From the sequence record NC_027399.1: a stretch of DNA of 64,000 nt. One strand, given 5' to 3'. The notes beneath the pieces are model-generated. The model was not told the origin of the DNA. It did not search any database and was given only the letters and a program-made list of their open reading frames with translations. The translations under genes were made by a program, and so were the position numbers. Positions 1 to 64,000 of this stretch are shown here, one piece after another; within the stretch, counting starts at the first letter, position 1; the number at the start of each line of letters is the position of its first letter.

Positions 1-1520
1 CTTGCATTTGGTTTAGATGTTGGCAATGATACTGTATTTTTATAAGTAACTTTATCTTTATACATACTACCATCATCACTGAATACATCAGTGTTTTGAT
101 ATTTCCCGGTTGGGTCATTAATGTCAATGAATCGTGACTGACCACTATATATTCGGTTAATAGCTTTTGCTTTTTGAACCAAATTACCCTGACTTAATGG
201 TGCAATATCATAATCCTCACCATTGACAAATCGGTTTTGGGTGTAATATAATTGTGGAGCACGAGCTTTAATCTGTTCCAGAGTTTCAGCACTTTGTGCA
301 CGACTACTTTCGTACTGTAATGTAAATTTAACTTCAAGGATACTCTGTTCGTAGTTTGATTGTGCATTAGTTCTGTACTGATATTTTATACTTTTATTTT
401 GGATATCAGTTGTTTTAATACTGTATGTCATCCCATTACTAACACGATACCACGTTCTGAATGTTCCACGTGGAACAACACCACTTCTTGAATCAGGAAA
501 CTTAATACTAATTTGATCATTATCACGCGTGGTTACAGCGAAAATAGTTTGTTTTTTTCTGTCTACACTGTTATAAGCAACACTTTCCATTGCAGGAACT
601 TTAGTCCATTTGGTTCTTACTAAACCGTCCTGATTAATTTCTTGTACCCAAACATCTGTTTCATTAATATTATTAACATTAATATCCTGTAAACGATTTT
701 CAATACTCACACTATAATCGAAGTCTTGTTTAGAAAGTGTGCCTTGTTTGAAATAAACGAAAAATCCAGTATTGATTGAATTAAAACCATTACCATCATT
801 CTGATAAATGATATATTTTTGTTCTTGTGGTTCAGGATGGCGTTCATCGACACCAGAAGAGCTAATATCAGGGTTTACTACTTCAAATTTCATACTTTCA
901 CCATTTACGTTTGCACTAAATGGGATAGCTGGTGATTGCATTTGATTAGTATTCATTTTATACAAATGAGTACTCAACCCATTCACATTAGTTTTCTTAA
1001 CTGGATTGCCAAACTGGTTGGTACTCACAAAAACATTGTTCATAACCAGAATAAAGTTCTCGTACCAGTTAGGATCAGTAGGGTCATTCCATCTAATCGT
1101 TTTATCTTTAAGTGATTTATTAAAACTATTTCGTACATCCTGGTTTGTTTTTATTTCAGTGACTTTAGCTAATGCACGACCTGGATATGAACGCCTTGGA
1201 GCATAAGAGATCATTTTAGCAAGTTTAAGTACCGAAGCCCTGCGGGTTGCAGTATCCATAAAGTTTTCACGAGTGTTCATGTCCATACGAAATGCAAGGT
1301 TTTGACCAAGCATGGCAATCGTGTCCAGAATGAATAAAAATTCATCATTTGCAATCCAGTCATTGAATGTATCAGGATAGTTAGTACTAAGATAGTCAAC
1401 CATACTTTGACGTATACTATCGAAATCATATGAATTCAATGAAATTTGATAAAAACTTTCATATATTTGCGACCAGTCTTCACCAGCGTATAAATTAGAT
1501 TGTCTTCTTTGCTGAGACAT
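1..1520 (-). CDS. gp6: Baseplate wedge protein, T4 gp6-like (3' end runs off the window)
   Basis: Hand-translated from ATG at 1520: MSQQRRQSNLYAGEDWSQIYESF...SYDFDSIRQSMVDYLSTNYPDTFNDWIANDEF...LAFRMDMNTRENFMDTATRRASVLKLAKMISYAPRR, a typical gp6 N-terminus. Frame is open at both ends checked. Missing from the ORF track because no stop lies in the window. Confidence 0.85.
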   Translation of the reverse strand, partial: MSQQRRQSNLYAGEDWSQIYESFYQISLNSYDFDSIRQSMVDYLSTNYPDTFNDWIANDEFLFILDTIAMLGQNLAFRMDMNTRENFMDTATRRASVLKLAKMISYAPRRSYPGRALAKVTEIKTNQDVRNSFNKSLKDKTIRWNDPTDPNWYENFILVMNNVFVSTNQFGNPVKKTNVNGLSTHLYKMNTNQMQSPAIPFSANVNGESMKFEVVNPDISSSGVDERHPEPQEQKYIIYQNDGNGFNSINTGFFVYFKQGTLSKQDFDYSVSIENRLQDINVNNINETDVWVQEINQDGLVRTKWTKVPAMESVAYNSVDRKKQTIFAVTTRDNDQISIKFPDSRSGVVPRGTFRTWYRVSNGMTYSIKTTDIQNKSIKYQYRTNAQSNYEQSILEVKFTLQYESSRAQSAETLEQIKARAPQLYYTQNRFVNGEDYDIAPLSQGNLVQKAKAINRIYSGQSRFIDINDPTGKYQNTDVFSDDGSMYKDKVTYKNTVSLPTSKPNA

Positions 1521-1730
1521 ATATGTTATTCCTTTAAAATTATGTTGAATGTATTTTTAAAGTGCTGTATAAGTACTGAAATATGATTTTCATCATATCT
1601 AATTCTCAATAGTCATTCTTTATACACGTAATTATGTTTTCTAATGATTCATTATTACTTTGGTATTGTAAATTGATTCATTTAACCATATAAAATACTA
1701 TCCAGTACTATATTCTATGAAGATATTTAT

Positions 1731-1761
1731 AAAATAATAAAGGCTCCATATCGGAGCCTTT
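1731..1761 (-). terminator. Intrinsic terminator-like hairpin downstream of gp25
   Basis: AAGGCTCC-atatc-GGAGCCTT stem flanked by an A/T run, just past the gp25 stop. Confidence 0.6.
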
Positions 1762-1768
1762 AATGTTA

Positions 1769-2158
1769 TTATGAAACAACATAAGATGACATTTTATCAG
1801 TGTTTCTGTTATCAAATACCATACGAAGAGTTTCAACTGAATTTAGAATTACATACTTCAGTTGTAATTCAACTACATAACCGTAATCAATTTTTTCGGC
1901 CGCAATATTCAATAGTTCAACTCTTGGTTCTTCATACACAATTCTCCTACAGTCAGCTTCAATAAGATTGAGTGTGTTGTAGCTATCCAGTGAGAAGATT
2001 AAATCCCAACCAATAAACCCGTAGTTAGCATCAAATGCTCTCTCTCCTTTTCTGGTATTGAAGTGATTGAGAAGGTCTTGACGAATCAATTCTTCATTGT
2101 ATAATGTTTTTGTTCTACCCTGTGATGGAGTAGAGAATCCTTTAAAAACAACAGCCAT
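1769..2158 (-). CDS. gp25: Baseplate wedge subunit, gp25-like
   Basis: LIRQDLLNHFNTRKGERAFDANYG...EEPRVEL pattern of the gp25 family; next to gp6. Confidence 0.85.
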   Translation of the reverse strand: MAVVFKGFSTPSQGRTKTLYNEELIRQDLLNHFNTRKGERAFDANYGFIGWDLIFSLDSYNTLNLIEADCRRIVYEEPRVELLNIAAEKIDYGYVVELQLKYVILNSVETLRMVFDNRNTDKMSSYVVS

Positions 2159-2172
2159 ATATTAATTTCCTG

Positions 2173-2661
2173 TTATGCAGCAGATTCGACGATTTTAGCC
2201 ATTTTATCTGCACGAGATGTAGTTTGACGATACCACAGTGAATCACGCATCTGACGTCCTGCTTCTTTATAATCAGCACGACCTAAAGCAGCAAGTGCTT
2301 TTTTGAAGTTAAGCACTTTTGATTTACCCATTTGAAATACCATTAGCCATAGAACACGCTGTACGCTCTCTGGAGCAGTCATACCGAATTGTTGATAGAT
2401 TGCCTTAGCATCATTGTATGCTTGCTTAGCGTCCTTCAGGAGCAGTGCATCAGCCTCTTTTTCAGTTAGTCCGTTTTTAAAGTTCTCGTCTTTTAAAACC
2501 AGATGACCATAACCAATAGTATCTAGACCTAAACTGTCTTTGTATACCCAGAATTTGTTATTTTTAAAATAACCAAGTTTAGACTGATACGCGATAGTAC
2601 CTTCAAACTCTTTGACTTCAGTAAAAAACTGTTTATCATCACTAGAAATAGACCAGCCCAT
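2173..2661 (-). CDS. T4-lysozyme-like (GH24) muramidase, free-standing
   Basis: E-F-E-G...YKDSLGLDTIGYGHL, MVFQMG and DSLWYRQTTSRA motifs; paralogous to the gp5 C-terminal domain in this window. Confidence 0.9.
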   Translation of the reverse strand: MGWSISSDDKQFFTEVKEFEGTIAYQSKLGYFKNNKFWVYKDSLGLDTIGYGHLVLKDENFKNGLTEKEADALLLKDAKQAYNDAKAIYQQFGMTAPESVQRVLWLMVFQMGKSKVLNFKKALAALGRADYKEAGRQMRDSLWYRQTTSRADKMAKIVESAA

Positions 2662-2697
2662 ATTTTTACCTCTTTTACTTAAATTTACTTGACTTTG

Positions 2698-2705
2698 TAT
2701 TTATA
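2698..2705 (-). promoter_or_regulatory. T4-type late promoter (TATAAATA)
   Basis: Exact TATAAATA on the minus strand 37 nt upstream of the lysozyme ATG; a gp55-like sigma is encoded in the window. Confidence 0.65.
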
Positions 2706-2771
2706 TTAGAGTACATTTGTGTAGTAAAAATATTTGAATACTAAAAGTTGTTAATTATTTAAGGTGTTTAA

Positions 2772-3194
2772 ATGAGATATGATGTTATAAATGATGTTAG
2801 ATCTGTTTCTGTGGTTAATAAAAAGTACTTCTATAAACCAAAAGGTAAAAACAATAAGAAGTATGAAACCATGATTGATGAATACGGAACAGAAGTGATT
2901 TGTAGTGATGTACCACTTGATTTACCAGAATTATCATATGAATACAATTCTTCAATTGAATACAATGGTGTTGAATTTATTTATAGAACGTATATTCGTG
3001 ATAATTATGAAATAGAAGATGATGTAATATACAGACGTATGACAGATTACACTGAAATGGATGAAGATGAGCTATTCCAGTACTCATTGGTATTCGAGAA
3101 TGATAATTTTTCATTTCATGATGCAGTTAAAATACAAAAATGGTTAATTATGAGATATCGTGTTGTTAATACCACGATTAATGTGGATTTATAA
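2772..3194 (+). CDS. Hypothetical protein
   Basis: 140-aa ORF with AAGG upstream; no recognised motif. Confidence 0.6.
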   Translation: MRYDVINDVRSVSVVNKKYFYKPKGKNNKKYETMIDEYGTEVICSDVPLDLPELSYEYNSSIEYNGVEFIYRTYIRDNYEIEDDVIYRRMTDYTEMDEDELFQYSLVFENDNFSFHDAVKIQKWLIMRYRVVNTTINVDL

Positions 3195-3205
3195 GAGAGA
3201 TTATA

Positions 3206-3664
3206 ATGCCTGGAAAACCAGAGAAAATTTATGACAATACAGAATTAACCATTATACTGAAAAATGTAAACAATTACAAGAATCTAAGTCCAGAAGCAAG
3301 GGAGATATTCAAAGAAACGAATATCAAGTACAAACCGAGCGGTGCTGAAAGACCCTATGATATGGATCATATTTACTATATGATTAGAGTTCTAACTGAG
3401 GTGTCACTTGATTCAGTACGAAAGAGTTTAATTCTAAGGACAGGTGTCGTATTATCTAACAAGTCAATACAAAGATATAAGCGTGTTGTAATAGAAGTAT
3501 CAAAAGCATTGTTATGTACACACAGAAATGGTATTGCTTTGCATATCAAAAAAGAAGAAGGAAAACACTATTTGACAGATCAACAAAGTTCCAGATTGAA
3601 CACTTTAAGGAAAAAGGGTGTCCCTATTGAGGACATGATAAATTACCTACAGAAACTGCTCTAG
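3206..3664 (+). CDS. Hypothetical basic protein, possibly DNA-binding, directly upstream of the repeat locus
   Basis: 152-aa Lys/Arg-rich ORF with GAGAG RBS-like signal; function inferred from composition and position only. Confidence 0.55.
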   Translation: MPGKPEKIYDNTELTIILKNVNNYKNLSPEAREIFKETNIKYKPSGAERPYDMDHIYYMIRVLTEVSLDSVRKSLILRTGVVLSNKSIQRYKRVVIEVSKALLCTHRNGIALHIKKEEGKHYLTDQQSSRLNTLRKKGVPIEDMINYLQKLL

Positions 3665-3783
3665 CCCAGTATTCATGCGGGTTGTAGGAATTAGGGACAC
3701 CTTTTTGTGTGTTTTTTTGATGCAGTGTCCCTAATTCAGACCAAGAACCCAGTATTCATGCGGGTTGTAGGAATTAGGGACAC
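3665..3783. repeat. Exact 36-bp direct repeat (x2) with an internal inverted half-copy
   Basis: CCCAGTATTCATGCGGGTTGTAGGAATTAGGGACAC at 3665-3700 and 3748-3783; GTGTCCCTAATTC at 3725-3737 is the reverse complement of the repeat's last 13 nt. Confidence 0.95.
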
Positions 3784-4080
3784 TCTATTATTAAATTCAT
3801 ACTTTTTCCTGTCCTTAATTCAATAGGTCGCTACGCTCAAATATTGATCTTCGTCACTCCGTTCCTCGATCAATATTAAAATCGGCAATTTGCGTTTTGT
3901 TCTCGATTCGCAAGCGAACCAATCACAAACCCGCAGCGAATTGCGAATCTCCCTTCGGTCAGTCAGTAATACTGCTTTTGGGAGAAAGCAACTCTCGGAG
4001 TGATGAAAAACGAATTCCATTCGGCTCATGAAAAACCAACGAATAGTCGGTTCTGTTGAATTACTTGAATTATAATTGTC

Positions 4081-4386
4081 TGTATTCACTTCTAAGGAGT
4101 TTTATACACTTCCTTAGTGGTTCTATGTCTTAAACAAGAAAACACATCAGAATGCGATACAGGAATTCTCGTAGCTATTATCAAAGCAGTTACTATCCAT
4201 TGTAATATCTGCTCCATTAAAAGGACGCCCAATTCAGTACTGAAAAACTTTTGTGAGTAAGTCATTTCAAACTGATTAATTTAAGGACACCCATTTAAAT
4301 TAACTGTATCCACTTCTAAGAAGTTTTATACAATTCCTTAGTGGTTTTATGTCTTAAACAAGAAAACGCCTCAAAATGCGATACAG
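4081..4386. repeat. 82-bp imperfect direct repeat (x2)
   Basis: 4081-4162 versus 4305-4386: 75/82 identical by hand alignment. Confidence 0.9.
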
Positions 4387-4445
4387 AGCGTTTTATGTGG
4401 TGTTACAGAAATAACAAAAGGAGCACAAGGCTCCCTTTGTTATTA

Positions 4446-7106
4446 TTACTGACATGCCTCAAGACGACGTGCCATAAACTCAGCACGTCTTGTTGTTTGA
4501 CCATACCATGCAGAGTTGCGAATGTGTGCTGCTGCCAGGCGATAGTTTCCCTGTGCCATAGCACCAAGCATACCCGTAAATTGTTGTACGCCCCCTTTAC
4601 CCATCTGGAATACCATCTCGACTAGTACAAGTTGAGCCATATATGGTGTTTTCATCTTATAAGATGCATAGATAGAACTTGCATCGTTGATTGCCTTTGT
4701 ACTATCACGAACCAACATTGCATCAGCTTGTTCTTCAGTAATACCTGAACTGAAGTTTTCACCACGTAATACTAGGTGTCCATAACCAATAGTTGGGAAT
4801 CCTCTACTATCAGTATAAGTCCAGAATTTATCATTTCTAAAGTACCCTTTTGCTTGTTGATATTGTTTAGTACCTTCAAACTCTTTGAGTTCTGGCATTA
4901 ATGTAGAATCACCTGGTTTGATTTGCCAATCCACCGCAGTTTTATCTACTGTACCAATATTCATTTCTTGTGGGGAGTAATTAACCACTGTACTGCTTTT
5001 TGATGTTCTTGGTCGTCTAACCGGAACATGACGAGACCCACGTTGTGCATAACCAGAACCAATTGTTTGTATCTTGGTACTAACAACCAGTTCATTACTA
5101 TCATTACCAGACACCACTACTGTGTTAGATGATGTTTCTTTAGTAGCTTTACCTTGTATTAGTGTTTTATTTGCACATTCTGAACCCGTACCAGTTTGGG
5201 TAGCATAGAATAGACCAGGATCTACCGTACCACTAAAACCATATAAATTGGCTGAATCGACGCGAATTTCAAATTTCAAAATACCACTTGCAGTACCAAT
5301 TTCTTGTCCTTTTTGTACTACATCTTTACTATACAATGAAGTTTTCAAACCATAAAATACTGATTTATACCCAGAATTATGTACAATATACACTGCATTA
5401 TTATATATACCAACTGTACCGGCATCAGGTGCAACTACAGTAGAATTACATTGTATTTCCCAGCCATTATGATCTGTTGTACTTCCTTTATTATCAGTTA
5501 TATTTTTACCCCAATACCCGTACTGACGAATAATACCATTACATGGCATTAACATGTGAAGACCTTCATATGTTTGGGAATAACCATTCATACCAGTGTC
5601 AGTCATTAAATCTTGTGTCTGCACTTGAGATGTTTCTGGGGCGTATGAGATGAACTGTACGGCCTCCTGTTGTTGAGCCTGTACCACCTGTGGCTGGACG
5701 TCATTAGCAGGTTGTGGATGTACTGGTGCCGTAGTTGAACCACTCCCTGAACCATTGTAACCTGTATCTACGGTACTACCATGATTTGATGCATCCTGCC
5801 AGTTTGAAATATTATGAATATGTTCATTAAGTCCAGCATTTGGTGTTTTAAAGTCCGGTGCCATGAATTCAGCAGTACCCTTATTACCTGAAGCATCAAC
5901 TGTAAGATTCTGTCCACCACCACTGATATTAGTGGATGAATCACCGATGATGTTAGCAGTTGAACCTTTCATGGAAACATTACTACCCGCAGTCACATCA
6001 GTACTACTACCGCTTTGTAAACGTAAAGAAGCAGCCGTCACCAATCGTAAATCTGCACCACTATTGATAACTACTTGTCCTTCTATTTTAGAATCCAATG
6101 AACCAAGTAATTCAAGTTTAGTATTACCACTAATACGAGCATTAAGATCCTGTCCAGTTTCTATATTACATGATCTACCAGCAACCATATTAATATCCTG
6201 ACCAGCACGAATGTTAATATTTTTATCGCAGTGAATATTAATATCTCCATCACCGGTAAATGATATACGAGCAGTACCATCACGATTGATTAATAAAATA
6301 TCACCAGTTGCCTCAGATAACATCAACTGAGCACCACTACGAGTACGCAAAACAATACCTTCATTGGTTCTTGCTCCCACCCTGGTATCATTCACTGGGT
6401 TATTGAATTGTGTATCCTGATAAGTATCTGGATCATCATCCCATGAAGGAACATTAAGTTCATCATCGGTATATCCATCATCTAGTACAAAACTATTACC
6501 CCTTGGTGTACTCATACCATATACTGTACTAATCATTTGTCTGGTACTACTTCTGTTAGCTACACCAGCTTCTTTGTCGTATAAAAGGTTTTGTTTTTTT
6601 AAACCTTCAACGATAGGAACATTGACATATTTTTCATTTTGATCAGTACTGATGGTATTTCTGTCATAATCGGTAACTGGTAATGGAGAATCTGTACCAC
6701 TATATTGTGATGTAGTGGAAGTTGCCATACCTGGAACCATTGTGTTCATTCGTTGTTCGTATATACAACCAATCCAGTAAGCTTCATGTGATCTACCCTG
6801 AATGAATATAACAATTACTGGACAGCCTACATCGGGAGGTACCGCCCAGAATCCATAACCTTTTGGATACTGACCGTATGCATCAGCACTCGGTACACCT
6901 GGGGTTTTACCTGCAAATGGAGACATATAAGAACATTCAATCCATGATTTCTTATCGTCTCGTTCACTTTGTGAACCCTGAACCCATACTTTAATTTTAC
7001 CACTCATAGTAGGATCTCGGTTGTCCATAACAATCGCTACCTGTGGATAAGCTGGGTCAAAACGACCCAACTGTTCTTTTGCATACTGTTTACTTGTATC
7101 TACCAT
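4446..7106 (-). CDS. gp5: Baseplate hub/central spike, gp5/VgrG-like, with a degenerate M23-like domain and a C-terminal lysozyme
   Basis: N-terminal OB-fold (DNRDPTMSGKIKVW...GYGFWAVPPDVGCPVIVIF), beta-helix spike repeats, M23-like segment, C-terminal GH24 domain (ELKEFEG...DSRGFPTIGYGHL). Confidence 0.85.
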   Translation of the reverse strand: MVDTSKQYAKEQLGRFDPAYPQVAIVMDNRDPTMSGKIKVWVQGSQSERDDKKSWIECSYMSPFAGKTPGVPSADAYGQYPKGYGFWAVPPDVGCPVIVIFIQGRSHEAYWIGCIYEQRMNTMVPGMATSTTSQYSGTDSPLPVTDYDRNTISTDQNEKYVNVPIVEGLKKQNLLYDKEAGVANRSSTRQMISTVYGMSTPRGNSFVLDDGYTDDELNVPSWDDDPDTYQDTQFNNPVNDTRVGARTNEGIVLRTRSGAQLMLSEATGDILLINRDGTARISFTGDGDINIHCDKNINIRAGQDINMVAGRSCNIETGQDLNARISGNTKLELLGSLDSKIEGQVVINSGADLRLVTAASLRLQSGSSTDVTAGSNVSMKGSTANIIGDSSTNISGGGQNLTVDASGNKGTAEFMAPDFKTPNAGLNEHIHNISNWQDASNHGSTVDTGYNGSGSGSTTAPVHPQPANDVQPQVVQAQQQEAVQFISYAPETSQVQTQDLMTDTGMNGYSQTYEGLHMLMPCNGIIRQYGYWGKNITDNKGSTTDHNGWEIQCNSTVVAPDAGTVGIYNNAVYIVHNSGYKSVFYGLKTSLYSKDVVQKGQEIGTASGILKFEIRVDSANLYGFSGTVDPGLFYATQTGTGSECANKTLIQGKATKETSSNTVVVSGNDSNELVVSTKIQTIGSGYAQRGSRHVPVRRPRTSKSSTVVNYSPQEMNIGTVDKTAVDWQIKPGDSTLMPELKEFEGTKQYQQAKGYFRNDKFWTYTDSRGFPTIGYGHLVLRGENFSSGITEEQADAMLVRDSTKAINDASSIYASYKMKTPYMAQLVLVEMVFQMGKGGVQQFTGMLGAMAQGNYRLAAAHIRNSAWYGQTTRRAEFMARRLEACQ

Positions 7107-7117
7107 TATTATTTCCT

Positions 7118-9451
7118 TTAATTGGTATCAGAATTAGAATTTGATGTAGAATCTGAACGTTTTAATGCACGAACTACTAATGCTGCCTGAAGTTGTTGTG
7201 TAAATGAACCACCATTAGAGAACGTACTAACTACTTTATTAACTCTATAAAAAGAACTATTAAAAATTGTTGGGGTACTTACATCCAAAATACCGGTATT
7301 ATCATTAATAGAAACAACTGGTTTAATATTAAGTAAAAGATATGCTTCAGTATCCAGATAGTTAGCATAATAAAAATCATCAACATCCAATGATATTTCT
7401 TGTCCATCCTGAACAATTTGTTTAATGTATTTTAAAAAAGAATAATCACTCCATCCCAACCAGTAAGGATCTCCAACAACTTTCATGTCAAGATTCATTA
7501 GAAAAGGGCGAACATAATAATTATCACGCATGTTACGCCTAACCATTTCTTCTGAACTACTATTATCATTAACGGAAGCACTTGTGGTAGTGTAGTTATT
7601 CTCTGCTTCAGTAGGAACTGCGTAAATTAAATTATCACGAGTGGTAATATTACCAGTATCGCTTCCAGTACCACTGTGCTCAGATGAAACGTTGTCATTG
7701 TAATCTTCTACGTATTCTCGGTTAACTTGAACTTTGAAGTTATTAAGTTCATCCTGTTCTTCTTGTGCTCCAACTTTTTGTAATGGAATAAGTGATTCAT
7801 TAACTTTTTTAACGAATTGTTTTTGTTCATCTGTTAATACAGTACCAAGTTTTTCTTTTGTTTTTAAATCATAAGCAACTTCCCATGCATCCGGTAGTGT
7901 TTTGTACTGAACACCGTCCAGAATAAACGGAGTACTGGCATGAGTACCACCAATATTTTTAGTGTCTTGTATTGGTGTGGGGTTACGTGTTGTAGCAACA
8001 AAAAACTGTTGATCGAATTTTAAATCTAAATTTAAAATTTCCTGGTTAAGACCCGTAAAATGATAATTATAAGTTTTCGCTTTTATTTTTGTTTTGTTAT
8101 CACTTGGATCTATATATTTCTTAGCCTCATTAAAAAATGTTTCAAAATTAAATCTTTCTTTTTCCAAATCTTTCTCATGAACAATATCACCGAGTTTATA
8201 TGGTAAAATATTAAAAATAACTTTATATACAGTAGTATTTCGATATGGATCAAACCCCACATATTCCTGTACTGGAATGATATTAACAAATTGACGAACA
8301 CTTTGTACATCTGCTGGATTACCACAGTTATCAAGTACATCATCGATTATTCTTGAAATTGGTGTACTGGCATTCCATGACAAATACTTTGAACCTTGTT
8401 GACCTGTACTTGTCTTACCTACTTCGGAACTTTGTTTAGAATCATAATTGATATATAAATCTTTAAGAGAAGGAGTGACTCTTAATTCAAAGAATTTTTG
8501 ATCAGAAAGTTCACTAAACAATGGGACAAGATAACCATATTGTCTCATTGACATTTCATTTAATTTATCTTCTAAATCAGCACATAATTCGTCAAAATAT
8601 GCAGCAGTGCAGTTATATTGTTCTTTTAGTGTCCATGAATTATTATCAATTAAACTTCTTGTGTTAGCCACTAATTGCATATTGTATTTCATTACGCTAC
8701 CAGTTTGAGAAGCCTGTGCCAGTACTTTAATCATACGAACCGACCATTTTCTGGTAATATCAGGAATAACTGTTGGTGCTCCATCTTTATATCCAATAAA
8801 TTTTAATTCGAGAATAAGAGGTACATCACCAAATTTCTTATAGCCAAGTTTGTTGCTTAATACAATTAATGTATCATATAAACTCATACTATTATTTTCA
8901 GTAACAGAAATTTCATATGTATTAGAACTATAACAAGTGGTTAAACCTGGAGAAGCTGGAACTGCGTTAGTAATTTTAACATCAGTAATACTATAATTAG
9001 AGGTAACACCACTTTCAGCAATAATATATTCTTGTGATTCCCAGTTTGGCTCTTTGTTAAACATTTTGAAATCATCCGGTGATAATGCATAAAGGGAAAA
9101 ATGCCATGTGTAATTATCATACTGTAATAGAACATTTTCATAATTAACTACATAGTCATTAAAATCTTTTCCATAAAATACACCATCTAATGGTCTATCT
9201 GTGCCATTATTTTCTGGTTGTGGGTTCGCCGCAAATTTGTTATTACTAATAGCACTAACATCATTTTTAAAAGAATTTACTTTATTTTGTAATATAGAAG
9301 AAATGTCTTTTGTAGCACTACTTTCGGATGTTGTAGTACTTGTTGAGTTTGATACACTGCTTGTAGTACTACTTGATGCTGTTTTAGCTTGTTCTACATC
9401 ATCAGCAAATGTTTGTGCTTGTTTTGCTAGATTACTTAAATTGAATGCCAT
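7118..9451 (-). CDS. Putative baseplate hub structural protein
   Basis: 777 aa between gp53-like and gp5 genes; C-terminal MKVVGDPYWLG...YRVNKVVSTFSNGGSFTQQL resembles hub (gp27/VgrG-type) C-termini. Confidence 0.55.
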   Translation of the reverse strand: MAFNLSNLAKQAQTFADDVEQAKTASSSTTSSVSNSTSTTTSESSATKDISSILQNKVNSFKNDVSAISNNKFAANPQPENNGTDRPLDGVFYGKDFNDYVVNYENVLLQYDNYTWHFSLYALSPDDFKMFNKEPNWESQEYIIAESGVTSNYSITDVKITNAVPASPGLTTCYSSNTYEISVTENNSMSLYDTLIVLSNKLGYKKFGDVPLILELKFIGYKDGAPTVIPDITRKWSVRMIKVLAQASQTGSVMKYNMQLVANTRSLIDNNSWTLKEQYNCTAAYFDELCADLEDKLNEMSMRQYGYLVPLFSELSDQKFFELRVTPSLKDLYINYDSKQSSEVGKTSTGQQGSKYLSWNASTPISRIIDDVLDNCGNPADVQSVRQFVNIIPVQEYVGFDPYRNTTVYKVIFNILPYKLGDIVHEKDLEKERFNFETFFNEAKKYIDPSDNKTKIKAKTYNYHFTGLNQEILNLDLKFDQQFFVATTRNPTPIQDTKNIGGTHASTPFILDGVQYKTLPDAWEVAYDLKTKEKLGTVLTDEQKQFVKKVNESLIPLQKVGAQEEQDELNNFKVQVNREYVEDYNDNVSSEHSGTGSDTGNITTRDNLIYAVPTEAENNYTTTSASVNDNSSSEEMVRRNMRDNYYVRPFLMNLDMKVVGDPYWLGWSDYSFLKYIKQIVQDGQEISLDVDDFYYANYLDTEAYLLLNIKPVVSINDNTGILDVSTPTIFNSSFYRVNKVVSTFSNGGSFTQQLQAALVVRALKRSDSTSNSNSDTN

Positions 9452-9460
9452 AATAACCTC

Positions 9461-9787
9461 TTATTGGACGTTTCTCGAAGTCCCAAGATACGTTTGAATT
9501 CTTTGTGGTGTGGGTACTTTAATAACTAAACCACTTTTAAAATTATAAATTGGATCTTCACCTAATAAATCTGGATTAAGAAGTGCAAAAATATAATACA
9601 AACGTTCATTGCCGTATAATTCATATGATAATCTCCACGGCTGTTCATCGTATTTGGCAGGAATTTCGTAATCCTGATCACTATCCGCCGCCACCATATC
9701 TCTTGGTAAATTATAATCCAGATACCATGTCTTTTCAGTCTTTGCATAAGGAGAAAATTGACTTGGACTTGCATTAGAATTAGACAT
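9461..9787 (-). CDS. gp53: Baseplate wedge protein, gp53-like (LysM-like)
   Basis: YEIPAKYDEQPWRLSYELYGNERLYYIFALLNPD...DPIYNFKSGLVIKVP. Confidence 0.75.
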   Translation of the reverse strand: MSNSNASPSQFSPYAKTEKTWYLDYNLPRDMVAADSDQDYEIPAKYDEQPWRLSYELYGNERLYYIFALLNPDLLGEDPIYNFKSGLVIKVPTPQRIQTYLGTSRNVQ

Positions 9788-10518
9788 TAAATAAATCCTC
9801 CTTTGCGTAATAAGTCTCCACGCTTAAATGAATTGAGATTGAAATTCTTGGTAACATAATCCGATGTGGGTTGCTCTTCTAATTGGATAGTTACAGGGAC
9901 TTTGTGTGGAACCCATACTTCGTTTTGTTGATTCATATAACCATTACTTCTTAATTGATCAAAAAAAGTTCTGGTATCCGCATCACTTAAATTAAATGTA
10001 GTAGTGCTACTATCAACTGGAACCTGAATATAATCAACATCGTTGGTTAAAGAAAAATTATAACTTTTTAAAATAACAGGAATATCATTATATACATATC
10101 TTCCATAAGCACTTAGTAGTAAAATCGGTGGAGGTGCACCAGCAACAGCATAATCGTTATTACTACTCATAGCAGCCTGTCTACCAAAATCCATCAATGA
10201 TACGCTTCTTATGAAATGCATACATGCTAAAGTATACAGTGCTTCTGTTGGTGTATTACTAACGAACTCACCTTGAATATTAAAAATAGTATTACTCGTA
10301 TTTTTATAATTATTATAATTTGAATTTGAATGTACAGGTGATTGTGTTTCATAAACTACTGAACGTTGTTCAGTGATAGTTGGGGTAACATTCCATACTA
10401 AACCATTAGAACTTCTAAGAAAGGATAGTAACGTTGGTGTGGAAGCATCTCCATAATCACCGTATACATAATTCGCACCCGCATCCTTTGGTCTTAATCT
10501 TACACGGCGGTCAATCAT
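9787..10518 (-). CDS. Tail tube initiator / baseplate protein (gp48/gp54-like)
   Basis: TPTITEQRSVVY...HSN and GAPPPILLLSAYG..VYNDIPVILKSYNFSL..DVDYI tube-fold motifs; first gene of the baseplate operon. Confidence 0.65.
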   Translation of the reverse strand: MIDRRVRLRPKDAGANYVYGDYGDASTPTLLSFLRSSNGLVWNVTPTITEQRSVVYETQSPVHSNSNYNNYKNTSNTIFNIQGEFVSNTPTEALYTLACMHFIRSVSLMDFGRQAAMSSNNDYAVAGAPPPILLLSAYGRYVYNDIPVILKSYNFSLTNDVDYIQVPVDSSTTTFNLSDADTRTFFDQLRSNGYMNQQNEVWVPHKVPVTIQLEEQPTSDYVTKNFNLNSFKRGDLLRKGGFI

Positions 10519-10546
10519 TTTTATTTCTCCATTAGGACATTTATAA

Positions 10547-10554
10547 TATTTATA
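10547..10554 (-). promoter_or_regulatory. Late promoter (TATAAATA) for the baseplate operon
   Basis: Exact motif on the minus strand 29 nt upstream of the ATG at 10518. Confidence 0.7.
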
Positions 10555-10555
10555 T

Positions 10556-10585
10556 TTGAATAAAAACTATTTTTTGTACTATAAT
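10556..10585 (+). promoter_or_regulatory. Early/middle promoter TTGAAT-N18-TATAAT
   Basis: Upstream of gp55; belongs to a family of 10 similar sites (see findings). Confidence 0.6.
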
Positions 10586-10635
10586 ATATACAATGATCCA
10601 TATTATGGACAACGTGCAATCAAAAGGATTTGTAA

Positions 10636-11514
10636 ATGACACGCCCACGCAGAAAAAAATATCTCAATAATGCAGATCTATTGAGAGAAATTCAAAAAAG
10701 CAAAATGACATATTGTTCTGTAATAGATCCTATATACAATATGTATGATTTCATTGTTTTTGATGAATCAGAAATCGATGAAGAGATTCTACAAAAAGCA
10801 AAAACTGCAAGAATCAAACGTCTAAATAATGAAATCCTCGAAAATACAAGGAATGTTCTGAATTGTGGAACTAAAAAGGCTCGTGAACATTGCATTGAAC
10901 AGGATTTATTCTTAAAAGATGTACCAGATGATGAAGTTGTTATTAGAGTAATCACAAATGAACACATTCCAGAAGGAACACGTACAAATTTCGAAGCATT
11001 TAAGCAATATATTATCAGTACTGATGGTGAATTGATTGAAGTTGCTAGAAGTCACTGGAAAGGTGATTTTGAAACCGGAGAATTCACTGTTAATGGTGGT
11101 AAGTTAACTAATGAGCTTGGTAAAATGTTCATTAAGCTGGTTGAAGAGATTTCACATAAAGCTAATTTTAGAAATTATACATACTTAGATGAAATGCAAG
11201 GTGAAGCACGAATTCAGTTGGTAAAAAATGCTCTACTTTTCAAAGAAAGTATGTTGTACAAAAAAGATAAACCTACTAATCAACTAAATCCATTTTCTTA
11301 TTATACAAGTTTCGTAACTAATTCGTTTCGTTCTGTTCTTAATAGTGAAAAAACTGTTCGTAATATCCGAGATGATTTATTGGAAATCAACGGTTTCACT
11401 CCATCACATACACGTCAATTGGAAATTGAAGTACAAATGATTGAACGAAAGAAAGAAGAAGAACAGGAACAAGAAGAAGAGAAAAATATCGATGAAAACC
11501 GACATTTTATTTGA
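10636..11514 (+). CDS. gp55: Late transcription sigma factor, gp55-like
   Basis: KKYLNNADLLREI...ELGKMFIKLVEEISHKANFRNYTYLDEM...NPFSYYTSFVTNSFR. Confidence 0.85.
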   Translation: MTRPRRKKYLNNADLLREIQKSKMTYCSVIDPIYNMYDFIVFDESEIDEEILQKAKTARIKRLNNEILENTRNVLNCGTKKAREHCIEQDLFLKDVPDDEVVIRVITNEHIPEGTRTNFEAFKQYIISTDGELIEVARSHWKGDFETGEFTVNGGKLTNELGKMFIKLVEEISHKANFRNYTYLDEMQGEARIQLVKNALLFKESMLYKKDKPTNQLNPFSYYTSFVTNSFRSVLNSEKTVRNIRDDLLEINGFTPSHTRQLEIEVQMIERKKEEEQEQEEEKNIDENRHFI

Positions 11515-12532
11515 TAAAGCGATAACATTCACCGATATTCATTTCGGAATGAAGAATAACAGTAAACAACACAATGAAGATTGTGTTAATTTTGTCAAAT
11601 TTATGATTGAAGAAGCAAAAAAGAATGAAATAAGAGTTGCTATTTTCATGGGTGACTATTTTCACAACAGAAGCAATATTAATATTCAAACACTTAATTA
11701 TGGTCTTGAAGTTCTTCAGATGCTTAATGATAATTTTGATAAAGTTTATTTTATTGTAGGTAATCATGATATGTATCACAAAAATAAACGAGATATAACC
11801 AGTATTAATATGGCTAAAGTATACAATAATATTGTATTCATTAATGAAATTACAACAATTAAAGATTGTACTTTTATCCCGTTTATGATTGATGATGAAT
11901 ATAAACAACTACCGCATATTAAATCCAAATATGTATTTGGTCATCTGGAATTACCTGGATATTTGTTGAATAAAATGGTAGAAATGCCCGATTGTGGAAA
12001 AGAGAACGAAGATTCTTTCAGTTCATGTGAATATGTTTTTAGTGGACATTTTCACAAACGTCAGGCTAAATTAACCAGACATGGTACTAAAATTGTATAC
12101 ACTGGAAATTGTTTCCCTCATAACTTTTCTGATACATGGGACGATGCTCGTGGTGTTATGATTCTTGAACACGGAAAAGAACCACAATTTAAAGCATGGG
12201 AACACGCACCAAAATACAGAACATTCACATTATCTGAATTTTTGTCCAACCCACAATATTATGTCCAAAATGATACCATCAACAAAGTGTTAATTGATGT
12301 TAATATCAGTACTGATGAAATTAGTTTCATTCGTGAAATATTCAGTTCTCAATATAATATCAGAGAATTTAATGCTGTTGCTAATAAACAAAATATAAAA
12401 GAATTACTTGAATCTGAACAGGAATTTGAAAATACAGAATCAGTCGATGAAATTGTAATTCAACAAATTATGGAACTTGATAGTACAATGTTCGATAAAT
12501 CACTACTTATACAAATATATAATTCTTTATAA
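11492..12532 (+). CDS. gp47: Mre11/SbcD-like nuclease, gp47
   Basis: Metallophosphoesterase motifs DIHFG, GDYFH, GNHD, GHLE, SGHFH; start placed at the ATG at 11492 (MKTDILF). Confidence 0.9.
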   Translation: MKTDILFDKAITFTDIHFGMKNNSKQHNEDCVNFVKFMIEEAKKNEIRVAIFMGDYFHNRSNINIQTLNYGLEVLQMLNDNFDKVYFIVGNHDMYHKNKRDITSINMAKVYNNIVFINEITTIKDCTFIPFMIDDEYKQLPHIKSKYVFGHLELPGYLLNKMVEMPDCGKENEDSFSSCEYVFSGHFHKRQAKLTRHGTKIVYTGNCFPHNFSDTWDDARGVMILEHGKEPQFKAWEHAPKYRTFTLSEFLSNPQYYVQNDTINKVLIDVNISTDEISFIREIFSSQYNIREFNAVANKQNIKELLESEQEFENTESVDEIVIQQIMELDSTMFDKSLLIQIYNSL

Positions 12533-12541
12533 GGAAATAAA

Positions 12542-14686
12542 GTGTTAACATTTAAACGTATTACTATGCGAAATTTTTTCTCCTTTGGTAATGCACCACA
12601 AACAATTGATCTAGATAGTTCAGATATTACACTTGTTCTTGGTCAAAATAATGATGCAGTTATTGAAGGAAATGATAGTTCAGGAAGAAGAAATGGTGTT
12701 GGTAAATCCGCTATTATTCAGGGAATTGTTTTTGGTTTGTACGGAAAAAGTATTGCAAATGAAATTAAAATTCCCAATTTAGTGAATAAAATAAACGGAA
12801 AGAACTGTGAAGTAAAAATTGAATTTGAAAAAGATGGAATTTCTTATATTGTAGAACGTGGGCGTAATCCTGCGTTTTTTAATTTCATTAAACTCAGTGA
12901 TGATCAAATAAATGACGAAAGTCGTGGTGAAAAGAAAGATACACAAGAAGATTTAAATGAAATTTTGGGTATTTCACAATTTCTGTTTGAACACATTGTA
13001 GTGCTGAATGCTAACGTAGAACCTTTTCTTTCCATGTCTGCACAAAAACAACGTGATATGATCGAAGAACTTCTCGGTATTACACAATTAACCGAAAAAG
13101 CACAGCTTCTTAAAGATATGCAAAAGGAAACTAAGCGTTTAGCAGAGCAAGAACGTTTTAAAAATGAAACTATACAAGCAAGTAATGAACGAATTCAAAA
13201 AAGTATAGAAACTCTTCAGGAACAGGCAAATAAATTCGAAATTGACAAGTCAAACCGAATCAGTGAACTAGAAAAACAGATTGAAACCTATTCTGTTCTA
13301 AATTTCGAAGAACTATATGAACAAGCCAATATAAAAGAAGAATCATTAATTCATAATGCTAAGAAATCCAATTTAGAAAATCGCGTATCTGATTTAGTAC
13401 TTAAATATGAATCGTATAAACGAGATATTGAACATAATAAAGCAATACTAAAGATTAATATCGAACGCCTTCAACAAGTTGACATTGTAAGTGAATTAAA
13501 GAATCATGAAGAACTTGAATTGTGGAAACAACTTGAATCTATACTAAAAGAGAACATAACACAAAAGAATTATAAAGAACAAAAAATAAATTTATTAAAA
13601 AGTACGTTACAAAGTTCTAAATCTTCTCTTGAATTGGAAAAAAACAAACTAGATGTGGTACTCAATAGCAAATGCCCACTGTGTAAATCAAGTCTGGAGC
13701 ATAATGAGCATAGTTCTGATATTAAATCAAAAATTCTGAAAACAATTACTGATATTGAGAACTCGATATTAACTATTGAATATGATATTAGTATACTTCA
13801 TGAAGAAGTTGATTCAATTGACGTGTTTGATATGCCTCATAAACCAGAAACTGTGTATAATACACTTACTGAAGCACAAATGCATGAGCATAAGTTACAG
13901 GAGTTAATTAAACAGTACGAAATTGATCAAATCAATATTTTTGAATCAGAATTAATGTCATCATATGAAGAATTAAATTCTTTTGAACTAAAAGATGTAC
14001 CAGATGCACTAACCAAGACTGAAGTTCGTGAACTGGAACTTGCTTATGATTCATTAAAACAACAATTACAACGAGAATTTAGTACAGTAAACACATATAT
14101 TAGTCAAATTAACACACTTCAGAATGAATCCATTGTTGTGGTTAATTATGACTCTTATAATGAACTGGATAAGCTACAAAATCATCAAGATTTTATGGTT
14201 AAACTTCTTCTCAATAAAGATTCATACTTGAGAAAACGTATCATCGAACAAAATATTTCATTTTTAAACAACAGACTTCAGTACTATATTGATATGTGTG
14301 GTTCAGAGCACAATGTTAAGTTCTTGACTGATTTGAGTGTTGAAATTGAAAAGAATGACCAGTACTTTGACTATAAACAGCTTAGTCGCGGTGAACGTAC
14401 TCGTGTTAATATCGCACTGTCTTGTGCCTTCAGGGATACATATGAATCATTATATCAAAATATCAATTTAATTTGTTGTGATGAGGCATTAGAAACTGGC
14501 TTGGATGCTAGTGGTGTATTGAGAGCATGGATGATATTTCAGGACATGGCATCAATCAGAAATAAAAATGTCTTTGTTATTTCACACAGAGATGAACTTA
14601 TTTCAAAAACCGAAAATATCATGAAAGTTACTAAAGAGGATGGATTCAGTACTGTTCAGTACTGTACATTAGACGATATATATTAA
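12542..14686 (+). CDS. gp46: Rad50/SbcC-like ATPase, gp46
   Basis: Walker A NGVGKS, coiled coils, CPLC zinc hook, LSRGE signature, CCDE Walker B, ISHR. Confidence 0.92.
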   Translation: MLTFKRITMRNFFSFGNAPQTIDLDSSDITLVLGQNNDAVIEGNDSSGRRNGVGKSAIIQGIVFGLYGKSIANEIKIPNLVNKINGKNCEVKIEFEKDGISYIVERGRNPAFFNFIKLSDDQINDESRGEKKDTQEDLNEILGISQFLFEHIVVLNANVEPFLSMSAQKQRDMIEELLGITQLTEKAQLLKDMQKETKRLAEQERFKNETIQASNERIQKSIETLQEQANKFEIDKSNRISELEKQIETYSVLNFEELYEQANIKEESLIHNAKKSNLENRVSDLVLKYESYKRDIEHNKAILKINIERLQQVDIVSELKNHEELELWKQLESILKENITQKNYKEQKINLLKSTLQSSKSSLELEKNKLDVVLNSKCPLCKSSLEHNEHSSDIKSKILKTITDIENSILTIEYDISILHEEVDSIDVFDMPHKPETVYNTLTEAQMHEHKLQELIKQYEIDQINIFESELMSSYEELNSFELKDVPDALTKTEVRELELAYDSLKQQLQREFSTVNTYISQINTLQNESIVVVNYDSYNELDKLQNHQDFMVKLLLNKDSYLRKRIIEQNISFLNNRLQYYIDMCGSEHNVKFLTDLSVEIEKNDQYFDYKQLSRGERTRVNIALSCAFRDTYESLYQNINLICCDEALETGLDASGVLRAWMIFQDMASIRNKNVFVISHRDELISKTENIMKVTKEDGFSTVQYCTLDDIY

Positions 14687-14717
14687 AAAAAGGGGAGCAT
14701 ATTAGCTCCCCTTTTTT
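14685..14717. terminator. Bidirectional terminator between gp46 and the convergent nuclease gene
   Basis: AAAAAAAGGGGAGC-atatta-GCTCCCCTTTTTT. Confidence 0.8.
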
Positions 14718-15733
14718 ATTATTGTCATAATTTCATTCAACGATGCAGGTGATACGGTTTCAGTCCACCCATCACCGAATAATTCTTTTGTTAAGTGTCT
14801 TGCTTTTATGGTTCTTTTTATTTCTTTTTCTATGTTAAATGCATCATTACAATTTTCATATACTTTGTGGTATACAACATTCAATTTGTACTTACATTTA
14901 TTTTTATATGAACCCATTCTGTGTTTGATATTCTTTGTTATACCGAATTTATAACCAACTATATTATTATAATCATCAGATACTTCTAAAATGTATATAC
15001 CTGAACTAAAATCAGAAGATTTATAACCATTTTTGTAACTAACAGAATTACACAAAGGACACCCTTTATCTCGCATAAAATTGTCATATGTCATAGACCA
15101 TGTATAATTGCATTTACAAGTTAAAATGACTTTACTAAAAACACCATTAAAGTTCTTTTCATCTATTAATTCAAATTTAATGCCAGTTTCTTTGCTTTTA
15201 ATTTTTAAATTCTCATTTAATTCATTTATACTGTATTTGTGAGTACCTGAACATTTCAAACAACCAATATTATTACTGAAAAATGAATCATAAGTGGTAG
15301 TATTCCATTCGTATGCTTCAGAATGTTTAGTATTGTCATTGCATTTTAGTTTTAAATATGTTTTTGTTTTATTATATTCATCAAACCCGAGGAATTCCAG
15401 TGTCCCACCTCGTTTAATGCATTCATTTTCCACATTTTGAATTAAAATTTCAGGTGTTAACTTATTCAATGAAGGCTTTCTGAACTTTTTTGATTCTATA
15501 TTTCTCAGATATCTATATAATTTGTTAATTCTGTAATTATTATAAGTTATATTATCATGTGTTATTGAAGTAAGTGTATTATTACCTAACCATTTTTCTT
15601 CAATAATGAATCCATTGAATTTTATATTAAATTTGGATAACCTTTTCGATAAATCGTTGAAATATTCCCATGGAGTTCTGGAATTATAGTTAACGTGAAC
15701 TAAAATAATATCATCTGGTAAAGATATTATCAT
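14702..15733 (-). CDS. Putative homing endonuclease: 2 Zn-repeats plus a GIY-YIG/T5orf172-type domain
   Basis: GIYILE...YKFGIT...HR...E...GDGWTET C-terminal domain; repeats ending GCLKC and GCPLC. Confidence 0.7.
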   Translation of the reverse strand: MIISLPDDIILVHVNYNSRTPWEYFNDLSKRLSKFNIKFNGFIIEEKWLGNNTLTSITHDNITYNNYRINKLYRYLRNIESKKFRKPSLNKLTPEILIQNVENECIKRGGTLEFLGFDEYNKTKTYLKLKCNDNTKHSEAYEWNTTTYDSFFSNNIGCLKCSGTHKYSINELNENLKIKSKETGIKFELIDEKNFNGVFSKVILTCKCNYTWSMTYDNFMRDKGCPLCNSVSYKNGYKSSDFSSGIYILEVSDDYNNIVGYKFGITKNIKHRMGSYKNKCKYKLNVVYHKVYENCNDAFNIEKEIKRTIKARHLTKELFGDGWTETVSPASLNEIMTIIKKGS

Positions 15734-16224
15734 TTTTGATCTCTTTTTATATCATTCATATTCAATTGACCACTTTGTATTAGCTTTCTGGCTTGTTTGG
15801 AACGTTCTTTGATGTTACTACCGGGTACTAACCCCAAATCACTAAGAATTTCGCTCTGTTGGTTTGCTGGAAGTCGTTTGAAGCGATTTACATCAACGGT
15901 AAGTGCCGTGTGATGTATAACTTGTTCATCTGGTGAAACAGAATCGTGGTATTCCAGATAATCTGCTAAATTTCTCAATACTTCGTATAACGGTTTATCC
16001 GTTAAATGCTTACAATATTGGTGGAAGCTATTATAAACTTTACCTTCGAACGCATTCACCTCATTTTGTAATACTCCCCTGCAACTCTGTGTATCATAAT
16101 GTCTGTGGTCAAGAACGGGTCTTATTATTTTAATTCCAATAATTGGATCAATACCATTTTGTTCCTTCAGTTTTCCATTTCTATATTTGGCAGCTTCATT
16201 GCTATTTTTTAATCTACGTTTCAT
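15730..16224 (-). CDS. gp49: Recombination endonuclease VII, gp49-like
   Basis: PVLDHRH...CRGVL..EVNAFEGKV...LRNLADYL His-Me motif. Confidence 0.8.
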   Translation of the reverse strand: MKRRLKNSNEAAKYRNGKLKEQNGIDPIIGIKIIRPVLDHRHYDTQSCRGVLQNEVNAFEGKVYNSFHQYCKHLTDKPLYEVLRNLADYLEYHDSVSPDEQVIHHTALTVDVNRFKRLPANQQSEILSDLGLVPGSNIKERSKQARKLIQSGQLNMNDIKRDQK

Positions 16225-16349
16225 GATATAATCTCTTATATTATATATCTAATAAATTTATTTACTTCAATAAATACCTATGTAAATAATCTTTCTGTAT
16301 AATGCATAATTCAATACATAATTTCTTGATACGTTAGATACGGAATAGC

Positions 16350-16385
16350 AAAATAGGTCAGTACTTTTCAGTACTGACCTATTTT
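16350..16385. terminator. Perfect 16-bp hairpin, likely terminator of the gp26/gp51 transcript
   Basis: AAAATAGGTCAGTACT-tttc-AGTACTGACCTATTTT. Confidence 0.75.
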
Positions 16386-16394
16386 TTTCTGATT

Positions 16395-16610
16395 TTATCG
16401 CCCCTCATTTTGTTTACGGACTTTCTTGTTGTATGCTTTAACCATCAAGTCTCGTTCAGTTACTGGCATATTAAGTAACATTTCATACGAGGTATTATCA
16501 ATATATACAGCAGCTTCCATTAATGCTTGTTTAATTTCTTGCTGATTAAACTCTATGTCTCGTATGTATTTTTCTATTTCAGTTGCCTCTAACTGGAGAA
16601 GCTGAGATCG
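16395..16610 (-). CDS. gp51-like baseplate/tail assembly ORF with no proper start, predicted -1 frameshift extension of gp26
   Basis: Hand translation: RSQLLQLEATEIEKYIRDIEFNQQEIKQALMEAAVYIDNTSYEMLLNMPVTERDLMVKAYNKKVRKQNEGR*. Not in the ORF track; an in-frame TGA lies 4 codons upstream of the slippery site. Confidence 0.7.
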   Translation of the reverse strand, partial: RSQLLQLEATEIEKYIRDIEFNQQEIKQALMEAAVYIDNTSYEMLLNMPVTERDLMVKAYNKKVRKQNEGR

Positions 16611-17449
16611 AAAAAACGGGTAATATCATACACCAAATCTTCAATAACCCATTCATGATTACATTCACTACATTCAACCTGCATCGTGTGTTCAACACCA
16701 GTATTTTGCATTGTGTTGATTTCATCCTGAATAGTTTTAAGAACGTCTTTTGACTGATCTCCTACCCATTCTGAAATAAATTCTCGTTCAGTCACTTCAT
16801 CCCCGTCTGGAGTGATAATTTTAGAGATACTATAAACAATACCGTCGAAGTTAATTTTAGTGATAGGTTCAAAAATATCAGAAATGAATAGTTTTGCTCG
16901 GTCTTCATCACTTAACGACTCATCTAAATCGAGATATTTGGATTTGGACTGAATATTGAACATTCGCTCATTTATATCACATTGTTCTTTCCATGTAAGT
17001 GGTTTAAGTTCAATACTTAATCCATTATTTAAAACTACAGTAGGGATTTCTTTAATATATTTTACTGTATTCAATAGCACATTCAAATCACGTTCGATAC
17101 GACCTTCATGGTCACATTCGGGACATTTTACATTAATATCATAAGTATATTCTTTGGTTGCAACTTTAATTGCAATAAGCAGTTGTTCGATATCATTGAT
17201 GTATAATTCATCTGCATTAAGGACGTTCGGGCAGCAATTTTCAATAACTCGTGATACCGCATCCCCGGACATAAGCATATCAGGAGTATTCAGTACTATT
17301 TCATCACGAGCACTGCGAGCACATACCCCAACTTTAATACCTTTATTTCCTAATACACCATCGGGATATTTAATTACATCATTTGAAATAAGTTTAGCAC
17401 TAAGTACTTCAATTTTTGTGTACTTGGCTAGTGGGTTCATCTTACTCAT
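16589..17449 (-). CDS. gp26: Baseplate hub assembly protein, gp26-like
   Basis: NPLAKY...TARDEI-like SARDEIVLNTPDMLMSG...DIEQLLIAIKVAT, CPEC and CSEC pairs, terminal FF; GGAG RBS before the ATG at 17449. Confidence 0.8.
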   Translation of the reverse strand: MSKMNPLAKYTKIEVLSAKLISNDVIKYPDGVLGNKGIKVGVCARSARDEIVLNTPDMLMSGDAVSRVIENCCPNVLNADELYINDIEQLLIAIKVATKEYTYDINVKCPECDHEGRIERDLNVLLNTVKYIKEIPTVVLNNGLSIELKPLTWKEQCDINERMFNIQSKSKYLDLDESLSDEDRAKLFISDIFEPITKINFDGIVYSISKIITPDGDEVTEREFISEWVGDQSKDVLKTIQDEINTMQNTGVEHTMQVECSECNHEWVIEDLVYDITRFFDLSFSS

Positions 17450-17491
17450 AAAGACTCCAATCAATGAACAAAATAAATAATCTATATGACA

Positions 17492-17503
17492 TATTTATAA
17501 ATG
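17492..17503. promoter_or_regulatory. Overlapping divergent late promoters
   Basis: TATAAATA (minus, 17499-17492) and TATAAATG (plus, 17496-17503) between gp26 and the tape measure gene. Confidence 0.6.
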
Positions 17504-17519
17504 TTTAAAAGGATAAAAA

Positions 17520-19682
17520 ATGGCTGGTACAAGTACGGATTATCTATTACAACAATTGTTAACCAGTAATGAAAAAGCTAATGATAATTTATCTGCGATG
17601 AGAGATTTATTATCAGAAAATTTGAAAAAAAACGGTTCAAATAATAACAATAATAATAATCCAGGAAACGGAAATAATAGAAGAAAGAAAGAAAAGATAT
17701 CATTAAATGATGCTTTAAAAAATATATCCAGAGATGTTAGTGGATTTAGTAGAACTCTCATTAACGGTAGTGCGGATGTTGGAACTGTTACGAATTCGCT
17801 TGGTACCGGAATGAGTAGTGTAATCGGTACATTAGGAAAGGCTGTTCCAGCTATTAGTGGTGTAACTACTGCATTCCAGTTACTAATTGAAGCAGGACTA
17901 TCTGTTTATAATTATCTAAATCAACAACTGGAAATGTATAATAAAATTAATTCCAGTGGTGTTAGTTTATCAAATGGTATGAACTCTATTCGTACTGGTA
18001 GTGCTAATGCGTTAATGAGTATGGACAAATTCGGTAATTCCGTAGTAAAACATGCTGGTGTTATTGCACAATTAAATGGTATATACGGTGATGGTGTTAA
18101 GGAATATGGTGATTTGCTTGGAACATTACAATTAGCACAGGATAAAATAGGTATATATGGTGTATCACAGGAACAAATGGCAGACTTAACCGCGAGGAAT
18201 ATTAAATTCCAGAAACAATTTGGTGGTGCAGAATTAATTAGACAAACTAACCAGGAAAAAAGCACACAAGAATTTATTAAAAATATGACAACTTTTAGTA
18301 AATCAATGGGTGAATCAGTTGATGCAATTTTAAAGAAAACTCAGGATTTTGATAATTCACTTGATGCTCGTGGTTTAGAAGCTGCATTGGAAAACTGGGC
18401 TGGATTAAGTAATAAAGCTGCTACATTAACTACTGATGCATTTATTCAAGCTGCTGCCGGTATGGGTGACGCAGGAAAATCTTTTTTTAAAATAATTTCA
18501 TCACAAGCTGTAACTGGTGCATTACCTACTGAATATATGACTGGTGTTATTGCAGAATTTGCCGAAGAAAACAAAAAAATGTTTATGGGTGGTATTACTG
18601 ATGCAAAGGAAATACGCTCAGCTAACATCAAATGGGTTAGAATGCATAAAGATCAGATTAAGCGTGACATGATGAACCAGATACAACTTGGAAACATCGA
18701 AGCTGCTAACTTCAACCGAAATCTTCTTGATCTGGAAGCGTCTGCAAATGATCCAAAAAATGGACCAAAACAACGTTTAGAGGAATTAACTAATAGATTT
18801 AATAATTGGATTAGTAATACATTTATAAAGCCATTTAATCTTTTAATGGATGCTGGGGTTACATGGTTATTAGATATTTCAGATCAAACAACATCATTTA
18901 ACCAATTTATATCTACTGTATTCAGTCAGGGAATCGACAAAATAATGAGTATGGTAACTAACTTTTTTAAGAACTTTCCAGTACTTAGTGATATAGGAAA
19001 AACTTTATTCGGTGATTCTTATAATACATTGGTTGATAATGTTGGTGGTTTTATTGGTAATTTAGTAAAAATACCTATACAACTGATATCAGTTGTAACC
19101 GATATATGGAATGGTAATTTAGCTGGTGCAAGGGAAACTGTACAAAATGCAATTGCTTCATTTAAACAGAATTTCTTGGGTATGTGGGAAGGTATAAAAG
19201 ATATCAAATTCAGTTTCAGTGACGTTAAAGACCGCTTGGTTAATATTGTAGAAACACTAAAAAATAAATTAATTAATGCATTTGACATTCTTAAATATGT
19301 TTTCGGTGTCAGTGATGAAATGCCAAAAACTGAAAATACAAAAACACCAAGTGCTGAAAAACCAAAAAATGAAAACATAAATACACCCAGTAACAGTAAA
19401 CCGACTGTTAATGATAATAACAGAAAACAACCACAAGTTGATCAAAATGCTTCTAATTATACCCCACCAACTCGTGTGGATGAAGCTCAAGATAATTACA
19501 AAAAATCTCCTGATGATGAAAAAGTTGATAATAATTTACAACCAGTAAATTACGATGAATCAATGGTTGAATTATTAGGACGTGTAACATCTGCGTTAGA
19601 AAAAGCTAACGAATACAATGTACAGAATTCAAATTATCTTAGAACTATATCTGATAATACTCAAATACAACGTAATAGTTAA
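17520..19682 (+). CDS. Putative tape measure / gp29-like tail protein
   Basis: 720 aa, helical Ala/Gly/Gln-rich, with F/W-spaced repeats in the C-terminal half; lies between gp26 and the portal. Confidence 0.6.
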   Translation: MAGTSTDYLLQQLLTSNEKANDNLSAMRDLLSENLKKNGSNNNNNNNPGNGNNRRKKEKISLNDALKNISRDVSGFSRTLINGSADVGTVTNSLGTGMSSVIGTLGKAVPAISGVTTAFQLLIEAGLSVYNYLNQQLEMYNKINSSGVSLSNGMNSIRTGSANALMSMDKFGNSVVKHAGVIAQLNGIYGDGVKEYGDLLGTLQLAQDKIGIYGVSQEQMADLTARNIKFQKQFGGAELIRQTNQEKSTQEFIKNMTTFSKSMGESVDAILKKTQDFDNSLDARGLEAALENWAGLSNKAATLTTDAFIQAAAGMGDAGKSFFKIISSQAVTGALPTEYMTGVIAEFAEENKKMFMGGITDAKEIRSANIKWVRMHKDQIKRDMMNQIQLGNIEAANFNRNLLDLEASANDPKNGPKQRLEELTNRFNNWISNTFIKPFNLLMDAGVTWLLDISDQTTSFNQFISTVFSQGIDKIMSMVTNFFKNFPVLSDIGKTLFGDSYNTLVDNVGGFIGNLVKIPIQLISVVTDIWNGNLAGARETVQNAIASFKQNFLGMWEGIKDIKFSFSDVKDRLVNIVETLKNKLINAFDILKYVFGVSDEMPKTENTKTPSAEKPKNENINTPSNSKPTVNDNNRKQPQVDQNASNYTPPTRVDEAQDNYKKSPDDEKVDNNLQPVNYDESMVELLGRVTSALEKANEYNVQNSNYLRTISDNTQIQRNS

Positions 19683-19694
19683 GGAAGTTAATAA

Positions 19695-21428
19695 ATGTCA
19701 TGGAAACGTCACATGAGTACTGCTCGACCACGAGTATCAGTACAAAAAAATACAAGTTCAGATAAAGCGGCAGGAAGCAAGTCAAATTTTGCTTCTTATC
19801 TTCCACAAGTATATCAAGGATTACCAAATCGAACTGATCGATATCGACAATATGAAGAAATGGATCAAGATCCTGAAATCAGAACTGCATTGAATATCAT
19901 TGCTGATTTCTGTACTCAGAGTGATGTTGATTTTGGATTACCTTACAAAATTAAGTACAAAGATAATATCGGTGATACTGAAGTTACTACAATCGAAGAC
20001 CGCCTGGATGCATGGACTGACCAGAATGATTTTAAAATCAGAATGTATGAAATTGTACGCGGTTTGTTGAAATATGGTGATCAATTTTTTATTCGTGATC
20101 CAGAAACTTATGATTGGTACTGGGTTGATCCTAGTAATGTTGAACAGGTATTTGTAAACCAGGCAACAGGTAAAAACCCTGTGGTTTATTATATCAGGGA
20201 TGTATCTTTGAATCTAAAAGATAAAGTACTTAGTAATGTACATATTGGATTTAACCAAAGTGCTTATACTGGTGCTGCACCTAATTTACTTGGTTCTAAT
20301 TCATCCGCTGCATCAGTTGGTGGATTGGCTGGGATTACAAGTTCTGGCTCTTCTGGTTCATCAGATCCATTTAATACAAGTGGTAGAATGGATGTATTAC
20401 CAGTTGCTGCTGAACACGTCATTCATTTTAGTCTAAACACAGGACAAGATGGTGTGTGGCCATTTGGTACCAGTATTCTGGAAAATGTTTTTAAAACATA
20501 TAAGCAAAAATCACTTCTTGAAGACAGCATTATTATATATCGAGTACAACGTGCACCTGAACGAAGGGTATTCCGTATTGATGTAGGTGATATGCAAACT
20601 CATCAGGCAATGGCTTATGTTGAACGTTTTAAAAATGAAATTCATCAACGAAGAATTCCTTCAAATAAAGGAGGAAGTACTTCAATGATGGATGCAGCAT
20701 ATAACCCATTAAGTATTTTAGAAGATTACTACTTCCCACAAACTGCTGATGGTCGTGGTTCATCCGTTGATACATTACCAGGTGGCGACAATCTTGGGCA
20801 GATTGATGATTTGAGATACTTTAATAATAAACTTATTAGGGGATTACAAATTCCTTCATCATATCTACCACAAGGTCCAGATGATGGAGGTGTTTCATTA
20901 TTTGGTGATGGTGCAACTCAGGCAATGGCAAGTGAAATTCGTTTTAATAATGAATGTATGCGTTATCAACGTCTGGTAGCAAAAGTATTCGATGCTGAAT
21001 TTAAACGATTTATGCTACATAACGGTTATAACATAAGTACTGCATCATTTGAGGTAGTATTGAATGCACCAATTAACCTTGCAACTTATCGTAGAGCAGA
21101 ACTGGATGCTAAATTGATTACTACCTACTTACCTCTTAATGATTTACCATATATGGCAAAACAAACCATTCTACAAAAAATGGGCTTTGAACAGAAAGAT
21201 ATTGTACAGAATGAAGAATTACTTCGTCAGGAACTTGGTATGGATATTAACACCGCTAATAGTACTGAACAAGCATCACTTCAATCAGTCGGTATTGAAG
21301 CACCAAATAATTCTGAACAAGATCTCGGTGTAGATGAAAATGGTGAGCTAGAAAGTGCAGATAAAGAATATCAGGATTCACAAGAAACATCAAATTTTAA
21401 CCCAAATGGTTTAGGTGATTCTTTTTAA
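19695..21428 (+). CDS. gp20: Portal protein, gp20-like
   Basis: RYRQYEEMDQDPEI..AL, LLEDSIIIYRVQRAPERRVFRIDVGDM, EDYYFPQ..GRGSSVDTLPGG.NLGQIDDLRYF. Confidence 0.95.
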   Translation: MSWKRHMSTARPRVSVQKNTSSDKAAGSKSNFASYLPQVYQGLPNRTDRYRQYEEMDQDPEIRTALNIIADFCTQSDVDFGLPYKIKYKDNIGDTEVTTIEDRLDAWTDQNDFKIRMYEIVRGLLKYGDQFFIRDPETYDWYWVDPSNVEQVFVNQATGKNPVVYYIRDVSLNLKDKVLSNVHIGFNQSAYTGAAPNLLGSNSSAASVGGLAGITSSGSSGSSDPFNTSGRMDVLPVAAEHVIHFSLNTGQDGVWPFGTSILENVFKTYKQKSLLEDSIIIYRVQRAPERRVFRIDVGDMQTHQAMAYVERFKNEIHQRRIPSNKGGSTSMMDAAYNPLSILEDYYFPQTADGRGSSVDTLPGGDNLGQIDDLRYFNNKLIRGLQIPSSYLPQGPDDGGVSLFGDGATQAMASEIRFNNECMRYQRLVAKVFDAEFKRFMLHNGYNISTASFEVVLNAPINLATYRRAELDAKLITTYLPLNDLPYMAKQTILQKMGFEQKDIVQNEELLRQELGMDINTANSTEQASLQSVGIEAPNNSEQDLGVDENGELESADKEYQDSQETSNFNPNGLGDSF

Positions 21429-21461
21429 AAATAAATAAAAGAGTACAAAAGGAATACTATC

Positions 21462-21692
21462 ATGCTTTTTAAAGATATTTTTGAGAGTACCAATGATTCA
21501 ATGTACGATCCAGAAGACGATAAAAGTGTATATAAAATTACAGATACTCGCAAACCAAAATTAACTTTGCAGGCTCTGAATAATCTACGCAAGTACAGAG
21601 AATTTAAAGCTAAAGAAGACCAAAACCGAGATGCAAATGTAGCTGCTCTGTATAAATCTTCTCATGCTGCACCGAATAACGGTGAAATGTAA
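21462..21692 (+). CDS. Small prohead-associated protein
   Basis: 76 aa after the portal; DTRKPKLTL..LN.LRK motif; N-terminal IFE candidate cleavage site. Confidence 0.55.
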   Translation: MLFKDIFESTNDSMYDPEDDKSVYKITDTRKPKLTLQALNNLRKYREFKAKEDQNRDANVAALYKSSHAAPNNGEM

Positions 21693-21697
21693 TATAT

Positions 21698-21738
21698 AAA
21701 AATGGCATTTTTTAAGCTCTTTTAATAATGCCATTTTT
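21698..21738. terminator. Intergenic hairpin (terminator or processing site)
   Basis: AAAAATGGCATT...AATGCCATTTTT, 12-bp stem with a 17-nt loop. Confidence 0.45.
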
Positions 21739-21788
21739 CATTAAACTAAATACTACATATTAATGATTAAAATCATTAGGAGAATATA

Positions 21789-22562
21789 ATGGCTAATCTA
21801 AAACTACTACAAGAAGCGATTCAGGCTTTTGCAAATGGCGAGCAAGAAGTCGCGGATACTAAAATGCGTCAATATTTCATTGAAGCTGCAAGTGATATTA
21901 ATAAAAAACTTGAAGAAGAAATGGAAGACGAAACTGACGATGAAGTAATGGAAGACTTCTCTATGTCTCCATCTCAAGATCTGAATACCGATGTACAATA
22001 CCCAATGGAAGAAGCTGAAGAAGAACCAACTGACGTTGAAGTTGATTTCCAAGCTGATGATGAAGGTGCAGATGATTCTGCTGAAGCAGAACTACCAAGT
22101 GCTGATCAATGGGCTGATATCCAGGATGCATATCGCGGTCTACAGAAAATGTTTGATGAAATCGCTGGTTCCGACGAAGTTGAACTAGGTGACGAAGAAG
22201 AACCTACTGAAGACGGTTTCGAAGATGTTTCTTTTGGTGACGAAAAAGTTGGTGAATCTTATAAAATGAAAGATGCTCCAAGTGTAGATAAAACTGAAAA
22301 ACCAGGAGTTAACAAAAAGTCTCCAATTGCTTCTACTGCTAAGTCTCCAGTACAAGGTGTTGAACCAATTAAAACTGGTAAAAACACCACTCCAGTAGTT
22401 GACGATACTTTTGACGGTGCTGATGCTGAATCTTTCACTATCCCACGTGATAATGACAATGTTCTTAATAAAGCAACTGATGCAATGAAAGATGCTAAGC
22501 AACCAAAAAATACCGCTACTAAAGCTAGTTCAGTACTACCTAAAAAAGCACCTAAACTATAA
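21789..22562 (+). CDS. Acidic prohead core protein (gp67/68-like position)
   Basis: Very Glu/Asp-rich; sits between portal and protease. Confidence 0.55.
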   Translation: MANLKLLQEAIQAFANGEQEVADTKMRQYFIEAASDINKKLEEEMEDETDDEVMEDFSMSPSQDLNTDVQYPMEEAEEEPTDVEVDFQADDEGADDSAEAELPSADQWADIQDAYRGLQKMFDEIAGSDEVELGDEEEPTEDGFEDVSFGDEKVGESYKMKDAPSVDKTEKPGVNKKSPIASTAKSPVQGVEPIKTGKNTTPVVDDTFDGADAESFTIPRDNDNVLNKATDAMKDAKQPKNTATKASSVLPKKAPKL

Positions 22563-22586
22563 TCATAAAAGGGAGATCATTTAAAT

Positions 22587-23207
22587 ATGAGTATGCTACG
22601 TGAATGGTCTTCATTCGAGGATTCTAAAGTACTAACTGAATACAGAGATAATGGTGTAGGTGGTAAAGATTGTTATCTGCGTGGAATTGCTATTCAGGCA
22701 GATAAAAGAAATCACAACGAACGTGTATATCCACTGAACGAAATTACTAAAGCAGTCCAAAACATGCAACAGCGTATTGCCAGTACTGGTGGTATTGCTG
22801 TTGAATGTGATCACCCAGAATCATTGAACATTAATATGGATCGTGTTGCTGGTATGATTACTAAAGTGTGGATGGAAGGTTCTAATGGTATGGCTGAAAT
22901 TAAACTATTCAATACTGATCATGGAAAAAATATTCGTGCGATGATTGAAGGTGGTCTTCGTCCTGGTGTTAGTTCCCGTGGCTCTGGTAATGTTGATTAT
23001 AATGGTGTTGTTAGTGATTTCGAAATTGTTACTATTGATATTGTAGCTCAACCTAGTGCTCCTGATGCTTATCCAATGGCAGTATTTGAGTCTCTTAATA
23101 ATAAGTATGGATATGGACAAACGCAGAAACCTGTTAATGAATCAAAGTCAGTTTCTAAAAATATGGATTCTGAAATCTATGATTTTTTCAAGAAATTAAA
23201 AGGTTAA
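22587..23207 (+). CDS. gp21: Prohead protease, gp21-like
   Basis: GIAIQADKRNHNERVYP, ECDHP, GVSSRGSG, FEIVTIDIVAQPSAPDAY. Confidence 0.95.
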   Translation: MSMLREWSSFEDSKVLTEYRDNGVGGKDCYLRGIAIQADKRNHNERVYPLNEITKAVQNMQQRIASTGGIAVECDHPESLNINMDRVAGMITKVWMEGSNGMAEIKLFNTDHGKNIRAMIEGGLRPGVSSRGSGNVDYNGVVSDFEIVTIDIVAQPSAPDAYPMAVFESLNNKYGYGQTQKPVNESKSVSKNMDSEIYDFFKKLKG

Positions 23208-23251
23208 TATTTTTATAAACATAAATATTTGTATATTAAAGGAGATGTAAA

Positions 23252-24364
23252 ATGACTAAATTGGAAAAGCTTCTAAAAGAATCATCCCTTTCTGATGAAG
23301 CAAAACAACTCATCCAGGAAGCATGGAATGAAGAAAAAAATAATCTAGCCGCAGAAATGCGTCAGGAAATGAAAGAACGTTATAAACAAGATCTTGCTGA
23401 ACTAACTGAAGGTCTTGATCAGATGATGAGTACTGTTATCGCTGAAGAAATGAATGCGGTATATGATGAAAAACGCAAACTCGTTGAAGATCGCGTAACT
23501 CTTCGTAAAACTCTGAGTAATTTCTCTGGTTTTGCTAATTCAGTACTAGCTGAAGAAGTGAAACAAATGCGTAATGAACGTAAACTTATTAAAGAAAGTA
23601 TGAATAAATTCGTCAATTTCTCTAATAACATTCTTGCAGAAGAACTTAAAGAATTCCACGTTGAAAAACGTCAACTGGTAGAAAGTCGTGTTAAATTGCT
23701 TGCTGAAGGTTCTAAAAAAATCAATGAAGCTCGTGATAATTTTATTAAACGTACTTCCGAAAGTGCTGCAAAATATATTACTGAAACTACACAGAAACAT
23801 CTTAGTGCACTAAAACAGGATATCGCTGAAGCTAAGCAAAATACTTTCGGGCGTAAACTATATGAAGCATTTTCTAATGAATTTTATTCACAACAATTCA
23901 ATGAAAATGTTCTACTACGTTCACTGAATGAATCTCTGAAAACTAAAGAAGATGAAATTGTTCAAGTTAAACAAGCTCTTTCAGAAAGTACCAAAGCAGT
24001 TAAAGAAGTTCAACATAAACTTCGTGTTATGGAAGATACTCAAGCACGAAATGCAATTATCTCTGAACTAACTAAACCGCTTAATGTACAACAAAAGCAA
24101 ATTATGGAATCACTTCTGGCTACTTCTCCAACTGAAAAGCTAAAAGACGATTTCAATAAGTACCACAAGTCAGTACTTAATGGTACTAAAGTAACAGAAT
24201 CTGTAAAAGACGTTCAACCTAAAAAGAAAACTCTTTCAGAAGGTTCAGTTGTTACCGGCAATCGCCAACAAGCAAAAGTTATCGTTGAAAATTCAGAAAT
24301 TGATGAAGACGATATGAAGTACCTCGAAGAACTATCTATTCTAAGTGGTATTATTAAAAAGTAA
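23252..24364 (+). CDS. gp22: Prohead scaffold, gp22-like
   Basis: Long coiled coil between the protease and major capsid genes; many L-X-E sites. Confidence 0.8.
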   Translation: MTKLEKLLKESSLSDEAKQLIQEAWNEEKNNLAAEMRQEMKERYKQDLAELTEGLDQMMSTVIAEEMNAVYDEKRKLVEDRVTLRKTLSNFSGFANSVLAEEVKQMRNERKLIKESMNKFVNFSNNILAEELKEFHVEKRQLVESRVKLLAEGSKKINEARDNFIKRTSESAAKYITETTQKHLSALKQDIAEAKQNTFGRKLYEAFSNEFYSQQFNENVLLRSLNESLKTKEDEIVQVKQALSESTKAVKEVQHKLRVMEDTQARNAIISELTKPLNVQQKQIMESLLATSPTEKLKDDFNKYHKSVLNGTKVTESVKDVQPKKKTLSEGSVVTGNRQQAKVIVENSEIDEDDMKYLEELSILSGIIKK

Positions 24365-24459
24365 TATTTTTAACGCATATTTTAACCACCTTTTTCAGTA
24401 CTGATAAATAACTTTATATTGAAAAAGATTTTAATAAAATTATCTAAAGGAGACTTTAA

Positions 24460-25615
24460 ATGTCTAATAAACTACTAACTGAATCTCAATGGGCCGCGAC
24501 CAAAGAACGTATTACCGAAGGTCTAAAAGGCAGTCGTAAACGTGTGATGGATATTACTATGGATAACTATCGTCGTGAGCGTGCATTATTTGAATCTGCT
24601 ACTGCTGGTGCTACCACTGCTGGTAACATTGCTTCTGTTAACAAAGTAATTCTACCAATCATGCGTCGTGTNTATTGGTGTACAACCAATGACTGGTCCA
24701 TACTGCCAGATTCATACTCTACGTGTTCAATATGCAACCAATGCTCCAGGTGTTGCTGCTGGTGAAGAAGCTCTATCTCCATACAAAATCGCCAAATCTT
24801 ATACTGGTGAACTGAATTCTGATAACACTAGCCCACAAGCCGCTCCTACTTCTCAACTAGAAGGTACTATGGGTCGTCAGGTAAATATCAACATTCTACG
24901 TGAAATCGTTGAAGCCAAATCCCGTCGTCTCTCTGCTCGTTGGACTGTTGAATCTATGCAAGATGCACAATCTCAACACGGTGTTGATATTGAAGCTGAA
25001 CTGGTTAACGCAATTGCTCAAGAAATTACTGTAGAAATCGACCAAGAACTACTTTCTCGTCTACGTGCACTACCTGGTGCTCCAGCAGTGACCTATGACC
25101 AAACCAAAGTAACTGGTGTTGCTACTTTTATTGCTGATGAACACGCTTCTCTGGCAATTCTAATCAACCGTCAGGCAAACGAAATTGCTCGTCGTACCAA
25201 ACGTGGTGCAGCTAACTGGGCTGTTGTTTCTCCAGAAGCACTATCTATTATTCAGTCTGCAACTACTTCTAGTTTTGCACGCAGTACTGAAGGTACTTTC
25301 GAAGCACCAACCAACGTTAAATTTGCTGGTACTCTAAATGGTACTATGCGTATCTACGTTGATACCTATGCTTCTGATCTGGAAGATATCCTGATTGGTT
25401 ATAAAGGTGCTAACGAAACTGACGCTGGTGCATTCTATTGCCCATACGTTCCACTGATGGCTACCGGTACTGTAATGGATCCAAATACCTCCGAGCTAGT
25501 GACTTCCTTCCTGACTCGTTACGGTTATCTGGAATTCGTGGATTCATCCTCTTCCTTTGCAAACTCAGCCGATTACTTCAGCAAAATTGCTGTTCGTAAC
25601 GTTACTTTCATGTAA
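24460..25615 (+). CDS. gp23: Major capsid protein, gp23-like, split by an N/gap at 24672
   Basis: ILPIMRRV | IGVQPMTGP..QIHTLR, KSRRLSARWTVESMQD, EITVEIDQE, DAGAFYCPYVPL, TRYG. The track ORFs 24460-24765 and 24668-25615 are two halves of one gene. Confidence 0.92.
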
Positions 25616-25658
25616 TAAAATAAAAAAACTAAAAATAATATAAAATATTGTATTTTTT

Positions 25659-25688
25659 ATGGGACTTCACTTTGAAGTCCCATTTTTT
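25659..25688 (+). terminator. Intrinsic terminator after the major capsid gene
   Basis: ATGGGACTTC-acttt-GAAGTCCCAT followed by a T run. Confidence 0.85.
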
Positions 25689-25730
25689 ATAGCATTAATT
25701 TGTTGAACAAAGTAACAAGGATGTTTTATA

Positions 25731-26957
25731 ATGATGACATTTGATGAAGTGCATGAACAATTTATTAAAATTGGTAATAAGAGAGAACCATCTTATTTTA
25801 AAAAAATAATTTTAAAAGAAATTGAAATGTATAATTTAAATTATGAATTTATTGGGTTTAATATTAATTCTATTATTGAATTTAAAGGAGCAAGAACGAA
25901 GTTAGTACTAAAATGTCCAGTACATGGTATTTTTTCTGATTGTACTTTCAATAATTTTACAAAATCTAATGCACAGGGTCGCCGCTGTCCTGAATGTGCT
26001 AAAGAATCTAAAGCTTTGAAACAACGTTGTTGTACTGAAGAATTTATTGAAAAATGTAAAAGAGTACATAATGATTTTTATGATTACAGTAAGACTATAT
26101 ACGGAAAAAATGCTCATGAACACGTTGTTGTTACCTGTAAATTACCAAATCATGGAGATTTCAAAATACGTCCTTCATGTCATTATAATAAAGCACAAGG
26201 TTGTCCTATATGTGCAAAAGAAAAAAGAAAAATTGATGAACAGGATATAATAACCAGATTAAATGAAATACATAATAATCACTTTGGATTTGATAAATTC
26301 GTATATAATGGATCGGAAAATAAATCTATAGTAACTTGTTTAGTGCATAATAAAAATTATGAAGTTAAAGTTGGGAGTTTACTTTATGATCATGGCTGTG
26401 CATTGTGTTCAACAAGAGCAAAACACACAAAAGAATCATTCATATCGATGGCAGTACTGAAACATGGTAATGTATATGATTACAGTAAAGTACAATATGT
26501 AGATTTATTCACTAAAGTTGAAGTTGTTTGTAATAAAGATAATCATGGTTCATTCTTTATTACTCCAACAAGTCATATACATGGTTTAAAACCAAATGCA
26601 TGTCCAAAATGTTCAAAATATGGATTTCAACCAAATAAACCTGGATTCTTTTATATTCAAAAAATAACTAATTCATGTAAAGAAGTTATATCTTATAAGT
26701 ACGGTATTACATGTGATTTAATAAGACGATTGAATGAGCATAACAGAAATTCTATATATGTGCATGAATATATTTTTCATGAATACTTTGATAATGGGTA
26801 TGAAGCAATTGAACTTGAAAAGCTTATAAAAAAATCAATTCCTTCTTGGTATTTGAATTCTAATGAATTTGGTGATGGTTTCACTGAAACATACGATCCT
26901 AAATACCACAAAGATGTTATTAATATAATCAAAAAACAACAAAGGAGAAATCCATGA
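25731..26957 (+). CDS. Putative homing endonuclease: 4 Zn-repeats (DUF723-like) plus a GIY-YIG/T5orf172-type domain
   Basis: Repeats C..HG.F.......GCP.C; C-terminal GFFYIQ...YKYGIT...RL...E...GDGFTET. Confidence 0.75.
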   Translation: MMTFDEVHEQFIKIGNKREPSYFKKIILKEIEMYNLNYEFIGFNINSIIEFKGARTKLVLKCPVHGIFSDCTFNNFTKSNAQGRRCPECAKESKALKQRCCTEEFIEKCKRVHNDFYDYSKTIYGKNAHEHVVVTCKLPNHGDFKIRPSCHYNKAQGCPICAKEKRKIDEQDIITRLNEIHNNHFGFDKFVYNGSENKSIVTCLVHNKNYEVKVGSLLYDHGCALCSTRAKHTKESFISMAVLKHGNVYDYSKVQYVDLFTKVEVVCNKDNHGSFFITPTSHIHGLKPNACPKCSKYGFQPNKPGFFYIQKITNSCKEVISYKYGITCDLIRRLNEHNRNSIYVHEYIFHEYFDNGYEAIELEKLIKKSIPSWYLNSNEFGDGFTETYDPKYHKDVINIIKKQQRRNP

Positions 26958-27307
26958 AAACTGTAGTAGTATTCAAAACAATTAAGGAAGAATACATAAA
27001 AAGCTCAGTATCTAATATGAAAACGTTTGTTCCACAAGGAACACTTGTTGCATTTGATGAGAATGATTCAATACTGTATTATTCGGATGATAGATTAGAA
27101 TTCAGTACAGAAAAATTTATAGATATTGCAATGATAGTTGATACTGAAGAAATGGAATACTCAGAGTACATGAAAAAGTACAAAGATTACCTTATGAAGT
27201 TTCATGGTAATGCACCTGTGATTAAATTACATGAATCCAGTGAATTCTCCCCACATAACCCGTTTCAACGTTTGGTTGATTTGGGTGTGTCCTTCAAACT
27301 TTTCTGA
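26954..27307 (+). CDS. Hypothetical protein
   Basis: 117 aa; AGGAG RBS; ATGA overlap with the upstream stop. Confidence 0.65.
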   Translation: MKTVVVFKTIKEEYIKSSVSNMKTFVPQGTLVAFDENDSILYYSDDRLEFSTEKFIDIAMIVDTEEMEYSEYMKKYKDYLMKFHGNAPVIKLHESSEFSPHNPFQRLVDLGVSFKLF

Positions 27308-27332
27308 ACAAAAATTACCCATATGATATAAT
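27304..27332 (+). promoter_or_regulatory. Early/middle promoter CTGAAC-N17-TATAAT
   Basis: Motif family member with a TGn extended -10. Confidence 0.6.
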
Positions 27333-27366
27333 TTGCGAGAATAAAATTAAAAAAAGGAAATTTTAT

Positions 27367-28101
27367 ATGGGTACTTATATACTAAAACATACGTTGTTTG
27401 ATAATCAGATAAACAAAGGATATACTTATCTTCCATCTTGTATCATTGAACTTTATAAAGAAACAGAAAATAATTCATTTCTGAGTATTCGTTATCAGGG
27501 AAAATATGATAATAAGGTAAAAATAAAAAATGAACTGATTATTGATGATTTAATTAAACAAAACATCATTACACAAGATATTCTATCTGAACTGTTTATT
27601 GACAGATTTTTATTGAATGCATCCAAAACATTATCATCCTCAGTCAAGTCTATACTGAACACCGATAACAGAACTATTTGTATTAACCCGTTTCTGGTGA
27701 AAGAGTTTTTGAAATACAAAAAACAATATAACATTGATATTAATAATACGATACTTAATAATGCAATGCTTGAAAATGTTAAGTATGAATTCATGGAAGT
27801 GGTAACGTATAACAATTCACATGTAGGTAAAACTGCAAAACAAATTAGCAAAACTTCTGAAGAAAAACGATTCACATCTTTACTTGATGATAATTTTATT
27901 GATTACGATGGAATAGAAAAATATCTACCTTTGGTGTTTGATGTATTCAAATTTTCATTATCTGATAATGAATTCACCTCAAACGGTAGATTGAAACATA
28001 ATGGATATTATTATTCTAATAAAGCCAGAGTTATCAAATTCAGGATTAATGATGATTCATCCATTGAATATGTCAAATTATCAAATGAAGAAATTAAATA
28101 G
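27367..28101 (+). CDS. Hypothetical protein
   Basis: 244 aa with promoter and AAGGA RBS. Confidence 0.65.
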   Translation: MGTYILKHTLFDNQINKGYTYLPSCIIELYKETENNSFLSIRYQGKYDNKVKIKNELIIDDLIKQNIITQDILSELFIDRFLLNASKTLSSSVKSILNTDNRTICINPFLVKEFLKYKKQYNIDINNTILNNAMLENVKYEFMEVVTYNNSHVGKTAKQISKTSEEKRFTSLLDDNFIDYDGIEKYLPLVFDVFKFSLSDNEFTSNGRLKHNGYYYSNKARVIKFRINDDSSIEYVKLSNEEIK

Positions 28102-28114
28102 ATTAATATCTTGT

Positions 28115-28122
28115 TATAAATA
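28115..28122 (+). promoter_or_regulatory. Late promoter (TATAAATA)
   Basis: Exact motif 31 nt upstream of the tail-fibre ATG. Confidence 0.7.
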
Positions 28123-28153
28123 ATTAATATACATATCGAAAAGGATTTTAATA

Positions 28154-29941
28154 ATGAGTATTAGTTTTAATCACCCCCAGAATACTATAACTAGTACTGG
28201 AAATTCTGGATCATTAAATCTAGTGGTTCTTGGTGGTTCTCCTACAAACCCAAGACCAATACGTTTTAATTCTTCATCCGTTATTATGCCTGTGCAATCA
28301 CTACCCACAGGTGAAGCTGGTGCTATTGTTTTTGACAAAAGCACAAAAACCATGAAATATCATGATGGCTCTAACTGGGTTGAATTATTAAGTGCTTCCG
28401 ATGTTGTAGCACCCCTTAATGTTCAAATCAATAACATTATCAATTCAATGGGAACAAAAATTGATACTGTTAATTATTCAAGTGCTGCAATACCGATGGC
28501 TAGTATTAGTGGTACTAATTTGAATATAGTATTTCCCAATTCCAATCCAACTGTTGGTAGTACCGGATTGTATACCAGTGCAAAAACTGGTAGTATTATG
28601 TACTATAGTTTAGCGTCAGGCCAAACATATGCCAGTATTCGTGAACAAATGTCAGGAAAAACCAATGGTCAAAGTGGTAGAACCGGTTCTCAAACTTCTC
28701 CGTGGTTAACTTCAGATGGATGGTGTTTGGCTGATGGTATGTGGTGGACGTGGCAAGGAGAGAATGGTACAGTACTAAAACAAACACCAAACCTGAATCA
28801 AAGTGCATATTTTAAGGGTTTATCTTCTGGTGGAATTACAAAAACTGATTCACCAATTGGGCAAAGTGGTTCTCTTGATACCTATACATTCACAATCCCA
28901 GATCATTATCACGGTGTAGGACAAATGAATGGAAATTCTGGACCTACTGGTGACGATGGTTCATTTATATTTGGAAGATCTTGGAATGATGGAAATTCAT
29001 ATAGAGGACTTACTATTACTGGAGATCTCAACCGACGTGAAGAACGTTCGATTAATGGGAGTGATCCAAATATTGCATTGAGTACAACGAATTCTATTTA
29101 TTTAAATGCATCTCAACGTACAATTTCACACTCACATAACTTACAGAACTTCGACGTAGCACACTTCAATGTTGCAGTACTGTATAATATTGCTGAACCA
29201 AGCTTGGCATTATCGGAAAGTGTGGCAAATACAAAATTCGTACTAAAATCCGGTGATACTATGACTGGCAACTTGAATGTAGCCAACACTCTTAGAATCG
29301 CAGGTAATAGTACTAACATTCAGTTATATTTTACCAACTCTACTTTATCTGAAAGAGCAGCAATTTATCACCAAAGTACAACAAATACATTAAGACTGCG
29401 TTCAAATGGTGGTTCTGAAGTATATATTAATGGTGATGGTTCTCTGTATGTTCCAGGTTCCACAACCGTTACTGGTAATTTTGTATCACAAGGTTCCGCA
29501 ACTGTTTCTGGTAACATTATATCACAGGGTTCTGCAACAGTTTCTGGTAACATTACATCACAAGGTTCTGCAACTGTCTCTGGTAACATTACATCACAAG
29601 GTAGAAATGTAGTAAGAGCTATTAATGGGATAACTGCTGATGGTAATGGAAACTTAAATGTAACGAATTCTAGTGGTACTACTTCCGGCTGGCATAAAGA
29701 TGAAGGTACCGGTATTATCACACAATGGGGTTACATCCAAAGTACTGGTAATGATATCCATGTAAACTTTCCACGAACTTTCAGTTCAGCATGTTACTGT
29801 GTAACATTGGGTCAAATTTTCAACTCTCATGCTGACCAAGGACGAACTGCACGTTTATTAGCACCTGCGTCAGTTTCTGGATTTGATTTTTATATCGGTT
29901 CATCAGAAACTGGGTGTTACTGGCAAGCAATCGGTCGATAA
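28154..29941 (+). CDS. Tail fibre / baseplate fibre protein
   Basis: G/S/T-rich; GAIVFDK...KYHDGSNW; tail-collar-like GWCLADG; FVLKSGDTMTGNL; C-terminal SGWHKD..TGIITQWG...VNFP..F...CYWQAIG lectin-like domain. Confidence 0.8.
   Translation: MSISFNHPQNTITSTGNSGSLNLVVLGGSPTNPRPIRFNSSSVIMPVQSLPTGEAGAIVFDKSTKTMKYHDGSNWVELLSASDVVAPLNVQINNIINSMGTKIDTVNYSSAAIPMASISGTNLNIVFPNSNPTVGSTGLYTSAKTGSIMYYSLASGQTYASIREQMSGKTNGQSGRTGSQTSPWLTSDGWCLADGMWWTWQGENGTVLKQTPNLNQSAYFKGLSSGGITKTDSPIGQSGSLDTYTFTIPDHYHGVGQMNGNSGPTGDDGSFIFGRSWNDGNSYRGLTITGDLNRREERSINGSDPNIALSTTNSIYLNASQRTISHSHNLQNFDVAHFNVAVLYNIAEPSLALSESVANTKFVLKSGDTMTGNLNVANTLRIAGNSTNIQLYFTNSTLSERAAIYHQSTTNTLRLRSNGGSEVYINGDGSLYVPGSTTVTGNFVSQGSATVSGNIISQGSATVSGNITSQGSATVSGNITSQGRNVVRAINGITADGNGNLNVTNSSGTTSGWHKDEGTGIITQWGYIQSTGNDIHVNFPRTFSSACYCVTLGQIFNSHADQGRTARLLAPASVSGFDFYIGSSETGCYWQAIGR
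29453..29602 (+). repeat. In-frame 36-nt (12-aa) tandem repeat, about 4.2 copies
   Basis: PGSTTVTGNFVS, QGSATVSGNIIS, QGSATVSGNITS, QGSATVSGNITS, QG. Confidence 0.95.
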
Positions 29942-29947
29942 TTTTTT

Positions 29948-30009
29948 TTGAACGAAAATAACATATAACGATATAATTAAAGCATCTGACACACAGTCAG
30001 GTGCTTTTT
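29948..30009 (+). promoter_or_regulatory. Promoter TTGAAC-N18-TATAAT followed by the tail-fibre terminator hairpin
   Basis: Promoter 29948-29977; GCATCTGAC-acaca-GTCAGGTGC-TTTTT at 29982-30009. Confidence 0.55.
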
Positions 30010-30039
30010 ATATAATAATGACAAAGAAGGAAATTAATT

Positions 30040-30333
30040 ATGGCTAAACATGAAGACAAAGTACAAATTGAAGATCTAAATAATGAACAACGCAAACGTC
30101 TTAGTGACGGTCTGAACAATGCAGTAGTTCAACTTACTTTTATTGATGATACCAAAGCCTCACTGAAAGATTTTATTGATTCACTGGCTGACGAACTCGG
30201 TATCGATGCAAGTGATATCAAACAAGCCGCCAATACTATCTATAAACAAAACTTCTTCGATAAATCCAGTAAGCATGATAAAATCGAAACTATTCTAAGT
30301 ATTACTGGTAATCTTCCACAAGCCGACGATTAA
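30040..30333 (+). CDS. Small dsDNA-binding protein resembling T4 DsbA
   Basis: TKASLKDFIDSLADELGID..DIKQAANTIYKQNF resembles the T4 DsbA family (recalled, not searched). Confidence 0.5.
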   Translation: MAKHEDKVQIEDLNNEQRKRLSDGLNNAVVQLTFIDDTKASLKDFIDSLADELGIDASDIKQAANTIYKQNFFDKSSKHDKIETILSITGNLPQADD

Positions 30334-30345
30334 TACATTATAAAT

Positions 30346-30371
30346 AAAAGCCTCCTTTTCTGGAGGCTTTT
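30346..30371 (+). terminator. Intrinsic terminator
   Basis: AAAAGCCTCC-ttttct-GGAGGCTTTT. Confidence 0.75.
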
Positions 30372-30408
30372 TCTATCTGTTAAGTGCAATTAAAAATAAG
30401 GAAATTTA

Positions 30409-33400
30409 ATGTATATTGATGCATATATGGAACGAAAACGTAGTGGTGATGTGTTGCATGTAGTAGAACGAAAAAATGGAAAGCGTATTCTACGAGAATT
30501 ACAACCACTATATGAGTATTATGTAGAAAATGTTAATGGTAATCACAAAACCATTTATGGTACTAAAGCAGAAAAACTGGAATTCGATACTGCATCTGAA
30601 CTAAAACGAAGTATAGAAAAAAATGTAGCAAATGGAATCAGAACATTTGAAGGTAAATTCAATGTTGTATTCAAAACACTTGCTCAATATTATATGGGTA
30701 CTGAATCACCAGATTTAAACATTGTATTCTTCGATATAGAAACTGATTTTCATAAGAAATTTGGTTATGCATCTCCATCTAATCCCTTTAATCGTGTAAC
30801 AGCCATTTCATTATATCAGTCATGGACAGGTAAAGATTATGTACTTACCCTTGCTCCAGAAGATATGACAACAACAGAAGCACAGGATATTGTCAATAAA
30901 CTAAATGCGGAAACTAATGATCCAAATTCAAGTGTAATTCTTTATACTGATGAAAAGGAAATGTTCATGGATTTCTTTAGTCTAATTGATGATAGTGATG
31001 TATTATCTGGATGGAATAGTGAATTTTTTGATATTCCTTACATGATTAACAGAACCAAAATTATCTTCAATGAAGCCATGACTGCTCGTTGGTGTTTATG
31101 GAATAAAAAACCAATTGCACGTGAAGCGGATAACTTTGGTAAATTGGTACAGACTTATGATTTGGTTGGTCGAGTTCATCTTGATTATCTTGCTCTTTAT
31201 AAGAAACACGCTGCTCAGGTAGAGCAATCGTATAAACTTGATTATATCGCAGAAAAAATCACAAAAGAAAATAAAGTACAGTACGAAGGATCTCTGGATA
31301 AATTATATAGAGAAGATTATATGACTTTCCTTCGATATTCTAAACAGGATAGCATTCTTCTCAAAAAAATCGATTCTATTCTTGACTATATTAGTCTGCA
31401 TAACCGACTTGCACATAAAGAATGTGTTCTCATCAAAACTACTATGGGTTCAGTAGCACTGATTGACACTTCAATTATCAATCTAGCACACAAACGTGGT
31501 GAAGTGGTATTTGATAAAAAAGAAGAGGTTGAAATTGATCCAGAACTTGAGTACTATGATGGATACGATGATGATGAAGACAATAATGATTCAAAACTCA
31601 GTGCAAAAGCAGCAGGTGCATGGGTACAAGACCCAATATTAGGATTAGTTGAATACTTGGGTTGTACTGACTTTAACTCACTTTACCCAACTGTACTTCG
31701 AACTCTAGGAATGAGTACTGAATGTATTCTTGGGCAAATTAGACAAGATTATACAGAAAAATACTTAGAAGAACGTATATCTGAACAAAAAGCAAAGTCT
31801 AAATCAAAATCATTTGAACCGGAGTGGACAGCAGCATGGCATGGTTTATTCGCCGCCGTGGAGTTTACGATGGTACATGAAAGAAGTGAAAAACTACTGA
31901 CTATTGATTTAGAAGATGGTAGTTCTTTCCAGGCAACGGGTTCACAGTTATATGATATTATATTCAGTCCAGAAAGTACTATTGTACTTAGTGCAAATGG
32001 AACACTATTTGATAAATCAAAATATGGTGTTATTCCAGATATCCTAACGCAATGGTATTCTGAGCGTAAAGCCCAGCAAAAAATGGTAATTGATTATAAA
32101 CATATGGCTTCAGATGGTTGGGAAATTCCATCACCTGATATTGTTCAAAATATGTTTTCACAATTCAGTACTAAATCATACTATAAAACAAACCTTCATG
32201 AAGAAGATCCAGTATATCTTCTACGTAAAGCTATAGGTGATAATAATCTTGAAGAAATTTCTCGTCTTATTGTAGAAAATAATTTAGTACTAAAAGATGG
32301 ACGTATTTTTTGTTCAGATGAGGATAAAAAATATTTCAAACAACAAAGTGCTTTCTGGAAACAAAACCAACAAATTCGTAAAATTCTTCTAAACAGTCTT
32401 TATGGTGCACTATTGAACAAAGGAAGTACTTTCTTTGATAAACGACTTGGACAATCAGTAACACTAACTGGCCGCTCAATGACAAAACACATGGCAAGTC
32501 GCATTAATGAAATTACTACTGGGGTTTATAATCACACTGGTGGTAGTGTTATATATGGTGATACCGATTCTGTGTACTTCAGCGTTGTTCATTATTTAAA
32601 AGAACAAAACATTCCATGTGATCTAAGTAAAGAAGAGATTGTGGATATGTATATAAAAATTGGCGATGAAGTGGGTGAATCTTTTCCTGAATTTATGGAC
32701 AAAATGTTCAATACTGGAATTGAAAAAGGTAAAATTGTAGGTGCTGATCTGGAAATGGTTGGCTCCCGAGGGCTGTTCCTTAAAAAGAAACGTTATGCTA
32801 TACTGAAATATTGGGAAGATGGGTTCCGTAAAGATGTTGATGGTAAACCTGGTGAAATCAAAGCAATGGGGCTTGAGATTAAGCGTTCAGATACACCAAA
32901 ATACATCCAGAACTTCCTTGAAGAGACTTTAATGGCATTACTGGTAGGGGAGTCCGAGAGTGAATTAAAACAGCGTGTACGTGATTTTAAGGCGGTATTT
33001 AAGGACAAACCAGCACACGAAAAGGGTTCGCCTAGAACAGTGAAAAATTATTCAAACCTTGAAGCTGATTTTAAAAATACTGGTAAATGTCATGTAGGTC
33101 ACGTCCTCGCTGGTATTCAATGGAATATGTTACGCAATGCATATGATGATAAAACTGTGCCAGAAGTTACTGATGGTACTAAAGTGATTGTATGTGATTT
33201 GAAACCAAATCCACTTGGAATTACTAAAATTGGTTATCCAATTGATTGTGTTGAGTACTTACCTGAGTGGTTCCTTGAATTACCGTTCGATACAGATAAA
33301 ATGGAAGAAATTATCTTAACTAAAAAACTGGATAATATCTTTGGTATTCTTGATATGGATATTGGTATTCATGAAAAAAGTACTGCACAGGATTTTGGAT

Positions 33401-33411
33401 TTTTCTCGTAA
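30409..33411 (+). CDS. gp43: Family B DNA polymerase, gp43-like
   Basis: ExoI FFDIETD, ExoII GWNSEFFDIPY, motif A DFNSLYPT, motif B KILLNSLYG, motif C YGDTDS, KKRYA. Confidence 0.97.
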   Translation: MYIDAYMERKRSGDVLHVVERKNGKRILRELQPLYEYYVENVNGNHKTIYGTKAEKLEFDTASELKRSIEKNVANGIRTFEGKFNVVFKTLAQYYMGTESPDLNIVFFDIETDFHKKFGYASPSNPFNRVTAISLYQSWTGKDYVLTLAPEDMTTTEAQDIVNKLNAETNDPNSSVILYTDEKEMFMDFFSLIDDSDVLSGWNSEFFDIPYMINRTKIIFNEAMTARWCLWNKKPIAREADNFGKLVQTYDLVGRVHLDYLALYKKHAAQVEQSYKLDYIAEKITKENKVQYEGSLDKLYREDYMTFLRYSKQDSILLKKIDSILDYISLHNRLAHKECVLIKTTMGSVALIDTSIINLAHKRGEVVFDKKEEVEIDPELEYYDGYDDDEDNNDSKLSAKAAGAWVQDPILGLVEYLGCTDFNSLYPTVLRTLGMSTECILGQIRQDYTEKYLEERISEQKAKSKSKSFEPEWTAAWHGLFAAVEFTMVHERSEKLLTIDLEDGSSFQATGSQLYDIIFSPESTIVLSANGTLFDKSKYGVIPDILTQWYSERKAQQKMVIDYKHMASDGWEIPSPDIVQNMFSQFSTKSYYKTNLHEEDPVYLLRKAIGDNNLEEISRLIVENNLVLKDGRIFCSDEDKKYFKQQSAFWKQNQQIRKILLNSLYGALLNKGSTFFDKRLGQSVTLTGRSMTKHMASRINEITTGVYNHTGGSVIYGDTDSVYFSVVHYLKEQNIPCDLSKEEIVDMYIKIGDEVGESFPEFMDKMFNTGIEKGKIVGADLEMVGSRGLFLKKKRYAILKYWEDGFRKDVDGKPGEIKAMGLEIKRSDTPKYIQNFLEETLMALLVGESESELKQRVRDFKAVFKDKPAHEKGSPRTVKNYSNLEADFKNTGKCHVGHVLAGIQWNMLRNAYDDKTVPEVTDGTKVIVCDLKPNPLGITKIGYPIDCVEYLPEWFLELPFDTDKMEEIILTKKLDNIFGILDMDIGIHEKSTAQDFGFFS

Positions 33412-33423
33412 TGATGGTGATAT

Positions 33424-33786
33424 ATGTTTGAAGATGAAATTCAAAGGAATAATGAATTGTATGAAGAGTATAAAAAAATGAAATCTGAAACAAAACAAAA
33501 GAACATTAACATAAGAATTACAGAATGTCTAATGAGTAATACTATCGATTCAGTACTGGCATATGATGCAATAGATGAGGACATTCTAACCAAGAATGGT
33601 TTCGTTAGAACAGGAACTATTTCTTTGTGTAATGAGATTGTTGGTGTTTATAGAAACCCAGTAAATAAAAAAACTTTTACTATAGAAATTGGTGATGATG
33701 TAGAACATCCATCAAATTTCATTGAAAAGGTTAACAATGAAATAATTAAAAAATCAGATAAACACTATCTGTACAACTGGAAATAA
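33424..33786 (+). CDS. Hypothetical protein
   Basis: 120-aa ORF after the polymerase. Confidence 0.6.
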   Translation: MFEDEIQRNNELYEEYKKMKSETKQKNINIRITECLMSNTIDSVLAYDAIDEDILTKNGFVRTGTISLCNEIVGVYRNPVNKKTFTIEIGDDVEHPSNFIEKVNNEIIKKSDKHYLYNWK

Positions 33787-33807
33787 TTATTTTTTTTATT
33801 AAAAAAT

Positions 33808-33836
33808 CTGAACAAGACAAGCATTTGTGATAAAAT
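33808..33836 (+). promoter_or_regulatory. Early/middle promoter CTGAAC-N17-TAAAAT
   Basis: Upstream of the clamp gene; TGn extended -10. Confidence 0.55.
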
Positions 33837-33899
33837 GCTTGTGTTGGAAAAGCAAAGAAACAACGATTAAATTTATAAAATAACAAAGAGGAATTAAAT

Positions 33900-34643
33900 A
33901 TGGATCTACGCAGTGTACTACGCGATCTGATGAACACTACTTCTAGTATGAATTTTGATAAAATTTCCATTACTAAAGAAGATCGTGGTGATGGTGAAAA
34001 AATTTATATGGAAAGTAAAGCAGATCAAAATGCTATTGTAATGCGTGCGTATGTAAAAGAGTCCGTACCTGAACTGGTTGAACTAAGTGGTCGTTTTGGT
34101 CTAGGTCAACTAGGTTTACTACAAGGTCTTCTGAATCTTAATACATTTAAGACTGAAGACACAAAAATTGTACCAATTATCAAAGATGGTGCTGTTAAAA
34201 GTCTAACCTTTACATCACCAGAAGCAACAACCAATTTTGTTGTTATTTCTGATAAACTAACACCACAGGCTGTTAAAGTTGCTGAGCGTGGTTATGAAAT
34301 TCAAGTAACACCAAGTGCTTCTAAAATTCAGGAACTCAAAAACTTTAGTTCTCTGTTCAAATCAATGAGTACTAAAATTACTCCTTACACCGAAAATGGG
34401 ACTCTATATTTCTCTTGTGGTGAGAAAAATAAAAATACTTCAGGTGGTGTACTTGCATTCTGCCTGTGTGATGTTGAATACCCAATGCTACAAGGCTATG
34501 AAATTGATTCAGTACTATCAGCTACTGCTCGTGTAGCAAACGCAGAAAGTACTGAAATGTTTATTACAAATAAAGGTCTAATGAAAATTAAAGTTGATAC
34601 TGGAATTGCAGTATACGAATTTTTCATGCAAGGTTCAGTATAA
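33900..34643 (+). CDS. gp45: Sliding clamp, gp45-like
   Basis: 247 aa, FGLGQLGLLQGLL segment, beta-rich; size and context near the polymerase fit a clamp. Confidence 0.6.
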   Translation: MDLRSVLRDLMNTTSSMNFDKISITKEDRGDGEKIYMESKADQNAIVMRAYVKESVPELVELSGRFGLGQLGLLQGLLNLNTFKTEDTKIVPIIKDGAVKSLTFTSPEATTNFVVISDKLTPQAVKVAERGYEIQVTPSASKIQELKNFSSLFKSMSTKITPYTENGTLYFSCGEKNKNTSGGVLAFCLCDVEYPMLQGYEIDSVLSATARVANAESTEMFITNKGLMKIKVDTGIAVYEFFMQGSV

Positions 34644-34654
34644 GTAATAACTAA

Positions 34655-34678
34655 AATGGGGAAATGAATTTCCCCATT
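34655..34678 (+). terminator. Hairpin after the clamp gene
   Basis: AATGGGGAAA-tgaa-TTTCCCCATT. Confidence 0.55.
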
Positions 34679-34701
34679 ATAATAAAGGAGAAAATATAAA
34701 A

Positions 34702-34908
34702 ATGCCAATTTATACTTATCGTTGTAGTACCGAAAATTGTACTAATGTAGAAGATAAAATTGTTAAATATTCAGAACGTGAAAATCCAAAAGACTGTAAA
34801 GTGTGTGGTTCTGAAAAATCAATGCATTTTGAAAATTTCACACCGGGTGACAAAGGTGCAGCTTTTAACTACAAAGGAAATTGGTTGAATACCACAGGGA
34901 GATATTAA
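34702..34908 (+). CDS. FmdB-family zinc-ribbon protein
   Basis: MPIYTYRC..ENC...CKVCG...AAFNYKGNW. Confidence 0.8.
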   Translation: MPIYTYRCSTENCTNVEDKIVKYSERENPKDCKVCGSEKSMHFENFTPGDKGAAFNYKGNWLNTTGRY

Positions 34909-34909
34909 T

Positions 34910-35209
34910 ATGAAATTAAAAATGATTAATGATTATGTACTGGTAAAACTTATTAAAGCAGAGGATACTAGTGCTGGTGGTATTATTCTAAGCAATGTTG
35001 AACCGCCTTGTGTCGGTCTTGTATTGTCAGTAGGTAAGGGTAAAGTTCTACCTAATGGCGAAATTGCTGAACATGATATTAAAGAAGGTGATATGGTTAT
35101 TTTTGGTAAATCATCCCTTAATATACCAATTGAAGAAGATCTTGGTGGTGGAAAGGATACTTATCATGTAATGAAAATTGAAGAAGTGTTTGGTAAGAAA
35201 TATGCATAA
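34910..35209 (+). CDS. groES: Co-chaperonin GroES-like
   Basis: MINDYVLVK...TSAGGIIL...GLVLSVGKG...IKEGDMVIFGK. Confidence 0.9.
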   Translation: MKLKMINDYVLVKLIKAEDTSAGGIILSNVEPPCVGLVLSVGKGKVLPNGEIAEHDIKEGDMVIFGKSSLNIPIEEDLGGGKDTYHVMKIEEVFGKKYA

Positions 35210-35909
35210 GAAAAAACGTCTCTTTCCATTTTGGTTAATTCCAGCCCATTGGGGATTAACTGGAAAAGCAAAAGAACTCGCTAAAATCAATTATTATTAT
35301 TCAGGAAAAGATGCTGATCTTATGAGTGCAGAACATATGTACTTAACTCCATATGAAATTGATAAAGCAAAAATGGAAATCAACAAAAAATATGATGATA
35401 TTAGTGAACTACTATATCGTATCGGTGTTGTTGATTTGGATTTAAAATACAATCGAATTTCTAAACTGGAGCACAGTAATTTAGTACTGGACATTCGATA
35501 TGAATTAAAAGAACTGGATGAAAAAGAGTACGAAGCTCAAAAAATCGAATTACTTCCTGATGGTGTGGAAAAGAAATTAGCTGCAATTGAATATTCATAT
35601 AAGTATCATGAGATTACTGAAAATGAATATCATAAAGAAATCGCAACTATTAACAAAGAACCATGGGGTCAATTATATTCATCATATAATCCAGAAGAAG
35701 GTTCAATTGAATTTTCTTTTGATTATAATGAATATTTTTGGAAAAAACTAAAAGCTGATGGTCATCCGGGTAATGACGAAGATGAGATTATCGATAATTA
35801 TATCAGATATTGTTGTCGAAACATTGCACAGGATGATAATGAAGTTTCTGAAAGTGATGATGTGGTAATTCCAGACATTCTTCCCGAAGGATTTAAATCT
35901 TACAAATAA
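35178..35909 (+). CDS. Hypothetical protein
   Basis: Long helical acidic ORF; PFWLIPAHWGL N-terminal motif; true start probably the ATG at 35202. Confidence 0.65.
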   Translation: MKKCLVRNMHKKKRLFPFWLIPAHWGLTGKAKELAKINYYYSGKDADLMSAEHMYLTPYEIDKAKMEINKKYDDISELLYRIGVVDLDLKYNRISKLEHSNLVLDIRYELKELDEKEYEAQKIELLPDGVEKKLAAIEYSYKYHEITENEYHKEIATINKEPWGQLYSSYNPEEGSIEFSFDYNEYFWKKLKADGHPGNDEDEIIDNYIRYCCRNIAQDDNEVSESDDVVIPDILPEGFKSYK

Positions 35910-35910
35910 T

Positions 35911-35944
35911 AAAAAAGGAGAATCAGTTTGATTCTCCTTTTTTT
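35911..35944. terminator. Bidirectional terminator
   Basis: AAAAAAGGAGAATC-agttt-GATTCTCCTTTTTTT between convergent genes. Confidence 0.85.
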
Positions 35945-35955
35945 TATATTAAAAA

Positions 35956-36651
35956 TTAGCTTACCAGAGCAGGGATCCATTTATACATCTTAATGGCGAA
36001 ATCACCAGCAGCATCAGCAGCGGTACTTAGTAGTGGAACTACGGTAACGCCATCTTTAGCCAGCATTGGAACACCAGTGAGATCATCAATCAACAGACGA
36101 CCTACTTCTTTTTCAGTACTTGGAACACCTTGGAAAGAACGAATGTTTTTATCAAATACATCAGCACGTTCGATCATAAAGGTAACAACAGTAGCAGCAG
36201 CGATTGAAGCAGTACCTACAGAAAGAACACCATTTGGTGCATTGGTAAAATCTTCAATAGCAACACCAGTAGGATTGCCAGCGATTTCAGAAGTACTCAG
36301 AATAACTGCACGTTGTTGGACAATATCAACAATACGTTGTAGATTCAGTTGAGCAGCATAGGCAGCATTGTAATCAGCTTCAAGAGTTGCAACAACGAAT
36401 GGAGTACCGTCAACGCGGATAATACCTTTTTCGTTAAGATAAGCAACGATTACTTCTGGTAGTTCAGTGTTTAGAAAACGTTGAACACCGACAAATGAAC
36501 TAATTGCACCAGTAACCATAAAATCAACATTACCTAGTTTACTTACAGCGATTGATGCAAGGGCATTCTTACCATAGAAGTAGCCAAGTACTTTATCATA
36601 AGAAAAGCCATTAATACGTTCAAATTCGGTATTAGTAGTATTAGTAGCCAT
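35956..36651 (-). CDS. Putative virion structural protein (paralog A)
   Basis: Ala/Val/Thr-rich, highly expressed codon usage; shares QQRAVILSTS and IERADVF motifs with the upstream gene. Confidence 0.6.
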   Translation of the reverse strand: MATNTTNTEFERINGFSYDKVLGYFYGKNALASIAVSKLGNVDFMVTGAISSFVGVQRFLNTELPEVIVAYLNEKGIIRVDGTPFVVATLEADYNAAYAAQLNLQRIVDIVQQRAVILSTSEIAGNPTGVAIEDFTNAPNGVLSVGTASIAAATVVTFMIERADVFDKNIRSFQGVPSTEKEVGRLLIDDLTGVPMLAKDGVTVVPLLSTAADAAGDFAIKMYKWIPALVS

Positions 36652-36666
36652 AGTTAATTCCCCTTA

Positions 36667-37275
36667 TTATAGTTGTACTGGTAGTGCAGCACGTACTTTA
36701 ACAGCAGCAGCAGTTGCAGCAGCGGCATTACCGCTTGCACCAGTACCACTTAGAGCATCGACAACGGCATCTTTAGTACGGAAAATACCAGCCTGTACCA
36801 GTGCTTTAGCTAGATCTTCTGCTGGGTTAACAGGGACGTCATAAGCAGCACCTGGACGTTTATCTTGTTTGTTGAATACGTCTTGGCGTTCGATGATCCA
36901 AGTAATAGCAACAGAACCAGCACCACCAGCAACATCAACGCCGCTGGTTGCAAATGCAACTACATTAGCAGAAGCGGTTTTGAAATTGGAAGGGATAACA
37001 ACATCAGTATCAAATGCAATTGTAGAAGTAGTAACCAGTACTGCACGTTGACGTAGCAGTGAAGTAATTACGAACTGATTGTATTGAGCATTGGTTAGTG
37101 CAGTTTGAAGTGCCTGATCTTGTTCTTCAGAACCATCAGAAGTTACTTTGGTATGACCAACTTCAACATCAGTTGGTAGATCAATTACTACGGTTACGAA
37201 ACCGTTATTACCACCCCACCATTCGCGGCTATCAGCACTCATACCATAGTTGCGGTTAAAAGAGTTAAGACTCAT
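36667..37275 (-). CDS. Putative virion structural protein (paralog B)
   Basis: AGGAG RBS; GATAAATA late-promoter-like motif upstream; RQRAVLVTTS and IERQDVF motifs. Confidence 0.6.
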   Translation of the reverse strand: MSLNSFNRNYGMSADSREWWGGNNGFVTVVIDLPTDVEVGHTKVTSDGSEEQDQALQTALTNAQYNQFVITSLLRQRAVLVTTSTIAFDTDVVIPSNFKTASANVVAFATSGVDVAGGAGSVAITWIIERQDVFNKQDKRPGAAYDVPVNPAEDLAKALVQAGIFRTKDAVVDALSGTGASGNAAAATAAAVKVRAALPVQL

Positions 37276-37408
37276 AAAAAAATCTCCTTAGTCAATTTTG
37301 TTGTAAGTTTTCACCTTACTTAAAGTTATTTATCAAAATAAATCAGACCCCATTAAAATATAATAAAAAAGTCCAATTTTAACATAATAATATTTATCTT
37401 TTAAATAT

Positions 37409-37438
37409 TTGAACGAATTAAAATCTAAATGATATAAT
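37409..37438 (+). promoter_or_regulatory. Early/middle promoter TTGAAC-N18-TATAAT
   Basis: Upstream of rnh; TGn extended -10. Confidence 0.65.
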
Positions 37439-37474
37439 ATTATTGCTTATTATGAAATGAAACGGAGTTCATAA

Positions 37475-38946
<1,472 letters not shown>

Positions 38947-38981
38947 TTCAGGAGAAATGATAAGGATATCATTTTATTTTT

Positions 38982-42318
<3,337 letters not shown>

Positions 42319-42343
42319 ATATCTAAATAAAATACTAAAATAA

Positions 42344-43636
<1,293 letters not shown>

Positions 43637-43643
43637 ATAAAAA

Positions 43644-43753
43644 CTGAACGAAAATCACCAATTTGATATAATGAATATTGTAAGGAGATGTACCTACAAA
43701 TATAAAAAAGCAGTTAAATAATTTTGAACAAAAACACAAAAATGTTCTATAAT
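43644..43753 (+). promoter_or_regulatory. Two tandem early/middle promoters for gp32
   Basis: CTGAAC-N17-TATAAT (43644-43672) and TTGAAC-N18-TATAAT (43724-43753). Confidence 0.65.
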
Positions 43754-43846
43754 TATTTGGTAGGAAGGAAGAATGAATTTTCTTCTGATATTAGTGACAA
43801 AGAAAATATAAACAAAGATGCAATTAAACATAAAGGACTATAATCT

Positions 43847-44932
43847 ATGAAAACTCTAGCAGAAATTCGTGCAGAACTAAAAGCTCAAGCTGAAAAACAA
43901 GAAGCTCAAAAGAATGGTACATTTGTTGGTGAACGTAAACCAGATTCTTTCTTGGCTTTTTGGAATGTTGGTTTAAATGAAACTCTAAACCTTCGTTTTC
44001 TACCTGATGCAGATGAATCAAATCCATATTTCTGGCGTGAACGTGATATGATTAATCTTACCTTTAATGGTATTAAAGGTGTTAAACAAGAACGTGTAAC
44101 TGTTCAAGTGCCATGTAATGAAATGTGGGTACCAAAAAGCTGCCCAGTATTGACTGAAGTTCGCAAATGGTTTGATGAAGCAAATAAAACCGAAAACGAG
44201 GAACTGAAAAAACTAGCATCCTCTTACTGGAAAAAGAAAACCTATCTGATGCAATGTTTTATTGCTCCAGACAGTGCACCAGTTAAAGATGATATTGCTC
44301 CAGAAAACCCAATTCGTCGAATTCTAGCTAATAAAGATATCTTCGAAAAAGTAAAATCCATTCTACTTAATCCTGGTATCAAAGAAATGCCAACTCACTT
44401 CGAATATGGTCGTGATTTTGGTATTACTAAAACTAAAAATGGTGGTGGGTATAACAATTATGATAGTTCACAATTTTCTATGTCTGAACGTCCACTGAGT
44501 GCAGAAGAACGTGCAGCAATTGAAAAATATGGTCTGTATAATCTAAATGATTTTATGCCAAAACAACCAAATGCAGAAGAACTAAAAGCAATCAAAGAAA
44601 TGTTCGAAGCATCAGTGAATGGTGAAGCTTATGATCCAGATCGTTGGGCTTTTGCTTACCGTCCAGCAGGTGTTCAAAAACCACAAACTACATCTCCTGC
44701 TGATGTGATTGCTAGTGCAAATATTCAAACTCCATCTGTAAGTACTGAACCAACAACCCCTGTTGTAGAGAGTACCAGTACTGCTGCATCAGACCTGCTA
44801 AATCGCCTGAAAACTAACAGTACTGCACCAGTACAGGAACCAGTAGTTGCATCAGCACCAGTTCCTGAAACTACCAAAAGTACTGCTTCAGCAGCAGATC
44901 TAATTGCCCGTCTGAAACAACAACAAAAATAA
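43847..44932 (+). CDS. gp32: Single-stranded DNA-binding protein, gp32-like
   Basis: LRFLPD...VPC.EMW...CPV...YWKKKTYL..., GRDF.ITK....GYNNYDSSQF, low-complexity tail. Confidence 0.85.
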   Translation: MKTLAEIRAELKAQAEKQEAQKNGTFVGERKPDSFLAFWNVGLNETLNLRFLPDADESNPYFWRERDMINLTFNGIKGVKQERVTVQVPCNEMWVPKSCPVLTEVRKWFDEANKTENEELKKLASSYWKKKTYLMQCFIAPDSAPVKDDIAPENPIRRILANKDIFEKVKSILLNPGIKEMPTHFEYGRDFGITKTKNGGGYNNYDSSQFSMSERPLSAEERAAIEKYGLYNLNDFMPKQPNAEELKAIKEMFEASVNGEAYDPDRWAFAYRPAGVQKPQTTSPADVIASANIQTPSVSTEPTTPVVESTSTAASDLLNRLKTNSTAPVQEPVVASAPVPETTKSTASAADLIARLKQQQK

Positions 44933-44963
44933 TAAGTTTTTGGTAAAATATAGAGTATATAAT

Positions 44964-44989
44964 AAAGGAGCTATGGATTAGCTCCTTTT
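44964..44989 (+). terminator. Intrinsic terminator
   Basis: AAAGGAGCTA-tggat-TAGCTCCTTTT. Confidence 0.8.
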
Positions 44990-45005
44990 CATTTCAAATG
45001 GAGAA

Positions 45006-46124
45006 TTGAATATGAAACTGACAAGTGGTTTTGCTAATATTTTAAAAAATAGTACTGCATCAGTTAAAAAGAATACTGGTGTTAGCGTTGGATTCCATGA
45101 TCCTGATACATGGATCAGTACTGGTAATTATGCACTTAATTATCGTATTAGTGGTTACTTTGATCGTGGTATTCCACTAGGAAAAGTTGTAATGTTTGCA
45201 GGTGAATCTGGTGCAGGTAAATCATTCCTAGCTTCTGGTAATATAGCTCGTGAAGCACAAAAACAAGGTATTTTTGTAGTACTAATCGATTCAGAGAACG
45301 CTCTTGATTCTGATTGGTTAGAATCTTTAGGAGTAGATACTTCAGAAGATAAACTTCTAAAAGTTAACATGGGCATGGTAAACGACGTAGCCAAATTCAC
45401 ATATGAATTTATTGATGGATATCGTAAAGAATATCAAGATATCCCTCGTGAAGAACGCCAGAAAGTATTATTCATTGTGGATAGTATTGGTTTTCTATCT
45501 GTTCCTGCTGCTGTTGAACAATTCAAATCAGGGGATATGAAGGGGGACATGGGGATAAAGGCGAAGCAGCTAAAAGCTTATATTACTCAATGTGTGAACT
45601 CTTTTGGTGATCTGAATATTGGTATGGTTTGTGTGAATCATTCATATTCCTCACAAGACATGTTTAACCCAGATCCTGTTGTAGCCGGTGGTGCCGGACT
45701 TGTATATGCTTCTTCTATGGTAATTGCAATGGCTAAGTTGAAGTTAAAAGAAGATGAAGATGGAAATAAAACTTCAGAAGTTAATGGAATTCGTGCTAAA
45801 TGTAAAGTTATGAAGACTCGCTATAATAAACCTTTTGAGGATGTAGAAATTAAGATTCCGTGGAATACTGGCATGGATCCAAGAAGTGGTTTACTTGATA
45901 TGTTTGAGAAGTATAATTTGATTACAAAAACTGGCAATAGACTTCAATACACTGATATAGATACTGGTGAAGTAATTATTAAATTTCGTAAAGCATGGTC
46001 TAATAATGAAGACAACTGTTTAGATTTAGTAATGAATCAGTTTAAACGCAATCCATTAGTCGCACCAATCACTGAAGAAGAAAAAGGCGATGAGAACTTT
46101 GGTGTTGAACCAGATGTAGAATAA
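45006..46124 (+). CDS. uvsX: RecA-like recombinase UvsX
   Basis: WISTGNYALN, GESGAGKS, IDSENAL, IVDSIG, KTRYNKPF. Confidence 0.95.
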   Translation: MNMKLTSGFANILKNSTASVKKNTGVSVGFHDPDTWISTGNYALNYRISGYFDRGIPLGKVVMFAGESGAGKSFLASGNIAREAQKQGIFVVLIDSENALDSDWLESLGVDTSEDKLLKVNMGMVNDVAKFTYEFIDGYRKEYQDIPREERQKVLFIVDSIGFLSVPAAVEQFKSGDMKGDMGIKAKQLKAYITQCVNSFGDLNIGMVCVNHSYSSQDMFNPDPVVAGGAGLVYASSMVIAMAKLKLKEDEDGNKTSEVNGIRAKCKVMKTRYNKPFEDVEIKIPWNTGMDPRSGLLDMFEKYNLITKTGNRLQYTDIDTGEVIIKFRKAWSNNEDNCLDLVMNQFKRNPLVAPITEEEKGDENFGVEPDVE

Positions 46125-46201
46125 ATGTTTAAAATTATGGTTGATTTAGGTCAACCATTTTGTTATACTTTCAGTATAACATTTTAATTGAGAATTTACA
46201 G

Positions 46202-47350
46202 ATGGCTAAAAAAAGAACTCAAGAAGAAGCAAATAAATTAGTTTTTGATGCCTGTGAACGCAAAAACTACACATTTAAATCTTTTGTATATAATAACAGA
46301 AATACTAGAATTGATGTACATTGTAATGTATGTGGGTATGAATGGGATATATTGTTTGAAAATTTAACAAGAAATCCTTGTGGTTGTCCAGATTGTGCTG
46401 GATTGGTTAAACGAACACAAGAACAAGCAGAAAATGAAGTACGTCAAAAATGTAATGAAAGAAATTATAAATTTGGAAAGTTTGTTTATGTAAATAATCA
46501 AACAAAAATACCGTTAATTTGCCATTGTGGATACGAATGGGTTTCATGTTCTTTTTCTAAATTTGTACATGGTAACAGGGGTTGTCCACGTTGCTCTAAA
46601 AAAATACAATTAACTCAAGAAGAAGCAACCAAAAAAGTGGATGCAAAATGTAAAGAGAATAATTACTTATATAAGGAATTCTCGTATATTGGAGTTGATG
46701 ATACGAGACTTTTTCTTATTTGTCATTGTGGATATGATTGGAATTGTTCATTTGATAAATTTGTTAATTCAGGAACAGGCTGTCCTAAATGTGGTGGTAG
46801 ATTGCAATTAACTCAAGAAGAAGCCGAAGAACGAGTATTATCTAAATGCAAAGAGCATAATTATACATATAAACCATTTTGTTATCTAACCAATGAAACA
46901 AAAATATCTTTGATTTGTCATTGTGGATATGAATGGGATTGTAGGTATTCATTGTTTGTAATGCCAAACGGAACTGGTTGTCCAAAATGTTCTCATAATG
47001 ATGGACAGTTATATTCATATATACATTCAATAACAGATGATGACGGTAATTTAATTTCTGTAAAATATGGGATAGAAACCACAATCAATAGTAGGAATAA
47101 AAGTCAAAATAAATTATCTAACTATAATATTTCAGTACTTAATACTTACAAATATATTACTGTTGAACAGTGTAAAAATGCAGAAAAAGAATGTATTAAA
47201 TTATTCCAAAAAGAAAACAAAGAACTTTTTGGAAGAAAGGGTTATATAACTAAAGAAGAAATGAGGGATGGTTGGACGGAAACCACATCTGTTTCTAATA
47301 TTGAAAAAATCATTTCTATCTATGAAAAATGGGGTGGAATTAAACAATAA
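46202..47350 (+). CDS. Putative homing endonuclease: 4 tandem Zn-repeats of about 66 aa plus a GIY-YIG/T5orf172-type domain
   Basis: Repeat TQEEA...C...NY.F..F.Y....T.I.LICHCGYEW...F..F....GCP.C; C-terminal LYSYIH...VKYGI...E...RDGWTET; start placed at the ATG at 46202. Confidence 0.75.
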   Translation: MAKKRTQEEANKLVFDACERKNYTFKSFVYNNRNTRIDVHCNVCGYEWDILFENLTRNPCGCPDCAGLVKRTQEQAENEVRQKCNERNYKFGKFVYVNNQTKIPLICHCGYEWVSCSFSKFVHGNRGCPRCSKKIQLTQEEATKKVDAKCKENNYLYKEFSYIGVDDTRLFLICHCGYDWNCSFDKFVNSGTGCPKCGGRLQLTQEEAEERVLSKCKEHNYTYKPFCYLTNETKISLICHCGYEWDCRYSLFVMPNGTGCPKCSHNDGQLYSYIHSITDDDGNLISVKYGIETTINSRNKSQNKLSNYNISVLNTYKYITVEQCKNAEKECIKLFQKENKELFGRKGYITKEEMRDGWTETTSVSNIEKIISIYEKWGGIKQ

Positions 47351-47814
47351 TGGCAAAACCTTGGCATTGGATAATTAAGGACGATAAGAGTAAACTTCTT
47401 GATTTGATTACATATTTCAGTACTGAAATTGATGAAGCAAAGAAAGAAGTTAAAAAGGTTGGTTCTGTTGAGAAATTAGCACAAGACTTACCTGGCTGGC
47501 ATGAAACACGTTTGTCCCAATTACAAGAACTTGAAGCAGTACTGGAAACACTTGAAATAGAAATGAAACAAATACAGGCAGAAAAATTTAAATACTATCT
47601 GGAATCATATCGACGTCAGCTATCCAGTTCAGACTGTAAGAAGTATGTTGATGGTGATAAAGATGTGTGTGATTTGGCTGAAGTTATTAACGAAGTTGCT
47701 TTTCTACGAAATAAATACACCAGTATTATTAAATCATTAGAAATGAAAGCATTCCAATTAAACAATATTGTTAAATTGCGATGTGCTGGCTTGGAAGACA
47801 TTAGACTAGATTAG
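47350..47814 (+). CDS. uvsY: Recombination mediator UvsY-like
   Basis: Helical; LSSSDCKKYVDGDKDV...IIKSLEMKAFQLNNIVKLRCAG. Confidence 0.75.
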   Translation: MAKPWHWIIKDDKSKLLDLITYFSTEIDEAKKEVKKVGSVEKLAQDLPGWHETRLSQLQELEAVLETLEIEMKQIQAEKFKYYLESYRRQLSSSDCKKYVDGDKDVCDLAEVINEVAFLRNKYTSIIKSLEMKAFQLNNIVKLRCAGLEDIRLD

Positions 47815-47840
47815 AAAAAAGGACGCTTATGCGTCCTTTT
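47815..47840 (+). terminator. Intrinsic terminator
   Basis: AAAAAAGGACGC-ttat-GCGTCCTTTT. Confidence 0.8.
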
Positions 47841-47859
47841 ATACGTTATAGGGAAATAT

Positions 47860-48681
47860 ATGACAAATAAACTTGAAGAATTTGTGAATTCTATTGCAGT
47901 ACTGGATACTGAAACCAATGGTATTCTTGAAACCGATGAAATTATAGAATTTAGTATTTCATTTCCAGAATCATTGAATGATTCTATTGATAATATTATG
48001 AATTACACCAATCGTTATAAACCACAAAAAGAAGTGCCAGCTATAGCAAGTTCAGTTCATTTTATTACAAATGAAGATTTGGAAAGTTGTGGAACTTATG
48101 ATTCTGAATTACCAACAATTGATGCATTAATGGGAAGTCGTCAATATTATGTTGGTCACAATGTACAGTTTGATCGTAGAATGATGCGTCAATGTGAAGA
48201 TAAATATCGCAGTGAACCTTCTCAATATCTATATAAAGATAATTGGATTTGCACTTTACGATTAGCCAAAAAACTTCATGCAGAAGATTCTGATTACGAT
48301 AATATGACTCTAAGTTACTTATGGTTTAAACTTGGGTGTTATAAGGGGCATCGTAAAGTAGAAGCACATAGTGCACGTGATGATGTTTTTATGTGTTACT
48401 CGGTGCTAATTAAATTAGTTGAAGAATGCATTTCACTTGGAATCATTGATCCAAATAATGACATTGGATCTCAAATTATTCAGTACTGTAATACTCCTAT
48501 TATCTATGAAAAAGTAACATTTGGTAAACACAAAGGAATGGATTTTTCTGAATTACCAATGGACTACCTTATGTGGATGATTACAAATAGTGACATTTTA
48601 AATACTGACAAAGAAGATTGTGATATGGATTTGGTGGCAACTTTTGAGTACGAATATAACAGAAGGACAAACGCCAATTAA
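47860..48681 (+). CDS. DEDDh 3'-5' exonuclease (ExoX-like)
   Basis: VLDTETNG, VGHNVQFD, HSARDDV; C-terminal TFGKHKG...LP.DYL.W domain. Confidence 0.85.
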   Translation: MTNKLEEFVNSIAVLDTETNGILETDEIIEFSISFPESLNDSIDNIMNYTNRYKPQKEVPAIASSVHFITNEDLESCGTYDSELPTIDALMGSRQYYVGHNVQFDRRMMRQCEDKYRSEPSQYLYKDNWICTLRLAKKLHAEDSDYDNMTLSYLWFKLGCYKGHRKVEAHSARDDVFMCYSVLIKLVEECISLGIIDPNNDIGSQIIQYCNTPIIYEKVTFGKHKGMDFSELPMDYLMWMITNSDILNTDKEDCDMDLVATFEYEYNRRTNAN

Positions 48682-48698
48682 TAACAAGGAAGATATAA

Positions 48699-50234
48699 AT
48701 GGAAATACCAAAAGTAGGAACAGGAACGTTCAGACCAAAGGCCAAAAAAGGTACTTCGTGCAAATTGATTATTCAAGATGAGGTTAATTGTAAGTTCGAA
48801 GGGTTAGATCCTTCCTTGCGTTCATTATTGATAAAAGAAGTATCATATATTTTACCATATGCGAAATTCACTCCAGCAGGTAGACTTGGCCGCTGGAATG
48901 GTGAAGTGAATTTTATGAATATGGGTGGTGGTACATATTTACATATGCTTGATAAACTTCTTCCAATATTAGATGAGTACGAAGTACAAATTGAATTAGA
49001 AGATCATAGGATTGATTATGGTTTTCAATTCGATCCGATTGATGAGAATATTTTCAGTGATGTAGTATTTCCAATTGGGCATCACATGGAAGGTAAAAGT
49101 ATTATTCTTCGTGAACATCAAGTAAACTCAGTAAATGCATGTTTAGCAAATCCACATGGATTATTATTAGCAGCAACTGGAGCCGGAAAGACAATTATCT
49201 GTGCAGCGTTAGCTCGTTCAGTACAGAAATACGGTCGTTCAGTAATTGTTGTCCCTAGTACTGATTTAGTTCAACAGACATATAATGATTATGTTATGAT
49301 GGGACTTGATACTGGGATGTTTTGTGGTGCTCAAAAGGATTTCGGTCATCAACATACTATTACTACATGGCAATCATTTAACTCCTTGTGGAAAAAAACC
49401 AAGAAGGGTGAAATAGAATTAACAGAGCAAGATGTTCATGATTTTATTGATGGTGTTGTTTGTGTTATTGTTGATGAAGTACAAACAGCCAGAGGTGATG
49501 CATTATCTAATCTATTATCAAAAGTAATGCAGAATGTTCCTTTGCGTTGGGGTTTAACTGGAACAATTCCAAAAGATCAAATTGAAGCAGCCAGAATTAA
49601 ATGCAATCTTGGCAATGTGATTTATACTGTTACATCAAAAGAATTACAAGATAAAAAGATACTAAGCACGTGTAACATTAGTTGTATAAAATTAAAAAGT
49701 TCAATGAAGTTTGAGAATTATGCCGAAGAATTAAAATTTCTAACAACTGATAGAGAAAGAATGTCATATGTTGCTAAGCTTATTCAAGCATTATCTGAAT
49801 CAGGTAATACATTAGTATTGGTTGATAGAATTGAATGTGGTAATCTTTTATGTGAATTTTTAGGTTTACCAAAATCAGAATTTGTTAAAGGTGACACAAA
49901 GAAAAAAGATCGTGAATCTTCTTATGGTGAAATTCGCTGGGCTGATAATAAAATTTTAATTGCTACATATGGGGTTGCTAGTACAGGCATAAGTATTTCA
50001 CGACTCTATAACGTAGTTCTTATAGAACCTGGAAAAAGTTTCATTAAGACAATTCAAAGTATAGGACGTGGATTACGCGTTGCCGAAGACAAAGACCATG
50101 TTGAAATCATTGATATCAGTAGTTCAACAAAATACAGTGCAAAACATCTCAGAGAGCGTTTGGTTTATTACAAGGAAGCAAAATATCCACATAATGTCAT
50201 AGAAGTAAAAGACTGGCAAAATCTCTCAGACTAA
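48699..50234 (+). CDS. uvsW: SF2 DNA helicase UvsW
   Basis: LREHQ, AATGAGKT, VDEVQ, GLTGT, QSIGRGLR. Confidence 0.92.
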   Translation: MEIPKVGTGTFRPKAKKGTSCKLIIQDEVNCKFEGLDPSLRSLLIKEVSYILPYAKFTPAGRLGRWNGEVNFMNMGGGTYLHMLDKLLPILDEYEVQIELEDHRIDYGFQFDPIDENIFSDVVFPIGHHMEGKSIILREHQVNSVNACLANPHGLLLAATGAGKTIICAALARSVQKYGRSVIVVPSTDLVQQTYNDYVMMGLDTGMFCGAQKDFGHQHTITTWQSFNSLWKKTKKGEIELTEQDVHDFIDGVVCVIVDEVQTARGDALSNLLSKVMQNVPLRWGLTGTIPKDQIEAARIKCNLGNVIYTVTSKELQDKKILSTCNISCIKLKSSMKFENYAEELKFLTTDRERMSYVAKLIQALSESGNTLVLVDRIECGNLLCEFLGLPKSEFVKGDTKKKDRESSYGEIRWADNKILIATYGVASTGISISRLYNVVLIEPGKSFIKTIQSIGRGLRVAEDKDHVEIIDISSSTKYSAKHLRERLVYYKEAKYPHNVIEVKDWQNLSD

Positions 50235-50249
50235 AAAAACGGATTGAAG

Positions 50250-50278
50250 CTGAATGAAATCTAAAAAAATGATATAAT
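50250..50278 (+). promoter_or_regulatory. Early/middle promoter CTGAAT-N17-TATAAT
   Basis: Motif family member; TGn extended -10. Confidence 0.55.
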
Positions 50279-50280
50279 TA

Positions 50281-50733
50281 TTGTGTAAAATCAACAAGGA
50301 AGTAGAAATTATGGAATTAAGAACTAGCATTTCTTTTATTGGTACTGAAGATGTACTATCTAAAATCGATTATCTAATCAATGAAGAATCTCTTATCGAT
50401 GATATGGTTTATTCGCTGGATTTTATCTCTGAACTGGAAACAGAAGATACTTATGTTTATCGTTGTTACAGTACTGGTGATTCGTGGGTAAACATCTATG
50501 ATATTCATTCACGATTTTCTACAAATGGAATTGATAAATGTGATATCATTTACACCAGTACTGATTCAGAGACTTATGTTGATGTGATCAGTTTGAGTGG
50601 AAATTTTGATGCTTATGTTGATTGTGATCCTGAAAAAATTCAGGAAATTTGTGAAACATATGGGCTTGAATTTTTTGGTTCAGATGAACCAGAAGAAGAA
50701 TACGACGACGACGAAGAAGAGGGATATTATTGA
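50281..50733 (+). CDS. Acidic hypothetical protein
   Basis: Likely starts at the ATG at 50311 (MELRTS) after a GAAGTAG-rich leader; D/E-rich tail. Confidence 0.6.
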   Translation: MCKINKEVEIMELRTSISFIGTEDVLSKIDYLINEESLIDDMVYSLDFISELETEDTYVYRCYSTGDSWVNIYDIHSRFSTNGIDKCDIIYTSTDSETYVDVISLSGNFDAYVDCDPEKIQEICETYGLEFFGSDEPEEEYDDDEEEGYY

Positions 50734-51230
50734 TGAATATTTTAACACCAGAAAATAACGCATTTGATATGGATTTGGTATCAGATTTAATTCCCGAAGA
50801 AATGTATTGCGTACTGGATTTAAGTCCAGGTGGAGATAGTGATTTTTATTTTCGTCATATCCTCAATACTATTACATTCAACAGCAACAGTGCTGATATT
50901 CAAATTGGTAATAAAGTACTACAAGTGCCTCTCAACTGGCAAATTATGTTAGGTGACGAAGACACTGGAATGGTAGAAATGTGTACTATTGAAAACATTC
51001 TTAATATGAAAGAACCAAAAGCATATGTTTTCAATCCAATTCGTTCTATGTATCCACGTTTTGAACCAGTTAAAGTACTAAGAGCATTTACTCTACCTAC
51101 TAAATGGCAAATTCCAATTGTACCAAAAAAGAATTTGCTATGTGTTCCATTACAACACGGTTCTAATCCACCTTGCGTATATTTCGCAGATGAAAATGAG
51201 AAAATTCAGGATTTACATTTGGGGCTATAA
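50730..51230 (+). CDS. Conserved hypothetical beta-rich protein
   Basis: 166 aa, coupled to both neighbours; MNILTPEN..FD.D and QVPLNWQIMLGD motifs. Confidence 0.65.
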   Translation: MMNILTPENNAFDMDLVSDLIPEEMYCVLDLSPGGDSDFYFRHILNTITFNSNSADIQIGNKVLQVPLNWQIMLGDEDTGMVEMCTIENILNMKEPKAYVFNPIRSMYPRFEPVKVLRAFTLPTKWQIPIVPKKNLLCVPLQHGSNPPCVYFADENEKIQDLHLGL

Positions 51231-52027
51231 TGTCTGATAAAAAAGAATTACAAATTCAGGATGTATTACATCATATTGATATTGCAGATTATAAGTACTA
51301 TGATACACTTAGTGACGAAGAAAAGAAAAGTTTCACGCCATATACTGTTTTGAGATGGGTAAGTGCGTTGGACGATTCGTTATTGGTTACTTACAATGCA
51401 AAAGAGATTGAAAATGTATTCGGTAAATGGAAGAATGGTGGCAAAGAAGCATTGAACGAGCTTGTATTGGAACTCCAGAAAGATGGAGTTGGTGTTTTGA
51501 ATGTATCAAAATATTGCCACACTGAACCTTATGACTGGAGAATCAAATTTTCAGTTAAAGATAAAAAATCGAGTGAAAAATTGATTTCAACACTTAAAGA
51601 TTTTAGAATTAACTCATCTGAGATTCTTCAACTGGAAAATAGTGATGTACTAAAATATCAATTAATCTTTTTAAATGATATGGTTAATGATGGATTTTGG
51701 GAAATGAAAGACCACCCTGATTTGGTGTATCAATTGATGTGTTCAGTTCAGGATATGGTTGGTGCTGAACCTAAAGTACATAACTGGATCCCGTTTACTA
51801 AAGGTTTGAAGAATGTTAGTACTGAATTATTCAATATCATTAAACAAACCCAACCCGAATTAACACGAGAAAATATAAACGAGCTTGAATATAAAATTCT
51901 CCTTTTATCTTACTCTAAAGAATCTTTTAAAGAACTACTTGATGATTTTGGATATCAGGAGAGTGAAGTTAAAAAATTGTTAAAAACATTTAAAGAAGAA
52001 TGTTCGAAATATGGCAAAGAGATCTAG
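51230..52027 (+). CDS. Possible clamp-loader small subunit (gp62-like)
   Basis: N-terminal YYDTLSDEEKKSFTPYTVLRWVS resembles gp62-like proteins of large myophages (recalled). Confidence 0.4.
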   Translation: MSDKKELQIQDVLHHIDIADYKYYDTLSDEEKKSFTPYTVLRWVSALDDSLLVTYNAKEIENVFGKWKNGGKEALNELVLELQKDGVGVLNVSKYCHTEPYDWRIKFSVKDKKSSEKLISTLKDFRINSSEILQLENSDVLKYQLIFLNDMVNDGFWEMKDHPDLVYQLMCSVQDMVGAEPKVHNWIPFTKGLKNVSTELFNIIKQTQPELTRENINELEYKILLLSYSKESFKELLDDFGYQESEVKKLLKTFKEECSKYGKEI

Positions 52028-52757
52028 TACAGGGGTAAGAAAAACCCCTATAAAGAAAATTAAAAAAGAAGAATATGTATGTTATTTCTGTGATAAAAAA
52101 TTTAAAAGAGAAAATACTATACTAACGCATAAATGTATTAAACGTGACCGATATAATGATCGAGAAAGTCGTTTAATGAGAGAAGCATTAAGAATATATC
52201 TTTTGTTTATGAAAATAAATCATTTACCACTAAAGAAAGATGTTGAACCACTAATGTATTTTATCAAATCTTTGTATTTTAATGACTTCTATGATTTCGC
52301 TAATTACATTCTAAATAATGATATACTTGAAAAAGAAAGATTTTTGAATCACATTATGACTAGTGGTATGTCAGTGCAGAAATGGACTACCCATGCAGTA
52401 CTTGAAGAGTGGGTTCTTCATGTATTAAAATACGAACATCCAGAACGTGGTGTAGAACGTTCTATTATGGCAATAGTCGAATGGTCTGAATTGACGTCAA
52501 ACGAATGGACTACCTTTTTTGATAATGTTTCTCCTGCTCGTTTTATTGCATGGGTAGAAAGTGGTAAAATATCTCCATGGTTATTATGGACTGTTCCACC
52601 GGAAGTGCTTAGAAAAATAACAGACCGACTTAGTGATTCTGAGCTTGAATATATAGTCAAATATATTGATCCTACTTATTATCAAATAAAAAGTATAAAT
52701 CCTTATCAAGTATCAGTGCAAAAATTAAAAACTATATTACAAGATTCGGGATTTTAA
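52011..52757 (+). CDS. C2H2/C2HC zinc-finger-containing hypothetical protein
   Basis: YVCYFCDKKFKRENTILTHKC at the N-terminus; GKISPW motif. Confidence 0.6.
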   Translation: MAKRSSTGVRKTPIKKIKKEEYVCYFCDKKFKRENTILTHKCIKRDRYNDRESRLMREALRIYLLFMKINHLPLKKDVEPLMYFIKSLYFNDFYDFANYILNNDILEKERFLNHIMTSGMSVQKWTTHAVLEEWVLHVLKYEHPERGVERSIMAIVEWSELTSNEWTTFFDNVSPARFIAWVESGKISPWLLWTVPPEVLRKITDRLSDSELEYIVKYIDPTYYQIKSINPYQVSVQKLKTILQDSGF

Positions 52758-52760
52758 AAT

Positions 52761-53126
52761 ATGAGTATATATAAACAAACGATCAATGAAGGTAAAATTG
52801 ATAATCTCTATCACAGAAATGTAACTAAACCAGAAGTACAGAGTATTAAAAAATCATCTGAACTTAAATTGCTCAGAAGTGGAAGTGTAACTGAAATAAC
52901 ACTGGATGATAAAACATTTCAGGTTTATGATGCACATAAGATTCATAATATTATTACGTTCGTTGAACGACATGAAGATAGTATATTCAATTTAAGACAA
53001 GATAATAATAATCTTAAAAAACAAATACAAATACTATCAAAGAATATTCAAACATTACAAAGTACTGTTACAAAATTACAGGAACAATTAAAAAATGCAG
53101 GATTCAGTTCAAACAACTACTTATAA
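52761..53126 (+). CDS. Coiled-coil hypothetical protein
   Basis: Heptad-rich C-terminal half. Confidence 0.6.
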   Translation: MSIYKQTINEGKIDNLYHRNVTKPEVQSIKKSSELKLLRSGSVTEITLDDKTFQVYDAHKIHNIITFVERHEDSIFNLRQDNNNLKKQIQILSKNIQTLQSTVTKLQEQLKNAGFSSNNYL

Positions 53127-53736
53127 AAAAGCAAGAACCGACATTGACATTGATGTAAAAGATGCAAAAGAAGTAATAAGTATTCTTCCTTGTACAAGGA
53201 GTACTGAAAAAATTAATGAAAGTGGGTTAATCGTTCATAATAGTGGAGTTCATTTTGATAATATTCCTGTTGATCCTGTTACTGGGTATAGTAGTATTGA
53301 ATATAAAAAAGCCGAACAATTAGGGTATCAAAAAGTTGATATCCTTTCTAATTCGGCTTATAAGTACGTGAGAGACCGAGAACATTTAATTGAACTCGTT
53401 AATAAAGAACCACAATGGGATTTATTGCTGATACCAGAAATAGTAGAAGAATTGTCACATATTAAAAAACACATTTCACTTCTTAATGTATGGAAACCAC
53501 AAAGCATAGATGAACTGGCAATGTTTATTGCCATGATTCGTCCGGGGAAATACAAATGCCAAAGTATGAATTCATGGGATGAAGTACGTAAAGAAATATG
53601 GGATTACAGTACAGTACCAGTGCAGGCAGATGGTAAAAAGGTAATGTATTTCAAAAAACCACATGCTTACGCGTATAGTTTTATGATTGTGGTGCAATTG
53701 AACGCATTAGTTGAACACATTATGTCCTCTTCTTGA
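53095..53736 (+). CDS. Miniature DnaE/Pol III alpha-like (C-family) catalytic core
   Basis: TDIDID, HNSG, GYQKVDIL, IRPG and FKKPHAYAY appear in DnaE order within 213 aa. Confidence 0.8.
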   Translation: MQDSVQTTTYKKARTDIDIDVKDAKEVISILPCTRSTEKINESGLIVHNSGVHFDNIPVDPVTGYSSIEYKKAEQLGYQKVDILSNSAYKYVRDREHLIELVNKEPQWDLLLIPEIVEELSHIKKHISLLNVWKPQSIDELAMFIAMIRPGKYKCQSMNSWDEVRKEIWDYSTVPVQADGKKVMYFKKPHAYAYSFMIVVQLNALVEHIMSSS

Positions 53737-54076
53737 GGGCAACATTTCTTCGTTTAATTCGTTTTTGCGGTAAATCGCTTAAAGATGTTTGTGGCCCACT
53801 GATGAATTTAATTTGTGGTGTATCGAAACGTTTAGTATAGTTTTCAAATTTTTCCATTTCTTCCTGGAAAAATAAACATACTGGAATAAGTCTATTACTC
53901 TGAAACCACCAGTCCTCTGCTAACTGGAGTATTTCCTCTCTTTCTTTTTTAGACATAAGATCCAAGCAATAGAGTGTTGTGTATTTGGTACTCTTTATTT
54001 TAATTATCCCAATGTAGGTATTTTCGTTGTGGTCGAGTACTGTAATGTATTCGGGAAATGCTTGGTATTGATTCAT
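53720..54076 (-). CDS. Hypothetical protein
   Basis: 118 aa; GGAAG RBS; TATAAATA on the minus strand at 54115-54122. Confidence 0.7.
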   Translation of the reverse strand: MNQYQAFPEYITVLDHNENTYIGIIKIKSTKYTTLYCLDLMSKKEREEILQLAEDWWFQSNRLIPVCLFFQEEMEKFENYTKRFDTPQIKFISGPQTSLSDLPQKRIKRRNVALKKRT

Positions 54077-54136
54077 ATCACTTCCATAAATATTATATAG
54101 GTTTTAGTATTAAGTATTTATAGAAGGAAAATATTA

Positions 54137-55114
54137 ATGTCTCATAGTGGCGTATATATGTACCCATATAATCAGGAAGTATCATTAGGAAATTTCAATA
54201 TGCCATTTCATAATGAGAAAATTGTTATATACAGAGGTGCGAATAATAATTTATCCTTTACAATCCATAATGCTGATGGAAAATATACAAAAATAAAAGA
54301 CAATGAATATTTGACATTCATGATCTTCGATGCAAGAAATAATAGTATTTTATTTAATACTGTACTTGATAAACAAATTCCATCGTGGTTATCTGAGAGT
54401 GGTCAGGCACGACAATCACTTGGTAATAAAGAAAAAGTTTATTATGGTTGTGTTGTTCCTGCTGGTGTTATTCAGGATACTAGTCCAGGTTTAAAATATC
54501 GATGGAGTATTGTCAAAACTACTATTGATGGTTCTCTTCTTGAACCCACTCAATATTTGTATACTGGACTTGATTATGAAGCATATGGTGAATTACAAAT
54601 TTCAGATAAAGCTGCACCTGTGTTTGTCCCCAGTACTGAAGTTTCAAAGGATAAAAATTCTTCATGGAAGTCTATCAAAGATAGTTACAGAGAAGTTATC
54701 AGTGATTCTATAAAAGGTGAATATGATGTGATGTGTACTTCTCCATTAGCAGCACAAATGCAGTATGGGTTAGTTGATGGATTGAGTACAATTGCACTTT
54801 ATACTGATAATTTTATTGGAAGAATTCAATTACAAGGTTCACTTGAAAATAATGTACCGTCTGATGTAGAGAATTACAAATGGTTTATTATTAAATTAGA
54901 TTCAAGTGAATATATTCAAAATAGTATAGATGAAAATGGATTTATTATTCCTATGAATGGAATACAGACATTTAATTTCAAAGGAAATTATATGTGGTTA
55001 AGAGTTGTGGTATGTATTCCACCAATCGAGTATACTGTTCCTTATGATTATAATACTGTCCGTAAAGAATACGATCCATTAAAAACACTTCCCAAAATAT
55101 TGATTCGTCGATAA
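54137..55114 (+). CDS. Putative virion structural protein
   Basis: CATAAATA at 54085-54092; IYRGANNNLSFTIHNADG and G.IQLQGSLE...W...F.FKGNYMWLRV beta-sandwich-like motifs. Confidence 0.55.
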   Translation: MSHSGVYMYPYNQEVSLGNFNMPFHNEKIVIYRGANNNLSFTIHNADGKYTKIKDNEYLTFMIFDARNNSILFNTVLDKQIPSWLSESGQARQSLGNKEKVYYGCVVPAGVIQDTSPGLKYRWSIVKTTIDGSLLEPTQYLYTGLDYEAYGELQISDKAAPVFVPSTEVSKDKNSSWKSIKDSYREVISDSIKGEYDVMCTSPLAAQMQYGLVDGLSTIALYTDNFIGRIQLQGSLENNVPSDVENYKWFIIKLDSSEYIQNSIDENGFIIPMNGIQTFNFKGNYMWLRVVVCIPPIEYTVPYDYNTVRKEYDPLKTLPKILIRR

Positions 55115-55116
55115 AT

Positions 55117-55146
55117 TTGAACAAAAATGCCTTTTGGTGATAGAAT
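55117..55146 (+). promoter_or_regulatory. Early/middle promoter TTGAAC-N18-TAGAAT
   Basis: Upstream of primase; TGn extended -10. Confidence 0.55.
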
Positions 55147-55172
55147 GATTTTATCAAAAGAAGGAAAACGAG

Positions 55173-56231
55173 ATGAATCAAGTTCAAAATATAGTATCTC
55201 AAATTTTTAAAGACCCGGTGCCAGCGATAAACCAGTGGAAAAGACATAACTGTCCTGCTTGTGTTTTTCGTGGTCAGGGTCGCCCAGATACAAGAGGACG
55301 TGGAAATCATATGTTCAATGCTGATGGTGGTATTGCATATAACTGCTTTAACTGTCATTTAAAAGTTTCATGGGTTCCTGGTTTATATATGAGCAAAGAT
55401 TTTAAATCTTTGCTTTCTTATTTTGGGGCTGATGAAAAAAGTATTACATATTTAGATCTCTTCGTTAAAGAAATGGTCAATAATGAAGAATATAAAAAAG
55501 AAACACCATCCTCTAAACTATTTCAAAATTTACAAACAAGATCGTTGCCAGAGAATGCAAAAACATTTATAGAATGGGCTAATACTGAACAACCACCAAA
55601 GGAATTCATTTCAGTACTAAATTCCGTAAATTCAAGAAATCCATATATTCTGGATTTGGACTTATACTGGAGTCCATCTAAAGAGCATCAATTATATAAT
55701 CGATTTATTATACCTTATTATATGAATAATAAAATAATTGGTTATACTGCTCGTCATAAAGAACACAATCCCACCAAGTCATTGCGATATATAAACCAAG
55801 TCAGTACTAATATTTTATATAATTATGATTTATTAAATGATAACAGAATTAAAACGATTTTAGTTACCGAAGGACCAATTGATGCCGCATTGATGGGTGG
55901 TGTAAGTGCAAACAACTATTTTTTAACTTCTCCACAGATTGAATTATTAAAAGCAGCACAGGAACGTGGTAAGAAAATAGTCATTGTACCTGACAGGGAT
56001 AAAAATGGATTGGAAGCAGTAAATCAGGCAATTGATAATGGGTTTAGTGTTTCATTACCAAATTTTGGAACTATTAAAGATCCAACCAAATTCGGACACA
56101 GACCAATAAAAGACTTCGATGAAGCATGTGTTATATATGGAAGAATATTTTGTTTACAATTAATACACGATTCAATACTAGATACTGAATTTTCAATCAA
56201 AACAAGAATTGCAAATTCATGGGATATATAA
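55173..56231 (+). CDS. gp61: DNA primase, gp61-like
   Basis: Zn ribbon CPAC...NCFNC, RFIIPY, GYTAR, TOPRIM VTEGPIDA and PDRD. Confidence 0.88.
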   Translation: MNQVQNIVSQIFKDPVPAINQWKRHNCPACVFRGQGRPDTRGRGNHMFNADGGIAYNCFNCHLKVSWVPGLYMSKDFKSLLSYFGADEKSITYLDLFVKEMVNNEEYKKETPSSKLFQNLQTRSLPENAKTFIEWANTEQPPKEFISVLNSVNSRNPYILDLDLYWSPSKEHQLYNRFIIPYYMNNKIIGYTARHKEHNPTKSLRYINQVSTNILYNYDLLNDNRIKTILVTEGPIDAALMGGVSANNYFLTSPQIELLKAAQERGKKIVIVPDRDKNGLEAVNQAIDNGFSVSLPNFGTIKDPTKFGHRPIKDFDEACVIYGRIFCLQLIHDSILDTEFSIKTRIANSWDI

Positions 56232-56245
56232 AATAAAGGAATATA

Positions 56246-57814
56246 ATGAACAAATCAATCACACCGGACGTGACTCAATATAGTATTAAAAATCAAGAAT
56301 ATCTTCTTTCTCAAATTTTTACAAATCCAGATTTGTATGTACGTTGTAAAAATATCTTAAAACCTGAATATTTTGATAAGATATTTCAAAACAGTATTCA
56401 GTACGTTCATGAATACAGTAATAAGTACAACGGTGGTTTCCCAACTCTACTTGATATTGAAGTTAAAAGTGGATTTCAATACACTGAAATTAAAGTATCT
56501 GAATTAAACAAACAAGCTGTATTAGATCATTGCGGTGAATTTTGTCGTCACAAAGCACTAGCACTTGCAGTTGAAAAGGGAATGGAATTAGTTCAACAAA
56601 AAAAATATGGTGGTATTGAAGAATTAATCCGTGAAGCCATGCTTGTTACTGTACAAAATGAATTAGGTCTTGATGTATATGAAAACCCAGAGGAAACAAT
56701 CCAGTCACTTAAAGATATGCAGGGTTCGATGCGAAGTGGATGGGATACTCTTGATTTCAAATTATTTGGTGGTTTTGGTAAACAAGAACTTGAAATATTC
56801 GCGGCGGCAAGTGGTGGTGGTAAATCGGTTGTACTACAAAATATCGCAGTTAACTTTTCCAAAATGGGATTAAATGGTGCATATATTTCACTGGAACTTG
56901 CAGAAGAACTGGTTGCGGTTCGTATCTATGGTATGATGACTGATACTAAACTGAGTACAATCAAAAGCGATGCAAGTAACATTGGTATGAAAATCGCCAT
57001 TGATGGTAAACAGTCTGGTTCACTGAGGATTAAGCGTTTACCAGAATCGATTACAACTTCTAATGATATCGAAAGTTACATTCGAGAATTACAAATAAAA
57101 ACTGGGATTAAACTGGATTATATTTGTGTGGACTACTTAGACTTGATGACCTCGGAACGTAGTACTGATGCATCAAACGTGTTTGTTAAGGATAAATTTG
57201 TATCAGAAGAATTACGTGCCTTAGCACATACTATGGACATGACTGTATTCACAGCCGCACAGTTTAACCGTAGTGGTATTAATGAAGAAAAGAAAAGTCA
57301 GGCACAAATTGCAGGTGGCATGTCAAAGATTTATACTGCTGATAACGTAATTTATATCGAAACTAATAAAGATAAAGGTGAACTTTGGTTTGACTTCCAG
57401 AAAACTCGTAACAGTTCTGCTGTAGGTTCAAAACTTCGCATGTCTTATAATATGGACTCTCTTCGAGTACTGGATCATGCACAAACAATTCAGGAGCTTG
57501 AGTGTAATAAGAGTGGTTTTAAGCTCACACAGAGCACTATGGGTGTTGGTGGAGGCTCAGTGACACAACCACCTTCGACTATGACAAGTCTTCGCCACAG
57601 CCTTTACAATGCAAATATGGGGCTATCTCAACCAGTTGAAGTTGAACACAATGTAGACAACACAAGTGTACTAAATACTGACAATGAGGATGTTTTAAAT
57701 TCACCAGCGTATGAAAATGAAACAATTGAAGAATTTGAAATTGTAGAATCGGTGCAGACAAAACTTTCTCCAAGTAAAATTAGTAATATGAGAGACTTTT
57801 TAGGGAAGAGATAG
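56246..57814 (+). CDS. gp41: Replicative helicase, gp41/DnaB-like
   Basis: AASGGGKS, ISLEL, CVDYLDLM, TAAQFNR, KTRNS. Confidence 0.92.
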   Translation: MNKSITPDVTQYSIKNQEYLLSQIFTNPDLYVRCKNILKPEYFDKIFQNSIQYVHEYSNKYNGGFPTLLDIEVKSGFQYTEIKVSELNKQAVLDHCGEFCRHKALALAVEKGMELVQQKKYGGIEELIREAMLVTVQNELGLDVYENPEETIQSLKDMQGSMRSGWDTLDFKLFGGFGKQELEIFAAASGGGKSVVLQNIAVNFSKMGLNGAYISLELAEELVAVRIYGMMTDTKLSTIKSDASNIGMKIAIDGKQSGSLRIKRLPESITTSNDIESYIRELQIKTGIKLDYICVDYLDLMTSERSTDASNVFVKDKFVSEELRALAHTMDMTVFTAAQFNRSGINEEKKSQAQIAGGMSKIYTADNVIYIETNKDKGELWFDFQKTRNSSAVGSKLRMSYNMDSLRVLDHAQTIQELECNKSGFKLTQSTMGVGGGSVTQPPSTMTSLRHSLYNANMGLSQPVEVEHNVDNTSVLNTDNEDVLNSPAYENETIEEFEIVESVQTKLSPSKISNMRDFLGKR

Positions 57815-57825
57815 GAATAATGTGA

Positions 57826-58095
57826 ATGGACGCAAAAAACCAAAATCTATTAGATAGTATTTTTGAACACACATCCGAAAAAAGATCAATACAGCATTTT
57901 AGTAATAGAGCAGATCACGCGATTAACTCTGTTATTAATTTACTTGAATATATAGAAACTGAATTTGATGCAGACGACGCTGAAGATTTAAAAAAGCGTT
58001 TATTTCTTAGTATAAAGAATAGAGACTATAAAAAGTTTCAAAAAGGATTGGAGAATATTGCACTCGATGAATCCAGAAAGAATAAGGATAATTGA
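57826..58095 (+). CDS. Hypothetical protein
   Basis: 89 aa; RADHAINSVINLL...AEDLKKRLFLSIKNRDYKKF. Confidence 0.65.
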   Translation: MDAKNQNLLDSIFEHTSEKRSIQHFSNRADHAINSVINLLEYIETEFDADDAEDLKKRLFLSIKNRDYKKFQKGLENIALDESRKNKDN

Positions 58096-58673
58096 TGATT
58101 TTTGACAAGTCCAAATTTGAAAAATTTACTAAACCACGTAAACTGAAATATATTCAGGAAAATGATTTTTTGGGATTTAATACAAAAAATGCAGTGATGG
58201 TATTATATTGTATAGAAAATGATTTAACAGATGTTGTATATGCACCTTGTGGATCTGAATGTAAAAATAACATCAACTAAACCATCCAAGTACTGTAATA
58301 GTTATAAAAACAGAAAGGAAGAAACATGTCCTCTGTGTCATAATTATTATAAAAATACAATGCAAGAGAAGTACAAAGAAAGTTGTACCAAAAAAATATG
58401 GTGTAGAAAATCCAATGAAAAGTACTGAAATTAGAGAAAACTATAAACAGAATTTCATTGAAAAAACAGGATATACAAATCCATTGTGCACAGGTACCGA
58501 TTCAAGAACAAAAAGAGATCAAACTTGTATTGTATTATTTGGTTCGGTATCTTCACAAAAACGACCCATCACTTTTGCCTAATTTAACAGAAGATGATAT
58601 AACTATCGGTTTGTATAAGTTCAATAAAATATACACTACTGGGAATTTGAAATATGAAAAAAACTATAAATGA
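58092..58673 (+). pseudogene. Frameshifted, internally deleted Hef-like homing endonuclease remnant
   Basis: Fragments YAPCGSECK / KYC...CPLC...KESCTKK / YGVENPMKSTEI / PNLTEDDITIGLYKFNKIYTTGNLKYEK match the N- and extreme C-terminus of ORF 61097-62830; +1 shift in the A7 run at 58390-58396. Confidence 0.75.
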
Positions 58674-58809
58674 AAATGCCAGTTCTGGAAGTACATCATC
58701 TGGATCTATTGCTTCCAGTACCAACGGATTACATTATCCGCTAGTCACCAGACTTCCCAAGACTAATTTCTTTGGAATGAAAGAATATAAAAAGAAGGAT
58801 AAAAAATGA
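58654..58809 (+). CDS. 51-aa ORF resembling the mature major-capsid N-terminus
   Basis: MKKTINENASSGSTSSGSIASSTNGLHYPLVTRLPKTNFFGMKEYKKKDKK*; ATGA overlap with the next gene; below the ORF-track size cut-off. Confidence 0.65.
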   Translation: MKKTINENASSGSTSSGSIASSTNGLHYPLVTRLPKTNFFGMKEYKKKDKK

Positions 58810-59198
58810 AACCATATACTTTCTATACAATCAATACAGTTGTTGATATTGGTGATGGTAGTACTCCTACTATATCAAATGGAAAGTTCACTGGTGCTAT
58901 GAATTTATCAAGGCTGGTAGAAACAATTACTATACATGATTATCCTATGATGGTAAGTATTGTAAAAACTGAAGTAGATTTATCAAAAGATAGTAATGCT
59001 GAATTTTACAATTTACCATCTGTGTGGGGAAAATGTGTTGTGAGTACTTTTAAGTTCGCATTAACAAATGATGTGACATTGAAAATTAATGGTGTTCCAT
59101 TGGTATTGCCTACTGTAGTTAATAATACCAGAATTACTAAATTCCAGACAATGAATACTAACAGGAATATCAGTATTATTAAGCAGACTTTTTATTAA
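58806..59198 (+). CDS. Hypothetical protein
   Basis: 130 aa; AAGGA RBS. Confidence 0.65.
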   Translation: MKPYTFYTINTVVDIGDGSTPTISNGKFTGAMNLSRLVETITIHDYPMMVSIVKTEVDLSKDSNAEFYNLPSVWGKCVVSTFKFALTNDVTLKINGVPLVLPTVVNNTRITKFQTMNTNRNISIIKQTFY

Positions 59199-59238
59199 AA
59201 TAAATAATTGAAAGATCTTTTTTACAAAAGGAATTAAA

Positions 59239-60210
59239 ATGGATATTCAACAAACATCACAAGAATTACAAAAATTTGCTGATTCTCAGGGAATGAATAT
59301 TGATGTTTCTACTGTACTCGATAATATGGATGCTGGTGATTTCGTGGAATTGAATTCGGCTATCGACTCTAACAATAATCAAGAAATTTTTAAAATTCTT
59401 CAAAAATATAAAGCACGTATGAGTGAAAGTTTTGAATATTTTAGTCCAACATATGTACTTAAATACGTAACCGAAAATTCAAAACTAAAAGAAATTGATA
59501 ATTATAGTATTAAAGAATTAAAAGAAGCGTATTCAAAATTCAGTACATATGGTGATATTTCAGAATTTAGTACTCAGGAATTAAAAGCATTAGTGTATGA
59601 AGATATAACACAGAATGCTACACAGCTTAATGCGTTAAAAACTAGTAATATTGCACAACAAAATCTACAACAGCAACAACAACAAATTAATCCACAGACA
59701 CAGGCTAAAGTTAAACAAGCAGAATTACAAAAAGGTACGGGTAATATGAAAGTATCTGTTCCTGGTCAACAATCTGGTACAGATGAAATTGAACCCCTTG
59801 TTGGTATTGATGTTGGACAAACACCACAACAGACATTGGTTGTTACTAAAAGTGGTTCTAAACCAAATCAGGTTAATATATTTGGTCTAGATGACGTCAC
59901 CCCAGTTCAGGAATCAAGAAAACTAATGGATGACATTGATAAGATCTGCACAGAAGAAAAATCTGTACAAGAGATTAATGCAGAAACTAAAAATGTTGCT
60001 CCGCCAGCACCTGAACAAAGTGGAACGCCATCGCCAGTTACTTATACTGCTCCTGGTATGGGTGAGTTTATTCATTCAGTACAGGACGTTCCATTTGAAG
60101 ATGATTTCAGTGGAGAAGAAAGCCCATTAGGAAATTCTAAATTTGAACAGAATGATGAAATTGTTAACGATATAATTGATTTATGTAATCGAATGGATAA
60201 TAGAAAATGA
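59239..60210 (+). CDS. Putative head/internal virion protein
   Basis: AATAAATA upstream; Q-rich; several X-X-E-S sites. Confidence 0.5.
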   Translation: MDIQQTSQELQKFADSQGMNIDVSTVLDNMDAGDFVELNSAIDSNNNQEIFKILQKYKARMSESFEYFSPTYVLKYVTENSKLKEIDNYSIKELKEAYSKFSTYGDISEFSTQELKALVYEDITQNATQLNALKTSNIAQQNLQQQQQQINPQTQAKVKQAELQKGTGNMKVSVPGQQSGTDEIEPLVGIDVGQTPQQTLVVTKSGSKPNQVNIFGLDDVTPVQESRKLMDDIDKICTEEKSVQEINAETKNVAPPAPEQSGTPSPVTYTAPGMGEFIHSVQDVPFEDDFSGEESPLGNSKFEQNDEIVNDIIDLCNRMDNRK

Positions 60211-60401
60211 GATCTATAAAAACCGACAATGGTTATAGTATTATCCTTAGTAATGAAGAGTACTCATTATATAGAAAAATTAAAGCTAGAAAAAAAATTC
60301 ACGAAGAATCTCTTCCTGAATATTATCAAGAACTCGCCAATAAACTGGTATCAAGGGGTGTTCTTGATAAAACTGAAGATAATATATATACAGTAAAATA
60401 A
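60207..60401 (+). CDS. Small hypothetical protein
   Basis: 64 aa, coupled to the upstream gene; LSNEE...ANKLVSRGVL. Confidence 0.6.
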   Translation: MRSIKTDNGYSIILSNEEYSLYRKIKARKKIHEESLPEYYQELANKLVSRGVLDKTEDNIYTVK

Positions 60402-60425
60402 TACAATGTAATTAAAGGAAGTTAT

Positions 60426-61079
60426 ATGAGTTATTATTCTGATGATTATGAACAAAATAAGAAGGCTAAATCAGAAATTTCTGATTTACTTACTGACTTG
60501 TATGATATTGGTTTTTATGATAAAAATGATATCCCACCACCGGTAAGCACGGCACCTGATTATGGTTATGATTATATTACAGAAGGTGTACAAGGTACTT
60601 ATTCACTGGATGAAAATGGTATTCCAGTTAATGTAGTACAACCCACTATCCCAGAACAGTACTATACTGAACCTGTTATTCAAAAACCAAAAAATACTAA
60701 AAAATGGGATTTAGTTGAAGATCACTATCCAGGTACTAAAAGTACTAAAGTCTATAGTATTAAATGTAATTCAAATGACCAAATTATTATGAATAACATT
60801 TTAATGCACGAAGCCGCTTTAACTTTAGTAAATCTTTTAAATGAAGGTAGAATGTTAACTGATCCAAAAATTCTTGGTATAATCAGCAGTGGTATTCAAT
60901 TTACTTCAGTTATGAATGAGGTCATAAAAGTATCAAAAGAACGTCTTGTGGTACTAAATGAAGCTCGTTATGATGATGCAAAAGAATTGGATGTAAAAAT
61001 TGCCGAAAAGAAAAATGAAGCATATAAACTGAAAAAACGTGTACTGGATTTTCTAAAAACTGAAGGCTACATTAAATAG
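60426..61079 (+). CDS. Hypothetical protein
   Basis: 217 aa; AAGGA RBS. Confidence 0.65.
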   Translation: MSYYSDDYEQNKKAKSEISDLLTDLYDIGFYDKNDIPPPVSTAPDYGYDYITEGVQGTYSLDENGIPVNVVQPTIPEQYYTEPVIQKPKNTKKWDLVEDHYPGTKSTKVYSIKCNSNDQIIMNNILMHEAALTLVNLLNEGRMLTDPKILGIISSGIQFTSVMNEVIKVSKERLVVLNEARYDDAKELDVKIAEKKNEAYKLKKRVLDFLKTEGYIK

Positions 61080-61096
61080 TACTTCAAGGGAATGAA

Positions 61097-62830
61097 ATGA
61101 AAAAATATCTGAAAAATTTAGATACAGAAACAGAAAATCTATTTAATGAAATTCGTTCATTACTAAGTAACAAAAATAGTAAATCATGGCATACCTCAAT
61201 AAATGCTTCTGGAAGGGAGCATTTAAAAAACGCGGTACTCAGAGTCTATCCAAGTAGTGATTTTTTATTATCAGAAGCATTAAAACTGATTATCAATCAA
61301 GAAGAACCACCGTATGCAGTATGTGGTAGAAAATGTAAGTATTTTAATGGTCAGTATGATAGATATTGTTCATTGGGTGTCAAACCCAATAAAAACACTT
61401 ATTGTGAGAAGTGCAATAAACACTGGCGAGAAAAGAAAAACAAATCCACAAAAGAAAACTGTCTAAATCAGTACAATGTTGAACACCCTTTTCAGCGAAA
61501 TGATGTGAAAACAAAAGTACATGAAACTAAAATACGAAAATACGGTACTAATTATAATAAAATAATTTCAAACAAATCATTCAGTACTTATTATAATAAA
61601 ACTGGATATTCATGTCCATTGAGTAATCCAGATATACAACAAAAAATTAAAGAAACTAATATTAAAAATTATGGATATGAAAATCCCGGTTCATCTCCAT
61701 TAATTGTACAAAAAAGAAAAAATACCCAGAAGAAATTATATGGTCATGAACATTCTATGCAGAATGGTGATATAAAACTAAAGGTATTGATTAAATCTGC
61801 CACACAGAGAATGGATAGTATAAATTCAAAACTTGAATTTACTAATTTTATTCCTTTGTTTGATATTAGTGATTTAATTGGTTTGGATACATATAACAAA
61901 ATGCCATACTGGTGTAATACACATGGTTTATTTTATTCATGTAGTAATTATAAAATTATATGTAATGAATGCACTCCCGTTCATATAAGCACACAACACA
62001 AAGAGATATTAAATTTTATAGAAAATCTTGGTATTGAATGTGTAACGAATACACGCTCTGTTTTAAAAAGTACTATGGAATTGGATATTTTTATACCTGA
62101 CTTGAATGTTGCAATAGAAATTAATGGTATGTACTGGCATAGTACTGAATACAAAGAACGACTGTATCATCAAAACAAAATGTTGGAATGTAAAGAACAT
62201 GGCATTCACTTAATACAGATATGGGAAGATGAATGGAATACCAAACAAGATTTGGTTAAATTTCGTTTGATGAATGTATTAAAATGCTCCAGTACTATAT
62301 ATGCAAGAAAATGTAAAATAAAAGAAATCAATAAAAAAGAATGTGATAATTTTATTAATACATACCATATCCAAGGTTCTAGTTCATCATCTATTAGAAT
62401 TGGTTTATATTACGAAAATGAATTATATGCAGTTATGACATTTGGAAAATCCAGATTTGATAAAACTGTTCAGTATGAATTGATACGATATTGTTCAAAA
62501 AGTACAGTCGTTGGCGGTGCATCTAAATTATTAAAGTACTTTGAGAAGAAATACAAACCAGTGTCGTTGATTTCTTATGCAGATGCGTGTTGGAGTACTG
62601 GTGATTTATATATTAAACTTGGTTTTACATATAATGGATTAACTGAACCTGGTTATTTTTATTACAAATCAAGTACTGGTAGAATTTCAAGGCATCAATG
62701 TCAAAAGAAAAAACTAGTCAATCAGGGATATGATGAAAATTTATCAGAATATCAAATATGTACCACTGTACTTAAATATAACAAAATATTTGATTGTGGT
62801 AATTTTAAATTCACTAAATATTACATATAA
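61097..62830 (+). CDS. Hef-like homing endonuclease (YGVE.P-type repeats, Vsr/DUF559-type nuclease, GNAT/Mom-like C-terminus)
   Basis: LDIFIPDLNVAIEINGMYWHS..., IWEDEW, ARKCKIKEI...HIQG...MTFG..R...YELIRYC...VVGGASKLLKYF...SYAD. Confidence 0.75.
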   Translation: MKKYLKNLDTETENLFNEIRSLLSNKNSKSWHTSINASGREHLKNAVLRVYPSSDFLLSEALKLIINQEEPPYAVCGRKCKYFNGQYDRYCSLGVKPNKNTYCEKCNKHWREKKNKSTKENCLNQYNVEHPFQRNDVKTKVHETKIRKYGTNYNKIISNKSFSTYYNKTGYSCPLSNPDIQQKIKETNIKNYGYENPGSSPLIVQKRKNTQKKLYGHEHSMQNGDIKLKVLIKSATQRMDSINSKLEFTNFIPLFDISDLIGLDTYNKMPYWCNTHGLFYSCSNYKIICNECTPVHISTQHKEILNFIENLGIECVTNTRSVLKSTMELDIFIPDLNVAIEINGMYWHSTEYKERLYHQNKMLECKEHGIHLIQIWEDEWNTKQDLVKFRLMNVLKCSSTIYARKCKIKEINKKECDNFINTYHIQGSSSSSIRIGLYYENELYAVMTFGKSRFDKTVQYELIRYCSKSTVVGGASKLLKYFEKKYKPVSLISYADACWSTGDLYIKLGFTYNGLTEPGYFYYKSSTGRISRHQCQKKKLVNQGYDENLSEYQICTTVLKYNKIFDCGNFKFTKYYI

Positions 62831-62849
62831 CTTATAAGGAATATATAAA

Positions 62850-63473
62850 ATGTCTGACATTAAAAAAATCATGGAAGCTGAAAATCGTGTAGAAGCACTG
62901 AAGTTCATGCAGATTAATGAAAGTAATATTGAAAAACTGGAAGTGGTTCTCGCAATCAAATCTGGTATTGCCGATAAACTACAACGTGCTTCTGAGCAGT
63001 TGATGAACTACAGCGTTGACGTTCTCGGTCCAATTGTTGATCGTATTAAAGCAGAAGAAGGTATTGAAGTGGCCGAAGAATTTCAGTCCAGAGTTAAAAA
63101 CATCCTTCAACATGCAGCAGATGTAGTTATGGATGCTAAAGACCAGATCACTAACGAAACTCTTAAACTTACTGGTGATGTAGCTGATAATCCAGATGTG
63201 GCTGATATCGGTATTGATGATGATCTAACCGTTGATGAGGAAACCCCAACTTTTGATATGGAATCTGATGCTTCCTTTGATGATATTGAAGAACCTGTAC
63301 CGGAAGATCGTGCAATGAAAGAATCTGTACAATATACCCAAGTTGGTATCAAAATGGAAAGTACTAAAGGTACTATTGGTACAAAATATTTCAGTACTCA
63401 TAAAGAAGCTGAAAAATGGCTCAAAGAAAATGAATCTAAAGTCAAAAAAGTACTTGGGTTCGAGAAAAAATAA
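62850..63473 (+). CDS. Putative head-associated protein
   Basis: Acidic, helical; IME and MKES candidate cleavage sites. Confidence 0.5.
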   Translation: MSDIKKIMEAENRVEALKFMQINESNIEKLEVVLAIKSGIADKLQRASEQLMNYSVDVLGPIVDRIKAEEGIEVAEEFQSRVKNILQHAADVVMDAKDQITNETLKLTGDVADNPDVADIGIDDDLTVDEETPTFDMESDASFDDIEEPVPEDRAMKESVQYTQVGIKMESTKGTIGTKYFSTHKEAEKWLKENESKVKKVLGFEKK

Positions 63474-63481
63474 GGTTAATT

Positions 63482-63832
63482 ATGAAATTTCGTGATATTG
63501 TAAAAATCACAGAAGATGCACCACCAAAAGATATTCGCAATATGATCACCAGTATTGCATTATCACTAGTTGCATCTGGTAGGGAAGAGGTTGGTATTCA
63601 GTCATTGGTTAATGAAATTAAGAAAAGGACTGGTATTGATGTTCCTTATAATGTGATGATGGATATTTTAAATTCGTTGCCATTTGTTCAGGATGCAAAT
63701 TCTGATAGAGTACAATTTTCAGGAACTGATACCAGTACTGACTTTAAGCAACCTAATTCAGAAGAAAGTTCTGAACAAAAAGTACAAGATATGGCTGGTA
63801 AAGCAGCCACCGACAGTATGAAATCACTATAA
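63482..63832 (+). CDS. Putative head-associated protein
   Basis: MKFRDIVKITED N-terminus resembles a capsid-targeting leader. Confidence 0.5.
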   Translation: MKFRDIVKITEDAPPKDIRNMITSIALSLVASGREEVGIQSLVNEIKKRTGIDVPYNVMMDILNSLPFVQDANSDRVQFSGTDTSTDFKQPNSEESSEQKVQDMAGKAATDSMKSL

Positions 63833-63837
63833 AATTT

Positions 63838-63867
63838 TTGAACAAAAAGACAAAAATAAGCTATAAT
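63838..63867 (+). promoter_or_regulatory. Early/middle promoter TTGAAC-N18-TATAAT
   Basis: Motif family member upstream of the ATG at 63885. Confidence 0.6.
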
Positions 63868-63884
63868 TATGGAGTAACAAGGGA

Positions 63885-64000
63885 ATGTTTGTTCCACCTA
63901 TTATTAGCAGATATTCTTATGTTGATTATAAAAGAATTGAAGGCGGCTCTCAGGGTCGCCTTTATTCTACCCCAACCGGAAATCTGCCATCGGTAACTAC
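63885..64000 (+). CDS. 5' end of a PD-(D/E)xK (Cas4/ExoV-like) exonuclease, running off the window
   Basis: Hand translation MFVPPIISRYSYVDYKRIEGGSQGRLYSTPTGNLPSVT matches the R.Y.TP.G..PSVTT N-terminus of phage exonucleases. Confidence 0.65.
   Translation, partial: MFVPPIISRYSYVDYKRIEGGSQGRLYSTPTGNLPSVT

Follow-up and report, generated by a model that had tools for sequence, protein, structure and literature searches.

HIP1 is a short palindrome of cyanobacteria that is far commoner than base composition predicts, both in non-coding DNA and in genes, where it takes several reading frames. The hexamer AGTACT of the Klebsiella jumbo phage K64-1 resembles HIP1 (GCGATCGC) in being a palindrome found roughly once per 0.4-1 kb throughout the genome, as a trait of a lineage. 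It differs, however, in sequence and in its carrier, a virulent phage instead of a cyanobacterial cell. The CGATCG core of HIP1 is moreover a target of known cyanobacterial methylases, whereas AGTACT has no supported cognate methylase and has an additional fixed place in early promoters. Chi and DUS/USS are likewise dense genome-wide words, maintained by selection or drive, tolerated in genes and turning over between relatives, but they are asymmetric and strand-oriented and their readers are known, while AGTACT is palindromic. The 12-bp site of SlmA, GTGAGTACTCAC, is also a palindrome and has the identical AGTACT core; SlmA is a dimeric helix-turn-helix protein whose sites are scattered to mark the E. 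coli chromosome (PMC3020112). E. coli has about 50 such sites, compared with 940 AGTACT copies in the phage. Finally, the PeSL cassettes of T4-type phages combine a sigma70-type early promoter, a stem-loop, a Shine-Dalgarno sequence with start codon and small genes in plastic regions (PMC2839356, PMC4122927). The early zones of K64-1 and of phage 121Q are built in the same way, but the published PeSLs lack an AGTACT element and carry the stem-loop upstream of the promoter (PMC2839356, PMC4122927), whereas many K64-1 and 121Q hairpins lie downstream, in the 5'UTR. PeSLs also leave about 900 in-gene sites unexplained, among them all 121 coding sites of the window. In the searched literature, no account of the AGTACT motif was found.

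The window analysed here comprises 64,000 nucleotides, positions 62001-126000 of the K64-1 record. An earlier note on this DNA had estimated about 125 AGTACT sites by hand; the exact number is 127, against 15-22 expected. Markov models of orders 0 to 3 predict 21.6, 15.1, 29.2 and 61.5 copies, and in 100 dinucleotide-preserving shuffles the count averaged 15.0 and never exceeded 23. The order-4 expectation is 121, but AGTAC (221) and GTACT (218) are enriched themselves, so that this figure is no meaningful refutation of the excess. GTAC is found 398 times, with 192 expected. The whole genome (346 kb) has 940 AGTACT, about one copy per 370 bp. The features of the window that carry the motif are as follows.

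1..64000, no strand: AGTACT, core of the palindrome TTCAGTACTGAA, 127 dispersed copies, 121 in annotated CDS and 6 intergenic.
4234..4243, no strand: 10-mer TCAGTACTGA, one of 10 window copies; the others start at 6643, 11015, 12306, 16368, 24395, 37890, 38855, 43305 and 47417.
14648..14663, no strand: TTCAGTACTGTTCAGTACTG, in which AGTACT occurs twice, 10 bp apart; 3' end of gp113 (Rad50-like).
16350..16388, no strand: intrinsic-terminator hairpin AAAATAGGTCAGTACT-TTTC-AGTACTGACCTATTTTTTT, between gp115 and gp116.
24395..24404, no strand: full 10-mer TCAGTACTGA, intergenic, upstream of the major capsid gene.
47414..47429, no strand: ATTTCAGTACTGAAAT, 16 bp (record 109420), inside a UvsY-like gene.

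The six intergenic sites lie at 1704, 16360, 16370, 24397, 54036 and 61078. Two further sites named as intergenic in the earlier note are coding: 1572 falls in an annotated ORF of 27 codons, and the one listed at 4215 has its true position at 4236, where a small ORF is annotated. The motif is equally dense in genes of either orientation and in non-coding DNA (2.0/kb coding, 1.8/kb non-coding). The uneven density described earlier was not borne out, the counts per bin being Poisson-like (variance/mean 0.8-1.1, chi-square p = 0.35) with only a mild gradient, from 1.5/kb in 1-30 kb to 2.35/kb in 30-53 kb. Intervals between sites vary a little less than chance would give (CV 0.906 versus 0.997±0.044, P = 0.013). 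The two copies placed by the earlier note in the gp5-like hub were located at 6000 and 6645.

The full site, TTCAGTACTGAA, is 12 bp long and dyad-symmetric, with AGTACT as its indispensable core and symmetric flanks T-T-C ... G-A-A. Over the whole genome the ratio of observed to expected copies grows with length, from 2.5x for GTAC to 8x for AGTACT, 83x for CAGTACTG, 210x for the 10-mer and 839x for the 12-mer. Altering either GTAC base, even in one half-site, reduces the 83x to about 1-4x, and among the centre and spacing variants compared enrichment is limited to the TA centre and zero spacing. Given GTAC, the left A and the right T are nearly independent (121 under order-4 Markov, 127 observed), which fits an additive weight matrix; there is no sign of extra cooperativity. 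At position -1, G is depleted (0.08 versus a background of 0.17) and C is preferred. TCAGTACTGA is the commonest 10-mer of the window, and ATTTCAGTACTGAAAT its longest perfect palindrome of the AGTACT type.

One reading makes the excess a by-product of codon usage, amino-acid composition or dipeptide bias. AGT (34%) and ACT (50%) are the most used Ser and Thr codons, the phage has a tRNA-Ser(GCU), and AGT-ACT (Ser-Thr) accounts for 72 of the 121 coding sites. Within-gene synonymous shuffling of the window CDS, however, yields only 40.2±5.3 sites (maximum 56) and whole-codon permutation 25±5, against the 121 observed. All three reading frames are used, as the earlier note had said, and each exceeds the synonymous shuffle: AGT-ACT with 72 versus 27, xAG-TAC-Txx with 12 versus 2.5 and xxA-GTA-CTx with 37 versus 10.5. 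This amounts to 2.7-4.7x per frame, and non-coding DNA is enriched about 5x. Among all 4096 hexamers AGTACT is the strongest outlier under this null (z = 13.6); the related AGTACA (z = 4.6), AGTATT (2.0), TGTACT (1.9) and AATACT (-0.9) are much weaker. The dipeptides Ser-Thr (149 versus 94) and Val-Leu (130 versus 95) are in excess in the window CDS, with no over-use of the reversed Thr-Ser and Leu-Val. AGT makes up 74% of Ser codons in Ser-Thr pairs but 34% overall, so that codon choice follows the motif, rather than the motif following codon choice. The AGTACT excess is thus a DNA-level signal independent of codon and dipeptide use, and after the shuffle and the hexamer ranking we rejected a codon artefact, leaving it practically no credence.

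The comparison with relatives that the earlier note had proposed showed AGTACT to be enriched 6.3-13.4x in all five Enterobacterales clade members sampled (K64-1, Turkey3, 121Q, GAP32 and CBB), with 0-0.4x in PA5oct, Atu_ph07, T4, muut and E. coli. Enrichment is therefore a trait of the Enterobacterales-infecting RaK2/121Q/GAP32/CBB jumbo-phage clade, whose genomes carry about one copy per 370 bp throughout; in the four other phages the hexamer is under-represented, as palindromes usually are. Avoidance of restriction sites is extreme in these same motif-rich genomes, with GCGC at 0 (216 expected), CTTAAG at 0 (117 expected) and about 11 more 6-bp palindromes at 0 where 25 are expected, so that the contrast with palindrome avoidance drawn in the earlier note holds: AGTACT, at 8x over expectation, goes against this trend. 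Genes aligned over 27.7 kb contain 65 sites in K64-1 and 56 in Turkey3, of which 20 are common, a sharing of 31% compared with a baseline of 17-18%. AGT-ACT is kept in 13 of 15 conserved Ser-Thr pairs, where about 42% would be expected. Site density is similar across three genera, yet only about one third of the sites are common. Judged from these alignments, sites turn over between genera while existing ones are conserved beyond expectation. The cis-signal under selection proposed earlier is partly supported, in that the signal is at the DNA level, dyad-symmetric, maintained in density and conserved at individual sites, which fits selection or drive alike; no pointer to a packaging or recombination cue was found.

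Three observations go beyond the earlier note, namely the 12-bp unit TTCAGTACTGAA, the clade-wide distribution and, outside the window, a placement in early promoters. There, one copy lies in the spacer directly against the -10 box, often with a second copy 20 bp upstream, against the -35 box; 20 site pairs are exactly 20 bp apart. AGTACT abuts the -10 box in 24 of the 44 sigma70-like promoters at 222-246 kb of the record, compared with 10 of 278 elsewhere, and the same arrangement recurs in 18 promoters of 121Q. Both GAP32 promoters inspected lack AGTACT, so a role in promoters may be confined to some lineages, or may stem in part from duplicated cassettes. Hairpins stand 10-25 nt ahead of the Shine-Dalgarno sequence in early-zone 5'UTRs. 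Their arms co-vary around an unchanging CAGUACUG apex, and they have a GUAC loop and a folding energy of -13 to -14 kcal/mol. No phase relation of AGTACT to late or middle promoter boxes was seen. The TCAGTACTGA copy at 24395 abuts an ATAAATA late-promoter-like box, but only 2 such pairings exist genome-wide, so a general link to late promoters is absent.

We tentatively favour, with somewhat less than even confidence, the view that AGTACT/TTCAGTACTGAA is a selected binding site for a putative dimeric, sequence-specific DNA-binding protein, presumably encoded by the phage. What we infer is that a protein reads the site, and what its binding does. On the promoter copies such a protein would gate sigma70-RNA polymerase and, in the simplest reading, shut off early transcription. 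The roughly 900 dispersed copies would occupy low-cost spots: spacers, the arms and apices of hairpins, and codon pairs for Ser-Thr and Val-Leu. They are not explained by an operator model alone, because a classical repressor would be titrated by hundreds of additional sites. Sites are about 45-fold denser in the phage chromosome than in host DNA, and the putative reader would thus specifically mark or coat the DNA of the phage. A phage clade that purges most short palindromes yet keeps about 900 copies of one points to a protein that marks or controls phage DNA. As to the reader itself, no helix-turn-helix or ribbon-helix-helix candidate was found in the window. In GAP32 one helix-turn-helix protein lies beside the sigma factor, but K64-1 has no homologue of it, and gp430 (H-NS-like), the sole annotated early-zone DNA-binding protein, was not detected in GAP32 or CBB and belongs to a fold family that reads AT-rich minor grooves, not palindromes.

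It is unlikely that AGTACT is instead an epigenetic self-mark, the target of a phage DNA-modifying enzyme such as the Dam-family N6-adenine methylase gp580 or an enzyme so far unrecognised. The phage does encode three DNA-modification enzymes, one of the Mom family, one C5 methylase and one of the Dam family, and RaK2 DNA is refractory to many restriction enzymes (PMC3622015). Specificity is sharp across 6-8 bp, in the manner of type II enzymes, and gp580 has close homologues (60-80% identity, 37 records), among them probably those of the 121Q group (Sharanji paper). The two best candidates for the modification target suggested in the earlier note have nevertheless been rejected. The C5 methylase gp237 is 100% identical to that of RaK2, which makes m5CpG according to bisulfite data (PMC3622015), and AGTACT contains no CpG; the Mom-like gene appears to be absent from the motif-bearing 121Q-like E. 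coli phages. The Dam family is widespread in phages, and no AGTACT excess is seen in the two outgroup phages sampled. A target status gives no reason for enrichment of 8-800x, and a methylase site would not be expected to have a flank preference graded over as much as 12 bp. Non-adaptive drive, in which biased mismatch repair, gene conversion or mutational bias makes functionless sites faster than they are lost, would be akin to very-short-patch repair or to the way uptake sequences spread. It would account for the two thirds of sites that are lineage-specific at constant density and for sites wherever sequence is free to vary, hairpin arms and apices included, and T4-like phages recombine heavily. 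We regard drive as distinctly unlikely, given that the one-step neighbours which a repair drive should use up are undepleted (AGTATT 58 versus 31-45 expected, AATACT 52 versus 39-44), retention of existing sites exceeds codon expectation, genera share the fixed promoter position and no Vsr-like gene is annotated beside the methylase.

An entry or action site for a phage DNA enzyme that has to work at many points of the 346-kb chromosome (a long-recognition primase, a T4-type topoisomerase II or a nicking enzyme) would suit dispersed, slightly over-even, strand-independent sites of constant density across genera, and genes for a primase, a primase-helicase and a topoisomerase II are present in the phage. 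The primases known so far recognise 3 bases, and the site preferences of known type II topoisomerases are weak; the fixed early-promoter position is also left unexplained, and we consider this role decidedly improbable. Exploitation of a host Enterobacterales DNA-binding protein is very unlikely, although the motif-rich phages all infect Enterobacterales, the Pseudomonas and Agrobacterium relatives lack the motif, and AGTACT is under-represented in E. coli itself (3 copies in 50 kb, 11.6 expected); in the sampled phages, host range cannot be separated from phylogeny. The lead here was the nucleoid-occlusion factor SlmA, on account of the AGTACT core of GTGAGTACTCAC. SlmA requires G1, T2 and a purine at position 3 (PMC3020112), where the phage has T, T and C. 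Strict SlmA sites number only 2 in 346 kb, GTR flanks even one side in 12 of 940 copies, and the phage preference for C over G at -1 runs the other way, so SlmA was rejected. Action in RNA, as a hairpin, nuclease site or RNA-binding-protein site, is suggested by the early-zone 5'UTR hairpins and by the window terminator at 16350, which carries one AGTACT per arm (16360 and 16370, as reported earlier), folds at -21.2 kcal/mol (z -9.2 versus shuffles) and is followed by a U-run. A typical dispersed site is unfolded (-0.9 kcal/mol), the flanks are symmetric though most genes lie on one strand, density is equal in both gene orientations and in non-coding DNA, and no Rfam family matches. An RNA function would thus explain only a few dozen copies, and as a general account it is highly improbable.

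As RNA, the pair of copies at 14648..14663 forms a weak hairpin (-7.4 kcal/mol, z -1.3). The AGTACT-free gap noted earlier extends from 14658 to 16360 and contains the following gene.

14702..15733, minus strand: gp114, a T5orf172/GIY-YIG-type nuclease with zinc finger, AGTACT-free.

This gene is missing from the orthologous place in phage Turkey3; gp114 is a mobile insertion and accounts for most of the gap.

The window is identical in sequence to positions 62001-126000 of the record of Klebsiella phage K64-1 (NC_027399.1 / AB897757.1), a RaK2-like jumbo myovirus of 346.6 kb belonging to the genus Alcyoneusvirus. Its genes cover baseplate, head, DNA polymerase, terminase, recombination and primase functions, and 94.7% of it is coding in the RefSeq annotation. 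The excess of the palindrome AGTACT claimed in the earlier note was borne out by a count of 127 sites against a zero-order expectation of 21.6, and AGTACT ranks sixth by frequency among all hexamers at the GC content of the window (32.7%). Dinucleotide-preserving shuffles of the window returned a mean of 15.0 sites and a maximum of 23, with none of 100 reaching 127, and Markov models of orders 0-3 predict 15-62. An order-4 model predicts 121, because the 5-mers AGTAC (221 copies) and GTACT (218) are themselves enriched; as the 6-mer signal is inseparable from its own 5-mers, this apparent explanation is uninformative. The whole K64-1 genome holds 940 sites, compared with 117 expected.

The excess is independent of codon use. 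When synonymous codons were shuffled within each gene (300 trials), preserving every protein and the codon usage of each gene, 40.2 ± 5.3 sites remained (maximum 56), compared with 121 observed in the coding DNA of the window; permutation of whole codons left 25 ± 5. Counts in the three reading frames are 72, 12 and 37, with 27, 2.5 and 10.5 expected under the synonymous shuffle. Against this null AGTACT is the strongest outlier among all 4096 hexamers (z = 13.6), and the next outliers are only its own overlapping extensions, CAGTAC (z = 12.2) and GTACTG (z = 8.5). The excess thus neither disappears under a codon-preserving shuffle nor is matched by the sister words AGTACA (4.6) and TGTACT (1.9), the two outcomes that had been named as fatal to the claim, and it is next to inconceivable that it is a codon or dipeptide artefact. 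Ser-Thr dipeptides number 149 where 94 are expected, and Val-Leu dipeptides 130 where 95 are expected, whereas Thr-Ser and Leu-Val match expectation. In Ser-Thr pairs 74% of the serine codons are AGT, versus 34% overall. The proteins are reshaped by the motif, and the palindrome is kept even at the price of an altered protein sequence. Among the seven tRNA genes of K64-1 (record 177141-180428, outside the window) is a tRNA-Ser(GCU), which reads the motif-inflated AGT codon. The codon-preserving null also revealed strong depletion, within the genes of the window, of words that resemble the T4-type late promoter (TAAATA, z = -4.6; TATTTA, z = -5.3; AAAAAA, z = -6.3), which suggests selection against spurious late promoters.

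The density of sites in the window is similar in non-coding (1.8 per kb) and coding DNA (2.0 per kb). The unevenness that had been read into it is mostly noise, as counts per bin follow a Poisson-like distribution (variance/mean 0.8-1.1; p = 0.35 in a chi-square test). One feature of it stood: the AGTACT-free gap at 14658-16360 coincides with the gene of a nuclease, gp114 (K64-1 gene product 114). In phage Turkey3 the Rad50-like and endonuclease VII genes have no such gene between them at the orthologous position, and gp114 for that reason looks, from sequence comparison, like a mobile nuclease insertion. Two further genes are probably mobile nucleases as well, one adjoining the capsid gene and the other a recA-like gene.

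Nuclease genes in the window
14702-15733, minus strand: gp114, T5orf172/MUG113 (GIY-YIG-like) nuclease with a DUF4379 treble-clef zinc finger; no AGTACT
25731-26957, plus strand: gp126, annotated 'endonuclease', with CapR-homology and DUF4379 zinc-finger domains
46202-47350, plus strand: gp148, annotated 'endonuclease', with CapR-homology and DUF4379 zinc-finger domains

A general depletion of AGTACT in mobile nuclease genes, which would signal slow amelioration, is unsupported overall (2.16 vs 2.37 per kb). The tail-fibre block has a mildly lower density (1.73 per kb, P = 0.018).

The hexamer proved to be the core of a longer site of dyad symmetry. Its left flank prefers T, T, C (0.47, 0.42, 0.44) and its right flank G, A, A (0.48, 0.46, 0.52), with G depleted at -1 and C at +1, and the ratio of observed to expected counts climbs with palindrome length.

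Nested palindromes in the whole K64-1 genome (observed; observed/expected)
GTAC: 2514; 2.5x
AGTACT: 940; 8.0x
CAGTACTG (8-mer): 242; 83x
TCAGTACTGA (10-mer): 71; 210x
TTCAGTACTGAA (12-mer): 33, with 0.04 expected; 839x

The runner-up among 8-bp palindromes reaches only 8x, compared with the 83x of CAGTACTG. In a substitution scan the central GTAC was indispensable, and changing one half-site reduced 83x to about 1-4x; a change of the outer C or A in one half was tolerated (7-18x). Only palindromes with TA at the centre and with zero spacing are enriched. Sites recognised by symmetric dimers have this profile and, as in an operator, specificity is concentrated in two half-sites related by dyad symmetry. 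A general hairpin tendency was rejected as the cause, since the extension of palindrome arms past the motif is barely above that of other centres.

The excess is a trait of the clade of Enterobacterales-infecting jumbo phages related to RaK2, 121Q, GAP32 and CBB: five members are positive, and PA5oct, Atu_ph07, T4, muut and E. coli are negative.

AGTACT (observed/expected) and GCGC (observed / expected counts) in the sampled genomes
K64-1, whole genome: AGTACT 8.0x; GCGC 0 / 216
Turkey3 (121Q-like, E. coli): AGTACT 6.3x; GCGC 0 / 47
121Q, stretch including the early zone: AGTACT 13.4x; GCGC 0 / 53
GAP32 (Cronobacter), two stretches: AGTACT 6.8x and 8.2x; GCGC 0 / 52 and 0 / 46
CBB (Pectobacterium): AGTACT 6.7x; GCGC 0 / 54
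PA5oct (Pseudomonas): AGTACT 0.2x; GCGC 47 / 35
Atu_ph07 (Agrobacterium): AGTACT 0.2x; GCGC 59 / 54
T4: AGTACT 0.4x; GCGC 40 / 31
muut, 30 kb: 0 AGTACT sites, 10 expected; GCGC 48 / 35
E. coli K-12, 50 kb: AGTACT 0.3x (3 sites); GCGC 342 / 215

It follows from this comparison that phage DNA carries about 2.7 sites per kb and the E. coli sample about 0.06. Phage genomes are textbook examples of palindrome avoidance, and K64-1 is under an extreme form of it: GCGC is absent from the window (21-45 expected), and genome-wide CTTAAG occurs 0 times (117 expected), as do about 11 other 6-bp palindromes (25 expected each). No GCGC was found in any sampled stretch of 121Q, Turkey3, GAP32 or CBB, with normal counts in PA5oct, Atu_ph07, T4, muut and E. 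coli, so that GCGC absence and AGTACT excess co-occur exactly in the sampled genomes. The single amplified palindrome is the more remarkable for this avoidance. That the clade avoids palindromes to an extreme yet keeps one at 8-800 times expectation implies a strong function at the DNA level.

Individual sites turn over. In 30 orthologous genes aligned between K64-1 and Turkey3 (27.7 kb, 70% nucleotide identity), the former has 65 sites and the latter 56, with 20 in common, which is above the baseline of 17-18% for any hexamer. At conserved Ser-Thr pairs AGT-ACT is retained in 13 of 15 cases, compared with about 42% expected from the retention of AGT and ACT elsewhere. Sites present in one phage only usually align with strongly diverged sequence in the other, and amino-acid changes are often involved. 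Given these data, density stays constant because new sites keep arising and purifying selection preserves those already present.

A link of the motif to early transcription lies outside the window, at record 220-250 kb of K64-1, an early region of small ORFs with 52-71 sites per 10 kb. Here predicted sigma70-type promoters follow the layout AAAAGTAC then TTGACA-N14-cAGTACTG-TATAAT, and 20 pairs of sites are exactly 20 bp apart. At record 222-246 kb AGTACT abuts the -10 element in 24 of 44 promoter candidates, compared with 10 of 278 elsewhere in the genome; 10 of these 24 also have AGTAC against the -35 element. The motif is phase-locked to TATAAT and TTGACA, and shows no phase relation to the late (TATAAATA) or middle (TGAAACG) promoter boxes. 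In the early zone of 121Q, too, 18 promoters have a -10-proximal AGTACT, and this overlap with core promoter elements in both phages is again that of an operator. Two annotated GAP32 promoters lack AGTACT, and the window has no early-type AGTACT promoters. Outside the hot zone the sites are spaced a little more evenly than at random (CV 0.906 vs 0.997 ± 0.044, P = 0.013), and the only periodicity is that of the 20-bp promoter pairs. Several early 5'UTRs contain hairpins of -13 to -14 kcal/mol, 10-25 nt upstream of the Shine-Dalgarno sequence, in which co-varying arms (GGGAATC, GGGTATC, GAGATTCC) carry a constant CAGTACTG apex. The sole structural use of the motif in the window is a terminator at 16350-16388 (dG -21.2), with one copy per arm.

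The design of the early cassettes resembles the promoter/stem-loop (PeSL) modules of T4-type phages, whose published descriptions do not include AGTACT (PMC2839356, PMC4122927). At K64-1 record 222-246 kb and 121Q 135-153 kb we found the repeated sigma70-like promoter, the stem-loop, the Shine-Dalgarno/ATG and the plastic small-ORF region of such modules; the likeness is limited to the early zone and does not extend to the sites of the window. A second class of early promoter, which lacks AGTACT and overlaps a terminator-like hairpin (GGGGTTGACTTCGGTCAGCCCCTTTTGTTATTAT), occurs at record 222737, 233157, 234985, 238714, 241390 and 243275 (outside the window) and is nearer to the published PeSL design.

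We favour, tentatively and at somewhat less than an even chance, a putative binding site of a dimeric DNA-binding protein, in view of the symmetry and sharp specificity of the motif, its graded profile over 12 bp, its fixed place in promoters and the selection on sites. Bound to its site, the dimer would gate early promoters, and the dispersed copies would confer specificity for the phage chromosome; a simple repressor model does not account for the dispersed copies. A broader and rather unlikely version is that these phages tell their own chromosome from that of the host by sequence alone. The negative signature would be the complete lack of GCGC and other palindromes. The positive one would be the motif itself (TTCAGTACTGAA), at about 2.7 copies per kb compared with about 0.06 per kb for AGTACT in E. 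coli. A phage protein that recognises this positive signature might coat or organise the DNA of the phage along the whole genome, and by binding the same site might also shut down early promoters. T4 marks its own DNA by base modification, of which the proposed scheme would be a sequence-encoded counterpart. A Pfam scan of 20 uncharacterised window proteins detected no HTH or RHH domain, and the HTH protein GAP32_488, which adjoins a sigma factor, was dismissed as it has no K64-1 homologue. The early zone encodes an H-NS homologue:

K64-1 record 230004-230504 (outside the window): gp430, with a Pfam Histone_HNS_N match at its N-terminus

Its C-terminus resembles the H-NS DNA-binding domain without the usual Q/RGR loop. 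In 121Q the conserved counterpart is gene 277, with 34% identity; gp430 was found in RaK2-like and 121Q-like phages only, and was undetected in GAP32 or CBB.

That AGTACT is instead the target of a modification enzyme is unlikely. The C5 methylase gp237 matches its RaK2 counterpart at 100% identity, and RaK2 DNA bears m5CpG by bisulfite analysis (PMC3622015); AGTACT contains no CpG, and the nearest homologue beyond the clade is in muut, which has no AGTACT in 30 kb. The Mom-family protein gp190 has its closest relatives in Vibrio ICP1-type phages and was not seen in the 121Q group, hence appears not to be clade-wide, and gp580 belongs to the very widespread Dam family. A type II restriction-modification target of the ScaI or RsaI kind was rejected, the site being enriched eightfold rather than avoided and no matching methylase being supported. 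We give still less credence to biased repair or conversion that would generate AGTACT, which is weakened by the finding that one-step neighbours of the hexamer are not depleted, and consider improbable a role as entry sites for a DNA enzyme. Reading by a host factor is more doubtful again. E. coli SlmA binds GTGAGTACTCAC and requires G1, T2 and a purine at position 3 (PMC3020112). Its core (A4, G5, pyrimidine 6; AGT/ACT) is identical to the phage motif; however, G at -3 has a frequency of 0.13 (background 0.17), GTR stands on one side in 12 of 940 sites, and in place of the purine C is preferred (0.44) and G depleted (0.08). With flanks (T, T, C) that do not fit and only two strict SlmA sites in 346 kb, a hijack of SlmA was discarded. 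Less probable still is a function in RNA, true only for a few dozen hairpin copies: the typical dispersed site folds at only -0.9 kcal/mol, and there was no Rfam match.

Among known phenomena, HIP1 of cyanobacteria comes closest. As with HIP1, one palindrome is hugely over-represented genome-wide, in several coding frames and in non-coding DNA beyond codon usage, and is shared by a lineage and lacking in outgroups; AGTACT differs in belonging to a virulent phage clade and in its promoter-embedded role. The literature searched (on RaK2, CBB, PA5oct, Sharanji, jumbo-phage comparative review, Asteriusvirus motifs and HIP1 in phages) does not mention the AGTACT motif. As the site is short, sharply defined and present in early promoters, the question is directly testable. 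Should a reader protein exist, it would count as a new global regulator or organiser of a jumbo phage chromosome, and HIP1 and other highly iterated palindromes would gain a tractable model. The clade includes therapy candidates against Klebsiella and E. coli, and the motif is a practical genomic signature for recognising it in metagenomes.

Chi and uptake-sequence oligomers are asymmetric and strand- or orientation-biased, whereas AGTACT is palindromic, flanks included. The E. coli Chi word GCTGGTGG itself occurs 13 times on the plus strand and 3 times on the minus strand of the K64-1 genome, compared with 0.8 expected, an excess that may simply reflect the favoured codons GCT-GGT-GG.

Follow-up and report, generated by a model that had tools for sequence, protein, structure and literature searches.

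Zinc-repeat T5orf172-type genes beside three core genes of Klebsiella phage K64-1 are probably free-standing homing endonuclease genes

Introduction

The architecture in which zinc repeats precede a T5orf172 nuclease domain, as well as the idea that such repeats could allow modular retargeting, have already been described for homing endonucleases of the T5orf172 class (Barth, Dunham & Seed, 2023, PMC10448857), and the earlier literature on the subject also includes Netter, 2021 (PMC8096241) and a study of phage group II introns (NAR, 2025, PMC12350094). Genes of the T5orf172 class carry repeated Zn domains and are located at exchange boundaries; nuclease activity has been shown in one protein only, where it depends on a conserved Glu, and homing itself has been assayed for no T5orf172 homing endonuclease gene (HEG) (PMC10448857). 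In the Vibrio phage ICP1, gp174, gp165, and their relatives have N-terminal zinc modules, often repeated, followed by a C-terminal T5orf172 domain, match the Pfam families CapR, DUF723, and DUF4379, lie beside essential genes (capsid, replication, recombination) at the boundaries of exchanged DNA, and show variation in copy number, frameshifts in some alleles, and recombination between repeats (PMC10448857). In all these respects they resemble the three genes described here, which differ in belonging to ~346-kb Klebsiella Alcyoneusvirus genomes, absent from the main text of that paper, in the Cys/His first knuckles of one protein, and in the nuclease domain of another, unrecognised by Pfam.

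The zinc module is homologous to CapR of the Vibrio cholerae PLE satellite, the only member with demonstrated DNA binding and four-cysteine dependence: PLE CapR binds DNA by gel shift, and the binding is lost in a Cys-to-Ser mutant, the four cysteines being needed (PMC8096241). CapR, for which one zinc motif is described, acts as a repressor and lacks a nuclease domain, whereas the proteins considered here combine two to four modules with a nuclease domain. Similarly, proteins of phage group II introns consist of three to five CapR/DUF4379/DUF723-like modules of ~60 aa, interpreted as modular DNA-binding units, and a ~100-aa C-terminal nuclease; unlike our free-standing T5orf172 genes, they are intron-encoded and have a nuclease of the EDxHD/Vsr type (PMC12350094).

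T4 Seg proteins and I-TevI share with the proteins considered here the catalytic fold of the GIY-YIG superfamily, and the Seg genes are likewise free-standing between conserved genes. In relatives that lack the HEG, SegF, SegG, and others cleave the adjacent gene, and flanking markers are co-converted. A small zinc finger is also present in the linker of I-TevI. However, the nuclease domain of T4 Seg and I-TevI is N-terminal, that is, the domain order is reversed, and the parts that bind DNA differ. Engineered zinc-finger nucleases (C2H2 arrays with FokI) are similar in that tandem zinc-stabilised DNA-binding modules are joined to a cleavage domain with little or no specificity of its own, but differ in the module (a 28-aa C2H2 finger versus a ~65-aa unit of a helix, three strands, and two knuckles), in the nuclease (a dimerising FokI domain versus a GIY-YIG-type nuclease that would be expected to work as a monomer), and in that no per-module DNA code is known for the natural arrays.

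Results

Three paralogous genes

The window analysed here, 64,000 nucleotides of record NC_027399.1, is DNA of Klebsiella phage K64-1, a jumbo phage of the genus Alcyoneusvirus. The three open reading frames singled out by the original prediction were confirmed: gene A (gp114, 343 aa, 14702..15733) is on the minus strand and encodes a Cys-less N-terminal part, two Zn repeats, and a T5orf172 domain; gene B (gp126, "endonuclease," 408 aa, 25731..26957, plus strand) encodes four Zn repeats (C..H plus CxxC) and a T5orf172-type domain; and gene C (gp148, "endonuclease," 382 aa, 46202..47350, plus strand), four Zn repeats with four Cys each and a T5orf172-related domain. Their proposed shared ancestry was borne out by mutual tblastn matches (E 1e-13 to 3e-19, ~25% identity), and their direct downstream placement, by the gene order, A following endo VII, B, the major capsid gene, and C, uvsX. 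A tblastn search found no fourth paralogue in the 64-kb window. All three proteins match PHROG 681, "endonuclease" (E 3e-55 for A, down to 9e-84), and these E-values, along with the Pfam CapR score of 62.7 bits in C, place the similarity far beyond chance. The sequences are only distantly similar to other phage members, with ~27% identity to T5 and T4-like phage proteins, and the copy number of such genes within the genus is variable (4, 6, and 10 places).

C-terminal nuclease domain

A, B, and C all contain the motif Y-I ... K-[YF]-G-I ... R ... E ... D-G-[WF]-T-E-T, whose Tyr (strand 1), [YF]-G (strand 2), Arg, and Glu probably have the catalytic roles ascribed to them in the family. The domain of A (14705..15037, minus strand) matches two Pfam families above the cut-off, namely, MUG113 (PF13455, 35.4 bits versus 22.3) and T5orf172 (PF10544, 31.6 bits versus 20). 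The domain of B (26619..26954, plus strand) scores 15.5 and 13.4 bits for MUG113/T5orf172, below the cut-off, and that of C (46994..47347, plus strand) has no match to either family at E<1. As neither B nor C reaches the Pfam threshold, their T5orf172 membership rests on homology to A; a profile of C-type domains aligns with one made from A, B, and stand-alone T5orf172 proteins with 97.8% probability and E 1e-12, and the Arg, the Glu, and T-E are conserved in this alignment.

The best fold matches of residues 267–382 in the model of C are the GIY-YIG nucleases At-HIGLE (Z 6.2) and Slx1 (Z 5.7 and 5.1), Z of 5–6 being a range that the tool labels possibly unspecific; I-TevI (3.5), PD-T4-3 (3.4), and UvrC (3.3) come next. 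Since the top matches are GIY-YIG nucleases, albeit with modest Z, the domain is predicted to have the GIY-YIG α/β fold. Taken together, the motif in all three proteins, Pfam for A, and the profile and fold comparisons for C support the earlier assignment of a T5orf172/GIY-YIG-type C-terminal domain. Pfam GIY-YIG (PF01541) matches none of A, B, and C; with this family unmatched and the nuclease domain C-terminal, membership in the T4 Seg family was rejected, and the genes may be Seg-like in their working while standing outside that family.

Zinc repeat arrays

Cysteine-motif mapping with alignment and an HMM built from the repeats both gave two, four, and four repeats in A, B, and C, respectively, the same counts as originally noted. 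The repeats of A (aa 91–163 and 164–230; 15044..15463, minus strand) are 67–73 aa long, with ligands C..H/CxxC and CxC/CxxC; those of B (25782..26618, plus strand: 25782-26003, 26004-26219, 26220-26414, 26415-26618, by motif mapping and alignment), 65–74 aa; and those of C (46202..46993, plus strand), 66 aa, with pairwise identity of 38–57%. The N-terminal 90 aa of A contain no Cys and align weakly to the repeat. The unit had been described as about 60–67 aa ending in GCPxC: seven out of ten repeats indeed have this second knuckle, whereas the remaining three have variants of the RCPEC, GCALC, and GCLKC/ACPKC type, and the observed lengths are 65–74 aa. As the first knuckle, C has CxC or CxxC, and B and one repeat of A have Cys..His; in ten out of ten repeats this knuckle is followed, ~20–25 residues on, by CxxC, yielding four predicted zinc ligands.

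By the curated Pfam cut-offs, the repeats belong to the CapR homology/DUF4379/DUF723 zinc module: CapR matches four stretches of C (E 4e-17, cut-off 24.2 bits), and DUF4379 matches C with 37.3 bits (cut-off 24.5); DUF723 matches B with 25.5 bits (cut-off 20.9), CapR scoring 23.6 there, just under 24.2; and DUF4379 matches A with 24.9 bits versus the cut-off of 24.5. In the AlphaFold model of C (pLDDT 89.7, pTM 0.39), each repeat is predicted to fold independently, as a helix followed by three strands, and the low pTM at such pLDDT is what a beads-on-a-string arrangement is expected to give. Searched against solved structures, a single repeat gave no significant match. C2H2 fingers (~28 aa, β-β-α) were rejected for these repeats of 65–74 aa with a helix and three strands, zf-C2H2 being unmatched in Pfam. 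The N-terminal part is a variable-number array of zinc modules, as originally noted, and the "zinc-finger-nuclease-like" label is an analogy only, the module being a ~65-aa CapR-like one and not a C2H2 finger.

Loci A and B

The endo VII gene (15730..16224, minus strand) is not only the neighbour but also the probable target or insertion gene of A, whose start and the endo VII stop overlap by 4 nt (ATGA). In the Escherichia coli phage 121Q, endo VII directly adjoins the sbcC-like gene, so that the site is empty; in TH47, a member of the 121Q genus, it is occupied by an orthologue of A. In K64-1, the sbcC-like gene and A are separated by a bidirectional terminator-like hairpin (14688..14718), the right arm of which encodes the final codons of A (KKGS*); these codons form the endo VII C-terminus in the HEG-less 121Q, and compared with 121Q, endo VII of K64-1 ends in a new tail, KRDQK*. 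Gene A has taken over both the final codons of endo VII and its terminator. Within endo VII, a patch at ~15900–16200 is 60–87% identical between K64-1 and W12-3/phiKp_21, compared with 97–100% in the flanks, and in ECO103 4-12-1 another zinc-repeat nuclease gene stands beside an endo VII gene whose 5' half is diverged versus 121Q.

Gene B starts 115 nt downstream of the capsid gene, from which it is separated by a terminator-like hairpin with a T run (25659..25693, plus strand); a terminator is annotated here in phage Muenster too. The post-capsid site of the sister genus holds different nuclease genes, and as the site is always occupied, by differing genes, there is no clean empty site for B.

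Genes A and B are 99–100% identical in every sequenced Alcyoneusvirus and hence show no current presence/absence polymorphism within the genus. Such fixation and near-invariance would suit domesticated derivatives that have kept the HEG architecture but no longer home, serving the phage as a regulator, like the satellite CapR repressing the ICP1 capsid operon, or as an anti-competitor nuclease, like ICP1 Odn acting against competing phages and satellites. The dN/dS ratio below 1 (see below) and the location of B next to the capsid gene, given that CapR acts on a capsid promoter, point in the same direction, and a warning has been issued that sequence alone cannot separate homing from domestication (PMC10448857). 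Nevertheless, we consider domestication unlikely: the nuclease-domain residues kept in A, B, and C would be needless for a pure repressor, a successful sweep, too, would be expected to leave the genes fixed within one closely related genus, and the turnover, frameshifted allele, and linked uvsX replacement at locus C are the behaviour of a selfish element.

Locus C

Gene C starts 77 nt downstream of uvsX, behind a terminator-like hairpin with a T run (46137..46168, plus strand; a terminator is annotated here in Muenster), and its stop codon overlaps the uvsY start (TAATG), while in 121Q uvsX overlaps uvsY and the site is empty. Part of uvsX and the HEG form a diverged cassette (45125..47311, plus strand), 56–83% identical to other Alcyoneusvirus genomes, with flanks at 95–100%. 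Its left edge is at 45125, inside uvsX, in every comparison, and its right edge is at 47206–47311, inside the 3' end of C; uvsX is 70–83% identical from 45125 onward versus 99–100% upstream. At least four uvsX alleles and at least five HEG alleles occur among Alcyoneusvirus genomes that are otherwise 99% identical, and dS is ~1.2–1.3 for both the HEG and the linked uvsX, which are thus of the same age. At ~1.1 kb, the distance between the shared breakpoint and the HEG is long for a target site, and the breakpoint could have another cause.

The allele of C in OU509535 is frameshifted in repeat 4, and one repeat of KP13-7 lacks a first-knuckle cysteine. Since HEGs are known to decay after fixation (PMC10448857), these lesions might indicate inactive relics of past invasions, drifting without function as harmless passengers behind terminators. 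This seems highly improbable for the window genes, which retain all zinc ligands and the nuclease motif; the reading frames of 343–408 aa are intact in K64-1 and nearly all relatives, and dN/dS between orthologues is 0.2–0.4, in a comparison between genera where dS is saturated.

Muenster and KP13-7 have uvsX in common but different HEGs, with three versus four repeats, and the repeats of the W12-3 allele are homogenised at the DNA level, with an identical ~45-nt stretch in four out of four and 85% identity between the third and the fourth over 181 nt. These natural alleles and homogenised repeats show that raw material for repeat-based retargeting exists. In the strong form of this hypothesis, already proposed in PMC10448857, each repeat would read its own short sub-site additively, like the modules of engineered zinc-finger arrays, and specificity would be predictable and changeable by adding, deleting, or reordering repeats. 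Along with the variation in repeat number and the homogenisation, it is favoured by the predicted independent folding of each repeat and by database homologues in which the same array, with 2–8 repeats, is fused to other (non-T5orf172) nuclease domains. However, differences at the uvsX locus are mostly whole-cassette swaps, as old as the linked uvsX divergence, and not stepwise repeat changes, and the role of some repeats may lie in spacing, regulation, or non-specific binding, which leaves strictly additive reading a rather doubtful proposition.

Discussion

The main conclusion of this study is that A, B, and C are most probably free-standing homing endonuclease genes of the T5orf172 class (GIY-YIG superfamily), known from ICP1, T5-like, and other phages. 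It is based on presence and absence at the same locus among relatives, seen for A (occupied in K64-1 and TH47, empty in 121Q) and C (empty in 121Q), and on diverged tracts linked to the HEG in the flanking gene, namely, uvsX from 45125, the endo VII patch, and endo VII of ECO103 4-12-1. The original prediction of homing-type genes beside core genes agrees well with these empty sites, allele cassettes, and diverged patches; the novelty that it implied does not hold, as both the architecture and the retargeting hypothesis had been published (PMC10448857).

Each protein is a string of ~65-aa zinc modules, predicted to fold independently, with a very short linker and one nuclease domain, the modules being expected to bind an extended, asymmetric DNA site, and the nuclease domain, to cut nearby. 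The genes are placed at the 3' ends of the endo VII, capsid, and uvsX transcription units; A is translationally coupled to endo VII, while B and C, located behind terminator-like hairpins, probably owe a low level of expression to read-through. During mixed infection, a related phage with a sensitive allele in the neighbouring core gene, or next to it, would be cut there by the enzyme, and repair by recombination with the HEG-carrying genome would transfer both the HEG and the linked core-gene allele.

A bolder possibility, which we regard as unlikely, is that the CapR-like modules constitute an additive, readable DNA-recognition code and, linked to this, that the breakpoint at 45125 is a cleavage site. 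If such a code existed, the sites cut by the natural three- and four-repeat alleles of the uvsX locus would differ in a predictable way, and the family would offer a natural scaffold for a programmable, monomeric nuclease. If 45125 were the cleavage site, rival HEG alleles would drive the replacement of each other's uvsX within one phage genus.

Three zinc-repeat genes adjacent to core genes

In the genome of Klebsiella phage K64-1 (NC_027399.1/AB897757.1, genus Alcyoneusvirus, 346.6 kb; 100% identical to the window, whose first position is genome position 62001), we consider three paralogous genes, denoted probable homing endonuclease genes (HEGs) A, B, and C. HEG A (14702–15733, minus strand, 343 aa) is annotated in RefSeq as gp114, “hypothetical protein,” and HEG B (25731–26957, plus strand, 408 aa) and HEG C (46202–47350, plus strand, 382 aa) as gp126 and gp148, respectively, both “endonuclease.” As originally predicted, each gene lies directly beyond a core gene: A follows endo VII, whose stop codon is overlapped by the start of A; B begins 115 nt after the major capsid gene; and C begins 77 nt after uvsX, its stop overlapping the start of uvsY. 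Mutual tblastn matches of the three proteins (E 1e-13 to 3e-19, ~25% identity) cover the repeats as well as the C-terminal domain; tblastn of A, B, and C against the window yielded no further copy within it, and a fourth K64-1 copy lies outside.

Cysteine-motif mapping and alignment identified two repeats in A, four in B (65–74 aa, pairwise identity 20–35%), and four in C (66 aa each, 38–57%), and an HMM built on the repeats returned the same counts, in agreement with the original prediction. GCPxC is the usual second knuckle of the repeats; as the first knuckle, C has CxC or CxxC and B has Cys..His. The N-terminal 90 aa of A contain no Cys and align weakly to the repeat. At the DNA level, the repeats of the window genes are 55–65% identical, and they were not detected in the DNA by Tandem Repeats Finder. 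A 36-nt unit in 4.1 tandem copies (88% matches) was observed at 29455–29602, inside a gene annotated as tail fiber protein.

Domain composition

The repeats belong to the Pfam families CapR homology domain (C, 62.7 bits over four stretches), DUF723 (B, 25.5 bits), and DUF4379, “probable treble clef zinc finger” (A, 24.9 bits). The C-terminal motif described in the original prediction is present in all three proteins. The C-terminus of A scores above the Pfam threshold with MUG113/T5orf172, that of B scores weakly with these models, and that of C does not score; all three proteins match PHROG 681 “endonuclease” (E 3e-55 to 9e-84). The profile of C-type C-termini matches a profile combining A and B with stand-alone T5orf172 proteins with 97.8% probability (E 1e-12), the Arg, the Glu, and the T-E of the DGWTE motif coinciding in the alignment.

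In the AlphaFold model of C (mean pLDDT 89.7, pTM 0.39), the predicted domains are confident and their mutual arrangement is not fixed; each repeat is modeled as a helix of 15 residues, then three short strands and a second, short helix. According to a structure search independent of Foldseek, residues 267–382 are best matched, with modest Z-scores, by the GIY-YIG nucleases At-HIGLE (Z 6.2) and Slx1 (Z 5.7, 5.1), with I-TevI, PD-T4-3, and UvrC ranking lower. As for the repeats, a single one modeled alone (pLDDT 88.3) gave nothing below E 0.4 in the Foldseek search against PDB, and sequence and profile comparison with solved structures yielded only rubredoxin-like and DPH3-like knuckle matches, both for the repeat profile (E 0.2 or worse) and for the whole protein (E 0.013). 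Tandem dsRNA-binding domains, weakly matched by the whole model in Foldseek/PDB (E 4e-3 and worse, TM 0.1–0.2), were rejected as homologs because repeated helix–strand units explain these matches. In structure comparison, the repeat part of C (46202–46993, model residues 1–267) also weakly resembles Trypanosoma brucei mitoribosome proteins (6yxx_E2, Z 5.1; 6sga_Fd, 3.8; 6hiv_DS, 3.1), and the Muenster phage annotation lists an HHpred match of the B orthologue to 6HIY_DS; a related zinc module may be present in kinetoplastid mitoribosomal proteins.

Comparison with known nuclease families

The K64-1 proteins group with the T5orf172 homing endonucleases already published, which have been described in many phages; 87% of them have CapR, DUF723, or a related zinc domain, often several, the repeated domains being named “beads on a string” (Barth, Dunham & Seed 2023, PMC10448857). 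DNA binding has been shown for the satellite protein CapR, which needs four conserved cysteines for it; the T5orf172 homing endonucleases of ICP1 have N-terminal domains related to CapR (Netter et al. 2021, PMC8096241). Further, it has been shown that T5orf172 genes occur beside essential genes and at boundaries of exchanged DNA, that recombination takes place between the repeats, and, in one case, that nuclease activity requires a conserved Glu; modularity has been argued to permit fast change of target recognition, and homing is stated to lack experimental demonstration (Barth, Dunham & Seed 2023, PMC10448857). The main text of that study does not mention K64-1, RaK2, or jumbo phages. Three to five CapR-like domains of ~60 aa, combined with a different nuclease domain, have been described in phage group II introns (NAR 2025, PMC12350094).

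Thus, the original finding is real and was read correctly in outline, and it is of a kind already known: both the architecture and the main inference drawn from it, modular retargeting, are existing ideas. The proposed parallel with zinc-finger nucleases holds for the overall logic, and the likeness to the engineered enzymes ends there, the K64-1 proteins not being C2H2 zinc-finger arrays. The T4 Seg enzymes would be similar in the way of working; the K64-1 proteins differ from them in the reversed domain order and have no PF01541 match, and hence are not assigned to the Seg family.

Protein C matches 506 phage records in tblastn, including T5, T4-like, Vibrio, Staphylococcus, and Aeromonas phages; the number of matching places is variable among genomes of its own genus, with four in K64-1, six in RaK2, and ten in KP13-7. 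Among the 120 best metagenomic and genomic homologs, 18 have a T5orf172-like C-terminus (two to five repeats) and 102 have other C-termini (three to eight repeats); in some aligned homologs the end is Vsr/DUF559-like instead. These varied C-termini characterize the array as a promiscuous putative DNA-binding module, used with several nuclease domains.

The endo VII and capsid loci

In E. coli phage 121Q from the sister genus Asteriusvirus, an sbcC-like gene and endo VII are convergent, with a hairpin alone between them; TH47 from the same genus carries a 340-aa orthologue of A at exactly the same place. Endo VII of 121Q ends in ...DIKKGS*, and the right hairpin arm is made up of these final codons. 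In both K64-1 and TH47, the HEG has taken over this codon stretch, together with the hairpin, as its own end (...IIKKGS* and ...IIKKGA*, respectively), and endo VII has acquired a new tail (...DIKRDQK* and ...DVKRDTK*), its stop overlapping the HEG start in both phages. HEG A has therefore been inserted within the final codons of endo VII.

HEG A and all flanks around endo VII positions 15900–16200 are 97–100% identical between K64-1 and W12-3 or phiKp_21, and this ~300-nt patch itself is 60–87% identical and may be the mark of an earlier conversion. A different zinc-repeat nuclease gene (318 aa, DUF723/DUF4379 repeats and a DUF2726-like end; L008:2957–3913, L008 being a stretch of E. coli phage ECO103 4-12-1, also an Asteriusvirus) lies upstream of endo VII and is absent from 121Q; the half of endo VII beside this gene is 67–81% identical between the two phages, vs. 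99–100% elsewhere.

HEG B is 99.5–100% identical across all Alcyoneusvirus genomes. In the sister genus, the post-capsid site is always filled, by differing genes: Turkey5 has an orthologue of B, Turkey3 a DUF4379 protein, and ph0011 a DUF7487 plus restriction-endonuclease-like protein. The site acts as a landing spot for nuclease genes. Two genes past the capsid-linked nuclease gene, Asteriusvirus phages encode a stand-alone 102-aa T5orf172 protein without a DNA-binding part (L011:6779–7087, L010:4773–5081, and L009:4858–5166, in stretches from these phages); the K64-1 ORF at the matching position (27367–28101, 244 aa) is unrelated and lacks a Pfam match. The K64-1 major capsid gene (24460–25615) seems to be split into two overlapping ORFs, with an N at 24672; 26 nt are missing there compared to Muenster and W12-3, both with intact capsid genes, and the split probably reflects an error in assembling the K64-1 record rather than biology.

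HEG A, like HEG B, is fixed within the genus, which would fit domestication, the genes now acting as regulators or exclusion nucleases; we regard this as rather unlikely. The evidence best supports A, B, and C being free-standing homing endonuclease genes, members of the T5orf172/CapR class, a reading we consider likely. The zinc modules would bind an extended DNA site, and the GIY-YIG-type domain would cut nearby, close to the bound site because the linker has only about five to ten residues; in mixed infections, repair would then copy the HEG along with the linked allele of the neighboring core gene.

Another candidate mobile element is found in the large terminase (38982–42318), annotated as two CDS. 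Its 889-aa ORF (39649–42318) contains a LAGLIDADG_3/Hom_end domain at aa 282–356, ahead of Terminase_6N; in this region, E. coli phage G17 lacks ~1 kb present in UE-S1 and ph0011, and identity between RaK2 and K64-1 drops to 94.5%. The terminase gene seems to carry an inserted HEG, of the intein type or another.

The uvsX cassette and its allele series

In 121Q, uvsX overlaps uvsY (TAATG) with no intervening gene; K64-1 has a 1.2-kb insert between them, the TAATG overlap being recreated at its end. Alcyoneusvirus genomes are only 56–83% identical from 45125, 113 nt into uvsX, to 47206–47311, the 3′ end of HEG C, vs. 95–100% on both sides. The left edge of this cassette falls on the identical nucleotide in every allele compared, and the right edge is variable. 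Genomes that are otherwise ~99% identical carry uvsX in at least four allelic forms and the HEG in at least five. Four repeats are present in the HEG alleles of K64-1/RaK2 (382 aa), KP13-7 (377 aa, one first-knuckle cysteine lost), W12-3 (390 aa), and OU509535 (a frameshift in the fourth), and three in that of Muenster (308 aa).

Muenster and KP13-7 have the same uvsX (97–100% in every 100-nt bin) and different HEGs, distinguished by a 186-nt indel corresponding to one repeat; therefore, the HEG is exchangeable on its own. K64-1 and KP13-7 agree in the nuclease domain's C-terminal half (98% aa identity) and differ in the remainder, which indicates recombination within the gene. In the W12-3 allele, an identical stretch of ~45 nt occurs in all four repeats, with repeats 3 and 4 sharing 85% identity across 181 nt, which makes the array a ready substrate for unequal crossing-over. 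Synonymous divergence (dS) is equal for the HEG repeats (~1.2–1.3) and linked uvsX (~1.3), and therefore most differences between K64-1 and the others reflect whole-cassette replacement, not stepwise repeat change. K64-1-type uvsX is roughly equidistant from other Alcyoneusvirus alleles (75–78% DNA identity) and from Asteriusvirus uvsX (74%). The strong form of the originally suggested piecewise recognition, a code-like reading of the target by the repeats, seems doubtful to us.

For the uvsX-linked enzymes, a candidate hot spot of cleavage or recombination is the common breakpoint at 45125, which lies 1.1 kb away from the HEG. We rejected the direct repeat TAATTAT..TAATTAT at this position as a binding motif, as it codes for N-Y..N-Y and is missing from other alleles.

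Expression signals and selection

Terminator-like hairpins followed by a T run are located between the capsid gene and B (25659–25683) and between uvsX and C (46137–46158), with 0.0–0.1 such sites expected in these regions from shuffled sequences; terminators are marked at both corresponding places in the Muenster annotation. Hence, B and C may be weakly expressed through terminator read-through, as free-standing homing endonuclease genes commonly are. Public “RNA” runs with the locus are libraries of total nucleic acid from wastewater, available as contigs, and are not informative on transcription. The 63-nt RefSeq gene gp147 (46126–46188, “hypothetical protein”) coincides with the uvsX–C hairpin and is probably not a gene.

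The dN/dS ratios, rough since dS is saturated, are 0.27 for A and 0.33 for B between the genera, and 0.2–0.4 for the repeats of the C alleles vs. 0.10 for uvsX. These values speak against decaying pseudogenes, and that the three genes are inert relics is, in our opinion, very improbable.

Implications

The homing endonuclease reading adds a jumbo-phage lineage to the T5orf172/CapR class. The allele series further shows that essential genes (uvsX, endo VII) of therapeutic-candidate Klebsiella phages are swapped as cassettes along with these probable selfish nucleases. The concept as such has been published before. The main value lies in the natural allele series at uvsX, which would make homing and target recognition of the class testable: this set of alleles with three or four repeats could allow for the first measurement of homing and target choice in this class, and could show whether the zinc modules read DNA piecewise.

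What the first reader, a model, noticed from the sequence alone, without database searches (positions are those of the whole stretch)
16395..16640. Predicted programmed -1 frameshift fusing gp26 to a start-less gp51-like ORF (G/GT-like chaperone pair)
Seen: gp26 ends ...ACC CGT TTT TTC GAT CTC AGC TTC TCC AGT TAG, with a canonical slippery heptamer T TTT TTC (16616-16610). A -1 slip enters a 71-codon open frame (RSQLLQLEATE...SYEMLLNMPVTERDLMVKAY...) that resembles gp51. That frame has a TGA 4 codons upstream of the slip site and no ATG/GTG/TTG for about 30 codons. Established: lambda-type G/GT tail chaperones use such frameshifts next to the tape measure gene, whereas T4 genes 26 and 51 are separate. 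Inference: here gp26/gp51 are made as a G/GT-like pair; the tape measure gene is the divergent neighbour.
Basis: partly seen in the sequence, partly recalled or inferred. Interest (0 to 1): 0.8.

Follow-up and report, generated by a model that had tools for sequence, protein, structure and literature searches.

The report
Conserved frameshift in phage gp26 gene
The baseplate-hub chaperone gene (gp26) of this giant Klebsiella phage almost certainly makes a second, longer protein by a programmed -1 ribosomal slip, and the same unannotated signal is present in about 170 related phage genes, which would explain why phage T4 alone has two separate genes (26 and 51).

Summary
The window is Klebsiella phage K64-1/RaK2. 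Its gp26 homologue (16589-17449, minus strand, Pfam PF12322) carries an in-frame T TTT TTC at 16616-16610. A 71-codon -1 ORF follows, with no start codon for 30 codons.

The heptamer alone occurs at chance frequency in the window. The comparative evidence is what makes the case:
- Of 183 distinct gp26-family genes fetched, 171 have an in-frame X XXY YYZ heptamer near the 3' end, and 166 are followed by a -1 ORF of at least 55 codons. These come from RaK2-like, Atu_ph07, PA5oct and other jumbo phages, T4-like cyanophages and KVP40-like vibriophages.
- None of 240 other long ORFs in the same loci shows both features.
- The codon before the slip codons varies across 11 amino acids, but its third base always matches the run: T in 163/163 cases, and A in 8/8 cases that use A AAT TTT.
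- The -1 peptide is conserved from its first residue, while start codons are scattered.
- The exceptions are T4-type phages. Their gene 26 has a non-slippery FF and no -1 ORF, and their separate gp51 carries a gp26-like core plus the homologous extension in one frame.

No public record I examined annotates the shift, and no paper I found describes it. The G/GT-like chaperone role and the tape-measure identity of the neighbouring gene remain inferences. No protein data were available.

The parts
16589..17449 (-). gp26-like gene (zero frame, 286 aa): T4-family baseplate hub assembly chaperone, the short product
   Evidence: Pfam PF12322 at 73.8 bits (cut-off 24.5) and phrog_150 at 1.6e-30. Four near-invariant Cys and an invariant C-terminal FF. 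AF2 model with pLDDT 91.9. GGAG at 17458-17455 upstream of the ATG.
16610..16616 (-). Slippery heptamer T TTT TTC in the zero frame of gp26, the proposed -1 tandem-slippage site
   Evidence: Invariant in 15 of 16 RaK2-like loci. An in-frame heptamer is present in 171 of 183 family genes, and its first base co-varies with the run: NNT before TTT TTY in 163/163, NNA before AAT TTT in 8/8.
16395..16610 (-). -1 frame extension ORF (71 codons plus stop) with no start codon for 30 codons; the C-terminal part of the proposed long product
   Evidence: phrog_18291 at 6.8e-31. tblastn finds 74 phage records, all aligned from residue 1. The substitution pattern fits the -1 frame. Related to the cyanophage/T4 gp51-type extension.
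16350..16385 (.). Terminator-like hairpin (16 pairs) ten bases after the stop of the -1 ORF; it closes the transcription unit after the extension, not after the gp26 stop
   Evidence: and the sequence.
17492..17499 (-). TATAAATA, a T4-type late-promoter-like motif 43 bases upstream of the gp26 ATG (inferred)
   Evidence: Read directly. The phage record annotates a late sigma factor nearby. The promoter role rests on established T4 knowledge and was not tested.
17520..19682 (+). Divergent neighbour, a 720-aa virion structural protein and candidate tape measure (unproven)
   Evidence: phrog_14121. RaK2 note 'similar to phiFL4A gp48 tail tape measure protein'. A homologue is named 'Pore-forming tail tip protein' in UniRef. 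The LC-MS/MS note in the fENko-Kae01 record concerns a homologue. No similarity to T4 gp29.

Best explanation
This is a programmed -1 ribosomal frameshift. Most ribosomes translating gp26 mRNA stop at TAG 16591-16589 and make the 286-aa short form. A minority, with tRNA-Phe in both the P and A sites on UUU UUC, slip back one base on U UUU UUC and continue in the -1 frame. That product has the first 280 residues of gp26 followed by a 71-residue, predicted-helical extension (351 aa in all).

The two forms share the zinc-ribbon-containing PF12322 core. That core belongs to the T4 gp26/gp51 family of baseplate-hub assembly chaperones. By analogy with lambda G/GT, I infer that the fixed short:long ratio serves hub and tape-measure assembly.

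The one-gene arrangement is the common state across jumbo phages, T4-like cyanophages and KVP40-like phages. T4-type phages instead encode the short form (gene 26) and the long form (gene 51) as two paralogous genes, and have lost the slip site.

What is shown: the anatomy, the conservation, the codon co-variation, and the collinearity with T4 gp51. What is inferred: that ribosomes actually shift, how often, and the chaperone mechanism.
For: (1) The anatomy is confirmed.

(2) The heptamer is invariant across 15 of 16 RaK2-like loci whose flanking protein identity falls to 30%. It is also present in Phosso, Atu_ph07, RsoM2USA, PA5oct and RAS14 at 21-27% identity, in 80 of 80 IMG/VR jumbo-type loci, in P-SSM3, S-PM2 and Vibrio D490, and in 80 of 80 cyanophage-type loci.

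(3) Control: 166 of 183 family genes have both the heptamer and a -1 ORF of at least 55 codons, against 0 of 240 other long ORFs.

(4) Nucleotide-level selection: the preceding codon spans 14 codons and 11 amino acids, yet ends in T in 163/163 cases before TTT TTY and in A in 8/8 before AAT TTT. The background share of T at third positions is 0.17-0.69. The A AAT TTT variant is an alternative canonical slip site, and it is not a homopolymer.

(5) The -1 peptide is conserved from its first residue. The first start codon ranges from codon 2 to 49, and the zero-frame tail after the heptamer (0-11 codons) is not conserved. Substitutions follow -1 frame periodicity, including in the first 12 codons.

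(6) Natural single-frame equivalent: T4 gp51 is a PF12322 core (residues 1-201) plus a ~48-residue tail. That tail matches phrog_634 and positions 236-280 of phrog_150. The cyanophage -1 pieces match the same profile positions, and the zero-frame gp26 proteins stop at about position 232.

(7) Natural negative control: T4-type gene 26 keeps the FF residues but encodes them as TTC TTT, or has an immediate -1 stop, and has no -1 ORF.

(8) The terminator-like hairpin follows the -1 ORF, not the gp26 stop.
Against: There is no protein, ribosome-profiling or transcript evidence for any member of the family. No downstream stimulatory RNA structure was found (z -0.28, no conserved pairs), and I saw no conserved upstream Shine-Dalgarno-like element, so efficiency may be low. 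TTTTTTC alone is at chance frequency in this AT-rich window. FF is also conserved at the protein level, T4 included, so part of the T-run is protein constraint. Many cyanophages and 121Q have an ATG within 2-7 codons of the gp26 stop, so a separately initiated small protein is possible there. The homology of the K64-1-type extension to the gp51 tail is only moderately supported (one search was not significant).
Confidence: 0.85

Rival explanations
1. The -1 ORF is a separate small protein, the 'gp51' of cyanophage annotations. It would be made by independent initiation or by termination-reinitiation coupled to the gp26 stop, and no fusion product is made.
For: 121Q has a TAATG stop-start overlap. 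In 52 of 80 cyanophage-type loci the first start codon is at codon 4 or 7 of the -1 ORF, and the gp26 stop is always one codon after the heptamer. Depositors annotate the ORF this way in many records.
Against: K64-1 has no ATG/GTG/TTG for 30 codons, and there is no Shine-Dalgarno motif before the ATG at 16520. Other loci have their first start at codons 19-49. Residues upstream of every start codon are conserved. Reinitiation does not explain the invariant heptamer or the co-varying third base of the preceding codon. T4 gp51 shows the extension working as part of a gp26-like polypeptide.
Confidence: 0.08
2. The same long product is made, but by transcriptional slippage: RNA polymerase adds one extra U in the T-run, and the ribosome does not shift.
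For: The site is a run of six T, seven in some relatives and nine in RsoM2USA. Homopolymer runs are known slippage sites (established knowledge).
Against: Six T is short for efficient polymerase slippage (established knowledge). Eight family genes use A AAT TTT, which is not a homopolymer but is a canonical tandem-slippage heptamer. The register is fixed relative to the zero frame, and the X base co-varies with the run. Neither feature is required for polymerase slippage.
Confidence: 0.05
3. Nothing is recoded. The T-run exists only because the C-terminal FF is needed in gp26, and the downstream frame is an unexpressed or chance ORF.
For: FF is invariant at the protein level, also in T4 gp26. 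TTTTTTC is common in this genome.
Against: The -1 ORF is conserved as protein in more than 600 phage records with coding-type substitution periodicity. T4-type gene 26 keeps FF without the slippery codons exactly where the -1 ORF is absent. The control rate is 0 of 240.
Confidence: 0.02

Closest known systems
Lambda gpG/gpGT-type tail assembly chaperones (conserved -1 frameshift of long-tailed phages; Xu, Hendrix and Duda 2004, cited from my own knowledge and listed in the references of PMC9024508)
   Same: Two products share an N-terminus. The slip is at a canonical heptamer a few codons before the stop of the short form. No strong stimulatory RNA structure is present. The proteins are tail-morphogenesis chaperones. 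The signal is conserved although the protein sequences diverge strongly.
   Different: The protein family differs (PF12322, zinc-ribbon-containing, 210-290 aa core). The gene is not between the tube and tape-measure genes on the same strand. The fold match to a known chaperone (HK97 gp10, 2ob9) is not significant. Binding to the tape measure is untested.
Phage T4 gp26 and gp51 (baseplate hub assembly chaperones; PMC3004832 Table 2)
   Same: The K64-1 zero-frame protein belongs to the same Pfam and PHROG family as both. T4 gp51 has the architecture predicted for the frameshift product: a gp26-like core, then a ~48-residue tail collinear with the -1 pieces of relatives.
   Different: T4 uses two divergently transcribed genes and has no slip site. 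K64-1 and most other lineages have one gene plus a -1 ORF. T4 gene 26 also has an annotated internal start product, 26'. I did not look for that feature here.
The small 'gp51 / baseplate hub assembly catalyst' ORFs annotated in cyanophages and KVP40-like phages (phrog_634)
   Same: Same position, same -1 register and same heptamer as in K64-1.
   Different: They are annotated as free-standing genes starting at whatever ATG is available, or are left unannotated where none exists. The K64-1-type extension belongs to a different PHROG (18291) and is linked to them only by profile-profile comparison (E 2.4e-4).
Phage P2 E/E+E' tail chaperone frameshift at a T-rich heptamer (from my own knowledge; not checked with a tool)
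   Same: A myovirus tail-assembly gene with a -1 shift on a run of T.
   Different: The protein family and gene context are unrelated. I recall the comparison from memory only.

Membership tests
Pfam PF12322 / phrog_150 (T4 gp26-gp51 baseplate hub assembly chaperone family) | Profile match above the curated threshold over the whole domain | tested here: met
   PF12322 at 73.8 bits against a 24.5 cut-off, profile positions 41-214 of 219. phrog_150 at 1.6e-30. T4 gp26 and gp51 hit the same models.
Pfam PF12322 / phrog_150 (T4 gp26-gp51 baseplate hub assembly chaperone family) | Two CxxC pairs and the C-terminal FF shared by relatives | tested here: met
   C109, C112, C260, C263 and F279, F280 are invariant or nearly so in alignments of 10 and 67 sequences.
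Canonical -1 programmed ribosomal frameshift signal | X XXY YYZ heptamer in the zero-frame register, conserved in relatives | tested here: met
   T TTT TTC at 16616-16610. An in-frame heptamer is present in 171 of 183 family genes, and the X base co-varies with the run.
Canonical -1 programmed ribosomal frameshift signal | Downstream stimulatory hairpin or pseudoknot (common, but not universal in phage chaperone shifts) | tested here: not met
   MFE z-score -0.28. RNAalifold on 15 relatives predicts no conserved pairs.
Canonical -1 programmed ribosomal frameshift signal | A trans-frame protein actually produced | not testable with these tools
   No proteomic or ribosome-profiling data were available.
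Lambda G/GT-type tail assembly chaperone pair | Short and long forms share an N-terminus through a -1 shift near the end of the short ORF | tested here: met
   Met at the level of gene anatomy and conservation only. T4 gp26 and gp51 act as the two-gene equivalent.
Lambda G/GT-type tail assembly chaperone pair | Gene lies immediately upstream of the tape measure gene on the same strand, after the tube gene | tested here: not met
   In K64-1 the candidate tape measure is a divergent neighbour. In T4, gene 51 is three genes upstream of gene 29 and gene 26 is on the other strand. In Vibrio D490 the gene does follow the tube gene.
Lambda G/GT-type tail assembly chaperone pair | Sequence or fold similarity to known tail assembly chaperones | tested here: inconclusive
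   No Pfam, NCBIfam or PDB sequence hit. In the Foldseek PDB search the hit with the highest probability is the HK97 tail assembly chaperone 2ob9 (probability 0.57, target TM 0.51), but its E-value is 0.93.
Lambda G/GT-type tail assembly chaperone pair | Binds the tape measure and is absent from the finished virion | not testable with these tools
   The literature says only that T4 gp51 is required for assembly but absent from particles (PMC3004832). The CBB homologue is annotated 'structural protein', which I did not examine further.
T4 gp51 (long form) | C-terminal extension homologous to residues ~200-249 of T4 gp51 | tested here: inconclusive
   Clear for cyanophage and vibriophage -1 pieces: phrog_634 at 1e-21 to 1e-29, and BLASTP against gp51 at E 6e-5. 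For the K64-1 type only moderate: hhalign against the cyano/T4 profile gives E 2.4e-4 and probability 44%. Against single T4 gp51 the result is E 0.13.

The most novel reading that the evidence does not exclude
The gp26/gp51 family is the hitherto unrecognised G/GT-type tape-measure chaperone system of T4-like and jumbo myoviruses. The ancestral and still dominant form is one gene whose -1 frameshift sets the short:long ratio. T4, the model phage, is the derived exception: it split the two forms into genes 26 and 51. That would give the long-unexplained 'catalytic' gp51 a concrete role as the long chaperone form.
Probability: 0.45. Interest if true: 0.85.

Novelty: new variant of a known kind. 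Interest (0 to 1): 0.78.

Why it matters
Programmed -1 frameshifts in tail chaperone genes are a hallmark of long-tailed phages, but T4-like phages have been regarded as lacking one. T4 gp51 is still described as an essential hub-assembly protein of unknown function (PMC3004832).

A frameshift conserved from cyanophages to 300-500 kb jumbo phages would have three consequences:
- It would correct the annotation of hundreds of genomes, where the -1 ORF is truncated, called a free-standing 'gp51', or missed altogether.
- It would explain T4 genes 26 and 51 as the two-gene version of a short/long pair.
- It would give a testable handle on how the hub and tape measure are assembled in contractile tails.

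It is also a clean example of recoding detected purely by co-variation at a synonymous site.

Tried and rejected
- Stimulatory RNA structure downstream of the heptamer: none found.
- Naturally fused in-frame homologues among the 100 best protein hits: none. The one long hit (345 aa) is extended at its N-terminus.
- Direct homology of the K64-1 extension to T4 gp51 or gp26 by hhalign against single sequences: not significant.
- PDB sequence search with gp26 and with the 720-aa neighbour: nothing.
- NCBIfam: no family model hits.
- Similarity of the 720-aa neighbour to T4 gp29: none.
- An IMG/VR scan with a five-sequence alignment failed for lack of a conserved block. It was repeated with two sequences.
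- A scan for T4-type gp26 relatives gave only seven loci, so the negative-control clade is small.
- Ten literature searches found no description of a gp26 frameshift.
All queries ended at the heptamer.

Full report
**Identity of the window.** The region is 100% identical to Klebsiella phage K64-1 and 99.9% identical to RaK2 (genus Alcyoneusvirus, ~346 kb jumbo myoviruses). Reading the minus strand, the order is a gp26-like gene, a gap holding a short ORF, then endonuclease VII. The divergent neighbour on the plus strand is a 720-aa virion structural protein, followed by the portal gene.

**Observation check.** The gp26-like ORF runs from ATG 17449 to TAG 16589 (286 aa), with GGAG five bases upstream of the ATG. 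In its zero frame the sequence reads CGT TTT TTC, so T TTT TTC (16616-16610) is a canonical X XXY YYZ heptamer six codons before the stop. The -1 frame has a TGA just upstream and is then open to TAA 16397-16395, giving 71 codons after the heptamer. The first ATG/GTG/TTG in that frame is codon 31. The heptamer alone means nothing in this AT-rich genome: it occurs 44 times against 45 expected.

**What the pieces are.** The zero-frame protein is a member of Pfam PF12322 (73.8 bits) and phrog_150, the family of T4 gp26 and gp51. [quoted passage not shown] An AlphaFold2 model built on 67 homologues is confident (pLDDT 91.9). The -1 piece belongs to phrog_18291, of unknown function. Public records treat it inconsistently:
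- RefSeq K64-1 annotates only its last 41 codons.
- RaK2 annotates nothing there.
- Muenster annotates an opposite-strand ORF.
- 121Q and others start it at whatever ATG is available.
- None of the 30 fetched records has a joined CDS.

**Close relatives.** tblastn with the 71-aa piece finds 74 phage records, and every alignment starts at residue 1, immediately after the heptamer. I fetched 16 RaK2-like loci with hosts spanning Klebsiella, Escherichia, Salmonella, Erwinia, Pectobacterium, Serratia, Yersinia, Cronobacter, Xanthomonas and Vibrio. TTTTTTC is invariant in 15 of them, although the residue before FF varies (R, N, S, H, Y) and protein identity falls to 30%. The one exception is a record flagged UNVERIFIED whose gp26 homologue is annotated in two pieces, so it is uninformative.

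The zero frame ends 1-11 codons after the heptamer, with an unconserved tail. The -1 peptide is conserved from its first residue (R-x-x-L-L-x-x-x-P-E-E...). The first possible start codon lies at codon 2, 3, 5, 6, 13, 15, 16, 19 or 31, depending on the phage. Pairwise differences by codon position fit the -1 frame (0.40/0.27/0.56), including in the first 12 codons.

**Distant relatives.**
- gp26 homologues at 21-27% identity in Sinorhizobium phage Phosso, Agrobacterium phage Atu_ph07, Ralstonia phage RsoM2USA, Pseudomonas phage PA5oct and Stenotrophomonas phage RAS14 all end in FF on an in-frame T TTT TTC or T TTT TTT, followed by a -1 ORF of 73-82 codons.
- An IMG/VR scan with a profile of ten gp26 proteins returned 80 loci at about 30% identity. 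All 80 have an in-frame heptamer in the last 25 codons: 69 TTTTTTC, 2 TTTTTTT and 9 AAATTTT. All have a -1 ORF of 68-93 codons, apart from four that run off their contig.
- T4-like cyanophages (P-SSM3, S-PM2), a KVP40-like vibriophage (D490) and 80 of 80 further cyanophage-type IMG/VR loci have the same T TTT TTC. There the -1 ORF is what depositors call 'gp51 / baseplate hub assembly catalyst'. In S-CAM1 and ACG-2014d, where no early ATG exists, the ORF is simply not annotated.

**Controls.** I extracted all distinct ORFs of at least 150 codons from every fetched locus and classed them with HMMs built from the gp26 alignments.
- Of 183 gp26-family genes, 171 have the in-frame heptamer and 166 also have a -1 ORF of at least 55 codons. 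Five more run off a contig.
- Of 240 other ORFs, 42 have a heptamer by chance and none has the -1 ORF.
- The codon before the two slip codons takes 14 forms coding 11 amino acids. Its third base is T in 163/163 cases before TTT TTY, and A in 8/8 cases before AAT TTT. T at third positions of the same codon boxes elsewhere in these genes ranges from 17% to 69%.

This co-variation of a synonymous position with the run is what selection for X XXY YYZ predicts. Selection on the protein does not predict it. The A AAT TTT variant is a different canonical slip site and is not a homopolymer, which argues for ribosomal rather than transcriptional slippage.

**T4 as natural experiment.** In T4 (NC_000866), gene 26 (208 aa) and gene 51 (249 aa) are divergent, and gene 51 heads the 51-27-28-29 operon that contains the tape measure gene 29. 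T4 gp26 ends in FF followed by three residues. Its FF is encoded TTC TTT, which is not slippery, and gene 25 follows at once with no -1 ORF. A 58%-identical relative has an immediate -1 stop.

T4 gp51 consists of a PF12322 core (residues 1-201) plus a ~48-residue tail that matches phrog_634 and positions 236-280 of phrog_150. The cyanophage -1 pieces match those same profile positions (phrog_634 57-119, E 1e-21 to 1e-29; phrog_150 238-281, E 1.5e-6 for S-PM2). Their zero-frame gp26 proteins cover phrog_150 up to about position 232. In alignments, the gp51 residues corresponding to FF line up with the gp26 C-termini. The gp51 tail then runs collinear with the -1 pieces from their first residue (BLASTP E 6e-5).

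So T4 gp51 is a natural single-frame version of the predicted frameshift product. The only clade that has such a gene is also the only clade without the slip site. It corresponds to the tail of gp51.

For the K64-1 type of extension, the link to the gp51-type tail is moderately supported. A profile-profile comparison gives E 2.4e-4 and probability 44% over 38 columns, with a shared Y-x-x-x-x-x-x-M-x-P-x-E-R pattern. Comparison against T4 gp51 alone is not significant. The identical position, register and heptamer make common origin the simplest reading.

**Mechanism.** I found no downstream RNA structure (z -0.28, no conserved pairs in 15 relatives) and saw no conserved upstream Shine-Dalgarno-like element in the aligned flanks. 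The shift would therefore rest on the heptamer alone, as in several phage chaperone shifts, and is probably of low efficiency. A terminator-like hairpin lies ten bases after the -1 ORF stop, so the transcript covers both frames. A TATAAATA motif 43 bases upstream of the ATG resembles a T4 late promoter (inferred).

**Function.** That the pair works like lambda G/GT is an analogy with partial support. In its favour:
- There are two forms sharing an N-terminus.
- The family is annotated as assembly chaperones.
- T4 gene 51 lies in the operon of the tape measure gene.

Against membership:
- There is no sequence similarity to known tail assembly chaperones.
- The gene position is not canonical.
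- In the Foldseek PDB search, the hit with the highest probability is the HK97 tail assembly chaperone (2ob9, probability 0.57, target TM 0.51), but its E-value is 0.93, so it is only a hint.
- In BFVD the fold matches baseplate hub proteins of many myoviruses, not proteins named chaperones.

The 720-aa neighbour is a virion protein. A depositor likens it to a tape measure, and one homologue carries the UniRef name 'Pore-forming tail tip protein'. It shows no similarity to T4 gp29. Its identity is plausible but not shown.

**Novelty.** Ten full-text searches found no paper describing a frameshift in gp26 or gp51, and no fetched record annotates one. Subscription journals are not covered, so prior description cannot be excluded. 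I rate this a new variant of a known kind: the tail-chaperone frameshift principle in a different protein family, conserved over a very wide range of myoviruses, with T4 as the derived exception.

**Verdict.** A programmed -1 frameshift is very likely (0.85) on comparative grounds. The G/GT-like function is about even odds. The tape-measure claim is unproven.

Noticed in passing
window 16395-16520 (-) and 16426-16545 (+): RefSeq K64-1 annotates a 41-aa 'hypothetical protein', which is just the last 41 codons of the -1 ORF starting at its first ATG. The Muenster record instead annotates a 39-aa ORF on the opposite strand of the same stretch, probably spurious.
   Followed up: partly
window 17492-17499 (-): TATAAATA, the T4 late-promoter consensus, lies 43 bases upstream of the gp26 start. 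A late sigma factor gene is annotated about 5 kb away in the phage record.
   Followed up: no
window 16350-16385: A 16-pair perfect hairpin lies between the -1 ORF and the endonuclease VII gene. It is flanked by T-runs on both strands and could act as a bidirectional terminator.
   Followed up: partly
L026 (Ralstonia phage RsoM2USA), around 1966-1974: The slip site lies in a run of nine T, long enough that transcriptional slippage or sequencing-length uncertainty could matter in this one lineage.
   Followed up: no
L014 (Yersinia phage fHe-Yen9-04) 462-1337: The gp26 homologue is mis-annotated as 'Lead, cadmium, zinc and mercury transporting ATPase', presumably because of its CxxC motifs.
   Followed up: no
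L012 (Pectobacterium phage CBB) 459-1316: The gp26 homologue is annotated 'structural protein'. If it really is in virions, that would differ from T4 gp51, which is absent from particles.
   Followed up: no
L112 (T4) 2803-3090 (-): T4 gene 26 carries an annotated internal-start product 26' (95 aa). T4 therefore also makes two products from gene 26, by a different route. I did not check whether relatives share this.
   Followed up: no
L021 (Escherichia phage CMSTMSU, UNVERIFIED record): The gp26 homologue is annotated in two overlapping pieces and the small ORF is not annotated. The record looks error-prone, and I excluded it from conclusions.
   Followed up: partly
window 14702-15733 (-): A 343-aa ORF downstream of endonuclease VII has T5orf172/MUG113 (GIY-YIG-like) and treble-clef zinc-finger domains. 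It may be a homing-endonuclease-like gene.
   Followed up: no

Follow-up and report, generated by a model that had tools for sequence, protein, structure and literature searches.

Can 213 residues carrying the motif series of a bacterial replicative polymerase make an enzyme, and what would that enzyme do in a phage that encodes a complete B-family replicase? The question is posed by gp158 (ACQ27_gp158; RaK2 ORF124) of Klebsiella phage K64-1, a jumbo myovirus that belongs to the RaK2 group and has a genome of 346.6 kb (AB897757 / NC_027399). The 4.3 kb surrounding the gene are 100% identical to this genome. The window, meaning the whole 64,000-nt stretch of this genome that was analysed, is numbered such that the genome position minus 62000 gives the window position; window positions are used below unless the genome is named. 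A preliminary description of the locus had located a 213-aa ORF at 53095-53736 and interpreted its product as an active, stand-alone nucleotidyltransferase core related to DnaE. The ORF is present on the plus strand and runs from ATG to TGA. Its product matches phrog_11778 'DNA polymerase' over the full length (E 5.9e-104), and its RefSeq label is likewise 'DNA polymerase'. The following features of the window form its setting:

30409..33411, plus strand: gp131, T4-type B-family DNA polymerase, 1000 aa, with its own 3'-5' exonuclease domain
48699-50234: DEAD-box (UvsW-like) helicase, first gene of the co-directional run closed by gp158
52011..52757, plus strand: gp156, 248 aa, with an N-terminal CxxC...H zinc-finger-like motif (phrog_11058)
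52761..53126, plus strand: gp157, coiled-coil protein of 121 aa (annotation: virion structural protein), its 3' end overlapping the start of gp158 by 32 nt
53095..53736 (genome 115095-115736), plus strand: gp158, 213 aa, ATG to TGA
53720..54076, minus strand: convergent ORF of 118 aa (phrog_11637, E 6.6e-53), overlapping the last 17 nt of gp158
55173..56231, plus strand: gp161, DnaG-type primase, 1.4 kb downstream of gp158
56246..57814, plus strand: gp162, DnaB-type replicative helicase

The main replicase of the phage is gp131. Both its exonuclease domain (DNA_pol_B_exo1, E 1.8e-21) and its polymerase domain (DNA_pol_B, E 1.9e-21) are recognized by Pfam, confirming that a complete B-family polymerase is encoded alongside gp158. 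The two neighbours of gp158 had been described as coupled to it. This is correct for gp157, which lies on the same strand and overlaps by 32 nt, but not for the downstream ORF, which is convergent on the minus strand and therefore not translationally coupled. The latter ORF is missing from the RefSeq annotation of K64-1. Both arrangements, an upstream overlap of 20-35 nt and a convergent 3' overlap, are kept in RaK2, PBECO4, GAP32 and SE_PL.

Five motifs of gp158 map onto the polymerase core of DnaE, for which E. coli dnaE from MG1655 provides the numbering:

53140..53154, plus strand: codons of D16-I-D18-I-D20 in TDIDID (residues 15-20), equivalent to DnaE D401/D403/D405
53236..53247, plus strand: H48-N-S-G51, equivalent to DnaE H511-A-G-G514 on the palm strand after the thumb
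53332..53340, plus strand: K80-V-D82 in GYQKVDIL (residues 77-84), equivalent to DnaE K553-F-D555 with the third catalytic aspartate
53539..53547, plus strand: R149-P-G151 in IRPG (residues 148-151), equivalent to the DnaE fingers motif R639-P-G641
53650..53676, plus strand: F186-K-K-P-H190-A-Y-A-Y194, equivalent to DnaE F756-N-K-S-H760...Y764

All five are found in the order given by the preliminary description. We aligned 26 sequences of gp158 and its homologues (hereafter C-halves; identity 41-76%) and found D16, D18, D20, H48, G51, K80, D82, R149, P150, K152, F186, K187, H190 and Y194 to be invariant, which includes the three aspartates (D16, D18 and D82) whose conservation in homologues had been proposed as a check. 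In DnaE, D401, D403 and D555 form the catalytic triad, and D405 is conserved across DnaE groups but replaced by Asn in PolC (PMC3919608). The aspartate at the D405 position of gp158 (D20) therefore identifies a DnaE-type rather than a PolC-type enzyme. H190, located in the FxKxH motif and invariant in the 26 sequences, occupies the position of E. coli H760, the proposed steric gate that excludes ribonucleotides and an invariant residue of Pol III alpha (PMC8485763).

Taken by itself, the sequence of the C-half is only marginally similar to DnaE. The sole Pfam match of gp158 is to the finger domain PF17657 and is sub-threshold (14.4 bits against a cut-off of 22, E 0.024); the Pfam scan gave no match to PF07733 in gp158. 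A search of PDB sequences with gp158 alone produced no significant match, the top hits being unrelated, and the C-half family profile retrieved only M. tuberculosis DnaE1 at a non-significant E of 0.12. Aligned by hhalign to E. coli DnaE alone, gp158 reached a probability of 3.4%. The match of the C-half profile to Pol III alpha consists of four collinear pieces, and these coincide with the motifs picked out in the preliminary description. The predicted structure is clearer. The AlphaFold model of gp158 has a pLDDT of 93, and Pol III alpha structures take all of the ten top places in a Foldseek search of the PDB with it (probability 1.0, E 2e-3), which is the outcome that a comparison with DnaE, suggested at the outset, had been meant to probe. 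Homology to DnaE thus becomes significant only through the fold search and through a joint profile built around natural fusions, described below. Together, these results support the view that gp158 is a genuine, selected and miniaturised piece of a C-family (DnaE-type) polymerase.

A piece is not necessarily an enzyme. Because gp158 starts only 15 residues ahead of the DxD strand, the initial segment of the palm is missing, and with it the GRGS triphosphate-binding motif; many C-half homologues start directly at M-DIDID. To our knowledge, the GS motif and the first palm element belong to every Pol-beta-like nucleotidyltransferase. An ORF resembling the missing N-terminal half was not detected within the 64-kb window (hmmsearch best E 1.3). 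When phages were searched with the first 190 residues of P0178, one of the natural fusions, the following gene was located:

genome 148806-149324, outside the window, plus strand: gp204, 172 aa, 33 kb downstream of gp158 on the same strand

The gp204 protein matches phrog_11127 over its full length and the Pol III alpha NTPase domain of Pfam (PF07733) with 35.1 bits (cut-off 23.9), the latter match reaching the last residues. It carries the GRGS motif, absent from gp158, as G139-R-G-S142. The C-terminus of gp204, GLGRGSS...DVNEFLKY, corresponds to DnaE 361-394 (GRGS...ERFLNP). In DnaE numbering, gp204 stops at about 394 and gp158 begins there (about 395), just ahead of D401. The split point is constant: N-halves stop at ...EFLK/R, and C-halves open 0-18 residues before DIDID. 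This point does not shift between Klebsiella jumbo phages and marine contigs. Residues 1-93 of gp204 form a family-specific extension with no match to PHP. The nucleotide-binding element that a self-contained core would need is encoded 33 kb away, and the remainder of a split DnaE, which the preliminary description had itself named as evidence against its reading, does exist elsewhere in the genome as gp204.

Nature has also joined the two halves. P0178 (375 aa) and P0263 (336 aa) each contain both halves in DnaE order, with the GRGS region before the gp158-like part. The two proteins come from metagenomes, and the contigs carry both ORFs intact. We built a maximum-likelihood tree of 119 C-half sequences, in which P0178 and P0263 belong to different clades, both well supported. 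The sister of each fusion is a short split form, and fusion must therefore have happened at least twice. P0178 matches PF07733 with 59.6 bits, and its model is a confident single body (pLDDT 88.8, pTM 0.87). All 18 Foldseek matches of this model with E <= 1e-3 are C-family polymerases (DnaE, PolC), the next match having an E of 1.8; VIA-align superimposes it on M. tuberculosis DnaE1 with a Z of 21.6, aligning 333 of the 375 residues. Both the N-half and the fused form match phrog_405 at profile positions 356-462 of 1190. The joint profile, made from a trimmed alignment of the fusions and both halves, retrieved Pol III alpha only from the PDB (E 1.7e-9), with an alignment that is continuous through the junction (E. 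coli alpha, 2hnh, residues 319-418).

The two halves are inherited together. In phage records we counted 96 C-halves, of roughly the length of gp158, and 93 N-halves with a matching genus breakdown (C-half/N-half: Escherichia 34/34, Pseudomonas 11/11, Salmonella 8/8, Erwinia 8/8). The C-half records without an N-half match comprise a 109-kb Klebsiella record labelled UNVERIFIED and those of two Alishewanella phages; for one of these phages, Slicko01, the N-half was recovered by HMM (E 3e-16), 11 kb from the C-half. Identity to the K64-1 proteins tracks between the N-half and the C-half (PBECO4, 82.6/75.5%; GAP32, 77.9/76.0%; SE_PL, 76.2/75.7%). In split-form phages the halves are always far apart, at 11 to 182 kb (K64-1, 33 kb; PA5oct, 44 kb; Atu_ph07, 182 kb; SCTP-2, 116 kb; XacN1, 15 kb). 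The N-half is not beside the C-half in Slicko01 or in contig L019, and in the latter the upstream gene encodes a gp156-like protein. Relatives of the C-half form 335 protein clusters in a word-indexed search and 559 representatives at 50% identity in an exhaustive profile search. Among the 150 representatives listed of the 559 found, 148 have the C-half as a free-standing gene bounded by a start and a stop of its own. The C-half also occurs beyond jumbo phages, in a 141-kb phage, in marine TARA contigs and in an 8-kb contig that carries a Rep gene.

These data show that two conserved proteins, inherited together and on occasion fused, each contribute a part of one composite Pol-beta-like active site. 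With high confidence, we assign gp158 as one subunit of a split Pol III alpha-like enzyme. The explanation that we consider probable is broader: gp158 and gp204 would together constitute a two-subunit, split minimal DnaE-type dNTP polymerase working in the replication module. In this mechanism, gp204 would supply the first part of the Pol-beta-like palm and the GRGS triphosphate-binding motif, and gp158 would supply the strand with D16 and D18, the strand with D82 preceded by K80, and cut-down fingers containing RPG and the FxKxH...Y motif with H190. The two chains would assemble non-covalently into one active site of about 385 residues, an association suggested by the natural fusions, which are the evidence for it. 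The heterodimer is predicted to be a dNTP-specific, DNA-templated polymerase of low processivity.

Comparison with bacterial enzymes illustrates how much has been dispensed with. The pair has the same Pol-beta-like palm as bacterial DnaE1 and E. coli Pol III alpha (2hnh, 5fkv; Taq, 2hpi and 3e0d; M. tuberculosis, 5lew), and it shares with DnaE the GRGS motif and the equivalents of D401/D403/D405/D555, K553, RPG and FNKSH...Y. However, it comprises two chains totalling about 385 residues, compared to a single chain of 1160 aa in E. coli alpha, and lacks PHP, thumb, (HhH)2, beta-clamp motif, OB and tau-binding domain. The thumb (about DnaE 436-509, roughly 75 residues) is replaced by a turn of 2-3 residues between gp158 strands 34-41 and 44-53. 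The fingers have shrunk from about 350 residues in DnaE to about 128, a loss of roughly two thirds, and the spacing from RPG to FNKSH is 37 residues in gp158 versus 117 in DnaE. The C-terminus of gp158 lies one helix past the steric-gate motif, at about DnaE 785, and for this reason (HhH)2, the clamp-binding motif, OB and the tau-binding domain are absent from the pair. The preliminary description had correctly listed PHP, clamp-binding, OB and most finger regions as absent; it had overlooked that the thumb and the first third of the palm are missing as well. Among cellular C-family enzymes, PHP and (HhH)2 are nearly universal, according to Timinskas et al. (PMC3919608).

With neither thumb nor HhH nor clamp contacts, low processivity is expected. 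Templated synthesis itself is not assured, since a weak grip on the duplex is expected without the thumb, (HhH)2 and most of the fingers; we lean slightly towards templated DNA polymerase activity of gp204-gp158. The same losses of thumb, (HhH)2, clamp-binding motif and about two thirds of the fingers would also suit an active but non-templated enzyme, be it a terminal transferase, a synthase of nucleotide or oligonucleotide signals, or a modifier of DNA ends or primers. Non-templated transferases make wide use of the Pol-beta-like fold (PMC11646218), and a complete B-family replisome is already at the disposal of the phage. We nevertheless regard a non-templated activity as unlikely: the finger motifs that face the incoming dNTP in DnaE are kept, including the invariant histidine of the deoxyribose-selecting steric gate, the two genes are located in replication modules (one with primase and helicase, the other with the clamp loader), and the fused P0263 is coupled to a Rep/primase gene.

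That gp158 is active and self-sufficient as a minimal nucleotidyltransferase, the original proposal, is very improbable. It is true that the protein is predicted to fold confidently alone, that it retains all three catalytic aspartates and that all but two of the 150 representatives listed (559 found) are separate genes. However, neither the GS motif nor the first palm element is present, many homologues open directly at M-DIDID, and the missing piece is a separate conserved gene of the same genomes that has been fused to the C-half twice independently.

The selective regime of the gene was also examined, as had been suggested. The length and ends of the C-half are conserved among representatives (559 at 50% identity, 150 listed). 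Its dN/dS (omega) is 0.05-0.11 between genera, at saturated dS, and among the closest relatives every difference is either synonymous or a whole-codon change. The earlier argument that gp158 is not a broken gene is borne out by the conserved ends and length, the invariant catalytic residues and the dN/dS, and a reading of gp158 as a pseudogene or fragment is ruled out by conservation and dN/dS. Least probable of all is the reading in which a full-length phage DnaE has been decaying to a remnant or pseudo-enzyme that is retained in a structural or regulatory role: most DnaE domains are gone and the C-half alone resembles DnaE only marginally in sequence, but its constant dimensions, invariant catalytic residues, low omega, pattern of synonymous or whole-codon change and single split point from Klebsiella jumbo phages to marine contigs all argue against decay.

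To return to the split dNTP polymerase, its gene order offers a hint as to its role. The C-half is located 1.4-1.5 kb upstream of the primase gene in K64-1, Alishewanella phage Slicko01 and marine TARA contigs. The order of K64-1 recurs in Slicko01 and the TARA contigs: a helicase, further on a zinc-finger protein and further on the C-half, then a convergent small ORF, one other gene, primase and helicase. A gp156-like protein is a recurrent upstream neighbour of the C-half (weak match, E 0.009) and is also found directly upstream of the C-half P0177. No similarity is detectable between the convergent ORFs of K64-1 and Slicko01, and hence their position alone is conserved. On the side of the N-half, about 1.1 kb separate the end of gp204 from the RFC-like clamp loader gp208, the fourth gene downstream. 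The gene for the fused P0263 shares 4 nt with the end of a gene whose 552-aa product contains the plasmid Rep domain PF03090 (50.7 bits), and this family includes priming Rep proteins. It is plausible that the pair works with the nearby primase; conserved synteny gives this some support, and the link is one of gene order. Its most likely role would be to extend the primers of the neighbouring DnaG-type primase, or to fill gaps, either ahead of the T4-type B-family replicase or alongside it.

Second polymerases that extend primase-made primers and then hand off to the main replicase are found in Bacillus-type Firmicutes (DnaE3) and in eukaryotes (Pol alpha). The parallel is a functional analogy only, one that would fit the conserved position of the C-half near the primase. 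T4-type PolB enzymes extend RNA primers themselves. That the pair and the single-chain fusions all represent an active templated polymerase of about 340-385 residues, with a primase partner and not confined to jumbo phages, is a tentative proposal that we consider possible but doubtful. If true, it would be the smallest C-family polymerase by far.

A split minimal Pol III alpha is already known from comparative genomics. It was described in group 2.2 jumbo phages by Iyer, Anantharaman, Krishnan, Burroughs and Aravind in 2021 (Viruses 13:63, PMC7824862), and the earlier statement that the short phage proteins have no assigned function is thus outdated. Their system is the same entity as the one analysed here: two distant genes encode an N-terminal protein that binds NTP and a C-terminal protein that binds Mg2+ and template (PMC7824862). 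Nothing essential differs between the two systems. In RaK2-like, PA5oct, Atu_ph07, XacN1 and SCTP-2 type phages the split enzyme is found together with a family B polymerase (PMC7824862), and K64-1 offers it the same company: a T4-type PolB, a DnaG primase, a DnaB helicase and an RFC-like clamp loader. Iyer et al. report no separate PHP or HhH genes, propose that the enzyme may cooperate with the family B polymerase in strand synthesis or repair, and argue that the split minimal enzyme resembles an ancestral form (PMC7824862). Full-length phage DnaE (jumbo group 3.2; phrog_405) is different, being host-like, single-chain and PHP-bearing; it is the sole replicase of group 3.2 phages (PMC7824862), whereas the pair is an accessory to PolB.

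In the Atu_ph07 paper, a 'DNA polymerase III alpha subunit' is listed as conserved in RaK2-like phages. Several GenBank records already name one or both halves Pol III alpha, and some records have a membrane protein instead. The literature that we searched contained no experimental study of either half, and no data on gp158/gp204-type genes were found in the PA5oct omics, CRISPRi-ART or RaK2 genome papers. Our analysis adds the junction in DnaE numbering, the residue map with its steric gate, and support from AlphaFold and fold searches. It further adds the two independent fusions, the occurrence outside jumbo phages and the synteny with primase.

The annotation of gp158 should read "Pol III alpha-like polymerase, C-terminal subunit", paired with gp204. 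If the pair is active, it would represent the minimal catalytic unit of a bacterial-type replicative polymerase, with two small chains forming one active site. Such an enzyme would bear on the origin of C-family polymerases and would provide a compact object for structural and engineering work. That a second polymerase is maintained near the primase by phages equipped with a complete T4-type replisome also calls for an explanation.

The C-terminal half (gp158 in K64-1) of the split minimal Pol III alpha ("mini-Pol III") is named 'putative membrane protein' in several GenBank records (JN882285, MT939487, KU574722, MK773491 and MT708547), a label that rests on one predicted transmembrane helix. 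This helix is the long C-terminal helix of the protein, the counterpart of the steric-gate helix of DnaE, and the label is therefore almost certainly wrong.

Features around the mini-Pol III genes (window coordinates unless a locus or contig is named)
47860-48681, +, DnaQ/RNase T-type 3'-5' exonuclease (PF00929, E = 7e-12)
51230-52027, +, 265-aa ORF of gp155 (phrog_11758, residues 1-264 vs profile 1-263)
52011-52757, +, zinc-finger-like protein of K64-1 (phrog_11058, CxxC...H)
53720-54076, -, convergent 118-aa ORF (phrog_11637, E = 6.6e-53)
L005 (Slicko01 locus) 1970-2590, zinc-finger-like protein (phrog_11058-type, CxxC...H)
L019 (metagenomic contig) 2-583, zinc-finger-like protein (phrog_11058-type, CxxC...H)
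L006 (Slicko01 locus) 2491-4194 and 4194-5129, two adjacent genes recorded as 'DNA polymerase'
L003 (K64-1 segment) 1-3306 (genome 141021-146123), topoisomerase II gene region, annotated in two pieces
L015 (JGI metagenome contig, 8 kb) 1516-4181, fused mini-Pol III (P0263) and 552-aa PF03090 Rep-family protein with HTH

The exonuclease is encoded by its own gene within the replication cluster. Because the B-family polymerase has an exonuclease domain of its own, the separate enzyme is a candidate proofreader that might serve mini-Pol III. In E. coli, however, epsilon is bound by the PHP domain, which mini-Pol III lacks.

Just 5' of the C-half, in K64-1, Slicko01 and one metagenomic contig, lies the protein that carries a zinc-finger-like CxxC...H motif near its N-terminus; it may function together with either the mini-polymerase or the primase. 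Further upstream, the 265-aa ORF is matched along its full length by phrog_11758; the RefSeq start of gp155 (genome 113368, 219 aa) lies 138 nt downstream of the ORF start and is probably placed too far downstream. In Alishewanella phage Slicko01, the clamp loader is followed by a protein to which the N-terminus of this ORF is similar (E = 6e-6), and gp155 could thus be a gp62-like partner of the clamp loader.

At its 3' end, gp158 is overlapped over its last 17 nt by the convergent ORF, and a terminator-like hairpin is found nearby (window 53723-53741). RefSeq NC_027399 lacks this ORF and has a 21-aa 'gp159' (genome 116058-116123) in its place; the convergent gene beside the C-half is annotated in RaK2, PBECO4, GAP32 and SE_PL.

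In K64-1, a hef-like homing endonuclease gene separates the two annotated pieces of the topoisomerase II gene, and several homing-endonuclease genes or fragments lie 3' of the helicase in the window (genome 120095-120673 and 123097-124830). Slicko01 (141 kb) carries both mini-Pol III halves, and its main polymerase may also be split.

On L015, the single-chain P0263 and the HTH-containing Rep-family protein overlap by 4 nt, indicating translational coupling. This contig may represent a very small replicon that encodes both a primase-type initiator and a mini-polymerase of its own.
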